Of a DNA stretch of 50,822 nucleotides, positions 1-50,822 are shown one piece after another; position 1 is the first letter of the stretch; every line of letters starts with the position of its first letter. Where the stretch lies: positions 2,458-53,279 of the forward strand of contig JANWZJ010000005.1 of the NCBI GenBank assembly GCA_025054525.1. Direction: 5' to 3'. The notes beneath the pieces were generated by a model. That model worked only from the letters and a program-made list of their open reading frames with translations, was not told where the DNA came from and ran no database searches. The DNA comes from Bacteroidia bacterium. GTDB taxonomy: Bacteria > Bacteroidota > Bacteroidia > SpSt-205. Made by a program: the position numbers and the translations under genes.

Positions 1-290
1 CGGCGCGGCGACCCATCCGAAGCGTAGCCTATGACCTGAGGAGCCTTTCGCTTCTCTATAGTGATGCAGTTTACGGGGCATGCGCGAGCACACAAGTCGC
101 ATCCGATACAGTCTTCTATGGCGACATGAAGGCGATAATGTCCATTTTCGGGCACAGAGGGCTGTACATGCGGGTAGGCCAGCGTAACCGTCCCCGCAAT
201 AGCATACTGAGAAGGGTGGCGCTTGCGAAGCCGAAACGCTCCTACTAAATGCCTAAGGGCAAGCCATAGCCCCCGCCACAAACTACGCAT
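1..290 (-). CDS. nuoI: NADH-quinone oxidoreductase subunit I (4Fe-4S); runs off window edge, not in ORF track
   Basis: Manual translation from ATG at 290: [15 protein letters not shown]...VTLAYPH...[29 protein letters not shown]. CxxCxxCxxxCP motif in a NuoI-like context. Confidence 0.85.
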
Positions 291-294
291 GCTT

Positions 295-302
295 CAAAGA
301 TA
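295..302 (-). promoter_or_regulatory. Bacteroidota -7 promoter element (nuoI)
   Basis: TATCTTTG, 4 nt before ATG. Confidence 0.8.
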
Positions 303-303
303 G

Positions 304-311
304 TATCTTTG
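304..311 (+). promoter_or_regulatory. -7 promoter element (guaB)
   Basis: TATCTTTG, 3 nt before ATG at 315. Confidence 0.75.
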
Positions 312-314
312 CTT

Positions 315-1772
315 ATGCAGCGGGAGTTTCCCCTGTACCTCACTTATGACGATGTGCTATTACTCCCTGCTTATTCGGAGATACTGCCGGAGGAGACGGA
401 TGTTCGCACGCAGCTCACACCTACCCTTAGCCTGAATATACCTATTCTGAGCGCAGCGATGGACACCGTAACCGAGTATCAAATGGCGATAGCCATAGCC
501 AGTGAGGGTGGCATAGGCATTCTCCATCGCAATCTCTCCATATCCGAGCAAGCGGAACAAGTACGCAAGGTCAAGCGCTATGAAAGCGGACTTATCATAG
601 ACCCGATTACGCTCCCCCCTGATGCTCCAGTGAAAGAAGCCTTCCAACTTATGGCAGAACACCGCATAGGAGGCATTCCCATAGTAGATAAGGCACATAA
701 GCTGGTAGGCATTCTTACCAATAGAGATATCCGATTTGTAGCGACAGATAATACTCCCGTATCGGCTTATATGACACCGATGCCTTTGATTACGGCGCCA
801 GAGCACACGACTTTAGACCAAGCAGAGGAGATTCTACGCAGACACCGCATAGAAAAGCTACCTCTGGTAGATAAGGAAAATCGCTTAGTGGGACTGATTA
901 CCTACAAGGACATCTTGCGGAAGCGTACCTATCCTAATGCCTGTAAAGACGAGTTGGGACGCTTACGGGTGGGAGGGGCGATAGGTACAGGTGAAGAAGC
1001 TCTGGTTCGGGCAGAAGCCTTGGTCAAAGCAGGTGTAGACCTACTTGTGATAGACACAGCCCATGGGCATAGCCGCAGGGTTATAGAAACCCTCACCGAA
1101 CTCAAAGAGCGCTATCCCCATGTGCCAGTTATGGCAGGTAATATCGCCACAGCCGAAGCAGCCGAAGACTTGATTCGGGCCGGCGCCGATATTATCAAGG
1201 TAGGAGTTGGACCTGGAAGCATCTGTACTACCCGCATCGTTACAGGCGTAGGCGTGCCTCAGCTTTCGGCTATTTTAGCGGTAGCGCCCATTACCCAAAA
1301 GGCAGGGGTAGGCTTAGTAGCCGATGGAGGAGTCCGCTACAGCGGCGACATCACGAAGGCGCTCGCAGCAGGGGCCAACGCCGTCATGCTCGGCAGTCTC
1401 TTAGCCGGTACGGAAGAAAGCCCAGGGGAAACCTTACTCTATGAGGGACGCAAGTTCAAAGTATATCGGGGCATGGGTTCGCTGGAAGCCATGCAAGCTG
1501 GAAGCGCGGACCGCTACGGACATAAGAAAAGCGCCCCTACCAAATTTGTTCCAGAGGGGGTGGTAGGACGGGTTCCGTATCGGGGCCTCGTGCGAGAAGT
1601 CCTTCATCAACTGGTAGGCGGCTTACGAGCGGGGATGGGTTACTGCGGCGCAGCCAACCTCCCAGAACTGAGGCAAGCTCAATTCATTCGCATTACCCAT
1701 GCCAGCCTTACGGAAAGCCATCCGCATAGCTTAGAAATCATCAAAGAGGCACCGAACTACTCTATTAAGTGA
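315..1772 (+). CDS. guaB: IMP dehydrogenase
   Basis: [22 protein letters not shown] pair, catalytic [18 protein letters not shown] 315 preferred over TTG 309, which lies inside the promoter box. Confidence 0.97.
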
Positions 1773-3766
1773 AAATAGGACAGCTTCTCGGTCCGCTTCT
1801 TCTCCCCTTAGGGATTGCTACATTCGGGCTCCAGCTCATTTTTGCCTATTTCCGTCCCGACTCGCCCGTCATTCCTGGGCTTGGACTGGCTGGGCTATTC
1901 GCATTTTGGTTGGGTGCCTTTTTATTCATGCTTCATACGCTTTCCTGGCGCTGGCGCACCCCCGCAAGCCTTTTACGCTGGAATGCCATTCTCATTCCCA
2001 TAGGTATCGCAAACTTTCTCTTATGGGGTATTGTAATCCTTGTAGTGGGCGAAAAGTACCCTCGCCTCTTCTCCCTCGCTCATAACGCAATTGATACCGT
2101 ATGCGCCCTCCAAGCTGCCCTACATTTTGCAATTGCAGGTCATTTATTCCTCATCCGCCCTCTCCCCATCAAATCATCCATTCTGATAGGTTTCTACATC
2201 GGTTCGGCACTCATTCTTACACTTCATCTCATTTTACCCGAAGAGGGCAGCTATCTCACACCGCTGATTTGGATAGGGTTGCTACCTATTCTGTATTATA
2301 GCCAGTGGCTTGCCGAGGTAGCCGCCGAAGAAGTACCTCAAGCTACTCTCCTTATTGCCCTTTCCCTGATTGGACTCTTTCTGGAATGGGAAGTCCTGCC
2401 TGATTTACTCTTCACAGAATTTTCAGACTTCTTAGAGACCATCCATCCGCTGCTGGCAGCGGGAATCTTCTTACATGGGGGCTGGCTTTTAGTACCCTTG
2501 CTTCTGCGTATCACACAGACCAGCATCGGGAACCGAGACCCTTACGCTCTACTGACAGACTTTTTGGCTCGCCAACAGCGCGCCACTACCATTCAGAGCA
2601 TCTTAGAAAATACCATCTCTACTCTCTCTCGTCTAAGTGGTGTAGCGCATGCTTATATTCAACTAAAGGCTTCGCTGGAAGATACTTACATCGCTTCCTC
2701 CCTCCCCGAAGGCAACATTCGTGAAGGAATTCGCCAGCTCCTCCAAAATCATAGTGGCACGGATGCCTACATTCAAGAAATACCTAATCTTCGTAACCGC
2801 CACTCTGCATTCCCAGAAACTACCGCTCTGCTTATCCAACGCCCCGTGGCACGGCTCTACGGTCCTCTGCTCCACCAAGCCCTGCAAATCGCCATCCTTG
2901 CCCAAGACACTACCGGCTTTGAGGAGAAGGACATTCAACTAATTCTCACTCTCACCGAACAGACCGCCCTTTTTTTAGAGAACTTAGAGCGAAAAATCTA
3001 TCACGACCAACTCGTTACGGCTCGGAAGGAAGCAGATTTGCTCCGACAGACTCGAGAGGCTCTCATGCCCCCCCCTATTCCTATATTGGACAAAGTAGAG
3101 GTGGATGTACTTTTTGAGCAGTACGACCGAACGATAGGTGGCGATTATTATCAGGTATATGCCTATCCTGATGAGAAGATTGATTTTTGGATTTCTGATA
3201 ATTCAGGCACGGGCATAGCAGCCGCTTACCAAATGGCTCAAACACGAGGCGCCCTGAATACCCTCTGGACCCGAGGCCTCGGACCAGAAGAGTTTCTCTT
3301 AGAGCTCAACGATGCCCTCTATCGTATCTTCCCCAGAGGTCATTTTCTTGCGGCTACACTCTTGCGGTTTGACCTTAGAAAGCAAGAATACACACTCCTG
3401 CGAGCGGGCAATCCAGAGGTCTTCTACTGGACGCCTGCGATGAAGCAGCCCGAAGTTCTGCGCCCTTCTGGTATCGCTCTGGGCATAAGTAATGCCTCTA
3501 AAATCAGTCGCATAATCACCGCCGAAAAAGGAAAACTCGTTCCAGGGACTACCTTTATATGTTTCAGCGATGGCTTTTCCGAGGCTACCAATTCCCAAGG
3601 CGAGCGACTTGGCTCGGATCGGCTACTCCACATCATTCAGGCTCACATACACCGCCCAACTCATGAAATCTCCAGTTACATTCTGGAAGCAGTCCGTCAA
3701 TTCACAGGCTCCACCAGTTTAGGTGATGATGGCACCCTCATGATCGTGCGCTACACAGGCAAATAA
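1769..3766 (+). CDS. Membrane-bound PP2C/SpoIIE (RsbU-like) serine phosphatase with GAF-like linker
   Basis: Multiple N-terminal TM helices; [30 protein letters not shown] motifs. Confidence 0.88.
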
Positions 3767-3778
3767 GCGCCAAATACT

Positions 3779-3786
3779 TATCTTTG
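3779..3786 (+). promoter_or_regulatory. -7 promoter element (STAS gene)
   Basis: TATCTTTG, 4 nt before ATG. Confidence 0.8.
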
Positions 3787-3790
3787 TTCT

Positions 3791-4108
3791 ATGCAGGTAG
3801 AAGTCCAGCCTGGCATGAATGGACACTTCACCGTGAAACTATCGGGTGAGCTGGATGCCCTAACAGCACCCCGCCTCTACGAGAAACTCACTCAGCTCGT
3901 CCAACAAAACCCAGGTATTCAAAAAATCACCCTGCACTGCAGCGGACTAACTTACCTCTCTAGCGCAGGCGCGGGGATTCTTCTCATGTCTATGGACAAC
4001 TTCACCCCTAAGGGCATCTCCTTAGAACTAACCCAAGTCCAACCCGAAGTGTATAATGTGCTGGACATGCTGGGGCTCACCAAGCTCATGACTATCACCC
4101 ATGCCTAA
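3791..4108 (+). CDS. STAS-domain anti-sigma-factor antagonist (RsbV/SpoIIAA-like)
   Basis: LSGELDALTAP, YLSSAG phosphoacceptor loop, VLDMLGL; 105 aa. Confidence 0.9.
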   Translation: MQVEVQPGMNGHFTVKLSGELDALTAPRLYEKLTQLVQQNPGIQKITLHCSGLTYLSSAGAGILLMSMDNFTPKGISLELTQVQPEVYNVLDMLGLTKLMTITHA

Positions 4109-4517
4109 ATACGCCTTACACTTCGGCGCTACCTTAGAGAACCTACCGCTGATACGATATTTCGTCCAACAGAGACTAAAGCCCCATCTGCCTGACTCCA
4201 TCCAGCTCAATCAAGTTACCGTCGCTGTAGAAGAACTCTGCTCTAACTCTATTCTCCACGCTAATAAAGAAGACCCCACCAGGCAACTCCGATTACAACT
4301 ACACATTCAGAAAAAAGCCATTCATATCTACCTGCACGACCCAGCCCCTCCCTACGATATCCATAGCTACCCGTCTGAACCCCAACTCCTGCGTAAAGGA
4401 ACATTGCGTCCTGGGGGTTTTGGGATTTATCTTATGCGAAAGTTCATAGACCGAATTCATGTGCGTAGAGGCAAGAGAGACGGTTCTATCTATCACATGG
4501 TTAAGGAAATCTCCTAA
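4101..4517 (+). CDS. Anti-sigma factor / Ser kinase (RsbW-like HATPase_c)
   Basis: AVEELCSNSILHA N-box, GGFGIYLMRKFID G-box. Confidence 0.88.
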   Translation: MPKYALHFGATLENLPLIRYFVQQRLKPHLPDSIQLNQVTVAVEELCSNSILHANKEDPTRQLRLQLHIQKKAIHIYLHDPAPPYDIHSYPSEPQLLRKGTLRPGGFGIYLMRKFIDRIHVRRGKRDGSIYHMVKEIS

Positions 4518-5509
4518 TGCGTGCTGGAAGTGATACTGAAGAAAAATCCCTTCGCCCTCATAAGTTAGATGAGTTTATAGGGGATCGTCCCTTTTTGCGG
4601 AATCTGCGTGTCTTTCTGGAGGCAGCTCGCCAACGAAAGGACCCCTTAGACCATACCCTTTTCTATGGTCCGCCTGGGCTGGGCAAGACCACCTTAGCTA
4701 ACATCATAGCGCATGAGATGGGAACGCGCCTTTTTACGAGCAGCGGCCCTGCACTTCAGCGTCCGGCAGACCTTGCGGGGCTTCTGACCCAGCTCGGTCC
4801 CCGCGATGTACTTTTCATAGACGAAATTCATCGGCTCCATCCCGCCATAGAAGAATACCTCTACACGGCGATGGAGGACTACCGATTAGACATAGTCATA
4901 GACAGTGGCGCCCACGCCCGCACGCTCCAAGTACCGCTTCAACCCTTCACCTTAGTAGGAGCTACGACCCGATTAGGACTGCTAACTTCGCCTTTGGTTG
5001 CCCGCTTTGGCATTACCATCCATGTAGAATACTATACTCAAACAGAACTCGCCCAGATAGCCCTTCGTTCTGCAAAGATTTTGGGCATTGATTTAGAAGA
5101 GGAAGCAGCATATGCCATAGCACGCCGTAGCCGCGGTACTCCTCGCACCGCTAATCGCTTACTACGCAGACTGCGCGACTTTGCCCAAGTAGAAGGCATT
5201 CAAACTATCAGCGGCGAATATGCCGAAAAAGTACTCGCTATTCTCCAGATAGACCCTGCGGGCTTAGAAGATATAGACAAAAAACTTCTTCTTACCCTCA
5301 TAGATCGCTTCAAAGGAGGGCCCACTGGATTGCAGACACTGGCGGTAGCGGTAGGCGAAGAAGCTGAAACGATAGAAGAAGTATATGAACCTTACCTTAT
5401 TATGGAGGGGTTTCTTGAGCGGACACCGCGAGGACGGCGAGCCTTGAATCGGGCTTATCAGCACTTAGGAAAAGCTGTGCCTGGTCCTTCGCCGACTCTT
5501 TTTGGTTAG
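4517..5509 (+). CDS. ruvB: Holliday junction branch migration helicase RuvB
   Basis: LRP, GPPGLGKTTLA, FIDEIHRL, GATTR, SRGTPR, RTPRGR. Confidence 0.98.
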   Translation: MRAGSDTEEKSLRPHKLDEFIGDRPFLRNLRVFLEAARQRKDPLDHTLFYGPPGLGKTTLANIIAHEMGTRLFTSSGPALQRPADLAGLLTQLGPRDVLFIDEIHRLHPAIEEYLYTAMEDYRLDIVIDSGAHARTLQVPLQPFTLVGATTRLGLLTSPLVARFGITIHVEYYTQTELAQIALRSAKILGIDLEEEAAYAIARRSRGTPRTANRLLRRLRDFAQVEGIQTISGEYAEKVLAILQIDPAGLEDIDKKLLLTLIDRFKGGPTGLQTLAVAVGEEAETIEEVYEPYLIMEGFLERTPRGRRALNRAYQHLGKAVPGPSPTLFG

Positions 5510-5511
5510 CG

Positions 5512-6498
5512 GTGAGCTTAGCCCTCACTCAAGCGGTTCGCAGCTTAGCACGGGGACTGGGGTTTGATGCGTGTGGGATAGCGCCTGTGTTTTCGTTAGA
5601 AGAAGCACCGCCTAACTCACCCGCCGCTCTCGCTTACCAGCGCTACCTCCGCTGGATAGAGGAGGGTAAGCATGCCGATATGCATTACCTCGCTGAAAAT
5701 CCTAAACTGCGCAGCACCCCCGAAAGCCTTCTACCCCAAGGAAAAAGTCTGGTATTCGTTCTACAGAGCTACTTCCATACCAAGCGTGCTGTTTCTGTGA
5801 TAGCCCAGTACGCCTGGGGAAAAGACTATCACACTTCCATCCGAAGGCGGCTACAGATTATTGCGGACTATCTTATGCGGCACGGCGCGCAAGCCCGTCC
5901 CTTTGTAGATAGTGCGCCTATTTTAGAAAAGGCATGGGCTGTAGAAGCAGGTCTGGGCTGGATAGGGAAAAATACCCTACTTATCCATCCCAAACTGGGT
6001 ACCTATACGTTCATCGGGGGTGTCATTACCACGGCGGAACTGCTTCCGGATGAGCCCTTTCAGGAAAGTCTATGTGGTACTTGTCAGCGCTGCATAGAGG
6101 CTTGTCCCACTGGTGCGCTCACCCCCTACCAAATAGATGCTCGGCGCTGTATCGCTTACTGGACCATAGAAGCCCCTTCGCTCTCAGAAAACGCCCCTTC
6201 TACGGGAAAATGGGTCTTCGGCTGCGATATATGCCAGCAAGTGTGTCCATGGAATCGCTTTGCTCGTCCCCAGGGCGAGTTAGATTTTCGTCCCAAAGCT
6301 GAAGTGTTTCTACCCCCGGCTGCATGGGCTATCCTTTCTCGCTCCCAACTGAAAAAAATCCAGCAGGGCTCTGCCCTGCGCCGAGCCCGCCCCGAGAAAA
6401 TCCAGCACTTAGCCCAGTTAGCCCATGAAAGGATATCGGTAGTCCCCCGGTGGCAAAAAGTTTTCTTTGATAGCTCGGGGACTGAGCCAACGAATTAG
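5512..6498 (+). CDS. queG: tRNA epoxyqueuosine(34) reductase
   Basis: YAWGKDYH, VDSAPILEK, GWIGKN, CGTCQRCIEACPTGA, GCDICQQVCPWN. Confidence 0.95.
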   Translation: MSLALTQAVRSLARGLGFDACGIAPVFSLEEAPPNSPAALAYQRYLRWIEEGKHADMHYLAENPKLRSTPESLLPQGKSLVFVLQSYFHTKRAVSVIAQYAWGKDYHTSIRRRLQIIADYLMRHGAQARPFVDSAPILEKAWAVEAGLGWIGKNTLLIHPKLGTYTFIGGVITTAELLPDEPFQESLCGTCQRCIEACPTGALTPYQIDARRCIAYWTIEAPSLSENAPSTGKWVFGCDICQQVCPWNRFARPQGELDFRPKAEVFLPPAAWAILSRSQLKKIQQGSALRRARPEKIQHLAQLAHERISVVPRWQKVFFDSSGTEPTN

Positions 6499-8031
6499 GT
6501 TCCACGGAGAGCCAGCCTTATCGTTTGTGCCAGAAGCTCTGGCACCCCCAAAGGGCTGTTGATTCACTACAGCACCGGTGGGCTTATCATTTACGTAGAT
6601 ATTTCCTGCGGCATAGCGAAGTTCATCTAAGGCTTTTGCGATGACTGCTCTATCCTGTGCCCAAATCGCCCCTGTCAGCCCATAGGGCGATGTCTCATCC
6701 AGGAGGCGCAGCGATTCTTCCCACTGGTCATCGGGGTAGATATACACTGTCAGCACAGGACCGAAGATTTCTTCTTGCATAAGGCGATGCTTGGGGTCCT
6801 TCGTAACGAAAAGCGTAGGCTGGATAAAGTAGCCGACGCTGTCATCGTACCCCCCTCCTTCTAAGAGCGTAATAGCAGGGTCATGCTTGCCTAACTCTAT
6901 GTAGGAAACAATCTTGTCAAAGGAACCCTTATCAATCACGGCAGTAATGAAGTTAGAGAAGTCTTCGGGTGGTCCCATCCGAAAGTCACGCATCATTTGA
7001 ATGAGCTTGTGCAGGATTTCATCTGCACGGGAGGCAGGGAGATACGCCCGAGAAGCAGCCGAACATTTCTGCCCTTGATACTCATAAGCACCTCTTGCTA
7101 AGGCTACCGCTACGCCTTGGGCATCCGCACTATTGTGCACCCAAACAAAGTCTTTGCCCCCCGTCTCCGCTACGATACGAGGATAGTTGCGATACTTGGG
7201 GAGATTTTGAGAGATAGTTTGCCACAGCAGATTGAGCGTTTCTGTAGAACCAGTGAAATGTAGCCCCGCAAAATAAGGATGAGAAAAGGCTGCCTCTGAT
7301 AACACAGAACCTCGCACTATTACCAAGTTAATCACCCCCTCAGGCAGTCCAGCCTCTAACAGGACATCCAGGATAACCTTCGCCGAATACACTTGAGCCT
7401 CGGCGGGCTTCCATAGGACGACGTTGCCCATGAGCGCAGGGGCTGTGGGTAAGTTCCCCGCGATAGAGGCGAAGTTGAAGGGTGTGATTGCCACGATGAA
7501 GCCTTCCAGCGGACGATAATCCAATCGGTTGCGATTGAAAGCGGGACTATGAGGCTGCCAACTCATTAGCCATTCCGCATAATGCACATTAAACCGCCAG
7601 AAATCCACCAGCTCTGCAATAATATCTATCTCGGATTGGAATACATTTTTGGACTGTGCTATCATGCAGGCGGCATTTGCGTAGGCTCGGTATTTCTGAG
7701 ATAAAAGGTCAGCCGCTTTTAGGAAAATCTCTGCCCTCTGCGCAAAGCTCCAACGGCTCCAAGTACGGTGGGCTTTGAGAGCGGCGTCTATGGCTGCCTG
7801 CACTGCTTCTTTGCCTATCCGATAGCCTGTGCCTAAGGTATGGGCTTTGCGGTGGGGGGGACTGAGCCGAAAAGGCTCGCCTTCCCAAAAGCGTCCTCCT
7901 ATCCAACTGCGCACTTCCACTTGGCGTGTGTAGGCCTCATGCAGCGCTCGCTCTAATGCTGCGCGTTCAGGAGAGCCAGGCGCATGCGCCAAAACAGGCT
8001 CATTCTGCGGCATAGGGAAAAATTCGTTCAT
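6418..8031 (-). CDS. pruA: L-glutamate gamma-semialdehyde (P5C) dehydrogenase
   Basis: ALDH fold: ITPFNF, FTGST, ETGGK, YQGQKCSA, EEIFGP, GGARASGTNDKAG. Confidence 0.95.
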   Translation of the reverse strand: MNEFFPMPQNEPVLAHAPGSPERAALERALHEAYTRQVEVRSWIGGRFWEGEPFRLSPPHRKAHTLGTGYRIGKEAVQAAIDAALKAHRTWSRWSFAQRAEIFLKAADLLSQKYRAYANAACMIAQSKNVFQSEIDIIAELVDFWRFNVHYAEWLMSWQPHSPAFNRNRLDYRPLEGFIVAITPFNFASIAGNLPTAPALMGNVVLWKPAEAQVYSAKVILDVLLEAGLPEGVINLVIVRGSVLSEAAFSHPYFAGLHFTGSTETLNLLWQTISQNLPKYRNYPRIVAETGGKDFVWVHNSADAQGVAVALARGAYEYQGQKCSAASRAYLPASRADEILHKLIQMMRDFRMGPPEDFSNFITAVIDKGSFDKIVSYIELGKHDPAITLLEGGGYDDSVGYFIQPTLFVTKDPKHRLMQEEIFGPVLTVYIYPDDQWEESLRLLDETSPYGLTGAIWAQDRAVIAKALDELRYAAGNIYVNDKPTGAVVNQQPFGGARASGTNDKAGSPWNLIRWLSPRAIKENFLPPGDYRYPFMG

Positions 8032-8035
8032 GCCA

Positions 8036-8043
8036 CAAAAATA
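8036..8043 (-). promoter_or_regulatory. -7 promoter element (pruA)
   Basis: TATTTTTG, 4 nt before ATG. Confidence 0.8.
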
Positions 8044-8078
8044 ACGCTGCCTATGGACTCAGAGCTCATGGCATTAGG

Positions 8079-8086
8079 TAATTTTG
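8079..8086 (+). promoter_or_regulatory. -7 promoter element (lipoprotein)
   Basis: TAATTTTG, 7 nt before ATG 8094 (1 nt before GTG 8088). Confidence 0.65.
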
Positions 8087-8093
8087 CGTGCGT

Positions 8094-9137
8094 ATGGTGC
8101 ATAAAAGAAGTGCTTACCTCATTCTGGCTGTTTGGGGTCTCTGGGGATGCAATCCCTTTTACTCAGGGCGAGTGAAGAATTGGATTCCTGCGGAGAAAGA
8201 ACTCCCTGCAACTATCAAAAAAGTCGCGCTCATCAATCGCAGCGCTATCCCTGAGGAGGAGCGGAAACAAATTATGGATGAATACAAACGACGCGGCGTA
8301 CGGGAAGGGGCTGTACAGGGTGCGCTGACAGGCGGCTTATATGGGGCTGCGTATGGAGCAGCTACAGGGGGACTACAAGGGATATTAGATGAGCAGTGGC
8401 TCAAACGATCCCCCCAAGACGCTCTTCGCTATCTCCATGACCGTCTCAAGGAATGCGGCCGATTAGAGCCTATCATGATGGGACAAGAACTGCGCTGGAT
8501 GGGCAAATCCGATGGTTCGCTTCCTAATCCCCTTCCCTTAGACAGCATTAAGAAAATCGCTAAAGGGGCACCCGAAGCCCATGCGATTATTGCCTTAGAG
8601 ACTTTCTTGCCAGGTGGCTCTCCGCAGAAGCCCGAGATCTTAGTAGGCTTTCGCATGTACGACCCCAAAACTGCCAAAATCATAGATGAGATAACGATTA
8701 CAGGCAGCAGAGAGCGCTATTACTACGGGACTAATGTACAAGAGGTATATCGGTCAGCGGTGGAAGAATATGTGCATAGGTTTTCCGTCTGCCCCCCTGC
8801 TTATCCAGACGATGAGCGAGTAGTTCAGTTCTACGTAAAAGGTTCGCCTAATCTCCAGAAAGCCAAGACGGCTATTATTGGGCGCAACTGGAACGAGGCC
8901 ATCTCCCTCTGGGAAGCAGATGCGCGCAAGGGGAAAGGCACCGCAGCGAAGCGCGCTGCTTACAACTTAGCATTATTGTACGACTGCATGTGCGAGGTGG
9001 AAAAAGCCGATGAGTGGTACAAGCAGGCTGTAAGTAATGGGCTGGGACAAGCCCAATATGAAGAATGGGGGCGCTCCCGACGCAGCCTTTGTCAACAGCT
9101 CAACTCCCAACTGCCGCGGGAAAAACGCTCTTATTAG
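8094..9137 (+). CDS. Lipoprotein with glycine-zipper segment and C-terminal TPR
   Basis: Lipobox LWG-C; GAVQGALTGGLYGAAYGAATGG; AAYNLALLY TPR. Start is 8094 or 8088. Confidence 0.75.
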   Translation: MVHKRSAYLILAVWGLWGCNPFYSGRVKNWIPAEKELPATIKKVALINRSAIPEEERKQIMDEYKRRGVREGAVQGALTGGLYGAAYGAATGGLQGILDEQWLKRSPQDALRYLHDRLKECGRLEPIMMGQELRWMGKSDGSLPNPLPLDSIKKIAKGAPEAHAIIALETFLPGGSPQKPEILVGFRMYDPKTAKIIDEITITGSRERYYYGTNVQEVYRSAVEEYVHRFSVCPPAYPDDERVVQFYVKGSPNLQKAKTAIIGRNWNEAISLWEADARKGKGTAAKRAAYNLALLYDCMCEVEKADEWYKQAVSNGLGQAQYEEWGRSRRSLCQQLNSQLPREKRSY

Positions 9138-9212
9138 GGCGGGTAGTCGGATTCGAACCGACGACCTTCTGAGCCACAGTCAGACGCTCTAACCACCTGA
9201 GCTATACCCGCC
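9138..9212 (-). tRNA. tRNA-His(GUG), encoded G-1, no encoded CCA
   Basis: G-GCGGGTA...TCTGA CT GTG GC TCAGA...GTCGG TTCGAAT CCGAC TACCCGC C; full cloverleaf. Confidence 0.96.
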
Positions 9213-9221
9213 GAACTGCCA

Positions 9222-9229
9222 CAAATATA
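9222..9229 (-). promoter_or_regulatory. -7 promoter element (tRNA-His)
   Basis: TATATTTG, 9 nt before G-1. Confidence 0.7.
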
Positions 9230-9245
9230 CGACCCTTGCAGTATT

Positions 9246-10028
9246 TCAGGGATAAGGGAAGCTCAGTTCAAGCCCATCATATGCCAGAAACACCCCAGGG
9301 GGAAGTTCTGCTTGAACCTCTGCATGTCTGCCCATGAGATGGCTTATGTGGATGAAGTAGGCTTCTTGCGGTTTGAGCTGGGCCACCACCTCCAGCGCCG
9401 CATCTAAGTGAAAATGCGAAATGTGCGGCTCTTTACGAAGGGCATTCAGTACCAAGATTTCTACCCCTCTGAGATATTTCCAAGTCTCTTCTGGGATGGC
9501 GCTGGCATCTGTTATGTATGCCAGGCGCCCTATCCGATAACCCAGAATAGGTAGCCGATAATGCAGAAAAGGAAGGGGCAGGACTTCCACCCCATGCAGG
9601 CAGAAGGGAGAGAAGGGTTCTATTTCCCAGAGCGTGAGCTGCGGTAAGCCCGGATAAGGCGGCCCCTCAAAAGCATACGCATATTCTACACGAATCTGCT
9701 GCAGGGTACGATGATCTCCATAGAGAACAATCCGTTTATTCTGGAGGTAGTTGAAGGGGCGAACGTCATCTAACCCAGCTGTATGGTCTTTATGGGCATG
9801 GGTGAATAGTACGGCATCCACAGTGGGCAGGCGGGCTCGGAGCGCTTGTTGCCGAAAGTCTGGTCCTGTGTCTATCACCCATACCTGTTCGCCCACGAAG
9901 ATCGCTGCCGAAGTACGCAGGCGCTTATCGCGGGGGTCTGGCGATCGGCAGACTGGACAAGCACAGCCCAGAATAGGTACTCCTTGAGAAGTACCTGTCC
10001 CTAAAAAAACAAACTTTAGGTCGCCCAC
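9246..10028 (-). CDS. MBL-fold metallo-hydrolase (PhnP-like)
   Basis: LGTGTSQGVP, CxCxVC, IDTGPDFRQQ, THAHKDH. Confidence 0.92.
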   Translation of the reverse strand: MGDLKFVFLGTGTSQGVPILGCACPVCRSPDPRDKRLRTSAAIFVGEQVWVIDTGPDFRQQALRARLPTVDAVLFTHAHKDHTAGLDDVRPFNYLQNKRIVLYGDHRTLQQIRVEYAYAFEGPPYPGLPQLTLWEIEPFSPFCLHGVEVLPLPFLHYRLPILGYRIGRLAYITDASAIPEETWKYLRGVEILVLNALRKEPHISHFHLDAALEVVAQLKPQEAYFIHISHLMGRHAEVQAELPPGVFLAYDGLELSFPYP

Positions 10029-10267
10029 CGCCGAATCAAGTGCTCTTCCTCCGGCGTAATGTCCAAAGCCGATCGCAAATCCTCCGCTATGCTGGCTAAA
10101 GCACGCACCCGTCCTAAAGGAGGCGACAGCGTGTTAAGCACGATGAGTTTATTCTGGTACAAGCGACAGGGCGCACTGCGAAAAGTCCCTCGTAGATACT
10201 TGAGCTTGTAACCGTTTCGGCGGAAAAGCTGCTCTAACTGCTCCAAAACCGCTTGCGCACTGGCCAT
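10016..10267 (-). CDS. Small hypothetical protein
   Basis: 83 aa; fills the gap between aspS and the MBL gene with coupled ends. Confidence 0.75.
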   Translation of the reverse strand: MASAQAVLEQLEQLFRRNGYKLKYLRGTFRSAPCRLYQNKLIVLNTLSPPLGRVRALASIAEDLRSALDITPEEEHLIRRWAT

Positions 10268-10269
10268 AC

Positions 10270-11979
10270 TTAGGAGGAAATCCAGCGAAGGATTTCAGCT
10301 TTCTGCTCGGGGTCTAACGGAGCAGGCGCATTAAGCATAAGGTCTGACCCACTGGCGGTCTTTGGAAAGGCAATTACATCGCGAAGGCTACTTCCCCCCG
10401 CCAATAGCATAATCCATCGGTCTATGCCGAAAGCACAGCCCCCGTGGGGAGGTGCCCCCCGCCCCAGCGCTTCCAGTAAAAACCCGAACTTGTCCTGCGC
10501 TTCCTCCTCAGAAAAGCCCAAGAGTCGAAAAATACGCATTTGGAGTTCAGGGGCGTGGCAGCGCAAGCTACCACTCATAATCTCATACCCATTTATCACC
10601 AGATCATAGCATAGTCCTCGCACTTTGAGGGGGGCTTGCTCTAAATACTCTAAGTCTTCTGGATGCGGATGGACAAAGGGATGATGGGCGGGAGCGAGCT
10701 TACCTTGTTCATCTTGCTCAAAGAGCGGAAAGTCTATGATCCATGCCAGCGCCCAAGGACGTTCGGGCTTGAGCCCCAAATCCTGAATCACCGCACTGCG
10801 CAGAGCCCCTAAACCTGCATGCGGTAGATTTTCGCCAGCCGCCCAGAGCCATAGTCCTTCTGCTTCCGGAGGTAGCGACTGAGCAGTGAAAAACTTTTGC
10901 AACGAAGTGCTAATCTTCTCTCCTTCCTTTTGGGCTATGCTAAGGGAGGGGATGCCATGACTTTTGGCTACCTCTTGCCATTTCTCTTGAAGTTTGCGGG
11001 AGGCTTTAGCCTGAGCCAAATGGAGCTGGAAGACGCGACGACCTTTCCAAAAAGGCACTTCTGTCTGGCTCGCCCACTCACTCACCTCCTCCCAAGCCAA
11101 GCCATAGCGCAAGTCTGGTTTGTCCGAGCCATACCGGCTCATCGCCTCTGCATACGTAAGTGTCGGTATCTCGCCTATCTCTACGCCGATAAGTTCTTGA
11201 AAGACAGCCTGCACTAAGCCCGTAAAGATGCTTAGCACTTCGGATTGCGAGACAAAACTAAGTTCGCAGTCCAACTGGGTGAATTCGGCTTGACGGTCAC
11301 CCCGATAATCCTCATCCCGGAAGCAGCGGGCGATTTGAAAGTAGCGGTCTATGCCCGCAATCATCAGAAGCTGCTTGAGGAGCTGGGGGGATTGAGGCAG
11401 GGCGTAGAAGCTGCCTGGCTTGAGCCGAGAAGGCACTAAAAAGTCGCGAGCCCCTTCGGGGGTAGAGCGAATCAGCATGGGCGTCTCTACTTCCAGAAAG
11501 CCATTTTCTCGTAGATACCGCCGCACTACCTCTAAGAACTGGGCTCTGAGTTCTAACCGCCGCTGCATGATAGGACGCCGCAAGTCTAAATACCGATACC
11601 GCAACCGAAGCTCTTCCAGTCCGTCCGTCTCATCCTCAATCAAAAAAGGCGGTACTTCACTGCGATTGAGTAGAGTCAGGGTTTCTACCTCTATTTCTAT
11701 TTCGCCCGTGGGGAGGTTGGGATTAGGGCTTTCTCGGCGGCGAACAGTACCTTCTGCTTGGATGACCCATTCTCTGCCTAAGGTGCGTAGCACTTCATAC
11801 ATAGGACTGCTTTTAGGCGCATAGAGCTGGACAATACCGCTTCTGTCCCGCAAATCCAAAAAAACAAACTGCCCCATGTCCCGCACCCTTCGCACCCATC
11901 CAGCGACTTTGACTTCACATCCTATGTGGTCTGGGCGCAAGTCCCCACATCCGTGCGTGCGATACGAGGTTCCTTTCAC
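10270..11979 (-). CDS. aspS: Aspartate--tRNA ligase
   Basis: YRTHGCG, FLDLRD, RYRYLDLRR, PEGARDF, YALPQSPQ, RCFRDED, GAPPHGG. Confidence 0.98.
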   Translation of the reverse strand: MKGTSYRTHGCGDLRPDHIGCEVKVAGWVRRVRDMGQFVFLDLRDRSGIVQLYAPKSSPMYEVLRTLGREWVIQAEGTVRRRESPNPNLPTGEIEIEVETLTLLNRSEVPPFLIEDETDGLEELRLRYRYLDLRRPIMQRRLELRAQFLEVVRRYLRENGFLEVETPMLIRSTPEGARDFLVPSRLKPGSFYALPQSPQLLKQLLMIAGIDRYFQIARCFRDEDYRGDRQAEFTQLDCELSFVSQSEVLSIFTGLVQAVFQELIGVEIGEIPTLTYAEAMSRYGSDKPDLRYGLAWEEVSEWASQTEVPFWKGRRVFQLHLAQAKASRKLQEKWQEVAKSHGIPSLSIAQKEGEKISTSLQKFFTAQSLPPEAEGLWLWAAGENLPHAGLGALRSAVIQDLGLKPERPWALAWIIDFPLFEQDEQGKLAPAHHPFVHPHPEDLEYLEQAPLKVRGLCYDLVINGYEIMSGSLRCHAPELQMRIFRLLGFSEEEAQDKFGFLLEALGRGAPPHGGCAFGIDRWIMLLAGGSSLRDVIAFPKTASGSDLMLNAPAPLDPEQKAEILRWISS

Positions 11980-11984
11980 AGCCG

Positions 11985-11992
11985 CAAAGTAA
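11985..11992 (-). promoter_or_regulatory. -7 promoter element variant (aspS)
   Basis: TTACTTTG (1 mismatch), 5 nt before GTG. Confidence 0.6.
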
Positions 11993-12006
11993 AATCAACG
12001 ACCTAA

Positions 12007-12789
12007 CTAAGTCGGAAAAATGCCATAAATACTGCTTCCACTTCCATTCATGCTGGCATAAGCAGCACCTTCTTCATAGAGCGCCTGCTTCAGCATGAGA
12101 AGGTATGGATAGATTTGAAAGCTCACCTGCTCTAAGTCATTATGGAGTTCCTCACGCCAAGCGTTTATTCCTTGGCGCAGGATAGGTTCTATGGGTTTGC
12201 GGCTCCACTGGGAGGAACGCAGCGCTCTATAGATATGCTTCGTAGAGCAGGGCAAAGGCGGTGTAAGCATGACCACTTCATATCCCTCCAAAGAAAAAGG
12301 GTAGGGTGTGAGTTCGGTGCCGGTACCCTTAGCCAGCATGGGCACCCCATGTAGGAAAAAAGGCACATCACTCCCCACCTCAGCTGCCACCTGATGCAGA
12401 AGCTCCGAAGTAGGCTCTAACTCCAACATAGGAGCGAGTAGCTTGAGAAGCATGGCACTATTACTGGAGCCGCCGCCCAATCCTGCACTCACGGGGATTC
12501 GTTTATGCAGATACACCTCTATGGCGGGCAGGGGCTTCTTCCAGTGCTGTCGCAAAATACGATAGGTGGTCTCTAAGTAGTTCTCCTCATTCTCAGGTAT
12601 CTCCAAGCCGCTAAGATGAAGTTCTATTCTGTCTTTACCTGGCAGGACATTGACTTCTATGTCATCATACAGATAGGGGTATGGCACGAGAAGCGTCTCC
12701 AGAATATGGTATCCGTCCGGCCACCGTCCCAAGATATGGAGACCTATGTTGAGTTTGGCGAAGCTGGCGGCATAAAGACGAGGGCTCAT
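12007..12789 (-). CDS. ispE: 4-diphosphocytidyl-2-C-methyl-D-erythritol kinase
   Basis: AKLNIGLHI, DGYH, KRIPVSAGLGGGSSN, GSDVPFF, GSGSS. Confidence 0.95.
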   Translation of the reverse strand: MSPRLYAASFAKLNIGLHILGRWPDGYHILETLLVPYPYLYDDIEVNVLPGKDRIELHLSGLEIPENEENYLETTYRILRQHWKKPLPAIEVYLHKRIPVSAGLGGGSSNSAMLLKLLAPMLELEPTSELLHQVAAEVGSDVPFFLHGVPMLAKGTGTELTPYPFSLEGYEVVMLTPPLPCSTKHIYRALRSSQWSRKPIEPILRQGINAWREELHNDLEQVSFQIYPYLLMLKQALYEEGAAYASMNGSGSSIYGIFPT

Positions 12790-13691
12790 GGCATGCGCTG
12801 TCGTTTGAGCAGGTAGCGACGCAAAGGTTCAAAAAAACCCCCACGAATATCCACCTCTACCCAATCTATTTGGTACTGGTAGCAGAAATGCTTCAAGCGA
12901 CGTTGCCAGTGGTAGAAGTATTCTATATAGAGGGCTTGTAGTTCTAAGGGTTGGACTTTGACTTGGCGGCGCGTCTCTGCATCTATGAGTCGCAGGGGTT
13001 CTAAGGGTAGTTGGAAAAGGGCTTCGGTGGCTTCATCCCATATGCGTAGGAAGAGAACCTCATGTCCGCGCAGCCGTAGGGCAGCTAAAGCCCGTTGAAA
13101 TGCTTCTTCTTGGTCGGGTTCTACGAACCCATCACTGAGCAGAAGGAGCAGGCTGCGGCGTTTGAGCCGTTCGGCAATCCGATGAAGTACATCGGGTAGC
13201 AAGGTGCGCAAGGGCTGCGAAGGGGCATTCCGATATTCCTCTAAAGCTACAAAAATCTTAGGTAGCCAGCTCTGCCGAGCCCGAGCTGGCAGATACATGC
13301 TTATATCTTCTGCAAAGGCATACAGCCCTACTCCATCTTTTTGTTGTATCATCAGATAAGCCAGCGCCGCCGCTAAAAAAACTCCATAATCCAGCTTCGT
13401 ATAGCTGCGGGAACGAGGATACCGCATAGAACCACTTATATCCAGCAGAAGGTAGGCCCGTAAGTTTGTCTCCTCTTCATAGCGCCTGACGTAGAGCCGC
13501 TCCGTCCGAGCAAACACTTTCCAATCTACTTTCTCTAAACCATCGCCCGCTTGATAAGGATAATACTCGGAAAACTCTACGGAGAACCCTTGATAAGGAC
13601 TTCGGTGCAAACCGACTAAGAAACCCTCCACAATAGCCCGTGCAATAAGCTCTAAATGACGAAGCTGCTGAACCTGTTCGGGGCTTATCAT
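12786..13691 (-). CDS. DUF58 / vWA-like protein (MoxR-associated family)
   Basis: GLHRSPYQGFSVEFSEY, VDWKVFART, YEEETN, LDISGSM. Confidence 0.92.
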   Translation of the reverse strand: MISPEQVQQLRHLELIARAIVEGFLVGLHRSPYQGFSVEFSEYYPYQAGDGLEKVDWKVFARTERLYVRRYEEETNLRAYLLLDISGSMRYPRSRSYTKLDYGVFLAAALAYLMIQQKDGVGLYAFAEDISMYLPARARQSWLPKIFVALEEYRNAPSQPLRTLLPDVLHRIAERLKRRSLLLLLSDGFVEPDQEEAFQRALAALRLRGHEVLFLRIWDEATEALFQLPLEPLRLIDAETRRQVKVQPLELQALYIEYFYHWQRRLKHFCYQYQIDWVEVDIRGGFFEPLRRYLLKRQRMP

Positions 13692-14323
13692 AAATCCTCT
13701 TCCTCTATATCCTCTATCTCTACTTCCTCTATGCCCATGTCTAACTCCGTGTCTTCTATCAAAGTCTCGGAAGCAACATCGCTCTCCTGCTCTATGGATT
13801 TGTCTAAGTCTTTGTCTTTCTCTGTGCCTATCAGCCTATCTAATGAGACTTCGGGAACATTTTCTTCTGTGATAGAAGGCACTGCTGTAGACGATGGGGT
13901 TTGGGTTCGGATGGTAGTGCGTGCTTGTGCTTGGACGGCTTCGGTAGAGGGCTGCTGCGGAGTAGTGATATAGACCTTGCTCCGAGCAAGAAGTAAGCGA
14001 GGCTGCCTCGGAGGCGTTACAAACACAAAATATACCCCTGTTTCCCGAAAAGATATACGCGCCCGGTAGGATGGATTCTGACCTTTGGCACGAGGCATAA
14101 GATAAACGCCCTGCAGTTTATCTACTTTGCGTACGATGATCCAAAGGGTATCCCATTCTTGAGGTTGTTTGGGGCGATATTCAGACCATACAGGAAGGGG
14201 CACGCGTACCATCCGAAAAGCTGTATCTATACCAGTCAGCTTTCCTTCTGCTGAGATTTGAGTGCCAAAGTGCAAGCTCTTTTGAGCCAAAAGGAGAGAG
14301 AGGAATAAGCCCAACCCTCGCAT
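13688..14323 (-). CDS. Exported hypothetical protein with acidic C-terminal tail
   Basis: Short signal peptide MRGLGLFLSLLLA|Q; coupled to both neighbours. Confidence 0.75.
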   Translation of the reverse strand: MRGLGLFLSLLLAQKSLHFGTQISAEGKLTGIDTAFRMVRVPLPVWSEYRPKQPQEWDTLWIIVRKVDKLQGVYLMPRAKGQNPSYRARISFRETGVYFVFVTPPRQPRLLLARSKVYITTPQQPSTEAVQAQARTTIRTQTPSSTAVPSITEENVPEVSLDRLIGTEKDKDLDKSIEQESDVASETLIEDTELDMGIEEVEIEDIEEEDL

Positions 14324-15118
14324 CTATCCAAAGTTAGCAGATGTACGGCGAAAAAGAAAATACAATCCGATTAGGATGAAGGGCAGACTCAGAAGTTGCC
14401 CCATATTTAGAGGGATTCCCAAGCTATAAGCCTCTTGCGGTTCTTTTACCCATTCGATGCCCCATCTCCAGCCAAAAACCCACACTAAAAATATGCCAAC
14501 CAACCACCCCGATGCATATCTGGTATGGACACCCCGACGATATAGCCCCAGAAGTAGCACAAAAAGGATAAGATATACGACGGCTTCATAAATCTGCGTA
14601 GGGTGTCGGGGATGCGGGTCTACCCGCTCAAATACAAATGCCCAGGGAACTGTGGTGATTTTGCCGTATATCTCGGAGTTGAAGAGGTTTCCCAAACGAA
14701 TTAAAGCAGCGGTGAGCGCAGTGGGGATAGTCAAACGGTCTATAAGCCAGAGAAAGGGCTGTTCTCTGCGCTTTCTGCTGTAGAGATACACCGCTAAAAG
14801 CACACCTAAGGTACCTCCATGACTGGCTAAGCCTCCTTCCCATACCTTGAGAATCTCTAAGGGATTCTCCCAGTAGTATTGGGGTTCATAGAAGAAACAG
14901 TGCCCCAAACGCGCCCCTACGACAGTTCCCACCAGCAGGTACCCCAGTAGCGTATCCAAATCCTTCTCTGGCTTATTCTCTTGACGATATATCCATCGCA
15001 TGATGTAGAACCCGATAAAGAAGCCTCCAGCAAAAAGAAGCCCATACCACCGAAGTTGGAGCGGTCCAAGGACAAGAATCTCAGGAGATACTCTCCAGTG
15101 GATATACGATTCTATCAT
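14324..15118 (-). CDS. lgt: Prolipoprotein diacylglyceryl transferase
   Basis: RWYGLLF, GARLGH, GGLASHGG, RLGNLFNSE, HPTQIYEA. Confidence 0.97.
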   Translation of the reverse strand: MIESYIHWRVSPEILVLGPLQLRWYGLLFAGGFFIGFYIMRWIYRQENKPEKDLDTLLGYLLVGTVVGARLGHCFFYEPQYYWENPLEILKVWEGGLASHGGTLGVLLAVYLYSRKRREQPFLWLIDRLTIPTALTAALIRLGNLFNSEIYGKITTVPWAFVFERVDPHPRHPTQIYEAVVYLILFVLLLGLYRRGVHTRYASGWLVGIFLVWVFGWRWGIEWVKEPQEAYSLGIPLNMGQLLSLPFILIGLYFLFRRTSANFG

Positions 15119-15948
15119 ATCTTTTGCAGAAAGGCTAAAATGTCCGCAAATACTTGCTGGCGGAAGGTTTCGTGGAGCGGCTCATGAAAGGAGTCGGGAT
15201 AGGACAAAGCCTGCTTATCAGGAGCGGGGATGCGCTCATAGAAGCGTTGAGCGGCGGATGTATCACAGATAGGGTCAGCCCCAGGGAGAATGAAGAGATA
15301 TCTTCCTTCAGCAAGCAGGGGGAGGTCTTTCCATGCTTCCTTTTGAGCGCGCTGGGTCGCAGAAAACCAGCCAGCAGTCGCCGTACGAAAAATCAGCGGG
15401 TCTTGCGCATAGGCTTGTACTTCTTTAGGATCATGAGAAAGCTGTTCGGGTTTGAGCCCTGAAGGAAGACTCAGCATAGGTAAGAGCCGCGCCGCTACTT
15501 CTCCCAGTGCTTTTTTCCATGTGGGGACCTCCAGCCGAAGCTGCAGAAGGGGCGCACTCACAATAAGCGCCTGCGACATCCATACCTCCTTATATTTCTG
15601 CCTATATCGCAGTACAATCAATCCCCCCAGTGAATGCCCAGCTAAGACTACTGGCTTATGAAGCTTACTCTTCCAGTGGGTCCATACCGCTGTCAAATCA
15701 TAAAGATACTCCTCCAAATCCGTAATATATCCGCGTCTACCCGTGGAGCGCCCATGCCCGCGCAAGTCCCAAATGAGATTAGCCCAGCCATGTTTTACCA
15801 GAAACTCCACGACCTCTTGATACCTTCCGCTGTGTTCAGCATAACCGTGTACCCAGAAAACTGTGCCTTTGGGCGAAGGGGCAGGATACCAAGCGGTATA
15901 TAGCCTTTCACCTTGGTGGCCGGTTACCGTGTGGGCATGAAACTCCAT
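15115..15948 (-). CDS. Alpha/beta hydrolase (lysophospholipase / monoacylglycerol lipase family)
   Basis: HGYAEHSGRY, DLRGHGRS, GHSLGG, HE. Confidence 0.92.
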   Translation of the reverse strand: MEFHAHTVTGHQGERLYTAWYPAPSPKGTVFWVHGYAEHSGRYQEVVEFLVKHGWANLIWDLRGHGRSTGRRGYITDLEEYLYDLTAVWTHWKSKLHKPVVLAGHSLGGLIVLRYRQKYKEVWMSQALIVSAPLLQLRLEVPTWKKALGEVAARLLPMLSLPSGLKPEQLSHDPKEVQAYAQDPLIFRTATAGWFSATQRAQKEAWKDLPLLAEGRYLFILPGADPICDTSAAQRFYERIPAPDKQALSYPDSFHEPLHETFRQQVFADILAFLQKI

Positions 15949-15952
15949 GAGG

Positions 15953-15960
15953 CAAAGGTA
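15953..15960 (-). promoter_or_regulatory. -7 promoter element (hydrolase-lgt-ispE operon)
   Basis: TACCTTTG, 4 nt before ATG. Confidence 0.8.
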
Positions 15961-15967
15961 GAATGCC

Positions 15968-17176
15968 TCACTCGTAGCGCAGCGCCTCTACGGGATTGAG
16001 CTTTGCGGCTTCGTTAGCAGGCTGGTACCCTGCGATAATCCCTACCGTTCCACTTAGTCCTACTGCCAGTGCCACCCATCGCCACGGCAGAATAAACTCC
16101 ATGCCTAAGAGTAGGGCTACGATGTTGCCCATGAGAACGCCAAGCCCAATTCCCCCTAATCCCCCTACTACTGCGATTACCACAGCTTCGGTGAGGAATT
16201 GTTTGCGTATAGCCCTGCGAGAAGCTCCTAATGCCATGCGCAGTCCAATCTCGTGAGTTCTTTCTTTCACAATAACCAGGAGGATATTTGTTAGGCTCAG
16301 CGTAGCCCCCAAGAGCGTCAGCAGGGTAATCCCTATGGTAGCCCACCGCACTATCCGAAGCTGCTCTAAAACAAACTCAGTGAGCTGTTCTGGCTGCAGG
16401 AAAGAAAAGTTATCGGTTTGGCGAGGCGATAATCGGCGTACGACACGCATTACCGAACGAGCTTTTTGGAGGGCGGCAGGCACCGCTTCTACGGAAGGAG
16501 CAGCTACATAGATTTGTACAATCGGCAACTCCGAGCGTCCTGTACCCCACGGCACAAAGCACTCCCAGTCTAAATTAATCCCTGCTAATCCTCCTCTTCG
16601 CTCTAAGGCGCCTATGACCTTATAGTATCTGCCTCCTATTTGCACCCATTTATTTATAGGCGAGGTGGTAGGGAAAAGTAGGCGGGCTACCTCTCCTCCC
16701 AGTACCACGACAGGAAGACGCCGCTCTTCTTCCGCCTGCGTAAAAAAGCGTCCGTGCGCCAGCTTCAAGCGAGCCGCCTTGACATAACTGGCATCTACAC
16801 TAAGCAGCCGCACGCGAGCCGGAGTATCTTTGCCTTGATAAACGGCTTTAGCCGATGCACTAACAAACTGCGAACGAGCCACATCGGCGCCGGGGAAAGC
16901 ATAAATGGCGTAGAAGCGATTCGCTTCCCACTTCTGGAGAGGTGCCCCCATTGAAAACATGCGGCCACGCCTGCCAATCCGAATCCCCACTTCACCTCCC
17001 GTAATCATAAAGGCATGGGGACTGAGTCCCCCGAAGGCTTCATTGAGATAGCCTCGCAGAGCTTCTAAGGCTGTAAGTACGCCCACCAGCGCTGTAATCC
17101 CAAAGGCTAATATGCTTAGCGTTAGGATAGCTCTTAGGCGATACTCCCATAGCGCCCGCAGCGCCTCAGCTATCAT
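15968..17176 (-). CDS. ABC transporter permease, MacB/FtsX family
   Basis: RAILTLSI, GRFF, VKERTHEIGLRMALGA, AAKLNPVEALRYE. Confidence 0.93.
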   Translation of the reverse strand: MIAEALRALWEYRLRAILTLSILAFGITALVGVLTALEALRGYLNEAFGGLSPHAFMITGGEVGIRIGRRGRMFSMGAPLQKWEANRFYAIYAFPGADVARSQFVSASAKAVYQGKDTPARVRLLSVDASYVKAARLKLAHGRFFTQAEEERRLPVVVLGGEVARLLFPTTSPINKWVQIGGRYYKVIGALERRGGLAGINLDWECFVPWGTGRSELPIVQIYVAAPSVEAVPAALQKARSVMRVVRRLSPRQTDNFSFLQPEQLTEFVLEQLRIVRWATIGITLLTLLGATLSLTNILLVIVKERTHEIGLRMALGASRRAIRKQFLTEAVVIAVVGGLGGIGLGVLMGNIVALLLGMEFILPWRWVALAVGLSGTVGIIAGYQPANEAAKLNPVEALRYE

Positions 17177-18441
17177 GCTGCAATATCACGCCGAAAGACC
17201 TTCTCTGGAAAATTTACTTGCTCCAACGCAGCGTAAGCCCGACTGCGGGCTTCGGCTCTATCCTTACCCAATCCTACAGCCGTATATACCCGCCCTCCCA
17301 AGGTAAATACTTGCCCCTCTTCGGAAACTTCTACACCTGCCCAGTAGATATAGGAGTCTCCTTGGAGGCGGCAGCCGCCTTCGCTAAGGGCAGGCATCGG
17401 AATAAAATGACCACTTGTACTGGCATCAGGGTATCCTGGCGTGGCAGCCACGACTGCCACTGCGCTCGTAGCATGCATGCGAACTTTCAGTTCGCTGAGC
17501 CGCTGAATTTTGTAGTAGAATAGGATTTCATCCAGAGTATTGTCTATGAGAGGCAGGATAATCTGAGCTTCGGGGTCGCCCAAGCGCACATTGTATTCCA
17601 ACACATAAGGCTCATCTCCCACCTTCATCAGCCCTAAATACAAAAAGCCATGATAAGGTATGCCCATTTGTTGGAGTCTTTCCAAAGTAGGGTCTATGAC
17701 CTTGCGCCGCACTTGGTCTATCCATTCGGGAGTGTCGGCAGGGGCATATCCCCCCATACCACCTGTATTGGGGCCTTGGTCGCCTTCACTAAGCCGTTTG
17801 TAATCGCGGGCACTGGGCAAAATAGTATATCCCTTTCCATCCGCCAAGAGAAAAATAGAGCGCTCTTCTCCTTGCAGAAACTGCTCTATGAGAATCGTAC
17901 TACCGGCACTACCGAACTTTTCACCGGAGAGGCAGCCCTTGGCAAATGCAATCGCTTCTTCTGGTGTCTGTGCTACGAGCACCCCTTTTCCTCCAGCTAA
18001 TCCGCTCGCTTTCACTACCACGGGATAAGAGACCTTACGCAAATGAGCTTCCGCCGCATCTACTTGGGTAGCATCAAAGATGACCGCTTCTGCCGTAGGG
18101 ATGCCTGCTTCGCGCAGAAAAGCCTTTGCGCGTGCTTTGCTTGCTTCTAAAAAGGTGAGCCTTTGCGAAGGGCCTATCACCGTAGCCAAATCGTGTAAAT
18201 CATCGTACATACCTCTGGCAAGCGGGACTTCTGGCCCGACGATTACATATTCTATCCTATGCTGCCGAATAAACTCTCTAAGCTCCCGAATCTGATTTTC
18301 CTGGATGAGTACTCGCTGGATGGGGGGCTGCATGCCGCCATTTCCCGGCGCCACATACACTTCTAATTTGCCTGAAAGCAAGGCTTTATGTGCAAGGGCA
18401 TGTTCTCTAGCCCCTCTACCAATAACTAAGAGTTTCCGCAC
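17173..18441 (-). CDS. purD: Phosphoribosylamine--glycine ligase
   Basis: GRGAREHALA, APGNGG, GPEVPL, KASGLAGGKGV, GPNTGGMG, EYNVRLGDPE. Confidence 0.97.
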   Translation of the reverse strand: MRKLLVIGRGAREHALAHKALLSGKLEVYVAPGNGGMQPPIQRVLIQENQIRELREFIRQHRIEYVIVGPEVPLARGMYDDLHDLATVIGPSQRLTFLEASKARAKAFLREAGIPTAEAVIFDATQVDAAEAHLRKVSYPVVVKASGLAGGKGVLVAQTPEEAIAFAKGCLSGEKFGSAGSTILIEQFLQGEERSIFLLADGKGYTILPSARDYKRLSEGDQGPNTGGMGGYAPADTPEWIDQVRRKVIDPTLERLQQMGIPYHGFLYLGLMKVGDEPYVLEYNVRLGDPEAQIILPLIDNTLDEILFYYKIQRLSELKVRMHATSAVAVVAATPGYPDASTSGHFIPMPALSEGGCRLQGDSYIYWAGVEVSEEGQVFTLGGRVYTAVGLGKDRAEARSRAYAALEQVNFPEKVFRRDIAA

Positions 18442-18445
18442 TCTA

Positions 18446-18453
18446 CAAAGTTA
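18446..18453 (-). promoter_or_regulatory. -7 promoter element (purD)
   Basis: TAACTTTG, 4 nt before GTG. Confidence 0.8.
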
Positions 18454-18500
18454 TCAGTCCTATTAGGACTTCGCTCAGAAGGATTGGGGATAGTCAGAGG

Positions 18501-18551
18501 AAAAAAGAAAACCCCCGGGGACTCAACCCGCAGGGAATCAACCCGGGGGCC
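18501..18551 (-). terminator. Intrinsic terminator-like hairpin with U-tract
   Basis: GGCCCCCGGG / CCCGGGGGUU stem with a 22-nt interior, then UUCUUUUUU. Confidence 0.7.
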
Positions 18552-18565
18552 TCTCTGCTGGGGTT
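18501..18565 (-). ncRNA. Candidate ~65-nt structured RNA (sRNA or attenuator), family not recognised
   Basis: Own perfect promoter box, GC-rich fold, U-tract, no start codon after the box. Confidence 0.55.
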
Positions 18566-18569
18566 AAGT

Positions 18570-18577
18570 CAAAGGTA
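18570..18577 (-). promoter_or_regulatory. -7 promoter element (candidate ncRNA)
   Basis: TACCTTTG, 4 nt before an A at 18565. Confidence 0.7.
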
Positions 18578-18683
18578 CAACGTTTTTTAGAAATCGCAAT
18601 GCATTTCTGGTTTCCGCTGGCTCAGTGGTACGCGGAGAAAGCCAAGTGGTTAAGAGACTATACTAAACTGCTGTTTCCGCAGC

Positions 18684-19334
18684 CTAAGGTGCTAAGCGGT
18701 ACTTTTCCCAGAGCCCTTCTTTCGTTTCCTCATACACGATGCGGTCATGCAGTCTCCCAGGGCGTCCTTGCCAAAATTCTACCTTAGCTATCCGAACTTG
18801 GTATCCCCCCCAATGCTCAGGACGGGGTATGGGATTGATATGGAAGTAGCGGAGGTAGTTTTCCCACAGGGCTTCTAATTCTCGGCGTGTGATGCGTTGG
18901 CTTTGGGGAGAAGCCCACGCACTGAGTCGGCTCTCATGCGGGCGAGACGCAAAATACTCATCCGCTAACTGGGCAGGTGCCTTTTCAGCGATGCCTTCCA
19001 TGCGTACCTGACGCTCCAGTACATCCCACCAAAACGTAGCGGCTACCCGCGGATTATGCGCTATCTCCAATCCTTTGGCGCTCTGGTAGTTCGTATAAAA
19101 GTAAATATAAGGAGGATTGAAGCCCTTCAACAGAACGACCCGAGCATGCGGCCGCCCCGCCGCATCCACGGTAGAGAGCACAAAAGCATTCGGTTCTAAA
19201 ATTTGAGCTTTGATGGCTTGCTGCAACCATTCCTTGAAGAGAGAGAACGGCTCGGAAGGCGTATTGCTCTCATCCAGCAACTGCCCTTGATATGCCCTAC
19301 GCAGCGAAGCCAGTTCTAAATCTCCCATATCCAC
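18684..19334 (-). CDS. pdxH: Pyridoxamine 5'-phosphate oxidase
   Basis: RVVLLK, FYTNYQSAKG, RQVRMEG, YFASRP, EFWQGRPGRLHDR, RLAP. Confidence 0.97.
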   Translation of the reverse strand: MDMGDLELASLRRAYQGQLLDESNTPSEPFSLFKEWLQQAIKAQILEPNAFVLSTVDAAGRPHARVVLLKGFNPPYIYFYTNYQSAKGLEIAHNPRVAATFWWDVLERQVRMEGIAEKAPAQLADEYFASRPHESRLSAWASPQSQRITRRELEALWENYLRYFHINPIPRPEHWGGYQVRIAKVEFWQGRPGRLHDRIVYEETKEGLWEKYRLAP

Positions 19335-20371
19335 TCAGAAACGACTGACTTTTCTCCGGAAAGTATTTGACGATATGTTAGAGCAAGCAGGTCTGCTATA
19401 GGATGCGTTGGAGGCAACTGCCACCACTTATTAGCGTAAAATAAGCTCCGTACAGGCATAATCGTAGCCGCTGTACCCGTTCCAAATACTTCCAAAATGC
19501 TCCCATGGGCTATCCCTTCAGTCAATTCGTGAATGGATACTTCTTGCTCTTTCCAAGAGATTCCCAGCATCTGTGCCATTTTGAGCACAGTATCTCGGGT
19601 GATTCCAGGCAAAATCGTTCCTCTATCTAAGGGAGGCGTAATCAGCGTAGGACCTTTTTGCACGAAAAAGACATTCATTGTACTGAACTCCTCTATGAGC
19701 TCATGCCGAATAGCATCTAACCACAGAGAAACATGGCAGTTGTGCTGCTGAGCTTTCTTGCCACTGAGCATGGCTGCCGAATAGTTGCCTGCCATCTTGA
19801 TAGAACCGGTCCCCCCAGGCGCAGCACGAACTAACTCTTCTTCCACATAAACTCGTACTGGTTCACCGTAGTAAGGTCCGACAGGCGTTAGATAAATAAG
19901 GAATATATAGCTGTCTGAAGGTCGTACTCCGAGCCAGGGGTCTGCAGCGAAATAAAGCGGGCGAATATAAAGGGCATGCCGCAGATCAGGAGGGAAAAGG
20001 TCTTTTTCTACTTGGAGAAGTCGCCGCAGCAAGCCCAGAAAAAGCTCTGCAGGCACGGGGGGCATGACAAGGCGCTCAGCCGAACGAACAAATCGTTGAT
20101 AGTGGTCTGCTACTCTGAAAGCAAAGTAGGTGTCTTTGGGTCTGTGATAGGCTTTAAGCCCTTCAAATATAGCTTGCCCATAATGAAGTGCAGATGTCCC
20201 GGGCGAAAGAGATAAACGCTCAAATCGCTTGACTCGGACCTCTTGCCACCCCCCTTCCTGATACTTAGCATAGGCAAGATAGCGACCAAAAACCCTCCCA
20301 AAAGGAAGCTGCTCCCATGAGATAGCGGGGGGAGGTAACGCAGTATCTTCTACAATGATTTCCCAGTTCAT
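19316..20371 (-). CDS. ilvE: Branched-chain amino acid aminotransferase
   Basis: LHYGQAIFEGLKAY, YIRP, K-MAGNY, ILPGITR, GTGTAA. Start 20371 gives an ATGA overlap with the upstream gene. Confidence 0.95.
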   Translation of the reverse strand: MNWEIIVEDTALPPPAISWEQLPFGRVFGRYLAYAKYQEGGWQEVRVKRFERLSLSPGTSALHYGQAIFEGLKAYHRPKDTYFAFRVADHYQRFVRSAERLVMPPVPAELFLGLLRRLLQVEKDLFPPDLRHALYIRPLYFAADPWLGVRPSDSYIFLIYLTPVGPYYGEPVRVYVEEELVRAAPGGTGSIKMAGNYSAAMLSGKKAQQHNCHVSLWLDAIRHELIEEFSTMNVFFVQKGPTLITPPLDRGTILPGITRDTVLKMAQMLGISWKEQEVSIHELTEGIAHGSILEVFGTGTAATIMPVRSLFYANKWWQLPPTHPIADLLALTYRQILSGEKSVVSEWIWEI

Positions 20372-21573
20372 GGTCCGACTACCTGTAAAGGGGCTCGCTG
20401 AATACGCTGCCACACTTGCGTAACGCTCTCACCTTTCAGAAACCGCCATAACCCTACGGCCTGGGCAAGGTGAGCCAAGATAAAGTATCCTGGCACCCGC
20501 AGAAGCATAGGTATCTTTACATACGGCATATACAAAAATACAAACGCCTCAAGCCATGCCAGCGCTTGTAGTCCAAACAGGAGGGTATAGATTATTTTGC
20601 CCTGCAGCATTAGGATAGATGAGCTTATGAAGAGGAGGACTAAAGCAGGTGGTACTATAAAGTACCGACTGAGCTTGTGCGAAAACAGAAAGAAGAAGAA
20701 TAGAGGTTCTCTCGCAATATCACTCCCTTTCACACGGGCGAATATTCCATGAAGGACATTATAGGTAATTCGGCTTTTGCGCAGGAATTCTGTTCGTATA
20801 TCTACAGAGGGAGACTCAAAAGTAATTGCTTCATCTGTGTAGCGAATGGGTTTGCCTCGGAAGCCTAAATCTAAAATGAAGTAAATATCATCTCCACTAC
20901 CAAGGGAAGTAATTTCCGGCCACCATTCTGTTCGTATGAGAAAGAACTCTCCTCCTAATCCTAAGCTTCTATCAAAGAAGCTTTCCCATTTGCGCAGAAG
21001 ATTTTCCCAGTGGAGATACGAGATTTCAGCGGCTTCGGGGGGAAGCGCACCTTCTTTGAGCAGGTATCGGAATCCTCCTACTGCTCCTGCTTCGGGGGGG
21101 CGAAGCATCAGCCGAACCGCCGCTTTCAAGCTGGCAGGGGCAGGCAAGGCATTCGCATCGCTAATCAAGGTTAGGGGCGTTTGCACATAAGGACGAGCCC
21201 TATTGAGAGCAGCTGATTTCCCTTCCCGAGGCACTACTAAATACTCTGCTTCGGGATATTCCTTCAAAGCATTTAAGGTAGCTTTTAGGGACTCATCCCC
21301 TTCATGGGTGGAAATCACCCATAGAATCCGTAGCTTCTCTCGGGGATAGTCTAATCTCCGTAAGGCTTCCATTTTGGGGATGACCGATTCGGCTTCCTTG
21401 TAAGCAGGGATGAGAATAGTAACTTCGGGCCAGACCGCAGGGTCTGGTAGGGGTTTCTGGGGACGCAGCCACTTCACCACCCCCGCTATAGCCCCCAAGG
21501 CAAGAGGATAGAACAAGTAAGTGTAAGCCACTAAGAAGGCACTTACCCAGAATATAACCTCCCCGATGGACAT
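20368..21573 (-). CDS. Membrane glycosyltransferase, family 2
   Basis: VTILIPAYKE, GKSAALN, SDAN, GDD, C-terminal TM helices. Confidence 0.9.
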   Translation of the reverse strand: MSIGEVIFWVSAFLVAYTYLFYPLALGAIAGVVKWLRPQKPLPDPAVWPEVTILIPAYKEAESVIPKMEALRRLDYPREKLRILWVISTHEGDESLKATLNALKEYPEAEYLVVPREGKSAALNRARPYVQTPLTLISDANALPAPASLKAAVRLMLRPPEAGAVGGFRYLLKEGALPPEAAEISYLHWENLLRKWESFFDRSLGLGGEFFLIRTEWWPEITSLGSGDDIYFILDLGFRGKPIRYTDEAITFESPSVDIRTEFLRKSRITYNVLHGIFARVKGSDIAREPLFFFFLFSHKLSRYFIVPPALVLLFISSSILMLQGKIIYTLLFGLQALAWLEAFVFLYMPYVKIPMLLRVPGYFILAHLAQAVGLWRFLKGESVTQVWQRIQRAPLQVVGP

Positions 21574-21578
21574 TTAGG

Positions 21579-21586
21579 CAAAAATA
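21579..21586 (-). promoter_or_regulatory. -7 promoter element (GT2-ilvE-pdxH)
   Basis: TATTTTTG, 5 nt before ATG. Confidence 0.8.
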
Positions 21587-21595
21587 TAGCGCAGC

Positions 21596-21603
21596 TACCT
21601 TTG
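21596..21603 (+). promoter_or_regulatory. -7 promoter element (LD-carboxypeptidase)
   Basis: TACCTTTG, 4 nt before GTG. Confidence 0.8.
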
Positions 21604-21607
21604 TTGT

Positions 21608-22540
21608 GTGATCTGGCCGGCACCCCTCCGAAGGGGCGATACTATCCTACTCGTAGCTTCTTCCAGAAGAGTAGAACCCGCAGAACTTCGCCCTTTTCTG
21701 GAGTTTGCTCGCATTCAGAACTGGAAAATAGAGTATGACCCTAATACTCTGTATGCCAAAGAAGGCTTGTTAGCAGGTTCGGACACTCAGCGCCTTTCTG
21801 TATTGCAGCAGGCTTTAGATGACCCTAAGGCTAAAGCCATATGGTTTGCCCGGGGCGGCTATGGTAGTTCTCGGATATGGCCTCTGCTTAGCTGGGAAGG
21901 GTTCAGGGCTCACCCCAAGTGGCTCATCGGCTTCAGTGATACTACACCTTTCCTCTGGGGCGCAGCGAAGATAGGCGTAGTGGCACTTCATGCACCCGTA
22001 GCCGCTTATATTCCCTATCGTACTTCCATTCAAGCGGTTAATCAGCTTCTCGCGCTACTGCGCGGTGAAGAGAACTATTATACGCTTACTTGGAGCTATC
22101 GGCCTTGGTTAGCGTGGAGGGTAGGAAAAGCCGAAGGCAAACTATTAGGGGGCAATCTTACTTTGCTTCAGAGCTTGTGTGGCACTACTTTAGATTTGAA
22201 GCTATGGCGGGAGCCTATCTTACTTTTCTGGGAGGAGGTGGGCGAGTATTTCTATCGGTTGGATCGTATGAGCTGGCATCTTCGCAACGCTGGATGGTAC
22301 GATCAAAGCACAGGGGTTATGATAGGCAGCCTTACGCTCATGAGAGAAGATGAAGATTTTCCTTTTGGAAGGAGCGCCGATGCGATAGTAAGGGAGAGCG
22401 TGGGCAAGAACATACCCTTAGTCATGGGGATGCCAATAGGGCACACCCAAGAGAACTATCCCGTGCCAGTGGGCGCGTGGGCTGAGCTGGAAGTGCGAGA
22501 GGAAGGGGCTCGCTTATCCCTGACCCGGGGCACTAAGTGA
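21608..22540 (+). CDS. LD-carboxypeptidase (peptidase S66)
   Basis: [32 protein letters not shown]. Confidence 0.93.
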
Positions 22541-22783
22541 GAGCACCTCTACGTATCGCCGCCCCTTTTTCTCACGAAAGCTAACCGTACCTTCTACCAG
22601 CGCATAGAGCGTATGGTCTTTCCCCATGCCTACACCTCTACCCGGCCAGAAACGCGTACCTCTTTGCCTGACGATGATATTCCCAGGACGCGCCATTTGA
22701 CCGCCAAATAGCTTCACTCCCAGCCTTTTACTTTCTGACTCACGACCATTGCGCGTACTGCCCAAGCCCTTTTTATGTGCCAT
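22514..22783 (-). CDS. rpmA: 50S ribosomal protein L27
   Basis: [32 protein letters not shown]. Confidence 0.99.
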
Positions 22784-22786
22784 AGT

Positions 22787-23092
22787 CTACAGAGATTGTA
22801 CGGTTAGGAGAGTCATCGGCTGACGATGTCCGTATTTGCGCTTGTACCCCTTGCGACGCTTCTTCTTGAATACCACGATCTTAGGGGCACGCAGATGCTG
22901 CTCTACCTTGAGACGCACCTGTGCAGGGAGATAGGGAGTGCCAACAAGCACACCTTCCTTTTCCCCTGCCATAACAAGCGCTTTATCTACGACGAACTCT
23001 TCCCCTTCACGATAGGGCAACCGATTCACTACCAGCTTATCACCTGCCCTCACTTTCCACTGCTGCCCTCCTATTTCTATGACCGCAAACAT
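22787..23092 (-). CDS. rplU: 50S ribosomal protein L21
   Basis: MFAVIEIGGQQWKV, FKKKRRKGY, GHRQ. Confidence 0.99.
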   Translation of the reverse strand: MFAVIEIGGQQWKVRAGDKLVVNRLPYREGEEFVVDKALVMAGEKEGVLVGTPYLPAQVRLKVEQHLRAPKIVVFKKKRRKGYKRKYGHRQPMTLLTVQSL

Positions 23093-23097
23093 AACCT

Positions 23098-25914
23098 CTA
23101 TTCATGTAAGATTTTGAGAGATTGCCTGTGGATTTGACCTGAGAAGTCTCGTACCTCTACCTGGAGAAGGTAGAGTCCTGAAGCAATATCGCTGAGATTC
23201 CAGCGGAGTGTGTGCTCACCGACTGGCAGAGTGTTCGGGTAAGTTTGGCCAGCTACTTTCCTACCATCCAGTGTAAATACACTGAGCTGGATGCGCTGAG
23301 CCCCTTCAGGCAGTTGCAGTTTTAGGTGGAGGTCTGTAGAGAAGGGATTAGGATAGGCTTCTACCCGCATTTGATTCGCCAGTTCGGTGTGGGAGAGGGC
23401 AGTCGCCTTGCGTCCGCTGATTTTCCAAATACCCCTACCCCATGTCGCGATAAAAATAGGTTTCTGCGGATCAGGCAAGAGCCTGCCTTCTATTTGAGGT
23501 TCTTGACCAGGACGCCCACGCACTACTGTATCCACCCGATAGAAGAAGGGCTTCCACGCAATAGCAGTAACCGGCACTCTACCCACAGACTCACCTGTCA
23601 TCTCTTCCCATACAGGGTTAGTTACATCAGGGCAACGCCACAGCCCCCACTCAGTGCCCGCCAACAAGAATACCGAGGAGTCTGGATAGAAAAATAGACT
23701 ATATACAGGGATATTTGGGAGGTTAGCGTGAATAGAAATAAAGTCAGGCTGCGCATCAGTGGCATTAGTTGAGAGGAGAATTCGTTTTCTAGAACCTCCA
23801 TAACTTCCTACTGCTATGGCGACTAAGTTCGGATTTCGGGGATGCACGGCTATGGCACTAATCCATCTGCCCCTTACCAATCCCTCAATACGATCAGTCA
23901 GATTCTCTGCACGAGGGCTCATACAACCAGGTGTGTTCGGAACCAAATCCCCTGCATTTCTCACGCGATACAACTGACCGTTAGAAGTGCCAATCCACAG
24001 CGTAGTATTAGAGTCAGCCGCAATAGCAGTGGGAATGATCCGAGCAGGATTATAATAGTCTGTGAGGGCTACCTCTCCGATAAAGCCTAAGTTACCTTGA
24101 ATAACTTTATTCCAACGGGCTATCGTATCCGGCGAAGTACTTATAGGATTACTAACACACCAGACTGTACCTGAAGTAGCTACAAATAGAAAACTTTTTC
24201 CTTCTCTCAGACCGTCCCGATTCAGCACTCGCTCCCCAAACTTCTCCACAAGTACTATAGGGGTGTAATGAGGACCGAAGTTATCGGGCCTATCTTGGTC
24301 ATTGGAAGCACGCAGGGACTGAATGTTAGTAGGATCACAGTTTGTACGAAGAGGAGCAGCATAAAATGAAGTATAGGTCTGTCCTTGATCCGTAGCAGAA
24401 CGAACCCTACCCCCGTGGAATCCTAAAAAGGATATTTGGGGGTCTATGAGGGAAGCCGCCGTAAACCCATACAGAAAAGAAGAGGAAATACCAGACACAC
24501 TAAAATCAGAAGAGTATGTAGCCGCACGGAAAGTACCCGGAATATCTTTTTCAGTTCTATTGATGATACTAAGGGGAGAAGGTCCTGATGCATAGATAGT
24601 ACCGTCGGAAGCTATACTGAGGGACATGACCCGACTCGCCCAAATTCCAATATCACTGGGCTGGAGTTGGGTTCTGTCTGGGGATATTCGCACTAATCGT
24701 CCCTCTCCCGCTACCAGAAGTTCTCCTGAACTCAGATACAAAATGCTGCGTATCGTAGGAGGTATGCGAACCACGAGGGCTTCTCCTGAGACACGAGGAG
24801 TAGGATTGACTCGCAGCCATCCGGTGTTTGGCATGTATTCCCATAGGGTGCGTCCTCCTATGACGAGGCGATTAGGGTCAGTGGGATGAAGGCGCATAAT
24901 CAGAGTTCCTCCTCCCCCTACCACTGAAAATGCATTCGTAGCCTGATTGGCGCTTTCCGTCGGAGCGATTCGCGTCCAGTTCGCTCCTTCGTCTGAGCTC
25001 ACCCATACTCCTAATAGGCCGTTACTGACAGAAGGGACTGCGGATGTACCTATCAGAGCCACATAAACTACAGAAGGGTTAGCAGGAGATACTTGGACAA
25101 TCACCCGAGTGATAGTAGGTGCGGGAGACATAGAAATCGGATCTAATGGAATATTTCGTATAGTGGAGAAAGTCGCGCCACCATCTGTAGATACATATAA
25201 TGACTCTCTGCCTCCTACAAATAATTTTCCTCCTGCCCCCCATGCCAAGCTTCGAATAGGCTTACTTGAGATGAATCCAGTGCTTTGGAGGGTAGCCAAC
25301 CTATCTCCAGATATAAAAATCGTATCCGAAGTAGCTATGGCTACCTTGTCTCCTGAAGTAGCTATATCTACGATATTTAGTATGCCTACATTAGCATAGT
25401 TTAGGCTGTATGAAATGTTTGGATAAGTAAGTCTCCAAGTTGCATTTTGATTAGAGAAGTTTCGTCCATCCGTAGAAGTGTAAATCCCCGTTCCAGGGCG
25501 CCCGAAGTTACCCGTTATCCCTCCAGCTATCGTCAGAGAACTCAAAGAGATTCCTACTAAGTCATACTGCGCCACACTACCGGAGGCTACATACATAACA
25601 TCCCCTTGCACTGCGAGATGAGATATAGAGGGATTGACATAGCGCTCCTCTCCATTTTTATTGAGGGAGTAGCCTGGGACTATGCGCCAGGTCTTACCTT
25701 GATCTGCAGATTCATAGAGCCCTCCAAATCCAGTGCCTGCATATAACTTGCCTTTGTATTCTATGAGAGCCGTTATAGAGCCCCCCAAGTTAGTGGGTCC
25801 TACCGACTCCCATGTGAAGAGGGTGCTGGACTCTTCTAGTACTATGGGGCTAATAGGCTTCCAGTGAAGTGCGAACAGGAAAAGTATTAGAGTGAAGCTA
25901 AGGAAGCGCCGCAT
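23098..25914 (-). CDS. T9SS type-A cargo protein with BNR/Asp-box beta-propeller repeats
   Basis: SxDxGxTW/F repeats, WESVGPTNLGG, ATWGRGIWK, C-terminal YPNPF...SGLYLL...KIL. Start moved to MRRFLSF (signal peptide plus promoter box). Confidence 0.88.
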   Translation of the reverse strand: MRRFLSFTLILFLFALHWKPISPIVLEESSTLFTWESVGPTNLGGSITALIEYKGKLYAGTGFGGLYESADQGKTWRIVPGYSLNKNGEERYVNPSISHLAVQGDVMYVASGSVAQYDLVGISLSSLTIAGGITGNFGRPGTGIYTSTDGRNFSNQNATWRLTYPNISYSLNYANVGILNIVDIATSGDKVAIATSDTIFISGDRLATLQSTGFISSKPIRSLAWGAGGKLFVGGRESLYVSTDGGATFSTIRNIPLDPISMSPAPTITRVIVQVSPANPSVVYVALIGTSAVPSVSNGLLGVWVSSDEGANWTRIAPTESANQATNAFSVVGGGGTLIMRLHPTDPNRLVIGGRTLWEYMPNTGWLRVNPTPRVSGEALVVRIPPTIRSILYLSSGELLVAGEGRLVRISPDRTQLQPSDIGIWASRVMSLSIASDGTIYASGPSPLSIINRTEKDIPGTFRAATYSSDFSVSGISSSFLYGFTAASLIDPQISFLGFHGGRVRSATDQGQTYTSFYAAPLRTNCDPTNIQSLRASNDQDRPDNFGPHYTPIVLVEKFGERVLNRDGLREGKSFLFVATSGTVWCVSNPISTSPDTIARWNKVIQGNLGFIGEVALTDYYNPARIIPTAIAADSNTTLWIGTSNGQLYRVRNAGDLVPNTPGCMSPRAENLTDRIEGLVRGRWISAIAVHPRNPNLVAIAVGSYGGSRKRILLSTNATDAQPDFISIHANLPNIPVYSLFFYPDSSVFLLAGTEWGLWRCPDVTNPVWEEMTGESVGRVPVTAIAWKPFFYRVDTVVRGRPGQEPQIEGRLLPDPQKPIFIATWGRGIWKISGRKATALSHTELANQMRVEAYPNPFSTDLHLKLQLPEGAQRIQLSVFTLDGRKVAGQTYPNTLPVGEHTLRWNLSDIASGLYLLQVEVRDFSGQIHRQSLKILHE

Positions 25915-25919
25915 AGAGG

Positions 25920-25927
25920 CAAAGGTA
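25920..25927 (-). promoter_or_regulatory. -7 promoter element (T9SS cargo-rplU-rpmA)
   Basis: TACCTTTG, 5 nt before ATG 25914. Confidence 0.8.
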
Positions 25928-25939
25928 AGAAGAATTAGG

Positions 25940-26383
25940 TCAATTGCGCAAACGCTCTGCTGCGAGCCAAGGAAGTTTGCGAGGGTTAGGAACGGGTAGC
26001 GTGCCCAGCGTAACGGGCGCCTTCTCAGAAAGAGGGGGAGGTTTCTCATACTTAGGTGAAGGAGGGGGTGTAGGGGTTTGGGGCGGAATCCTCTGTCGCA
26101 ACCAGAGGTAGTTCTGCCATGCTATGGTATAAGTCGGCTGATAACGCAAGCTACGCTCCCACAGCCCTAAGGCTTCGCTACTGTCTCCCCGTTTGAGGGC
26201 TATTAGCCCCAGCTGCTGATAAATGAGCGCTCTATTCGCTGAGTCGCCCTCTACAGCGGCTACTGTATGCCAGAAAAAAAGCGCACTATCCCACTGCTGC
26301 CGGCGCGTATAGTACTGCGCTCTCTCATAAAGCCCATGCCATGCCGAAATAAGCTGTATCCAAACTACCGCTTGCGAAACCAT
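25940..26383 (-). CDS. TPR-containing hypothetical protein
   Basis: IYQQLGLIALKRGDSSEALGLWERSL TPR; Pro-rich tail. Confidence 0.75.
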   Translation of the reverse strand: MVSQAVVWIQLISAWHGLYERAQYYTRRQQWDSALFFWHTVAAVEGDSANRALIYQQLGLIALKRGDSSEALGLWERSLRYQPTYTIAWQNYLWLRQRIPPQTPTPPPSPKYEKPPPLSEKAPVTLGTLPVPNPRKLPWLAAERLRN

Positions 26384-28134
26384 TTACTCATGCGCATGCG
26401 ATACTGAGCTATCTCTTGTTTTTGAGTTTTTCTACGCTGATAAGCCCGAATCTGCGCAAGAATCGCTTCGCGGTTCGTGAAGCGCTTCATGAGCCAAGTC
26501 TGCCCTATTGTCAAAAGATTGATAACCGTATAATACCAGCTCAGGGCCGCTGAGGCATCGTTGAGAAAGAAGAAAAAGATTACAGGAAAGATATATACCA
26601 TCCAGCGCAGCGAAGGGTCCGCCGTGCTTGGGGTAGAGGACATGGAGAGACTATATAGTAGTGTGGTAACCGATGTCACCAAGGCAAAGAGGCTTAGGTG
26701 ATTTCCTATAATAGGAATAGAAAAACCCCAGTGCAAAAGCGCATCATAAGAGGATAAATCCTGCACCCATAGGAAATCTTTCTGCCGAAGCTCAAAGGAA
26801 TTGGGGAAAAAGCTGTACATCGCTGAGAAAATAGGGAGCTGTAAGAGAGCAGGAATACATCCTTGAAGGGGATTAACGCCAACCTGCTTATACAAGAGAC
26901 TACGCTCTATCATCAGTTTATCTGGCTGCCCCTTGTATTTTTCCTCCAACTGCTTGAACTCGGGCAAAGAATGCACGATCTCCATCCGAATCGCACTCCG
27001 ATAGCTCTGCCAGGTAATAGGTGAGAGTAGCACCTTGATGAACAAGGCAAGCAGGATAATAATAACCCCATAAGAGGGAATATACTTCTCCAAGAAGGTG
27101 AAGACAGGAATGACAAGCAGTGTATTGATATATCGCGCTATACTCCAGCCCAGTTCTATCTGCCGCTCATATTCTTGTTCATAGGAGGCAAGGAGGGAAT
27201 AGCGGGCAGGCCCTAAATACCATTCCATTTCTGCTGCTTGTCCCTCTAAAGGCAGTTGCAGTTCTGCCCGACTTACGGGCAAATGCTGAAAAGGCAAATT
27301 CTGCAGACGTGCCGTAGTGAATCCACTCTGCGCTTGTAGAATAGTACAAAAGAAATGCCCTTTGAACGATACCCAGTCAATTTTTCCTTGTAGCACTTTC
27401 TCTTCCACTTCATCTTCGTCGGGCCTGATGGACTCTACATCCTCTCCTTGCTTGTAGTACAGCGCACAGTAAGACAACATCTGCTTGGGGGAGATTTCTG
27501 TTTGGGGAGTACGGTACGCTACATGTAAGGATAGATATGGGTTGCGCAGGCGCTGAGCCAGCCCATGAAACGCTATTCGCCATCGCAGGCGGTAATCCCC
27601 AGCTCTTAGCAGATAGCTTATTCGCACAAAAGTATCCTGCGCTATAGGAAGCTGAAACACCACACTATCTTCCCCCTGCATAACGGGATTTTGGGGGATA
27701 TGGACAGGTATGAAATGAAGTCTCTCTGTGCTTATGATGGAGCGCCCTTCTGCAAAGAGCACTTGAAGGTGCTGTGTAGTATCCCATAAGCTAACTGGCT
27801 TGCCTGCGTGATCCTTATAGAGGGGTATTTCATGGGCTATGAGGCGAGCCCCCCTACTTGAAAACCGATAGCGAGCTGCGCGCGTCTGCACAACGAAAAG
27901 AGTTTCCCCTCCCTCCAAAAACCGGGCATATGCGCCATACTGAGCTCGGAGCTTATCCACGGAGTCTGACGCAGTAGGTAAGGCGGTCGGAGCTTTCACG
28001 GAATCGGCCTGGGCTGAAGGAGACGAGGAAGCAGACTGTGATGAAGAAGAAATGCCCCACCAAGAAAAGGCAATCGTCCACAAAAACATGAATAATGTCA
28101 GTAAGAAGAGGGCTAAGGCTGTATTACGGGACAC
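26365..28134 (-). CDS. yidC: Membrane protein insertase YidC
   Basis: FSSRGA, YLGP, YGVIIILL, NPLQGCIPALLQLPIF, FLWVQDLSSYD. Start moved to GTG 28134. Confidence 0.95.
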   Translation of the reverse strand: MSRNTALALFLLTLFMFLWTIAFSWWGISSSSQSASSSPSAQADSVKAPTALPTASDSVDKLRAQYGAYARFLEGGETLFVVQTRAARYRFSSRGARLIAHEIPLYKDHAGKPVSLWDTTQHLQVLFAEGRSIISTERLHFIPVHIPQNPVMQGEDSVVFQLPIAQDTFVRISYLLRAGDYRLRWRIAFHGLAQRLRNPYLSLHVAYRTPQTEISPKQMLSYCALYYKQGEDVESIRPDEDEVEEKVLQGKIDWVSFKGHFFCTILQAQSGFTTARLQNLPFQHLPVSRAELQLPLEGQAAEMEWYLGPARYSLLASYEQEYERQIELGWSIARYINTLLVIPVFTFLEKYIPSYGVIIILLALFIKVLLSPITWQSYRSAIRMEIVHSLPEFKQLEEKYKGQPDKLMIERSLLYKQVGVNPLQGCIPALLQLPIFSAMYSFFPNSFELRQKDFLWVQDLSSYDALLHWGFSIPIIGNHLSLFALVTSVTTLLYSLSMSSTPSTADPSLRWMVYIFPVIFFFFLNDASAALSWYYTVINLLTIGQTWLMKRFTNREAILAQIRAYQRRKTQKQEIAQYRMRMSKWFRKR

Positions 28135-28139
28135 CGCCG

Positions 28140-28147
28140 CAAAGTTA
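28140..28147 (-). promoter_or_regulatory. -7 promoter element (yidC)
   Basis: TAACTTTG, 5 nt before GTG. Confidence 0.8.
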
Positions 28148-28151
28148 GCCT

Positions 28152-28159
28152 TACCTTTG
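28152..28159 (+). promoter_or_regulatory. -7 promoter element (scpA)
   Basis: TACCTTTG, 4 nt before GTG. Confidence 0.8.
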
Positions 28160-28163
28160 CCAT

Positions 28164-28862
28164 GTGCAGCTTGCTTGGCGAGAGGGGCAGCTATGGATTG
28201 AGTCCAGCTTCTATGAAGGACCGCATGAACTCCTGCTCCTTTTCGCTCGCCGGGCAGAGCTACACTGGGAGGACCTTTCACTTCTCACTTTATTAGAAGC
28301 CTCTAAACCTCTTCTGAACCACCTCCCCTTAGAAGACCAAATGGAAGTACTGCTTTTTATGGCACAGCTTCTACAGCTCAAAGCACGGGGCATCCTACCT
28401 ATGCCGCCCGAAACAGAGCCAGCCGAAGCGTTAGCCAGCCCTCCCATCTCGCCCCCTCAGGAGAAATACGAGCCCTTTCTGCAGTTTTGGGAAGAGAGGA
28501 CTTCTGTATCTAAGTATCGCCTTGCGCGTCCTAACCCTTCCCTCCCAGAAGCAGAGGCTTTAGCCCCTATCTCTGCCTTGCGCCTTCTGCGCACCTATGC
28601 CCAAGTGATAGAAAGGTTTCATAAACTCCAACGCACCTACAGTCCCCCTGCACTCCCCTTCTCCCCCCAAGAGGTGGAGGCTTATTTACGAAACCTTTTT
28701 ATGCAACAATCTCGTTGGAAACTACGCACTCTCTGGATTCAGCTGCCCCAAGCCCCCCTGTACCGTGCGATGGTCTTCCTACAAATCCTTTTCTGGCTGC
28801 AGGAACGCCGCATTGTATTAGAGGAAGCCACCTTATGGGATGCCGTGCTTTTCTGGCCCTGA
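28164..28862 (+). CDS. scpA: Segregation/condensation protein A (kleisin), divergent
   Basis: FYEGPHELLL resembles FEGPLDLLL; MAQLLQLKARGILP; C-terminal winged-helix-like FLQIL. Confidence 0.72.
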   Translation: MQLAWREGQLWIESSFYEGPHELLLLFARRAELHWEDLSLLTLLEASKPLLNHLPLEDQMEVLLFMAQLLQLKARGILPMPPETEPAEALASPPISPPQEKYEPFLQFWEERTSVSKYRLARPNPSLPEAEALAPISALRLLRTYAQVIERFHKLQRTYSPPALPFSPQEVEAYLRNLFMQQSRWKLRTLWIQLPQAPLYRAMVFLQILFWLQERRIVLEEATLWDAVLFWP

Positions 28863-29548
28863 GCTTTCTCTACACCTGGGCTCAGGGGAACTATCGGCCT
28901 TTCATCATAGGATACGGAGGTTTTTTCCCATATGGTGCTTGGGGACAGCGTCGCTTACCCTTTCCACAAAATGGCTATGCTCGTTTAGGACATGGCCTCT
29001 ATGGGGCAAAGTATTACTACACACGCAGCCGGACCCGAGCCTGGTTCGTTTTCTTAGAACTGGGTCAGTGGGGAGTTCATACCGCAGGAATAATCCAAAG
29101 CCTACTTCCCCCGGGTGAAAGCCTCAGTCCTGACTTCCGACCCCCTTACCGCATGCTCTATTCTACTGCAGGTGGCGGGGGACTGACATGGAGATTCATC
29201 CTTTCACCCCACTTTTGGCTAAGCGTAGGAGCTGATCTCCGAATCGCTCATGTTAGCTATCCCACTTGGCTAATAACCCTCCTAAACAACCGACAAATGG
29301 AAATCAATATAGAGAGCAATAGCTTTATCGGCGGTAGCTTATCCGTAGAGGGCTGGGTGCCGTTGTACCCAAATAAGAATTCATATGCTTTGGGTATGGG
29401 ATTGAGCTTTCCTCAGGTATGGGGAGCGCCCGCGTATTATACTACCCGGCTACGAGATGCCACAGGCGATAAGGAGAATATCCGCAGGTCATATTATATC
29501 CGCCCTCTTTTTGGCGTGGGTCGGCTAATGTTTTCCTTTACCTTATAG
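28835..29548 (+). CDS. Hypothetical outer-membrane beta-barrel-like protein
   Basis: Signal peptide MGCRAFLALSFLYTWA|Q; alternating aromatic strands; start moved to 28835. Confidence 0.6.
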   Translation: MGCRAFLALSFLYTWAQGNYRPFIIGYGGFFPYGAWGQRRLPFPQNGYARLGHGLYGAKYYYTRSRTRAWFVFLELGQWGVHTAGIIQSLLPPGESLSPDFRPPYRMLYSTAGGGGLTWRFILSPHFWLSVGADLRIAHVSYPTWLITLLNNRQMEINIESNSFIGGSLSVEGWVPLYPNKNSYALGMGLSFPQVWGAPAYYTTRLRDATGDKENIRRSYYIRPLFGVGRLMFSFTL

Positions 29549-30271
29549 AACTTTCTCTAAGAAGTAGGGGAGCTGTACTTTCCACCAGGGCCAATCGTGA
29601 TTCACATCGTGCCCCCATATATCTACCCAAGCGGGAATGCCTTTATGAGCCAGGACCTCAGCCATTTGGCGAGTGTGGGTGAGCATAGGCTCTTCCCAAG
29701 CTCCTTGCCCTACACAGAGAATAATCTTTTTCTTGCGAAGCTCATCTAAATAATAGGAATCATTCAGATTAGGGAGAAACCAGAGTGGGCTATTGTAATA
29801 GACCCATTCATCGCTATATTCTCCTAAGAAACCCGAAAGCTCATATACTCCGCTTAGCGCGATAACCCCTCCGAAATCATGCGGAAACCGAAAGATAAAG
29901 TTAGCTGCGTGATAAGCGCCCATACTCACGCCCGTCGTCCAAATCGGCTGGTCCGTAAAGCTCCGAATATAAGGGATTACTTCTTCTCGGATAAACTTCA
30001 CGAAGGCTTCGTGGCGGGGCCCACGCTCGGGCATCGGAAGGTCTCGTGATGTCCAGCTTTCCGCATCATAGCTATCCACCGTAAAGAATTGCACCTTGCC
30101 TTCTTCAATAAAAGGCCGAATGGCATCTATCAGCCCAAACTCTTCTAAGTTTCTATGGCCACTCTCCTGCGCAGGAAAGGCTAAGAAAGGAGCCCCCGCA
30201 TGTCCGTAGCGATTGACGCCCATCGGATGGACTAAGTAAGGCACTTCCCAACTGCGATGCTCTATACGCAT
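29543..30271 (-). CDS. Esterase-family alpha/beta hydrolase
   Basis: YGHAG, GVSMGAYHA, GQGAWE, DVNHDWPWW. Confidence 0.9.
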   Translation of the reverse strand: MRIEHRSWEVPYLVHPMGVNRYGHAGAPFLAFPAQESGHRNLEEFGLIDAIRPFIEEGKVQFFTVDSYDAESWTSRDLPMPERGPRHEAFVKFIREEVIPYIRSFTDQPIWTTGVSMGAYHAANFIFRFPHDFGGVIALSGVYELSGFLGEYSDEWVYYNSPLWFLPNLNDSYYLDELRKKKIILCVGQGAWEEPMLTHTRQMAEVLAHKGIPAWVDIWGHDVNHDWPWWKVQLPYFLEKVL

Positions 30272-30274
30272 AGG

Positions 30275-31438
30275 CTATAAGGTGAGTCTCTTCTGCGCAA
30301 AGGTAGCTAATGCCACCATCTCACTAAAATCAGGCGTACGGATAATATAATGATAGTCCCCCATAGCGGCTCGGAAAAGGGGATTCGTAGGGGCATGATG
30401 CACTAAATACGGCCCTAAATGGCGCAGCAGTTCTTCATGGGTATAGCTATATCCGATATGATGTTTGCGGGCGATGTAGCAGCAGTAATAGGGTGCTGGG
30501 GAAAAAGGCGGAAGGGCATGCCCATGAATCATTTCTGCCCACGCTCGGTATAAATCTATATCATGAGCGAAATTGAACATATCTAAGGTGGGATAGCCTG
30601 GGGGGCGCATATTGACCTCTAAGGGGTAGAGTTGTCCTTCTGGGGTGCGGATGAACTCAAAATGGAAAAAGCGCGCCTTTAACTCATAAGCGGCTACGAC
30701 CCTTCTCCCAGCGTCAGCTAAATCAGCAGGAATCTCTCTATGTACGAAGTAAAAAATATCTGTGTCTTCATTTACTACTTCGGCTATGCCTCGGTTATAT
30801 TCTAAGGAAGCGGCAAAGAGGATATTCCCGTTCCAATCGGTCAGTCCGTCAAAGGTTTGGATAGTGCCTGTGATGAACTTTTCCAGAAGGTATCCTGGGC
30901 GGAAACCCTGGCGAAAACGCTCTATGTCTTCGGGATAGTTGATTTTGTAGGTAGAGCCTGCACCTACGCCTTTATCAGGTTTAGCGATGATGGGTAGTCC
31001 ATATTGATGAATAAAGTTCTCTACATCGGCAAAGCTATGGGCGACTTGACCGGGGATGGGGGCGATTCCTGCCTTTTGAAAATAGGCTTTCATATGGCTT
31101 TTCTGCTGGAAGGAGGGTAGGTCGGCGGGGCGAGGGCCTAAAATGTCCAAGGCTTCTCGGACAGCCGCATCCAGCGGAAGCCAGTATTCATTAAAGGAGT
31201 CCACTCCGTTAGGCTTGCCAAACTCTTGAGCAAAGCCACGAGCTGCCGCCAAAACAGCTTCTGTATGGTGGAGGTCTCCTACACCCGCGTACCTTGTCAA
31301 GGATTGATGTACATGAGAAGGCACTTCATGATAAGGAGTACCGCCAATCCCTAAGGCTATGCCCCCTAATCGCTGAAAGTGCCATGCAAAAAGATGATAG
31401 TTCGGAGGAAACTCAGGAGAAAGGAAAATCCAGACCAT
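30275..31438 (-). CDS. ATP-grasp domain protein
   Basis: SPEFP, NEYWL, KPDKGVGA, EKFI, FFHFEF, EVNMRPPG. Confidence 0.9.
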   Translation of the reverse strand: MVWIFLSPEFPPNYHLFAWHFQRLGGIALGIGGTPYHEVPSHVHQSLTRYAGVGDLHHTEAVLAAARGFAQEFGKPNGVDSFNEYWLPLDAAVREALDILGPRPADLPSFQQKSHMKAYFQKAGIAPIPGQVAHSFADVENFIHQYGLPIIAKPDKGVGAGSTYKINYPEDIERFRQGFRPGYLLEKFITGTIQTFDGLTDWNGNILFAASLEYNRGIAEVVNEDTDIFYFVHREIPADLADAGRRVVAAYELKARFFHFEFIRTPEGQLYPLEVNMRPPGYPTLDMFNFAHDIDLYRAWAEMIHGHALPPFSPAPYYCCYIARKHHIGYSYTHEELLRHLGPYLVHHAPTNPLFRAAMGDYHYIIRTPDFSEMVALATFAQKRLTL

Positions 31439-31443
31439 CCTTG

Positions 31444-31451
31444 CAAAAGTA
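31444..31451 (-). promoter_or_regulatory. -7 promoter element (ATP-grasp/esterase)
   Basis: TACTTTTG, 5 nt before ATG. Confidence 0.8.
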
Positions 31452-31467
31452 CCACAAAATTTTGCCT

Positions 31468-32043
31468 CTACGGCTCTAATGCATCATCCATATAATCAGG
31501 AAGAACATTCTTTTGCACGGTGCCTGTACTGAGGTACTTTATCGTTTCCAGCGTAGCTACTATGGTATTGCCCTGATGATCTATGCGCAGGAGAAAGTTC
31601 CACTCTTGATAAGGGAGCATGACAATCTCGCCCAGCGAACGCATACTGATTTGCTCTATCAGGCGGGGCCAGATGAGCTTTTTGAGCTGGAGAAAGGGGA
31701 TATTCTCTCGGTGAAGCAGAGTAAGGAGGGTATCTAAAAGATTCATAAGTCCTCGGGTAAGGCCTCCTGCCAGGGGATAAGAAGCGGGTATGCGAAGCTC
31801 ATAAGTGATATGATGCCGAATGCAGGCGCGTTGTTCTATGCGCAGTTGGAGGGTTGGGCTAAGCCAGAGGATTTCTGTTTTACTGCGGGGCTCCCACTGA
31901 TACTGGTAGAGGTAGGGAAAATGGAGTGGCGTGATGGGACGAAGGCTATCTTCGGAGAGGCGACACGGGCCTGAGAGAGGGTTTTGACTGAGGCGAAGCT
32001 GCGCTAATAATAAGAGAGGGAATCCCAGCCATAGAGCTCTCAT
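31468..32043 (-). CDS. Exported hypothetical protein
   Basis: Signal peptide MRALWLGFPLLLLA|Q; ATGA overlap with thiD. Confidence 0.7.
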   Translation of the reverse strand: MRALWLGFPLLLLAQLRLSQNPLSGPCRLSEDSLRPITPLHFPYLYQYQWEPRSKTEILWLSPTLQLRIEQRACIRHHITYELRIPASYPLAGGLTRGLMNLLDTLLTLLHRENIPFLQLKKLIWPRLIEQISMRSLGEIVMLPYQEWNFLLRIDHQGNTIVATLETIKYLSTGTVQKNVLPDYMDDALEP

Positions 32044-32849
32044 CCAGCCGCATGGGGATTGAGTACGATGGCGGCTTTGCCTAAGGAGAGGTCCGTCTTA
32101 GAGAGGGCCCGATGAACGAAATCTAAGGCAGTAAGGGCTGCTGAGACTGGATTTTCTCCCTGAGCTAATCGTGCCGCTAAGGCAGAGGCGAGCGTACAAC
32201 CCGTACCATGGGGCGGACGCTCTAATCGCAGCCGGCTCTGCGTGAATCTCTGTATGAGCTGTCCTTCTTTGAAGAATAAGGTCGTTACCGTGGAAGGCTC
32301 CCAGCTTGCATGCCCCCCTTTGAGCAGCCAGTAAGGACGGGGGTATTTGCGAGAGAGCCTTTCACCCAGCAGGAAAAATGCTTTATCTGAAGTAGGAACC
32401 GACTCCTTGGCTAAGAGGGCGGCTTCGTGGAGATTGGGGGTAACGACATAGGCTTCTGCACAGAATGTCTGTAAAGCTGCTTCAGCCCCCTCTGAGAGTA
32501 ATCGTGCCCCGGATGCCGCTACCATCACAGGGTCCACCACCCATGGCATATCGGGAGCTTCCTTAACTAAAAAGGTATGCACCACTCGGATAATACCCTC
32601 TTCTGCAAGCATACCAGTCTTGACAGCCTTGGGGCGAATGTCTGCAAAGACCATTTCCAGCTGCAGGCGCACAAAATCAGAGGGCACTACCAGAATATCT
32701 CGTACTGCAGTAGTGTTTTGGGCGGTGAGTGCAGTAAGCACACTCATGCCATAAGTGCCTAAGGCAGTGAAGGCCTTGAGGTCTGCCTGAATGCCCGCTC
32801 CCCCACTACAATCCGAGCCCGCAATCGTCAGAACTGGAACAAACCGCAT
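32040..32849 (-). CDS. thiD: Hydroxymethylpyrimidine / phosphomethylpyrimidine kinase
   Basis: TIAGSDCSGGAGIQADLK, KTGML, DPVM, TPNLHEA, HGTGCTL. Confidence 0.96.
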   Translation of the reverse strand: MRFVPVLTIAGSDCSGGAGIQADLKAFTALGTYGMSVLTALTAQNTTAVRDILVVPSDFVRLQLEMVFADIRPKAVKTGMLAEEGIIRVVHTFLVKEAPDMPWVVDPVMVAASGARLLSEGAEAALQTFCAEAYVVTPNLHEAALLAKESVPTSDKAFFLLGERLSRKYPRPYWLLKGGHASWEPSTVTTLFFKEGQLIQRFTQSRLRLERPPHGTGCTLASALAARLAQGENPVSAALTALDFVHRALSKTDLSLGKAAIVLNPHAAG

Positions 32850-34054
32850 TAGGTGGAAACAGCCTGCTTGAGCGCTTCCTGCACCTTGCGCGCAGCTTCC
32901 TCCAACTCCACCGCAGGAATCAAAGGAAGCCCAGACTCGCGCAGCATTTGGGCGGCTTTATCGGCATTTGTACCCTGCAATCGCACTACCATAGGCACAG
33001 GAATGCTTCCTATCTGACGATATACTTGAAGAATTCCTTCCGCCACTCGGTCGCACTGCACGATTCCGCCAAATATATTGACGAGTATCACTTTGACATT
33101 TGGGTCTTTGAGAAGAATCTCAAAGGCGCGAGATATGCGTTCTACATTAGCGCCGCCGCCTACGTCCAAGAAGTTGGCTGGCCATCCACCCGCCAGTTTG
33201 ATAATATCCATCGTAGCCATCGCCAGTCCAGCACCGTTGACCATGCAGCCTACATTTCCATCCAGTTTAACGTAGCTGAGGTTGTATTGTCGTGCCAAAG
33301 TCTCCAAGGGCTCCTCTTCCTGCACATCTCGGAGCACCTCTAAGTCTTTGTGTCGCACCGCTAATCCATTATCTTCTAACTCCAACTTCGCATCCAAGGC
33401 GATAATCTTATCATCAGAAGTCTTGAGCATGGGGTTTATTTCTAAAAGCTGCGCATCTAAGTCGGCATAGGCTTGGTAGAGCTTGACCAAAAAATCTACG
33501 GCATTCTTGAATGCCTCACCTGAGAGGCCCAGCTTGTAGGCGATTTCTCGTGCTTGATAGGGCATTAGCCCCATCATAGGGCTGATAGGTACCCGTAGAA
33601 TAGCCTCTGGTCGCTGACGCGCTACTTCTTCTATTTCTACGCCCCCTTCTGCGCTGGCGATAAGAATATCCCGTTCCGTAGCGCGATCCGTCGTCAAACT
33701 CACATAAAACTCTCGGATAGGCGAAGGACCTGGATAAAAAGCATCCCCCGTTACATAGATTTTATGCACGACTTTGCCTTGGGGACCGGTTTGGGGCGTG
33801 ACGAGCGTCATACCAATCATCTTGGAAGCTATATCTCGCACTTCTTCTAAAGATTTGGCGAGTTTGACGCCCCCTGCCTTGCCGCGCCCTCCGGCGTGGA
33901 TTTGCGCTTTGAGAACCCAGGGTCCTTTGCCCGAAGGGTCAATCTTACGAGCCGCTTCTACCGCCTCTTCGGCAGTCGTGGCTACATGTCCCCCCGCTGC
34001 AGGGATACCATACCGAGTGAGAAGTTCTTTGGCTTGGTATTCATGGAGCTTCAT
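32849..34054 (-). CDS. sucC: Succinyl-CoA ligase beta subunit
   Basis: MKLHEYQAK, KAQIHAGGRGKAGGV, NGAGLAMATMD, NFLDVGG, NIFGGI. Confidence 0.98.
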   Translation of the reverse strand: MKLHEYQAKELLTRYGIPAAGGHVATTAEEAVEAARKIDPSGKGPWVLKAQIHAGGRGKAGGVKLAKSLEEVRDIASKMIGMTLVTPQTGPQGKVVHKIYVTGDAFYPGPSPIREFYVSLTTDRATERDILIASAEGGVEIEEVARQRPEAILRVPISPMMGLMPYQAREIAYKLGLSGEAFKNAVDFLVKLYQAYADLDAQLLEINPMLKTSDDKIIALDAKLELEDNGLAVRHKDLEVLRDVQEEEPLETLARQYNLSYVKLDGNVGCMVNGAGLAMATMDIIKLAGGWPANFLDVGGGANVERISRAFEILLKDPNVKVILVNIFGGIVQCDRVAEGILQVYRQIGSIPVPMVVRLQGTNADKAAQMLRESGLPLIPAVELEEAARKVQEALKQAVST

Positions 34055-34059
34055 TAGGG

Positions 34060-34067
34060 CAATATTA
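34060..34067 (-). promoter_or_regulatory. -7 promoter element variant (sucC)
   Basis: TAATATTG (1 mismatch), 5 nt before ATG. Confidence 0.6.
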
Positions 34068-34088
34068 GCGAAAAATGGCGCGCTTGCT

Positions 34089-34096
34089 TACCTTTG
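34089..34096 (+). promoter_or_regulatory. -7 promoter element (E2-uvrC)
   Basis: TACCTTTG, 4 nt before ATG. Confidence 0.8.
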
Positions 34097-34100
34097 AGGT

Positions 34101-35450
34101 ATGATAGAGCTGACGCTGCCCCGGTTGGGTGAGAGCGTTACAGAAGCTCGCATTATCCGCTGGCTCAAGAAACCCGGCGACCGGGTAGAAGCAGATGAAC
34201 CTATCTTAGAGATAGCTACGGATAAAGTAGACTCCGAAGTGCCCGCTCCCGCAGCAGGCATACTTGCAGAGATTCGCGTGCAGGAAGGCCAGACTGTACC
34301 GGTAGGCACTGTTCTGGCTATTATTCAGTCTCAAGCGGAAGTCGCTACTTCTTCTGCGCCTCAAAGCATTCCCGCCGCTGCCCCCCTCTCTCCTGCTGCC
34401 TCACCCACTCTCACTAATGGCAGTTCTTCACCAGAGCGTATCCCCGCTCGCGATGGAGATAGATTTTATTCGCCTTTGGTACGCACAATCGCTCAGAAAG
34501 AAGGCGTTACGCTCCAAGAGCTCGCCACAATCCCAGGCACAGGCAGTGGGGGACGCGTCACGAAACAGGATATATTAGACTATATCGCTAAGCGGCAAGT
34601 CAGCCTACCTACTCCTCCACCCCCTGCCTCAGTTCCAGCGGCCCCAGCCGCCCCCTCCACTCCTCCTGCTTCTATCCAGGAAATCATCCAGTATCTCCAA
34701 GAGCACTTCATCCTCATACCGAAGAAGAAGTTCTCCTATGATAACGCTCAAGCTGTGGAGATGGACCGCATGCGCAAAATCATCGCCGAAAACATGGTCT
34801 ATTCTAAGCACATCGCCCCCCACGTAACGAGTTTCGTAGAAGCCGATGTAACTTCACTTGTACTCTGGCGAGAGAAAGTCAAAGATACCTTTGAGAGAAA
34901 GTATGGAGAAAAGCTCACTTATACTCATGTTTTCGTAGAGATACTGGCTCAAGTGCTGCGAGAATACCCTCAACTCAACGCTTCCGTAGAAGGAGATAGA
35001 ATATACCACAAAAAGGATATTCACTTAGGGGTGGCTGTAGCTTTACCTGACAACAACCTTATCGTACCGGTCGTGCGCCATGCAGATAGACTGAACTTAG
35101 CAGGGATAGCGGCGGCAGTAAATGATCTTTCTCGTCGTGCCCGTGCGGGTCAGCTCAAACCCGACGAAATCAGTGGAGGCACCTATACACTCTCTAATGT
35201 GGGTACGTTCGGCAGTATGATGGGGACGCCGGTGATTCTCCAGCCGCAAGTAGGCATCTTAGCTACGGGTGTAATCCGCAAAAAGCCTATCGTCTTAGAG
35301 ACCCCTACGGGCGACACTATCGCCATTCGGCATGTAATGGTGCTTTCACACTCATACGACCATAGGGTGATAGATGGAGCACTGGGAGGGGCATTTGTAC
35401 GGAGAGTGGCAGACCTTTTAGAAAGCTGGGATTTGAACCGAGCTATCTGA
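34101..35450 (+). CDS. 2-oxoacid dehydrogenase E2 dihydrolipoamide acyltransferase
   Basis: Lipoyl domain TDKVDSE, E3-binding GTGSGGRVTKQD, catalytic DHRVIDG; substrate class not resolved. Confidence 0.95.
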   Translation: MIELTLPRLGESVTEARIIRWLKKPGDRVEADEPILEIATDKVDSEVPAPAAGILAEIRVQEGQTVPVGTVLAIIQSQAEVATSSAPQSIPAAAPLSPAASPTLTNGSSSPERIPARDGDRFYSPLVRTIAQKEGVTLQELATIPGTGSGGRVTKQDILDYIAKRQVSLPTPPPPASVPAAPAAPSTPPASIQEIIQYLQEHFILIPKKKFSYDNAQAVEMDRMRKIIAENMVYSKHIAPHVTSFVEADVTSLVLWREKVKDTFERKYGEKLTYTHVFVEILAQVLREYPQLNASVEGDRIYHKKDIHLGVAVALPDNNLIVPVVRHADRLNLAGIAAAVNDLSRRARAGQLKPDEISGGTYTLSNVGTFGSMMGTPVILQPQVGILATGVIRKKPIVLETPTGDTIAIRHVMVLSHSYDHRVIDGALGGAFVRRVADLLESWDLNRAI

Positions 35451-35453
35451 CTC

Positions 35454-37256
35454 ATGGACCTCGCCACAGCGCGAGAACTCCTGCCCGAACTGCCCGGCGT
35501 GTATAAGTTTCTCGGTGCTCGGGGCGAAGTCATCTATGTTGGCAAAGCCCGCAACCTTCGCAAAAGAGTCCAGAGCTACTTCTTACGAGCGGAGGAGCCC
35601 ACTTGTGACTATAAGACCCGATTGATTGTGCGTCATGCGGCAGGCTTAGAATGGATAGTCACGGAGAGTGAATGGGATGCCCTCCTATTGGAGAATAATC
35701 TTATCAAACATTACAACCCCCGCTATAATGTACTGCTCAAGGATGGCAAAACTTATCCTTATCTCTCTATCACGAAAGAGCCTTATCCTCGGCTGGTCTT
35801 TACGCGGCAGAAGGTATTTGAGGGGGCGAAATACTATGGTCCGTTCCCTGGGGGCGGCATGCTGCGTTCCCTAATGGAGCTTTTCTACCACTTGTACAAG
35901 CTCCGGGATTGTGATTTGAAGCTTACGCCGGAGGGAGTAGCTGCGGGAAAGTTTCGCCCCTGTGTAAAATATCATATTGGCACATGCGCAGCGCCTTGCA
36001 TAGGCAAGCAGAGTTATGAGGCATATGTAGCCGCTGTAGAGGAGGTTCAGGAGCTGCTGGAAGGCAAATGGGAAGAAGTACTCACCCGCATAGATGCAGA
36101 GCGGCAGAAAGCGGTGGATGCATTAGAGTTTGAGCGGGCACATGAGCTCAAAAAGCGCTACGAACAGCTTCAAGCCTATCGCCAGCGTAGTGTCGTAGCC
36201 GATGCCGCAGTGGGCGATGTGGAGGTTCTTAGCTTTGTAGAAGGGGTAAAGCTGGGGGTAGTACATCACTTGTCTTTGCGGGGAGGGCGCGTGGTAGCCA
36301 GTCATACTTGGCAGTTCGCCGCAAGAGAATGGCAAGAAAATCCCGCAGAAGTTTTAGACCGAGTTATAGGCACTCTCATAGACCATCAAGAATCGGTGGC
36401 TTCTGTGGTATTAGTGGATGGCTGGTCGCTGACTTATAGCCTACCAGAACTCCAAGAAACAGAGCTACGCCTCCCCGAAAGTCCTGCGGAGCAGGAGGTA
36501 GCCGCCTTATGTCGCAAAACCGCTTTCAGTTTAGCCCAGCAGAAGAATGCTTTCTTGGAAGAGCAGCGCGCCTCACGCTATAAGAAGGAGCTGGAAGAAC
36601 TCATGCGTATTTTACACTTGCCGCGCTTACCTCGCAGGATAGAGTGTATAGACAACTCTCACATTCAAGGGGCACACTTAGTGTCGGGGGTATCCGTCTT
36701 CATAGATGGAGCGCCGCGCCGCAGCGAATATCGCCGCTACGTACAAGAGCTTCGGAAAGGAGATGATTTTGCGGCGATGCGCTGGGTGATTTTGCGCCGC
36801 TATGAAAAACGCGCCCGAGAAAGTATGCCTCTACCCGACCTTCTCCTCATAGACGGGGGTAAAGGGCAGCTCTCCGCCGCCTTAGAGGCTCTCAATGCAA
36901 TAGGCTTACAGGAGATACCTGTATTTGCCTTAGCGAAGAAAAAAGAGGAAGTATTTGCTCCTGGGCGGACAGAACCTATCTACATAGATACGCGCAGTCC
37001 TGTACTTCGGCTGCTACAACGGATTCGGGATGAGACCCATGAAACTGCAATAGGTTTTCATCGGCAGCGGCGGAAAGCAGCTACGCTGCGCACTACCTTA
37101 CTCGCAGTGCCAGGAATCGGAGAAAAGCTGGCAGCTCGTCTCTTAGAGGAGTTCGGCTCTATGGAGAAGCTCAAGGAGGCTTCTTTGGAGGATTTAGCCC
37201 GAGTGGTGGGCAAAAGACGCGCAGCGCTCTTACAAAAACACCTTTCCGATGCCTAA
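35454..37256 (+). CDS. uvrC: Excinuclease ABC subunit C
   Basis: GIY-YIG (PGVY..YVGKA), ECIDNSH, IDGGKGQ, RDETH, HhH PGIG. Confidence 0.97.
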   Translation: MDLATARELLPELPGVYKFLGARGEVIYVGKARNLRKRVQSYFLRAEEPTCDYKTRLIVRHAAGLEWIVTESEWDALLLENNLIKHYNPRYNVLLKDGKTYPYLSITKEPYPRLVFTRQKVFEGAKYYGPFPGGGMLRSLMELFYHLYKLRDCDLKLTPEGVAAGKFRPCVKYHIGTCAAPCIGKQSYEAYVAAVEEVQELLEGKWEEVLTRIDAERQKAVDALEFERAHELKKRYEQLQAYRQRSVVADAAVGDVEVLSFVEGVKLGVVHHLSLRGGRVVASHTWQFAAREWQENPAEVLDRVIGTLIDHQESVASVVLVDGWSLTYSLPELQETELRLPESPAEQEVAALCRKTAFSLAQQKNAFLEEQRASRYKKELEELMRILHLPRLPRRIECIDNSHIQGAHLVSGVSVFIDGAPRRSEYRRYVQELRKGDDFAAMRWVILRRYEKRARESMPLPDLLLIDGGKGQLSAALEALNAIGLQEIPVFALAKKKEEVFAPGRTEPIYIDTRSPVLRLLQRIRDETHETAIGFHRQRRKAATLRTTLLAVPGIGEKLAARLLEEFGSMEKLKEASLEDLARVVGKRRAALLQKHLSDA

Positions 37257-37524
37257 GCCCCTAAGCGAGTACCTTCAAGCCTTCTTTGCAGGAAAGCTTC
37301 AGGATAAGACTCCCTTAGAAGTCCAGCTGCGGGAGACTTGGCGACGACTAATGGGGGAGGAAATCGCCCAAGCCACCCTATCCCTCCAACTCCGCAAGCA
37401 AACCCTTATTATTTGCATTAGTGACCCTCTTCTACGAGAGACCCTAAGCTGGCAAAAGCCAGAGCTGCTGCGATTATGGCAAGGTAGCGGCTACCCCAAT
37501 ATCCGAAAGATTACCATACAATAG
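37249..37524 (+). CDS. DUF721 / DciA-family protein
   Basis: W-RRLMGEEIAQAT...L.I..S...RETL pattern; 91 aa. Confidence 0.75.
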   Translation: MPKPLSEYLQAFFAGKLQDKTPLEVQLRETWRRLMGEEIAQATLSLQLRKQTLIICISDPLLRETLSWQKPELLRLWQGSGYPNIRKITIQ

Positions 37525-37536
37525 CAGGTTTATCTG

Positions 37537-37544
37537 TACCTTTG
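37537..37544 (+). promoter_or_regulatory. -7 promoter element (collagen-like lipoprotein)
   Basis: TACCTTTG, 4 nt before ATG. Confidence 0.8.
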
Positions 37545-37548
37545 TCTC

Positions 37549-38181
37549 ATGCGAAAGGTTACGGCGTTGCTAATACCTACCACTCTCCTATTCGTGTGGA
37601 GCTGCCGCGGCAAACAAGGACCTCAGGGCCCCCAAGGCCCCCAAGGTAACCCTGGGCGCGACCTCACCCGTCCTCAACAGGGATATATTGAGGGAAGAGC
37701 CCGAGGCAAGGATAATGCAGGAAATGCTTTTGATTTTACATTCAGATACAGCTATTACTTTGCTGTCCCCGGAGCCATACAAGCTCTAAGCGGGAATATA
37801 CGAGAAATCTTCTTTGAGCGGTCTGACTCGGCAGGCTTAGGTAACATTAGTATACGCTTCCGCTTCAATCCCTCCAATAATCAGACCTCCGACGTAACGA
37901 TAGAAGGGAATGCAGTTGAGCTAAGAGGTAATACCGTATCTGCGTATGCATTAGAGTATTACCTAAATGCCCCTGGGCTTCCGAGAGTCACACGAGAGAT
38001 AAGAAACGTTCGTCTCTTGGGAGACACTGCATGTACGGGTGAATTCGTATATATACGAGAAACAGGCGGCGGCATGATCCCTAATACACCCTCCAATACT
38101 CATCCTGATACAGTCTCAGGCACTTTCAATGTGAAACTTCTGCCTGTTCGCTCATATGGACGGACGGCGGGGGCTAACTGA
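37549..38181 (+). CDS. Lipoprotein with short collagen-like (G-X-Y) repeat
   Basis: Lipobox VWS-C followed by GKQGPQGPQGPQGNPGRD. Confidence 0.82.
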   Translation: MRKVTALLIPTTLLFVWSCRGKQGPQGPQGPQGNPGRDLTRPQQGYIEGRARGKDNAGNAFDFTFRYSYYFAVPGAIQALSGNIREIFFERSDSAGLGNISIRFRFNPSNNQTSDVTIEGNAVELRGNTVSAYALEYYLNAPGLPRVTREIRNVRLLGDTACTGEFVYIRETGGGMIPNTPSNTHPDTVSGTFNVKLLPVRSYGRTAGAN

Positions 38182-38473
38182 GTAAGATTTTTTCCACGGC
38201 TTCTTTTATCTGGGCGGGCGTGATCCCTTCTATTTGACGACAAGGGATAGCCTGACATCCATACCAAGAGTCCCACTGACAACCTGGCAGACATTGCTCC
38301 CCGCCTTCCCAGAAGACAGCATGAACATTAGGATAAAGAGTAGCATATTCAGGACGAATTCGGCGGAAAAGCCCTACAGTTGGTATCCCCAATGCCCCCG
38401 CAATATGAAGCGTGCCCGTATCTATCGTAATCGCTAACTGAGCTATACTGAAAAGGGCTACTACCTCTTCTGC
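38174..38473 (-). pseudogene. C-terminal remnant of a GT9 (heptosyltransferase-like) glycosyltransferase
   Basis: Frame extends upstream of the track ORF: AEEVVALFSIAQLAITIDTGTLHIAGALGIPTVGLF. In-frame TAA at 38474-38476; no room for the N-terminal domain. Confidence 0.75.
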
Positions 38474-38563
38474 TTAGCCAAGTACTCGTTGAGAGTGTGC
38501 CATAAGTACCAAGCACTGCGAAGCAGCCATACTTTCACCTACCGAAGTTCGTAAGAAATCTCT

Positions 38564-38571
38564 TACCTTTG
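38564..38571 (+). promoter_or_regulatory. -7 promoter element (tRNA-Asn)
   Basis: TACCTTTG, 4 nt before mature G1. Confidence 0.8.
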
Positions 38572-38575
38572 TAAT

Positions 38576-38648
38576 GCCCGCTTAGCTCAGCGGTTAGAGC
38601 ATCTGGCTGTTAACCAGAGGGTCGCAGGTTCGAATCCTGCAGCGGGCG
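38576..38648 (+). tRNA. tRNA-Asn(GUU), G1-C72, no encoded CCA
   Basis: GCCCGCT...TCTGG CT GTT AA CCAGA...GCAGG TTCGAAT CCTGC AGCGGGC G. Confidence 0.96.
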
Positions 38649-41117
38649 CTACCATTCCTCGTCATCTCCTGCAGGCCCTCCTCTTCTTCGCCGCCAGAAG
38701 TTTTCACCCATTTTCACTCGCTGATACCGCACCTGAACCCCTACCACCCGAAATGGAATACCATTCACGCTTTCTTGGTAGAAGTCCGCTGTCCGTAAGC
38801 GAGTAGTCAAGCGTAGGTATTGATAGAAGGGATTATACAGGATACCTCCGATGGACCAGCGACCTTGGGCAAAGGTCTTGCGCACGCCCAACTCCTGAAA
38901 CATAAATACTGGTCGTATGCCTTGGAGACTAATCCGAGGGGAGTTATAGTTACCTGAGAGTTCTACAAGCCAGCCCTTGGCGGGTCTCCACTGCAGCGAA
39001 CCGCGCACTTGATACTGCCAGCCGGTATTGCGCAGAAAGCGGCGACCTACATCTGCTCGCACATCTACCCAGGCCAGCTCGCCATTAGCTTGAAAGGTAA
39101 TCTTATCGCTCCAAAAAGTACGCCGATAAAAAAGATTAGCCCCGTAGAAGCCTCGTTCCCCGCTATTGAGGTAAGTCGTGTGCGTAACTCCCACAGCATC
39201 TACGAAACTATACTCCTGCACTACCCCCGTACTATACCGAGCGAAAAGGGAGATATACGGGAAAAACGAAAGTTCTACTGCGTGGGTGAGTTCGGGGTCT
39301 AAATAGGGGTTGCCATACTGGATGTTAAACGGGTCAGATGCGTCTATAAAAGGATTGAGTTCCTGTAGCCAAGGGCGCCGAATACGCTGGCTGTAGCTAA
39401 GCTGTAGGGGGAATAGTCCACGAACGCGATAACTGAATAAGAGATTGGGGAAGAGATTATGATATGTCTGGCGTATGGGGAGGGTGCCTTGCAGAAAGGC
39501 ACCTTGATTTGCGGTAAGCTCATAGCGAATCCCTCCCTTGATAAGCCAGCGGTCCTTTGCCCAAGAAAGAGAAAAATACGCAGCGGGAATAAGCTGAGCG
39601 TAGCTGAGGGTATCTTGGCGCCCTGGCACCAAAAGAAATGTCTCCGAGGAACGATCATAACGCTCGTAAAAGTACCCTGTAGCTAAACTGCGAAAGTTGA
39701 GTCGGAGTCCTGTTTCCACTTTCCAGCGCTGCTGGATAGGATGGGTGTAGTCTATTTGAACCTGACCTTCCCAGGAGGGGCCTTGATTCCGGCTGCGCTC
39801 TCGCAGGTAGAAAGTATCCGGCGAGGCAAGCTGATCCATCGTATAAAACTGCTTACGGATTTGATACCCCCCTTGTAGAGAAACTTGCAGTTCCCGTTCA
39901 GGATGCGCAGGGAATCGGTGGGTCCAGTCTATGTTAGCATTCACGCTGCGGTCTATGCTGGGAAAGCGTGCCTTGCGTACATACTCCACCCCATTCCACG
40001 AGCCGCCCTCCCATCGGACATTCAAATCATTGATGCGGTCAAAAAGTAAATCCCTGTAGCTCAGCCCCCACGAAAAGGAGTGGGCAGCATTCTTTATGAA
40101 TTCACCCGAATATGTGAGATTGGTAGAGTAGCGGCGCGGAAAAGAAGTACCTTCTTGCCAGAGTCGGGTCATGCCTAAAGGCGTCCGCTGCTCCCGCATG
40201 AAGTAGCTAAACCCTACACCCGCATATCTATACCGCCCTCCTATATTGAGCGTATGAGACCAGCGACCTACTTTGGCGCCTATGGTAGCACTTCCGTTAG
40301 CGATCTGAGTCGTGATACCGGCATTTGCGGTGAGGGAAATTCCTTCCAAACGATTGCGTTTGAGGACGATATTGAGGATGACTGCTCCTTCTGCTTCGTA
40401 TCGCGCCGATGGATTGGTAATCAGTTCTATGCGATCTATCTGGTCAGCAGGGACAGCCCGCAGTGCCTCCGCAGGATTAGAGGAGAACAAAAGCGAGGGC
40501 TTCCCATCCACATAGATGCGCACCGCCCCGCTACCGCGTACTTCTATGCGTCCCTCTAAATCTACATTCACCGTAGGGACTTTTCGCAGGACGTCCAAGG
40601 CGTCGCCTCCTTGGACCGTAGCGTCTTTGTCAGGAGTATAGACAATCTTTTCAGGCTGATATTCAATCGGATTGCGTTCAGCTTGAATCTCTACAGCTTG
40701 GAGCGTAACGCCCGTCTCGGTAAGAAAGATAGTGCCTAAGTTCAGGTCAGGACGAAGGGGAGTAGTTTCTACGATTTTTTCTGTGGGCGCATATCCCAAA
40801 GGTTGAATGTGCAACTTTAGCCGACCAATAGGCACATCTCGCAGACTAAATGCGCCTTTCTCATCGGATAAGGTACCAGTAATCAGCTTATCTCCCCGAT
40901 ACAAGGAAACAGGCACATAAGGCAAGGGCTCTTGCGAAACACTATCCTTAAGTATGCCTCGGATGGAGCCTTTCAGAATCTCTTCTTGGCGCGGGTCGGA
41001 CCTCTCGCCTCCTTCTCCTCTCCTGCGAGGCAAAAAAGGCCGTTCTCCCATGCCAGGTGGCTGTGCATATAGCCCTATAATGCACAAGCTAATGCATAAT
41101 CCGATAATCCTTCGCAC
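38649..41117 (-). CDS. TonB-dependent receptor-like outer-membrane beta-barrel with N-terminal carboxypeptidase-regulatory-like domain
   Basis: Signal peptide LYA|Q; plug DVLRKVP, IDRIELITNPSARYEAEG; YSQRIRRP, GNPYLDPE. Confidence 0.9.
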   Translation of the reverse strand: MRRIIGLCISLCIIGLYAQPPGMGERPFLPRRRGEGGERSDPRQEEILKGSIRGILKDSVSQEPLPYVPVSLYRGDKLITGTLSDEKGAFSLRDVPIGRLKLHIQPLGYAPTEKIVETTPLRPDLNLGTIFLTETGVTLQAVEIQAERNPIEYQPEKIVYTPDKDATVQGGDALDVLRKVPTVNVDLEGRIEVRGSGAVRIYVDGKPSLLFSSNPAEALRAVPADQIDRIELITNPSARYEAEGAVILNIVLKRNRLEGISLTANAGITTQIANGSATIGAKVGRWSHTLNIGGRYRYAGVGFSYFMREQRTPLGMTRLWQEGTSFPRRYSTNLTYSGEFIKNAAHSFSWGLSYRDLLFDRINDLNVRWEGGSWNGVEYVRKARFPSIDRSVNANIDWTHRFPAHPERELQVSLQGGYQIRKQFYTMDQLASPDTFYLRERSRNQGPSWEGQVQIDYTHPIQQRWKVETGLRLNFRSLATGYFYERYDRSSETFLLVPGRQDTLSYAQLIPAAYFSLSWAKDRWLIKGGIRYELTANQGAFLQGTLPIRQTYHNLFPNLLFSYRVRGLFPLQLSYSQRIRRPWLQELNPFIDASDPFNIQYGNPYLDPELTHAVELSFFPYISLFARYSTGVVQEYSFVDAVGVTHTTYLNSGERGFYGANLFYRRTFWSDKITFQANGELAWVDVRADVGRRFLRNTGWQYQVRGSLQWRPAKGWLVELSGNYNSPRISLQGIRPVFMFQELGVRKTFAQGRWSIGGILYNPFYQYLRLTTRLRTADFYQESVNGIPFRVVGVQVRYQRVKMGENFWRRRRGGPAGDDEEW

Positions 41118-41122
41118 TGGTG

Positions 41123-41130
41123 CTAATGTA
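41123..41130 (-). promoter_or_regulatory. -7 promoter element variant (OM receptor)
   Basis: TACATTAG (1 mismatch), 5 nt before GTG. Confidence 0.55.
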
Positions 41131-41183
41131 TTTAGAATTCAGAGGAAGATAGGAGGTTTAAGAGCTTATGCGCGCAGAAGCCA

Positions 41184-41191
41184 TATATTTG
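41184..41191 (+). promoter_or_regulatory. -7 promoter element (EGF lipoprotein)
   Basis: TATATTTG, 4 nt before ATG. Confidence 0.8.
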
Positions 41192-41195
41192 CTGT

Positions 41196-41717
41196 ATGCG
41201 GTATCCAGTATTGAGCTGGGGGCTTAGTCTTTTCCTGGTAGCAGTAGGCTTATCGGGCTGTGAGAAGGGTTCTTGTGAAGGAGTGGTATGTATGAATGGC
41301 GGTACTTGCCGCAACGGACGCTGCCGGTGCCCTGTGGGTTTTGAAGGAAGTCGCTGCGAAATCAAACTGACTGATCAGTGGATAGGGCAATACCAAGGCG
41401 AGGATCGCTGCATAATCTCGGGTATTATTCCTCCTTATAGCGTTTCTATTCAAGCCTCTCCTTCCTATGCAGACCTTATAGAGATAGAACGGTTTGCGAA
41501 TCTCACCTGTGAAGGAGCACCCGTCAAAGTACAAGCACAAGTCCAATCAGGCACCACCGCCCAGATTCCCCGTCAGAGCCTATGCAACCTTCGCTTCGTT
41601 ATGGAGGGGCGCGCTACTTACAATACCTCCCAGCGTTCTATCTTCATAGAATATAAGATTCATGACCGACAAAATAATGTGCAGGACTCGTGCTCCGCTA
41701 CCCTGTATAAGCGCTAA
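41196..41717 (+). CDS. Lipoprotein with EGF-like domain
   Basis: Lipobox LSG-C; CEGVVCMNGGTCRNGRCRCPVGFEGSRC. Confidence 0.88.
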   Translation: MRYPVLSWGLSLFLVAVGLSGCEKGSCEGVVCMNGGTCRNGRCRCPVGFEGSRCEIKLTDQWIGQYQGEDRCIISGIIPPYSVSIQASPSYADLIEIERFANLTCEGAPVKVQAQVQSGTTAQIPRQSLCNLRFVMEGRATYNTSQRSIFIEYKIHDRQNNVQDSCSATLYKR

Positions 41718-43681
41718 AGAATCTCTATTTCCACGCGCCTATTGTTTTGGCGTCCTTCCTCTGTCTCATTCGTATCTATGGGCCGACTCTCTCCATAGCC
41801 GACATACGAAAGACGCCCCGCCGATATTCCCCGCTGGATGAGGTACTCATACACAGATTTGGCTCTACTTTCGGAGAGGCGCTGATTGTACTCATCCGAA
41901 CCAAAACTGTCCGTATGCCCAGCAATCCTAATCTTTATGCTGGGATTCTCTATAAGAATCTGATATAGCCTTTCTAACTCTGCGCGCGACTCAGGACGCA
42001 GTGTAGCTCTATCAAAGTCAAAGAAGATATTGCGCAAGACGATAATAGTACCTGCTTTATATCGCTTAAGCCCTATGTCTTTGCGCACTTCGCGATAACC
42101 TTGGCTTTCCTCTACGATAAAGTTCTCCGAATGGAAGGCATAGTTAGGAGCCGTTACAGCGATACCATAGTTGCGTCCTGCGGGCAGAGAGATGAGATAT
42201 TTACCGCTGGCGGCATTAGAAGTAAGAACCGCTAAGGTTTCTGCTTTCGCATTATCTATGAGGGTTATGGTAGCCTCCAGCGGTTGATTATTCTCTGCAT
42301 CATAGATAATCCCTGTAAGCAGCGTAAGGTTCGGGCGGAAAGTGATGGTAGAAGGCTCAGAGGTTACATTTAGTTCATCAGTATCGGTTTTCTGCGCCAC
42401 GGGAGCCTCTTCTCGCAGCGTAGAGAAATCTATCATATAGATGTCCTTTTCCCCATAGGAATCTTCTCTTTCGCTGGCATAATAACCATGTAGGCCGCTT
42501 GCGGAGAGTACGAAGTAAATCTCATCGCCGGGGGTATTGATGGGATAGCCTAGATTCACGGGCGGTGCCCAAGAGCTATCAGGGCGCAGCTCTGTACGGA
42601 AAATATCAAACCCCCCCATGGAGCCCGGGCCATTAGAGGAGAAAAAGAGCGTTTTCCCATCGGGGTGGAAAAAGGGACCATCTTCGTCATAAGGGGTATT
42701 GACAGGAGGACCTAAGTTGATAGGTTTGCTCCAGCGCCCATTGGGCAGCCGGCGACACCAGTAAATATCCCTCCCTCCCATGCCGCCTGGTCGGTCCGAG
42801 ACGAAAAAGAGCGTGCGCTCATCAGCAGAAAGGCACACAGAAGGCTCCCAGTGTTTAGTATTGATGGGGCTGCCCATGTTTTTGGGATGCCCCCAGTTTT
42901 TGCCTTTGAGACGACTGATGAAAATATCCCCTCCATTCTCTGAGTTGAAGAGGAAGAGAGTCTGACCATCGGCAGAAAGGGCTACACAGGCATCATGAGC
43001 GGCAGTATTGAGCGGCGGACCTACATTTCGCGGGGTAGTCCAGCTCCCATCGCCTTTTTTCTCGCTGATGTATAAATCTTCATAGGGCAGACCATCAAAA
43101 GCTATGCCTCCTCCGGTACTTCCAGGCCGCCGAGAAGTGAAAAGAAGCACGCTTTCATCCGCCGAAATAACAGGAGCATAATCGGGATGGGGTGAATTCA
43201 CTGCACCGCCTAAGTTCTTAATGTCTACTTTGACTGGCTTCTCCAAGTAGCGTTCGGCACTTTTGAGGTGCTGGAGGGTGAGGGTGAGCCTATCACGAGA
43301 AGGGTCGTTAGCGGGTGTGCGTGCCAGAAGCCGCTCTACCAAGGGACGTGCTCGTTGAGGCTGTCCTATCCGCTGGAGCGCATCCGCATAGGCGGTTATG
43401 AGCTTAGGAGTGAAGTTAACCCCTATCTTTTCGGCTTTCTCAAAGTATTGGACAGCTTTGCGATTCTGCCGCAAACGCCACGCACAATAAGCGGCATTCA
43501 CAAATGCCTCGGCACTGTTAGGCGCCAGGTTGAGTGCTGCTTCGTATTCCTGCAGGGCATTCAAGTAATCCTCCATCTGCATGAGCTCTTCCCCTCGGCG
43601 CAAGTGCCGCTGTACATCCCGAGTTTGGGCTGCAGCGAGGGAGAAAGCTATAAGGAAGGTAGTTAGACGAAGTTTATACAT
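41714..43681 (-). CDS. PorE-like protein: TPR + PD40 propeller + carboxypeptidase-regulatory + OmpA_C
   Basis: TPRs; NLGxxVNS/T PD40 repeats; NIFFDFD, GHTD, LSESRA, NRRVE. Confidence 0.92.
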   Translation of the reverse strand: MYKLRLTTFLIAFSLAAAQTRDVQRHLRRGEELMQMEDYLNALQEYEAALNLAPNSAEAFVNAAYCAWRLRQNRKAVQYFEKAEKIGVNFTPKLITAYADALQRIGQPQRARPLVERLLARTPANDPSRDRLTLTLQHLKSAERYLEKPVKVDIKNLGGAVNSPHPDYAPVISADESVLLFTSRRPGSTGGGIAFDGLPYEDLYISEKKGDGSWTTPRNVGPPLNTAAHDACVALSADGQTLFLFNSENGGDIFISRLKGKNWGHPKNMGSPINTKHWEPSVCLSADERTLFFVSDRPGGMGGRDIYWCRRLPNGRWSKPINLGPPVNTPYDEDGPFFHPDGKTLFFSSNGPGSMGGFDIFRTELRPDSSWAPPVNLGYPINTPGDEIYFVLSASGLHGYYASEREDSYGEKDIYMIDFSTLREEAPVAQKTDTDELNVTSEPSTITFRPNLTLLTGIIYDAENNQPLEATITLIDNAKAETLAVLTSNAASGKYLISLPAGRNYGIAVTAPNYAFHSENFIVEESQGYREVRKDIGLKRYKAGTIIVLRNIFFDFDRATLRPESRAELERLYQILIENPSIKIRIAGHTDSFGSDEYNQRLSESRAKSVYEYLIQRGISAGRLSYVGYGESRPIDTNETEEGRQNNRRVEIEIL

Positions 43682-43685
43682 GAGA

Positions 43686-43693
43686 CAAAGATA
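43686..43693 (-). promoter_or_regulatory. -7 promoter element (PorE-like)
   Basis: TATCTTTG, 4 nt before ATG. Confidence 0.8.
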
Positions 43694-43705
43694 CCTAACT
43701 TGAAG

Positions 43706-44308
43706 TTAGATTTTGGGGGACTGAGGCTGGGCAGGATGCCCCCATACCCGTGCAAAGGCAGGCACATCTCGTAGAACTAAGCTGCCTGCCCCAACAATAG
43801 CTCCCTCCCCTACTTTGACATGCGGTACAATAAGCGCCCCCGTTCCAATAAAGCAAGAGTCGCCTACTTGGCTTCGGCATGCCAGCACCACCCCCGGAGA
43901 AATATGCGTGAAGGCTCCCACTCGGACGAAATGCTCTACGACAGCGCCAGTATTGATAATAGTGTGGGCCCCTATATAGGCTTGGCTATGGATTACCGCC
44001 CCTGCCATGACTACTACCCCCGGCTCCAATATAGCCGAAGGAGCCACATAGGCTCGGGGATGAATAAGCGGCGCCCCTATCCGATGACGCACTCGCAAGG
44101 AAAGATTGCGACGGATTGTATTATCCGTAATCGCTATAAGTACAGGAGATTCTGGCAGTATAGCGGGGTCGTAGGAGCCTAAGTATTTTTCCTTGGGCAG
44201 TAAGAAGCCCTCCTCCCTATCATCAAAAAAACCCTCCAACGGCTCGCCTAATAATGTGAGAATCTCGTAAAGGCTGTAGCCGTGGTCGCCGCCGCCGTAG
44301 AGAATCAC
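43706..44308 (-). CDS. Sugar O/N-acetyltransferase, NeuD/PglD family (hexapeptide repeat)
   Basis: ILYGGGDHG, IHPRA, INTGAVVEH, VGAGSLV, GHPA. Confidence 0.9.
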   Translation of the reverse strand: MILYGGGDHGYSLYEILTLLGEPLEGFFDDREEGFLLPKEKYLGSYDPAILPESPVLIAITDNTIRRNLSLRVRHRIGAPLIHPRAYVAPSAILEPGVVVMAGAVIHSQAYIGAHTIINTGAVVEHFVRVGAFTHISPGVVLACRSQVGDSCFIGTGALIVPHVKVGEGAIVGAGSLVLRDVPAFARVWGHPAQPQSPKI

Positions 44309-45426
44309 ATCATGAGCGGCATCGCCAAAAAGAGCGATTCAGAAGGAGGGGTTTGGGGCTCTGGTTCTATGACTACAGCGCGTCCCGGAGCCTCCATCCG
44401 CATGATAAACTCACTTGCTTGAATATGGTCTATCACACCGCCTAAGACACTGCCGCGAAAAGCTATCCGAAAATCAGGTCCCTCATATTCACAGGGAAGC
44501 GTCTCTTGTCCAGCGCGATTCTGGGCTACATCTTCCGCACGGAGCGTCAGGGTATTGCCCTCAAAACTTAGCCGAATAATACCTGTCGTTTTATCACTGA
44601 ATACCAAAAGACGCCGCAAAGCCCGCCGAAATCCTTCTGCCTGAATGCGTGCCACGTAGGGGGGCTTCTGCGGAATCACACTAAGATAATCAGGATAACG
44701 CGCATCAATCAAGCGGCATACCATATCCAAGAGCGGATGATGGAAAAGAGCTTGTCCTTCTGTGGGATAAAGCGTAAGGGTATCTCCTGTGGGGAAACCT
44801 TTGAGGGCTTGGCGTAGGGCTTCCAAAGCCCTCACAGGCAAAAGTAACTTAGGGGCACCACCTAACCGAATATCTTCCCGTTTCAGCCTGACAAGCGTGT
44901 GCGCATCCGTAGCCACAAAATAGGTATGCGTGTCAAAAAAGTCAAAATATACGCCTGTGAGTGCAAGCCTCGCATCATCTTTCGCAGCAGCAAAGGCGGT
45001 TTGTCCCACTACCTCTTCCAAGAGTTGTATGGGGAAACTTACTCCTTGCTGATTCTCAAGCTGGGGAAACTGCGGAAACTCTTCTGCCGGTACGCCTCCA
45101 AACTCGTATTGTCCATAGTTGGAAGTGATAGCTACCTTGAGGTCCTGCTGTTGGAAGGTAAGCACCTCATCTTCAGCAAATCCCCGCAGTAGCTCTAATA
45201 GCGGTTTGGGCAGGATAGAGAGCTGAACAGCATCACCTCCTTCGGGCACTATGGGTAATATAGTGCGCATACTAATCTCTAAGTCAGTGGCTCGCAGTTC
45301 TAACTCATCTCCTCGTTGATAAATCAGGATATTCTGAGTAATGGGGTAAATAGAACGGGTGGGGACTACCGATTGAACCCGACTAACCGCTTCTTTGAGC
45401 GCTTCGGCGCGCACACGAAAACCCAT
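44305..45426 (-). CDS. dnaN: DNA polymerase III beta sliding clamp
   Basis: ATDLEI, EEFP, LTGVY, VATDAHTL, RLIDARYPDY, LAMPL. Confidence 0.96.
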   Translation of the reverse strand: MGFRVRAEALKEAVSRVQSVVPTRSIYPITQNILIYQRGDELELRATDLEISMRTILPIVPEGGDAVQLSILPKPLLELLRGFAEDEVLTFQQQDLKVAITSNYGQYEFGGVPAEEFPQFPQLENQQGVSFPIQLLEEVVGQTAFAAAKDDARLALTGVYFDFFDTHTYFVATDAHTLVRLKREDIRLGGAPKLLLPVRALEALRQALKGFPTGDTLTLYPTEGQALFHHPLLDMVCRLIDARYPDYLSVIPQKPPYVARIQAEGFRRALRRLLVFSDKTTGIIRLSFEGNTLTLRAEDVAQNRAGQETLPCEYEGPDFRIAFRGSVLGGVIDHIQASEFIMRMEAPGRAVVIEPEPQTPPSESLFLAMPLMM

Positions 45427-45430
45427 ACAG

Positions 45431-45438
45431 CGAAGGTA
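45431..45438 (-). promoter_or_regulatory. -7 promoter element variant (dnaN)
   Basis: TACCTTCG (1 mismatch), 4 nt before ATG. Confidence 0.65.
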
Positions 45439-45475
45439 AAAACTTTTGGCCTTTCTCTCTCCACAAGTTATTATC

Positions 45476-45483
45476 TATCTTTG
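45476..45483 (+). promoter_or_regulatory. -7 promoter element (rsfS operon)
   Basis: TATCTTTG, 8 nt before ATG. Confidence 0.75.
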
Positions 45484-45491
45484 TAATAAAG

Positions 45492-45866
45492 ATGAGAGAT
45501 AGCCTGCCTCGGTCACTTTCAGGCGAAGAGCGCCTGCATCTCACGCTCCAAATTATCTCTGACAAAAAAGCTCAAAACATTGTGGGACTGGACATGCGCC
45601 ATCTCAACTATTTGCTCTGCGATTATTTCGTCGTAGCTACCACGGAGTCCGACCGACAAGCCCAAGCCATAGCCGATGCCCTCTTAGAGCAGCTCAAGGT
45701 AGTAGAAGGCAAACACTTCAGCTATCGGATGGAAGGCTACGAAACAGGCAAATGGATTCTCGTAGATATGGGAGATATTGTAGTGCATCTTCTTCAACCC
45801 GAACTGCGGGCTTACTATAGGCTGGAAGAACTATGGGGCGATGCCAAGAGTATATCATATGCCTGA
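45492..45866 (+). CDS. rsfS: Ribosome silencing factor
   Basis: DKKAQNI, DYFVVAT, WILVDMGDIVVH, YYRLEELWGDA. Confidence 0.96.
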   Translation: MRDSLPRSLSGEERLHLTLQIISDKKAQNIVGLDMRHLNYLLCDYFVVATTESDRQAQAIADALLEQLKVVEGKHFSYRMEGYETGKWILVDMGDIVVHLLQPELRAYYRLEELWGDAKSISYA

Positions 45867-46488
45867 AGGCTTCACACAGCTCTTCAATCCCAAAACTATA
45901 ATCTACACGGGCGGAATAGGTCTGCTCATGCTGGTAGTTTTCGCAGAGACAGGGCTACTGGTGGGGATTATATTCCCGGGCGATTCCTTGCTTTTTACTG
46001 CAGGTCTGCTCACAGCGGTAGATGTGGTCCGGCTGCCTTATGGGGTAGTGATTGCGGGAATAGCGATTTCGGCTTTCGCTGGCGACCAAAGCGGGTACTG
46101 GATAGGCTGGCGCGCAGGACAAGCCCTCTTTCATCGCCCTAAAAGTCTATTTTTCCGTCCGGAATATGTCCATATGACCAAAGCGTTCTACAACAAGTAT
46201 GGGTCTTGGATACTCATATTAGGCAAATTTCTGCCTATTATCCGAACTTTTGCCCCTCTTTTGGCTGGAGTGATTCATATGCCATACCTTCGTTTCCTAC
46301 TGGTGAGTGCCACAGGTTCATTCGCATGGCCTGCGGTGCTCGTAACCTTGGGCTACTTTTTAGGAGGCATGCCCTTGGTGCAGAAGTATTATGAATGGAT
46401 TATTCTGGGCATGGTCACTATAACAACAGGGCCCATTTTATGGCGAATCCTCTTCTCCTATCGGAAAAAAGTATCCACTCAATCATGA
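45859..46488 (+). CDS. DedA family membrane protein
   Basis: FAETGLLVG..FPGDSLLF, GDQSGYWIG, KFLPIIRTFAP; start 45859 preferred. Confidence 0.93.
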   Translation: MPEGFTQLFNPKTIIYTGGIGLLMLVVFAETGLLVGIIFPGDSLLFTAGLLTAVDVVRLPYGVVIAGIAISAFAGDQSGYWIGWRAGQALFHRPKSLFFRPEYVHMTKAFYNKYGSWILILGKFLPIIRTFAPLLAGVIHMPYLRFLLVSATGSFAWPAVLVTLGYFLGGMPLVQKYYEWIILGMVTITTGPILWRILFSYRKKVSTQS

Positions 46489-47849
46489 AAGAATCCCCAC
46501 TAATCTTAGAGGAATTTCTCGTTCCCACTTCTGAGCTGGAAGTGAAAGTCATCTTAGAACGACTTCAGTCCCACGCTTGCCTTCTCCTTAATGCTCTGGG
46601 CAGCTTGCTATATGTAGCCGATCCGATCCATGCACATAAGTTTCATTATGAGGCGGGGAGTGGTCTCACCCAGGCTCCAAGTCCTTCTACGTTTGAGGAA
46701 GGGGAAAGTCTCTTAGGGGAGGCTGTTCAATCTAAGCGTGTCCTTAGTCTAACGCTTCCTTCTCATAAACTCCATGAGCCTGCACTCTCCGCAATGTTAG
46801 AAGTACCTCAAATACAGTTCTTTGCTATTCCCCTCATATATCAGGGGAGAGCAGAAGGACTCTGGGTGGTCGCATCCAGCAACGCTCATATTAGCGAGAG
46901 CCTTCAACAGCCCGACTGGAAGGAATTTCTCTTCAAGTGGGCAGCTTATCTTCAGAGTTTGCGTGCTCGTCGTTATATTGAGTCCCTCTTAGAGCAGTCT
47001 CAAGTCCAGAATCAAGAGCTCATCAGCCGCGAAGAAGAACTACGCCAGAACTTAGAGGAACTGGCCGTTACCCAAGAGGAAATGCGCCGCACTCAACAGC
47101 TCCTCTCTAAACAAGCCCAATATCAGCATTTCCTCATAGACCTGTTCGTGATCATAGCAGGGGCTAATGCTTTTCGCTTCAGTAGCATAAGTAAGGTTTT
47201 TCTGGGACAAATCGGTCAGTTTATGGGGGCAAAAGTATTAGCTATGTTCAAAGCGGAGCCAGTACAGTGGAGGAATGTAGCATCTTGGAAGCCCAAAAAG
47301 ATTGCGGATGACTTGCCTCGCAGTTGGACTCCGCCTCCTACGCTCCAGGAGACCTTAGAAAAAAACCGCGTGTGTGTGAGTGCCTCCGCTTCCGAAATTC
47401 ATTTGGAGGGATATGTTCCTTTCTGGATAGTAGCTCCTTATTTCGTCCCTAAGGGCTTGGGTGGTGTCATGCTTTTGGGCTATGATGAACCTAAACCCAT
47501 AGATAGAGAAGAACAAAATCTGCTCCTTCATGCATCCATAGGATTTTTCGCCAGTTTAGAGCAAGTAGAACATACTCATGCAACGATTCGCAACATACTC
47601 CAAGACATAGCAGAGAAAGCCCACTTTCGCATACAGACCATGGAGTTAGATGGGAACAAGGGGGGAGACATACCGTGGTTAGATGAGATTCCCCTTGTAC
47701 AGAGAAACCTTTACCGAGAAGCCTTTAGCTATGCCTTGGCGGAGCGTCAGCATGTATGGCATCCCCCTCAAGAGATTGCATCTAATGAATTGTGTTTATT
47801 CCTCTATCCACACTGCTTGCGTCTCTCATGGAATGGAAGAAAATCATAA
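46485..47849 (+). CDS. GAF - coiled-coil - GAF-like sensor protein
   Basis: GESLLGEA..IPL GAF motif; EEELRQNLEELAVTQEEM coiled coil; start 46485 (ATGA overlap). Confidence 0.75.
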   Translation: MKESPLILEEFLVPTSELEVKVILERLQSHACLLLNALGSLLYVADPIHAHKFHYEAGSGLTQAPSPSTFEEGESLLGEAVQSKRVLSLTLPSHKLHEPALSAMLEVPQIQFFAIPLIYQGRAEGLWVVASSNAHISESLQQPDWKEFLFKWAAYLQSLRARRYIESLLEQSQVQNQELISREEELRQNLEELAVTQEEMRRTQQLLSKQAQYQHFLIDLFVIIAGANAFRFSSISKVFLGQIGQFMGAKVLAMFKAEPVQWRNVASWKPKKIADDLPRSWTPPPTLQETLEKNRVCVSASASEIHLEGYVPFWIVAPYFVPKGLGGVMLLGYDEPKPIDREEQNLLLHASIGFFASLEQVEHTHATIRNILQDIAEKAHFRIQTMELDGNKGGDIPWLDEIPLVQRNLYREAFSYALAERQHVWHPPQEIASNELCLFLYPHCLRLSWNGRKS

Positions 47850-48292
47850 TTCCTATCCTCTTCGTTTTTGGGGGCATAAGCTGTAAGCGAGAGAATATTG
47901 TCTTTTCGCGGGAGCCCTTCGTAGAGTTTGTATCGGCTTCGCCCAATCGGGTATCGGAAGGCGGGAATATAGAAATCACGATTCGCTACCGGGATGGCGA
48001 TGGAGACTTAGGGGGACGCTCAGATAATGCCCCTGACCTTTTTCTGATTGACCTGCGTGATAGTACGCTGTTTCCCACAGGATATGACGGTATCCTGCGA
48101 TATAACATGCCTCGGTTTTATGAAGGGCCTGAGCAGTCCATTCAGGGCACGATTACCTTGACGGTTTCAGGGGTAGTTCGTCTCAACCCTGCTCTCTCTG
48201 CAGAAGAACTGCGATTTGAGATATATGTGCGGGATCGCCGCGACCAAGAGAGTAATCGCGTGCGCACCACGCCTGTTTATATTGTACCCTGA
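47828..48292 (+). CDS. Hypothetical lipoprotein
   Basis: MEWKK..GIS-C lipobox; YRDGDGDLG; YVRDR..ESN. Confidence 0.8.
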   Translation: MEWKKIIIPILFVFGGISCKRENIVFSREPFVEFVSASPNRVSEGGNIEITIRYRDGDGDLGGRSDNAPDLFLIDLRDSTLFPTGYDGILRYNMPRFYEGPEQSIQGTITLTVSGVVRLNPALSAEELRFEIYVRDRRDQESNRVRTTPVYIVP

Positions 48293-49020
48293 GCATCCTT
48301 ATAGATTTGCCACAGCGTGTAATAGACAGAGAGAGAGAGTTGATGAGGGCGTTTGTCGCTCCACTCAGGGGGCAAGGGGAGGGAAAGCGGGCGTAAGTTT
48401 TTGGCGAGTTTTTGGCGCGGCTGACGGAAAGCCACTCGTACAAAAGCCGCAAAACTTTCCCAGGGCTCCCATACGTCGGCTCGCCTAAGAAAGCGAATGA
48501 CCTCGCTTCGCACGCGGGGCGGCGGGCAAAAAGCGCCCGGCGGCACCCGAAATAGCCTTTCTACCGCATATACACTGCGAAAAAGTACAGTCAGGCGCGT
48601 AAAATCGCGACTTCCTTCGGACGCATAGAGTCGCTTAGCTACTTCAGCTTGCAGCATGAGAATACCCTCCCGCACCTGCCACCGCCGTTCCAATATCCAG
48701 AATAGCGCAGGGCCCGTCAGGCTGTAAGGCAAATTGCTCACTAAAAAATAGCTTCTCTCCGCCGATAAAGCCAATTGACGAAAATCCCCATGTACCCAGT
48801 GGGCTTTTTCCGCTGCTGGTAGTTTCTGCAGCTCTTCCAAGCAACGCTTGTCTATCTCTACCGCTATGAGAGGCTGGTCGCGCAGTAAAAGGTACTTCGT
48901 AAGGGCGCCGCGTCCAGGACCGATTTCTAAAGTGATTTCATCAGGCTGTGGTTTTACAGCAGCGACGATACGCTGGGCATACGCCTCACTGCAAAGAAAA
49001 TGCTGATCATATCGGGGCAT
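48277..49020 (-). CDS. rsmA: 16S rRNA m6,2A dimethyltransferase
   Basis: QHFL, LEIGPGRGALT, EID, SNLPY, F.PPP.V.S; start 49020 preferred. Confidence 0.95.
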   Translation of the reverse strand: MPRYDQHFLCSEAYAQRIVAAVKPQPDEITLEIGPGRGALTKYLLLRDQPLIAVEIDKRCLEELQKLPAAEKAHWVHGDFRQLALSAERSYFLVSNLPYSLTGPALFWILERRWQVREGILMLQAEVAKRLYASEGSRDFTRLTVLFRSVYAVERLFRVPPGAFCPPPRVRSEVIRFLRRADVWEPWESFAAFVRVAFRQPRQKLAKNLRPLSLPLPPEWSDKRPHQLSLSVYYTLWQIYKDAQGTI

Positions 49021-49489
49021 GCGGCGGCTCAAACCGAAGCGATATACCCTGATAGGTTTCGGGCAGTGAATAATCTTCTCGCAGGGGATGACCCTCCCAG
49101 TCCTGCGGCAGTAAAAGGCGCCGCAAATCCGGATGCCCCCTAAACCTAACGCCTACCAGGTCATGAGCCTCCCGTTCCTGCCAGTTCGCCGCCAACCAGA
49201 GATCACTCACCGTAGGAACTTCTTCTGCATCCTCTATCTGAAAAGTTACCGCTATATCCGTGAGATGCAGCACACTCCGTAAATCATACCGCAACCGAAT
49301 AAAGGGAGCAGCATGAGTAGCTGTGAGGGCTATGAAATACGCTACCTTGCCCTCATAGTATAGATATTCCGCTACGGGGCGCCAGCGCTCTGCTGTCTCT
49401 AACTGGAGATGGTACAGGGGAAAACTGCCTGTAAGCCTGCCAAACGTACTAAGCTGACCTAAAAAGGATTCGCTCCAGGTCTTGAACAT
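49007..49489 (-). CDS. nuoC: NADH-quinone oxidoreductase subunit C
   Basis: VPTVSDLWLAANWQEREAHDLVGVRFRGHPDLRRLLLP..WEGHPLREDY; start uncertain. Confidence 0.9.
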   Translation of the reverse strand: MFKTWSESFLGQLSTFGRLTGSFPLYHLQLETAERWRPVAEYLYYEGKVAYFIALTATHAAPFIRLRYDLRSVLHLTDIAVTFQIEDAEEVPTVSDLWLAANWQEREAHDLVGVRFRGHPDLRRLLLPQDWEGHPLREDYSLPETYQGISLRFEPPHAPI

Positions 49490-50813
49490 GCTGGGAGAGT
49501 TCAGCGGAGATGGAAAGGTTATCTTGAATCCATTGACAGCTATGCAGGATAGTGGAATGGTCTCGCCCACTGAAGTATTCGCCTAATGCCTTGAGCGCAT
49601 GGCGGGTGTGTTTACGGGCGAGAAAAATGGCAATGTGACGAGCATAAGCTACTTCTTTACGGCGAGATTTACCCTTGAGCTCTTCGGGATGGATGCGGAA
49701 GTAGTTAGACACGGCTTGAATAATCTGCTCTACGGTAACTGCGCGAGTGCGCATCGGCTTGAAGCGGCTCACAATCTCCTGGGCCAGCGCCAGAGAAAGT
49801 TCTCGCCGGCGAATAGAGGTTTCCGCTAAGAGCTGAATAACAACACCTTCTAAATCTCGTACATGCGTGCGCACATGCTCAGCGATGTAGCTTAGAATCT
49901 CTTGAGGTATGTCTATGCCTTCTTGGCGGAGCTTGAAGCGGAGGATAGCCATGCGTGTCTCATAGTCAGGGGGATAGAGCGGCGCCGTGAGTCCCCATCC
50001 AAACCGAGAGACTATGCGTTCTTCCATGCCTTTGAGCTCGTGTGGAGGGGCGTCCGCCGTAATCACAATCTGCCGATTATGCTGATGTAAATGATTGAAA
50101 ATGTGAAAAAACATATCTTGCGTACTGGGCTTGCCCATCAGAAACTGAATATCATCTATCAAAATAATATCTATGCTATGTAGGCGCTGCAGCAAATCAC
50201 TGACTTTTTTATTGCGTACTGCTTCGGTATAGTCGGCGGTAAATTTTTCAGAAGTAAGGTATAAAATCACCTTGTCAGGATGAAGAAGGCGAGCATAGTT
50301 GCCGATAGCGTGGAGGAGGTGGGTTTTCCCCTGTCCTACTTCTCCATAGATGAAGAGGGGATTGAAGGCGGTCTGTCCAGGACGCTGAGCTACACTCATG
50401 CCCGCACTGCGAGCCAAACGATTACACTCTCCTTCTACGAAGTTCTCAAAGGTATATTTAGGGTTAAGATTCGTGGGAAAAGACTGGCTCATGCGAATCC
50501 CAGGAAAGACCATGGGAGGCGGTAGTTCTTGGGAGGGGAGCTGCATGGGTGCATTTTCGGCTGTGGTCATAACCTGATATTCTAACCGAGCATTTGCTCC
50601 CAGAATCTTACGCAAAGTGCGAACAATCATCGCCGAAAAATGCTGCTCTATGTACTCATAGAAGAACTGACTGGGAACGCGCAAGGTGAGCGCCCCATCC
50701 TGTAAGCTTACGGGTTGCACCGCCCCTAAGAAAGTACGAATAGGCGTGGTATTGCTGCCGAAGTTATTGCGTATCACTTCTACACAGCGCTGCCAGGCTT
50801 CTTGCGCAGTCAT
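49449..50813 (-). CDS. dnaA: Chromosomal replication initiator DnaA
   Basis: YTFENFVEG, NPLFIYG..G.GKTHL, IDDIQFL, SRF.WGL, GRDHSTILH. Confidence 0.98.
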   Translation of the reverse strand: MTAQEAWQRCVEVIRNNFGSNTTPIRTFLGAVQPVSLQDGALTLRVPSQFFYEYIEQHFSAMIVRTLRKILGANARLEYQVMTTAENAPMQLPSQELPPPMVFPGIRMSQSFPTNLNPKYTFENFVEGECNRLARSAGMSVAQRPGQTAFNPLFIYGEVGQGKTHLLHAIGNYARLLHPDKVILYLTSEKFTADYTEAVRNKKVSDLLQRLHSIDIILIDDIQFLMGKPSTQDMFFHIFNHLHQHNRQIVITADAPPHELKGMEERIVSRFGWGLTAPLYPPDYETRMAILRFKLRQEGIDIPQEILSYIAEHVRTHVRDLEGVVIQLLAETSIRRRELSLALAQEIVSRFKPMRTRAVTVEQIIQAVSNYFRIHPEELKGKSRRKEVAYARHIAIFLARKHTRHALKALGEYFSGRDHSTILHSCQWIQDNLSISAELSQHVQDLERILFRSA

Positions 50814-50822
50814 TACTTGGTC

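Follow-up and report, generated by a model that had tools for sequence, protein, structure and literature searches.

Sigma-A −7 boxes abutting start codons in a family of Bacteroidia and the leaderless mRNAs that they may specify

In a small, thermophile-like genome of the class Bacteroidia (assembly GCA_025054525.1), as well as in the family to which it belongs, the Bacteroidota sigma-A −7 element TAnnTTTG lies about 4 nt before the start codons of most genes that open transcription units. Given the observed geometry and statistics of this arrangement, the identification of the box as a promoter, the start codons behind it and its conservation in the family, these genes are most likely expressed from leaderless or near-leaderless mRNAs, with the exact transcription start and ribosome initiation at the 5′ end being presumed from the layout. 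Most messages of this genome and family are probably without a leader, and the family is probably leaderless-rich, unlike each Bacteroidota species mapped so far. Leaderless expression had been proposed in the first-pass annotation of this DNA, and the proposal is supported by each indirect test that was applied, namely promoter identity, box-to-start spacing, the purine at box+5 and the N-termini of the encoded proteins.

Box-adjacent starts in the window

The window, meaning the whole 50,822-nt stretch of contig JANWZJ010000005.1 that was analysed, contains 48 exact TAnnTTTG boxes, compared with 24.2 ± 4.5 in shuffled sequence (100 shuffles, maximum 35). Boxes with at most one mismatch were tabulated when ATG, GTG or TTG followed 2–9 nt downstream and opened an ORF of 60 aa or more; rows were kept where the codon marks the beginning of a genuine gene, judged by a long ORF that extends only a few codons further upstream, and the other rows, mostly one-mismatch boxes deep within ORFs, were taken as chance. 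In this way 23 unit-opening genes with a box were obtained, 19 exact and four with one mismatch, and the gap to the start codon is 3–5 nt in 21 of them, 7 nt at 8094 and 8 nt at 45492. The earlier count of 22 unit heads (18 exact and four with one mismatch), with 20 gaps of 3–5 nt and the others of 7 and 8 nt, is the same within one gene, and the three boxes quoted with it (34101, 43681 and 18441) are exact. No unit-opening CDS without a box was found between positions 290 and 45494; the remaining genes of this interval overlap a co-directional upstream gene or start within about 5 nt of one. Both tRNA genes of the window are also preceded by a box. Matches to sigma-70-type promoters in the window are at the chance level (22, against 19.1 ± 4.4), and terminator-like hairpins in the window are no more frequent than chance. 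The features are as follows.

291–314, both strands: back-to-back divergent promoters with the boxes for ATG 290 (minus) and ATG 315 (plus)
295–302, minus strand: exact box TATCTTTG, 4 nt before ATG 290; the ORF continues beyond the window
304–311, plus strand: exact box TATCTTTG, 3 nt before ATG 315 of guaB (315–1772)
3779–3793, plus strand: exact box TATCTTTG, 4 nt, ATG 3791 of an anti-sigma-factor antagonist (STAS; 3791–4108)
8029–8096, both strands: divergent pair with starts ATG 8031 (minus) and ATG 8094 (plus)
8036–8043, minus strand: exact box, 4 nt before ATG 8031 of a pruA-like dehydrogenase (6418–8031; model alignment)
8079–8086, plus strand: exact box, 7 nt before ATG 8094 (gene 8094–9137)
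9138–9229, minus strand: box TATATTTG (9222–9229), 10 nt, tRNA-His (9138–9211)
11977–11992, minus strand: one-mismatch box TTACTTTG, 5 nt, GTG 11979 of aspS (10270–11979)
14321–14336, minus strand: exact box TAACTTTG, 5 nt, ATG 14323, heading the operon from 14323 to 12007
15946–15960, minus strand: exact box TACCTTTG, 4 nt, ATG 15948 of an alpha/beta hydrolase-like gene (15115–15948; model alignment)
18439–18453, minus strand: exact box TAACTTTG, 4 nt, GTG 18441 of purD (17173–18441)
21571–21610, both strands: divergent pair with starts ATG 21573 (minus) and GTG 21608 (plus)
21579–21586, minus strand: exact box, 5 nt before ATG 21573
21596–21603, plus strand: exact box, 4 nt before GTG 21608
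25912–25927, minus strand: exact box TACCTTTG, 5 nt, ATG 25914 of a T9SS-sorted protein (23098–25914; TIGR04183 C-terminal sorting domain)
28132–28166, both strands: divergent pair, start codons 29 nt apart
28140–28147, minus strand: exact box, 5 nt before GTG 28134 of yidC (26365–28134)
28152–28159, plus strand: exact box, 4 nt before GTG 28164
31436–31451, minus strand: exact box TACTTTTG, 5 nt, ATG 31438 (gene 30275–31438)
34052–34103, both strands: divergent pair, sucC and 2-oxoacid dehydrogenase E2
34060–34067, minus strand: one-mismatch box TAATATTG, 5 nt before ATG 34054 of sucC
34089–34096, plus strand: exact box TACCTTTG, 4 nt before ATG 34101 of the 2-oxoacid dehydrogenase E2 gene
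37537–37551, plus strand: exact box TACCTTTG, 4 nt, ATG 37549
38564–38648, plus strand: box TACCTTTG (38564–38571), 4 nt, mature 5′ end of tRNA-Asn (38576–38648)
41115–41198, both strands: divergent pair with starts GTG 41117 (minus) and ATG 41196 (plus)
41123–41130, minus strand: one-mismatch box TACATTAG, 5 nt before GTG 41117 of a TonB-dependent receptor
41184–41191, plus strand: exact box TATATTTG, 4 nt before ATG 41196
43679–43693, minus strand: exact box TATCTTTG, 4 nt, ATG 43681 of a PorE/OmpA-like protein (41714–43681)
45424–45494, both strands: divergent pair with starts ATG 45426 (minus) and ATG 45492 (plus)
45431–45438, minus strand: one-mismatch box TACCTTCG, 4 nt before ATG 45426
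45476–45483, plus strand: exact box TATCTTTG, 8 nt before ATG 45492

Genome-wide spacing and protein N-termini

Across the genome, an exact box lies 3–8 nt before an in-frame start in 403 of 1611 genes, as called by a simple ORF and hexamer caller rather than a validated gene finder, whereas the reversed motif gives 21 genes in the same search. The mode is 4 nt (33, 167, 73, 54, 41 and 35 genes at gaps of 3, 4, 5, 6, 7 and 8 nt, respectively). When the 1355 boxes of the genome are taken as the starting point, an ATG that opens an ORF of 100 aa or more follows at gaps of 3, 4, 5, 6, 7 and 8 nt in 26, 119, 59, 44, 38 and 29 cases, while each single gap from 9 to 60 nt gives 0–12; the genome-wide histogram, which had been proposed earlier as a check, has a sharp peak. 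Among the 438 genes with a divergent neighbour, 201 carry an exact box, a number that rises to 330 when one mismatch is allowed (controls 6 and 86), and the median spacer is 47 nt for the 219 divergent pairs and 45 nt for the 41 pairs with an exact box on both genes. Box-bearing co-directional genes often lie 11–30 nt behind the one before (104 of 172), and a box precedes only 22 of the 702 co-directional genes that overlap their neighbour or lie within 10 nt of it (14 of 508 overlapping, eight of 194 at 0–10 nt).

The description of the layout as near-universal holds for the window, but genome-wide it applies to a majority only: once coupled genes and those at contig edges are set aside, 834 genes remain, of which 393 (47%) have an exact box at 3–8 nt and a further 213 have a one-mismatch box, about 84 of which are expected by chance, so that about 63% is reached when the excess is added. 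In the same set, 65 genes have an exact box farther upstream (9–150 nt), and in 163 nothing was recognised. By this count, leaderless or near-leaderless mRNAs would account for about 60% of the genes without translational coupling to an upstream gene and for roughly one in three genes overall.

Twenty box-adjacent proteins of the window were scanned against family models, and all nine with a near-full-length match start 0–8 residues from model position 1. The first aligned residue and model position are 1 and 1 for YidC (NF002356) and SucC, 1 and 2 for E2, 10 and 10 for PorE and 9 and 1 for PruA, and the alignments run from residues 3–421 to model positions 2–420 for PurD (TIGR00877), 5–563 to 3–582 for AspS (NF001750), 10–103 to 11–103 for the STAS protein (TIGR00377) and 9–454 to 2–450 for GuaB (TIGR01302, 637 bits). 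At the sucC/E2 locus (34052–34103), tblastn matches extend to query residues 1–3. The corrections of starts proposed in the first pass are borne out for yidC, in which residue 1 meets model position 1 only with GTG 28134, and for guaB, in which the TTG 309 of the ORF track is the TTG within the box itself; for the T9SS-sorted protein the ORF-track start is 26049, versus the box-adjacent ATG 25914. Judged by the family-model alignments, the proteins do begin at the box-adjacent codons, and the mRNAs are therefore inferred to be leaderless. Gene finders that rely on the longest ORF or on an upstream ribosome-binding site mis-call starts here, as for yidC, the T9SS cargo protein and guaB, and a −7-box model would correct start calls throughout the family.

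It could be that the promoters are real but that their leaderless transcripts are scarce or inefficiently translated, with protein made mostly from read-through, longer transcripts or downstream starts. The 104 box-bearing co-directional genes just 11–30 nt behind the previous gene would suit this explanation, as would hairpins at the chance level in the window, which make read-through from upstream units likely. Genes with a divergent neighbour, however, are beyond such read-through, yet it is there that the box is commonest; moreover, the family models place the N-termini on the box-adjacent codon, the ribosomal proteins bS21 and bS1 share the box-start layout and the layout is kept between genera, so that we consider this explanation unlikely.

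tRNA junctions and spread of the layout

A long ORF starts −1 to +8 nt after nine of the 24 tRNA or tmRNA genes that are last in their cluster in the studied genome (G000), whereas 4.4% of random positions have such an ORF start (binomial P = 4 × 10−7). Elsewhere, such starts were seen in two of six cases in the sample from genome G014 and in none of 16 in other families. Five of the tRNA-abutting proteins (Fbp, OsmC, Prs, LigA and Tig) have model-confirmed N-termini, within 0–12 residues. The tuf gene is preceded by a degenerate tRNA-like relic, which shows compensatory changes and is held at a constant distance of 3–4 nt. Excision of the tRNA would be a second route to a 5′-terminal start codon, the processing being a prediction from this layout. 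Of the processing enzymes, RNase P RNA is encoded, as is an RNase Z homologue that scores 274 bits, below the curated 293. The tRNA 5′ leaders are 4–14 nt long here versus 13–63 nt in other families.

Mitochondrial tRNA punctuation gives rise to leaderless mRNAs. The junctions resemble it in that coding starts at or a few nucleotides past tRNA 3′ ends and in that excision of the tRNA would expose a 5′-terminal start codon; they differ from it in that they concern a minority of genes (nine of 24, plus tuf) in a free-living bacterium and in that the processing is predicted. If true, the arrangement would be a bacterial counterpart to mitochondrial punctuation.

The pattern TAHHTTTGNNNNATG occurs 108–190 times per genome in all 17 family genomes (reversed control 0–14), and the density of box-start pairs in most other Bacteroidia is roughly fivefold below that of the family. 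In orthologues from the other genus of the family, the box is kept at 3–8 nt in 46 of 72 cases; in other families it is found at this distance in one of 18, one of 20, none of 10, two of 11 and eight of 28. A second family (f41) has the trait in part. The regime had been put forward as distinct for the phylum; it is distinct from that of the mapped Bacteroidota, but it characterises a single family, and in part f41, and not the phylum. The 16S anti-SD, bS1 and bS21, which had been named as points to inspect, are all retained, the anti-SD being seen in the two genomes of the same genus for which a 16S gene is assembled (3′ end GGATTACCTCCTTTCT).

These retained components, together with a coding density of 95% and tRNA 5′ leaders that are equally short, invite the explanation that the layout is a by-product of compaction: a deletion bias would have stripped dispensable leaders from mRNAs and tRNAs alike, general shrinkage yielding the geometry without translational selection, while the ribosome stayed unchanged and leaderless translation was tolerated. 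Compaction alone, however, leaves unexplained the ORF starts that abut tRNA 3′ ends and gives no account of the tRNA relic held before tuf, and in the class scan other small Bacteroidia genomes have no peak (G033, 10 hits in 2.0 Mb; G091, 18 hits in 2.0 Mb). We regard it as quite improbable; in any case it concerns the cause and not the mechanism, and is compatible with leaderless mRNAs.

Promoter identity and comparison with known systems

In the logo of 403 aligned boxes, G is avoided at −10 (13%) and −9 (6%), and an A/T-rich stretch lies upstream at −20 to −16; a −33 element TTTG is not seen, the information content from −40 to −25 being zero. This logo agrees with the published one, as the identification of the box with the Bacteroidota sigma-A −7 element had implied. 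In F. johnsoniae promoters, G is likewise avoided at both n positions (TAHHTTTG), the −33 element is weak or absent and an A/T-rich motif lies near −18; the box and the transcription start are 4–5 nt apart. In F. psychrophilum, the −7 box was placed at −12 to −5 by mapped transcription starts, and the modal 4-nt gap found here equals the mapped box-to-start spacing of both species. A purine occupies box+5 in 166 of the 167 gap-4 genes, the exception being one TTG start, and purines are enriched there in the gap 6–8 classes too (66–68%); in the gap-4 genes, 71% have a pyrimidine at box+4. An exact box also lies 4–14 nt upstream of 22 of the 32 tRNA/tmRNA genes, and seven of the 10 without one stand directly behind another tRNA. 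By these sequence comparisons, TAnnTTTG is here a promoter element and not a translation signal. That it acts as a ribosome-binding site or enhancer on mRNAs beginning further upstream is very improbable. The short, fixed distance to the start is indeed like that of a ribosome-binding site and Bacteroidota, without Shine–Dalgarno (SD) sequences, rely on other upstream cues, but the box also precedes untranslated RNA genes, is nearly absent from internal genes that need ribosomes too (22 of 702), has the sequence of the sigma-A −7 element with its avoided G residues, and stands in divergent spacers of about 45 nt that are too short for promoters further upstream.

In the leaderless reading, an ordinary Bacteroidota sigma-A −7 element would have been drawn up against the gene, throughout the genome and the whole family. 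RNA polymerase would start 4–5 nt past the final G of the box; with a gap of 4 nt transcription would begin on the first base (A or G) of the start codon itself, and with gaps of 5–8 nt it would begin 1–4 nt upstream. Such mRNAs would be translated via recognition of a 5′-terminal AUG or GUG. Most other genes, each overlapping an upstream gene or at most 10 nt from one, are probably served by coupling or re-initiation without SD sequences; an SD-like 4-mer precedes 47 of 450 internal genes, compared with 258 of 1501 inside genes. The rpsU gene (bS21) has a box, 5 nt and ATG, and no SD, unlike that of F. johnsoniae and its relatives, which is reported to have a strong SD (PMC10783764). A broader proposal, to which we give a little less than an even chance, is that the family relies almost wholly on 5′-end-dependent initiation, with terminal starts supplied by abutting sigma-A promoters and by excision of tRNAs or of a tRNA-derived minihelix kept before tuf for that purpose, the rest being coupled and the SD-based autoregulation of bS21 known from other Bacteroidia having been lost.

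Bacteroidota are the textbook case of initiation that is SD-independent but leadered, with a sequestered anti-SD. The mapped species (B. thetaiotaomicron, F. johnsoniae, F. psychrophilum and Segatella copri) share with the present family the −7 element at −12 to −5, the absence of SD sequences and the retained 16S anti-SD, and F. johnsoniae also lacks a clear −33 element. Their mRNAs, in contrast, are leadered, and only 3.7–13% have short or absent leaders: the commonest 5′ UTR of B. thetaiotaomicron is 23 nt, with 3.7% below 10 nt; leaderless mRNAs make up 5.5% in F. psychrophilum; leaders exceed 10 nt in 87% in F. johnsoniae; and 35–36 leaderless transcripts are known from S. copri. In Actinobacteria and Deinococcus-Thermus, group C in the GeneMarkS-2 survey, a core promoter likewise lies at a fixed short distance from first-in-operon starts, ATG and GTG both serve as 5′-terminal starts and the share of operons is large (25–50%); leaderless genes amount to 19% in Actinobacteria and 39% in Deinococcus-Thermus in Zheng et al. 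2011 (Table 2). The present family differs in that a Bacteroidota −7 box ending 4 nt before the start takes the place of the Pribnow box, and in that internal genes are without SD, which serves the remaining genes of group C. Both surveys looked for signals of the Pribnow type, and Bacteroidetes were named as a possible blind spot in Zheng et al. 2011.

If the broader proposal is true, this would be the first leaderless-majority bacterial lineage outside Actinobacteria and Deinococcus-Thermus. A sister lineage in which most unit-opening genes seem to be leaderless lets leadered and leaderless expression be compared on ribosomes of a single type. It raises the questions of what enables a bacterial ribosome to rely on 5′-terminal start codons, of the fate of leader-dependent circuits (riboswitches and the rpsU SD, for example), and of whether leaderless expression is tied to thermophily, a link suggested by how common it is in Thermus, Aquificae and archaea. 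As for the sigma-A gene, which in Bacteroidota (sigma-ABfr) would be expected to encode a short primary sigma factor without region 1.1, no RpoD_Cterm match was found in the studied assembly, which is 92% complete, and a match of about 260 bits in an open frame of 297–307 aa is present in five of five family relatives.

Start-codon boxes in the window and in the genome

In the window, TAnnTTTG, the −7 element of Bacteroidota sigma-A promoters (here the box), occurs 48 times versus 24.2 ± 4.5 in shuffled sequences. As claimed in the first-pass annotation, it precedes the CDSs that open a transcription unit: 19 exact and four one-mismatch boxes lie 3–8 nt before the first plausible start of a long gene, the gap from box end to start codon being 3–5 nt in 21 of these 23 genes and 7 nt (8094) and 8 nt (45492) in the remaining two, and the three boxes quoted there as examples are exact matches. 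Every gene without a box between 290 and 45494 overlaps a co-directional gene upstream of it or comes very close to one, and a box is therefore found at every unit-opening CDS of the window. Starts 290 and 315 are separated by 24 nt, which leaves barely enough room for two boxes and their gaps. In a comparison of the whole window (1-50822) with Rfam, two tRNAs were the only matches at the gathering score, with no riboswitch or other family, and a box precedes both of them (gaps of 10 and 4 nt). In a genome of this kind, few regulators carried on leaders would be expected.

tRNA genes of the window preceded by a box
9138-9229, minus strand, tRNA
38564-38648, plus strand, tRNA-Asn

By eye, a small ORF of about 80 aa seems to lie at 10030-10266 (minus strand), in the 242-nt stretch from aspS to a metallo-beta-lactamase-fold gene (9246-10028); this putative ORF would overlap the stop codon of aspS and terminate at the GTG of the next gene, so that the three genes would be translationally coupled.

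The assembly that holds the window (G000; 1.80 Mb in 116 contigs, 51% GC, rated 92% complete) contains 1355 boxes. The genome-wide histogram of box-to-start distance that had been proposed as a check peaks at a gap of 4 nt: 119 ORFs of 100 aa or more have their ATG there, with 59 such starts at gap 5, 44 at 6, 38 at 7, 29 at 8 and 26 at 3, and only 0–12 at each larger gap up to 60. Among 1611 genes called with our own ORF and hexamer-score caller, 403 (307 ATG, 85 GTG and 11 TTG starts) have an exact box 3–8 nt before an in-frame start, compared with 21 for the reversed motif. Genes with a divergent upstream neighbour must own a promoter; of these 438 genes, 201 carry an exact box, and the number rises to 330 when one mismatch is allowed (controls, 6 and 86).

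Classes of the 1514 G000 genes away from contig edges
Coupled to the upstream gene (overlap or at most 10 nt): 680
Exact box at 3–8 nt: 393
One-mismatch box: 213 (about 84 expected by chance)
Exact box 9–150 nt upstream: 65
Nothing recognisable: 163

With coupled and contig-edge genes set aside, 834 genes remain; about 47% of them thus have an exact start-codon box, and the proportion becomes about 63% when the one-mismatch excess is added. The architecture had been described as near-universal; this holds in the window, whereas genome-wide it is that of a clear majority, and near-universality is therefore a property of the window.

For the operon-internal genes, a Shine–Dalgarno (SD) signal was not found: SD-like 4-mers at −18 to −4 precede 47 of 450 such genes, a lower rate than the 258 of 1501 counted at intragenic control positions. 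In 53% of the operon-internal genes the base at +4 is A, which is the signature of ATGA overlaps, and coupling or re-initiation is their likely route. No 16S gene is assembled in G000, and CCUCC is kept at the 3' end in both of the same-genus genomes that have one; bS1 and bS21 are both encoded in G000, box-adjacent, with gaps of 7 and 5 nt, respectively. The bS21 gene rpsU (G000:C50:66271-66540) reads TAATTTTG, then 5 nt, then ATG, with no SD before it, whereas a strong rpsU SD with a role in autoregulation is reported for F. johnsoniae and its relatives (PMC10783764). Upstream of groEL (G000:C105, upstream of 53617), in ...ACAGGAGCAT-ATG, the sequence AGGAG resembles an SD and lies about 8 to 4 nt before the start (−8 to −4), which is conspicuous in a genome otherwise devoid of SD signals.

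Promoter signal and predicted position of the transcription start

Four results point to the box being a promoter rather than a translation signal. Exact boxes lie 4–14 nt before the mature 5' end of 22 of the 32 tRNA/tmRNA genes of G000, and among the ten that lack one, seven immediately follow another tRNA, one follows another tRNA at a distance of 86 nt and two stand alone. A box is carried by just 22 of the 702 genes whose co-directional neighbour overlaps them or is no more than 10 nt away. In the aligned box logo, G is depleted at both variable positions, positions −20 to −16 are A/T-rich and no −33 element is seen, and these features are shared with the F. johnsoniae promoters described by Baez et al. 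Matches to sigma-70-type promoters and intrinsic-terminator-like hairpins in the window are both at chance level. All five relatives tested carry a sigma-A-like gene, an open frame of about 300 aa that matches the RpoD C-terminal model at about 260 bits; this gene is absent from the 92% complete G000 assembly. No exact box was found within 60 nt of the start of the RNase P RNA match to Rfam.

The start codons themselves are true N-termini. Twenty box-adjacent proteins of the window were scanned against NCBIfam; nine matched a family over nearly their full length, and all of these align at the N-terminus. The starts of yidC, the T9SS-sorted protein and guaB, which had been corrected in the first-pass annotation, are confirmed.

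First aligned positions (protein residue to model position)
YidC, 1 to 1; SucC, 1 to 1; E2, 1 to 2
PurD, 3 to 2; AspS, 5 to 3; STAS, 10 to 11
PorE, 10 to 10; GuaB, 9 to 2; PruA, 9 to 1

Matches of the E2 protein in other Bacteroidia by tblastn extend to query residues 1–3. Hidden leaders arising from mis-called starts are thereby ruled out.

From the spacing, the purine context and the tight divergent spacers, we infer that transcription starts at the start codon. In F. psychrophilum the box covers positions −12 to −5, and box and transcription start are 4–5 nt apart in F. johnsoniae; with this mapped spacing and the modal gap of 4 nt, +1 would fall on the first base of the start codon. In the gap-4 genes, box+5 is a purine in 166 of 167 cases (the exception is one TTG start) and box+4 is a pyrimidine in 71%, and box+5 remains purine-enriched (66–68%) in the gap 6–8 classes, where it lies outside the start codon. 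Pyrimidine/purine is the usual context of a transcription start, which box+4 and box+5 fit. The median spacer over 219 divergent pairs in G000 is 47 nt, and divergent genes are too close together for any other arrangement.

Start codons abutting tRNA genes

Between a box and the tuf start codon lies a tRNA-like element of 65 nt, which begins about 9 nt after the box and stops one base short of the ATG. The acceptor stem and T arm are present, the D arm is absent and Rfam makes no tRNA call.

G000:C19:20854-20945 (L180:1355-1445), minus strand, tRNA-like element upstream of tuf; also on L183, L185, L195 and L196

In G014, from the other genus of the family, a true tRNA-Thr (L184) takes the place of this relic and ends 4 nt before the ATG, and in G017, which represents the one remaining family of the order, 22 nt separate tRNA-Thr from tuf. 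Two metagenome DNA contigs (L195 and L196), retrieved with a degenerate pattern for the N-terminal end of tuf, carry the relic seen in G000. In the six-sequence alignment, four of the six acceptor-stem pairs have compensatory changes and the ATG always lies 3–4 nt from the discriminator.

The layout is not confined to tuf: after nine of the 24 last-in-cluster tRNA/tmRNA genes of G000, the start of an ORF of at least 100 aa lies at −1 to +8 nt, compared with a chance rate of 4.4% at random positions (P = 4e-7). The corresponding counts are two of six in the G014 sample and none of 16 in other families.

tRNA-abutted ORFs in G000 (contig:position)
C11:39068/39071
C19:3430/3429
C19:21574
C36:10798/10797
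C59:4593/4588
C77:2344/2341
C83:10228/10219-10222
C94:49205/49209
C105:34539

Family models confirm the N-termini of LigA, Prs, trigger factor (tig), Fbp and an OsmC-family protein, and others have by eye signal-peptide-like N-termini. A cytochrome-like lipoprotein and an OmpA-like protein are also among the nine. G000 has both RNase P RNA and an RNase Z-like gene, and tRNA excision would be a second route to 5'-terminal start codons, leaving 0–8 nt before the start. The arrangement is difficult to account for if a start codon close to the 5' end is of no importance. In mitochondrial tRNA punctuation mRNAs are likewise released by tRNA excision, which the predicted excision in G000 resembles.

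The distance from box to tRNA is 4–14 nt in G000 and 4–13 nt in G014, versus 13–63 nt in three genomes of other families (G056, G298 and G038), so that tRNA precursors in G000 would have 5' leaders of only about 0–9 nt. As tRNA leaders are short and the coding density is 95%, general leader loss in a compact genome may form part of the cause. The predicted transcription start of the window tRNA-Asn falls on its mature 5' end, although the genome carries RNase P RNA.

Distribution across Bacteroidia and published systems

Every one of the 17 family genomes, from two genera, contains the pattern TAHHTTTGNNNNATG 108–190 times (60–88 per Mb), versus 0–14 for its reversed control, and G017 (77% complete) contains it 35 times (control, 27). 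In a class scan of 401 genomes from 84 families of Bacteroidia, the 388 other genomes (83 families) mostly have 15–25 matches per Mb, and only five genomes outside the family exceed 50 per Mb, all three of f41 and both of f65.

Starts at gaps of 3–8 and 9–50 nt in sequence samples
G000 (f1, own family): 263 and 187
G014 (f1, other genus): 65 and 36
G056 (f41): 55 and 93
G176 (f65): 9 and 55
G298 (f70): 7 and 23
G038 (f23): 3 and 15
G017 (f2): 11 and 21

In the scan, box + 4 nt + ATG is densest in the f41 genomes (G056, G099 and G135; about 35% GC), at 85–109 per Mb, and the G056 histogram has a peak at gaps 4–5 together with many leadered starts; given this peak, f41 is predicted to be a second, unrelated Bacteroidia family that is partly leaderless. 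The other candidate, f65 (G176 and G208), was rejected on the 151-kb sample of G176 (9 starts versus 55), and its high pattern density is attributed to its 33% GC. The box at 3–8 nt is kept in 46 of 72 other-genus orthologues of box-adjacent G000 genes, compared with 1 of 18, 1 of 20, 0 of 10, 2 of 11 and 8 of 28 in other families.

Leaderless expression itself is an already known kind of system. In the literature, we found no Bacteroidota lineage reported with predominant leaderless expression, although Supplemental Table S4 of GeneMarkS-2 could include some Bacteroidetes among its leaderless group, and no report of a −7 box abutting start codons. Leaderless mRNAs are loosely described as frequent in Bacteroidetes by Nakagawa (2017) and in a paper on the P. 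gingivalis ribosome, which the Bacteroidota transcript-mapping papers contradict. Large computational surveys of leaderless genes sought Pribnow-type signals; Bacteroidetes are given as a possible blind spot by Zheng et al., and the leaderless group of GeneMarkS-2 is defined by a Pribnow box. A leaderless Bacteroidia family would be of real interest to researchers of translation initiation.

The predicted proteome of G000 is thermophile-like, with an IVYWREL fraction of 0.44 (0.43 in G014), versus 0.35–0.41 in five other Bacteroidia, with an intermediate 0.41 in G017, the only sister-family genome; by a temperature regression, the G000 value would presumably correspond to about 70–75 degrees C.
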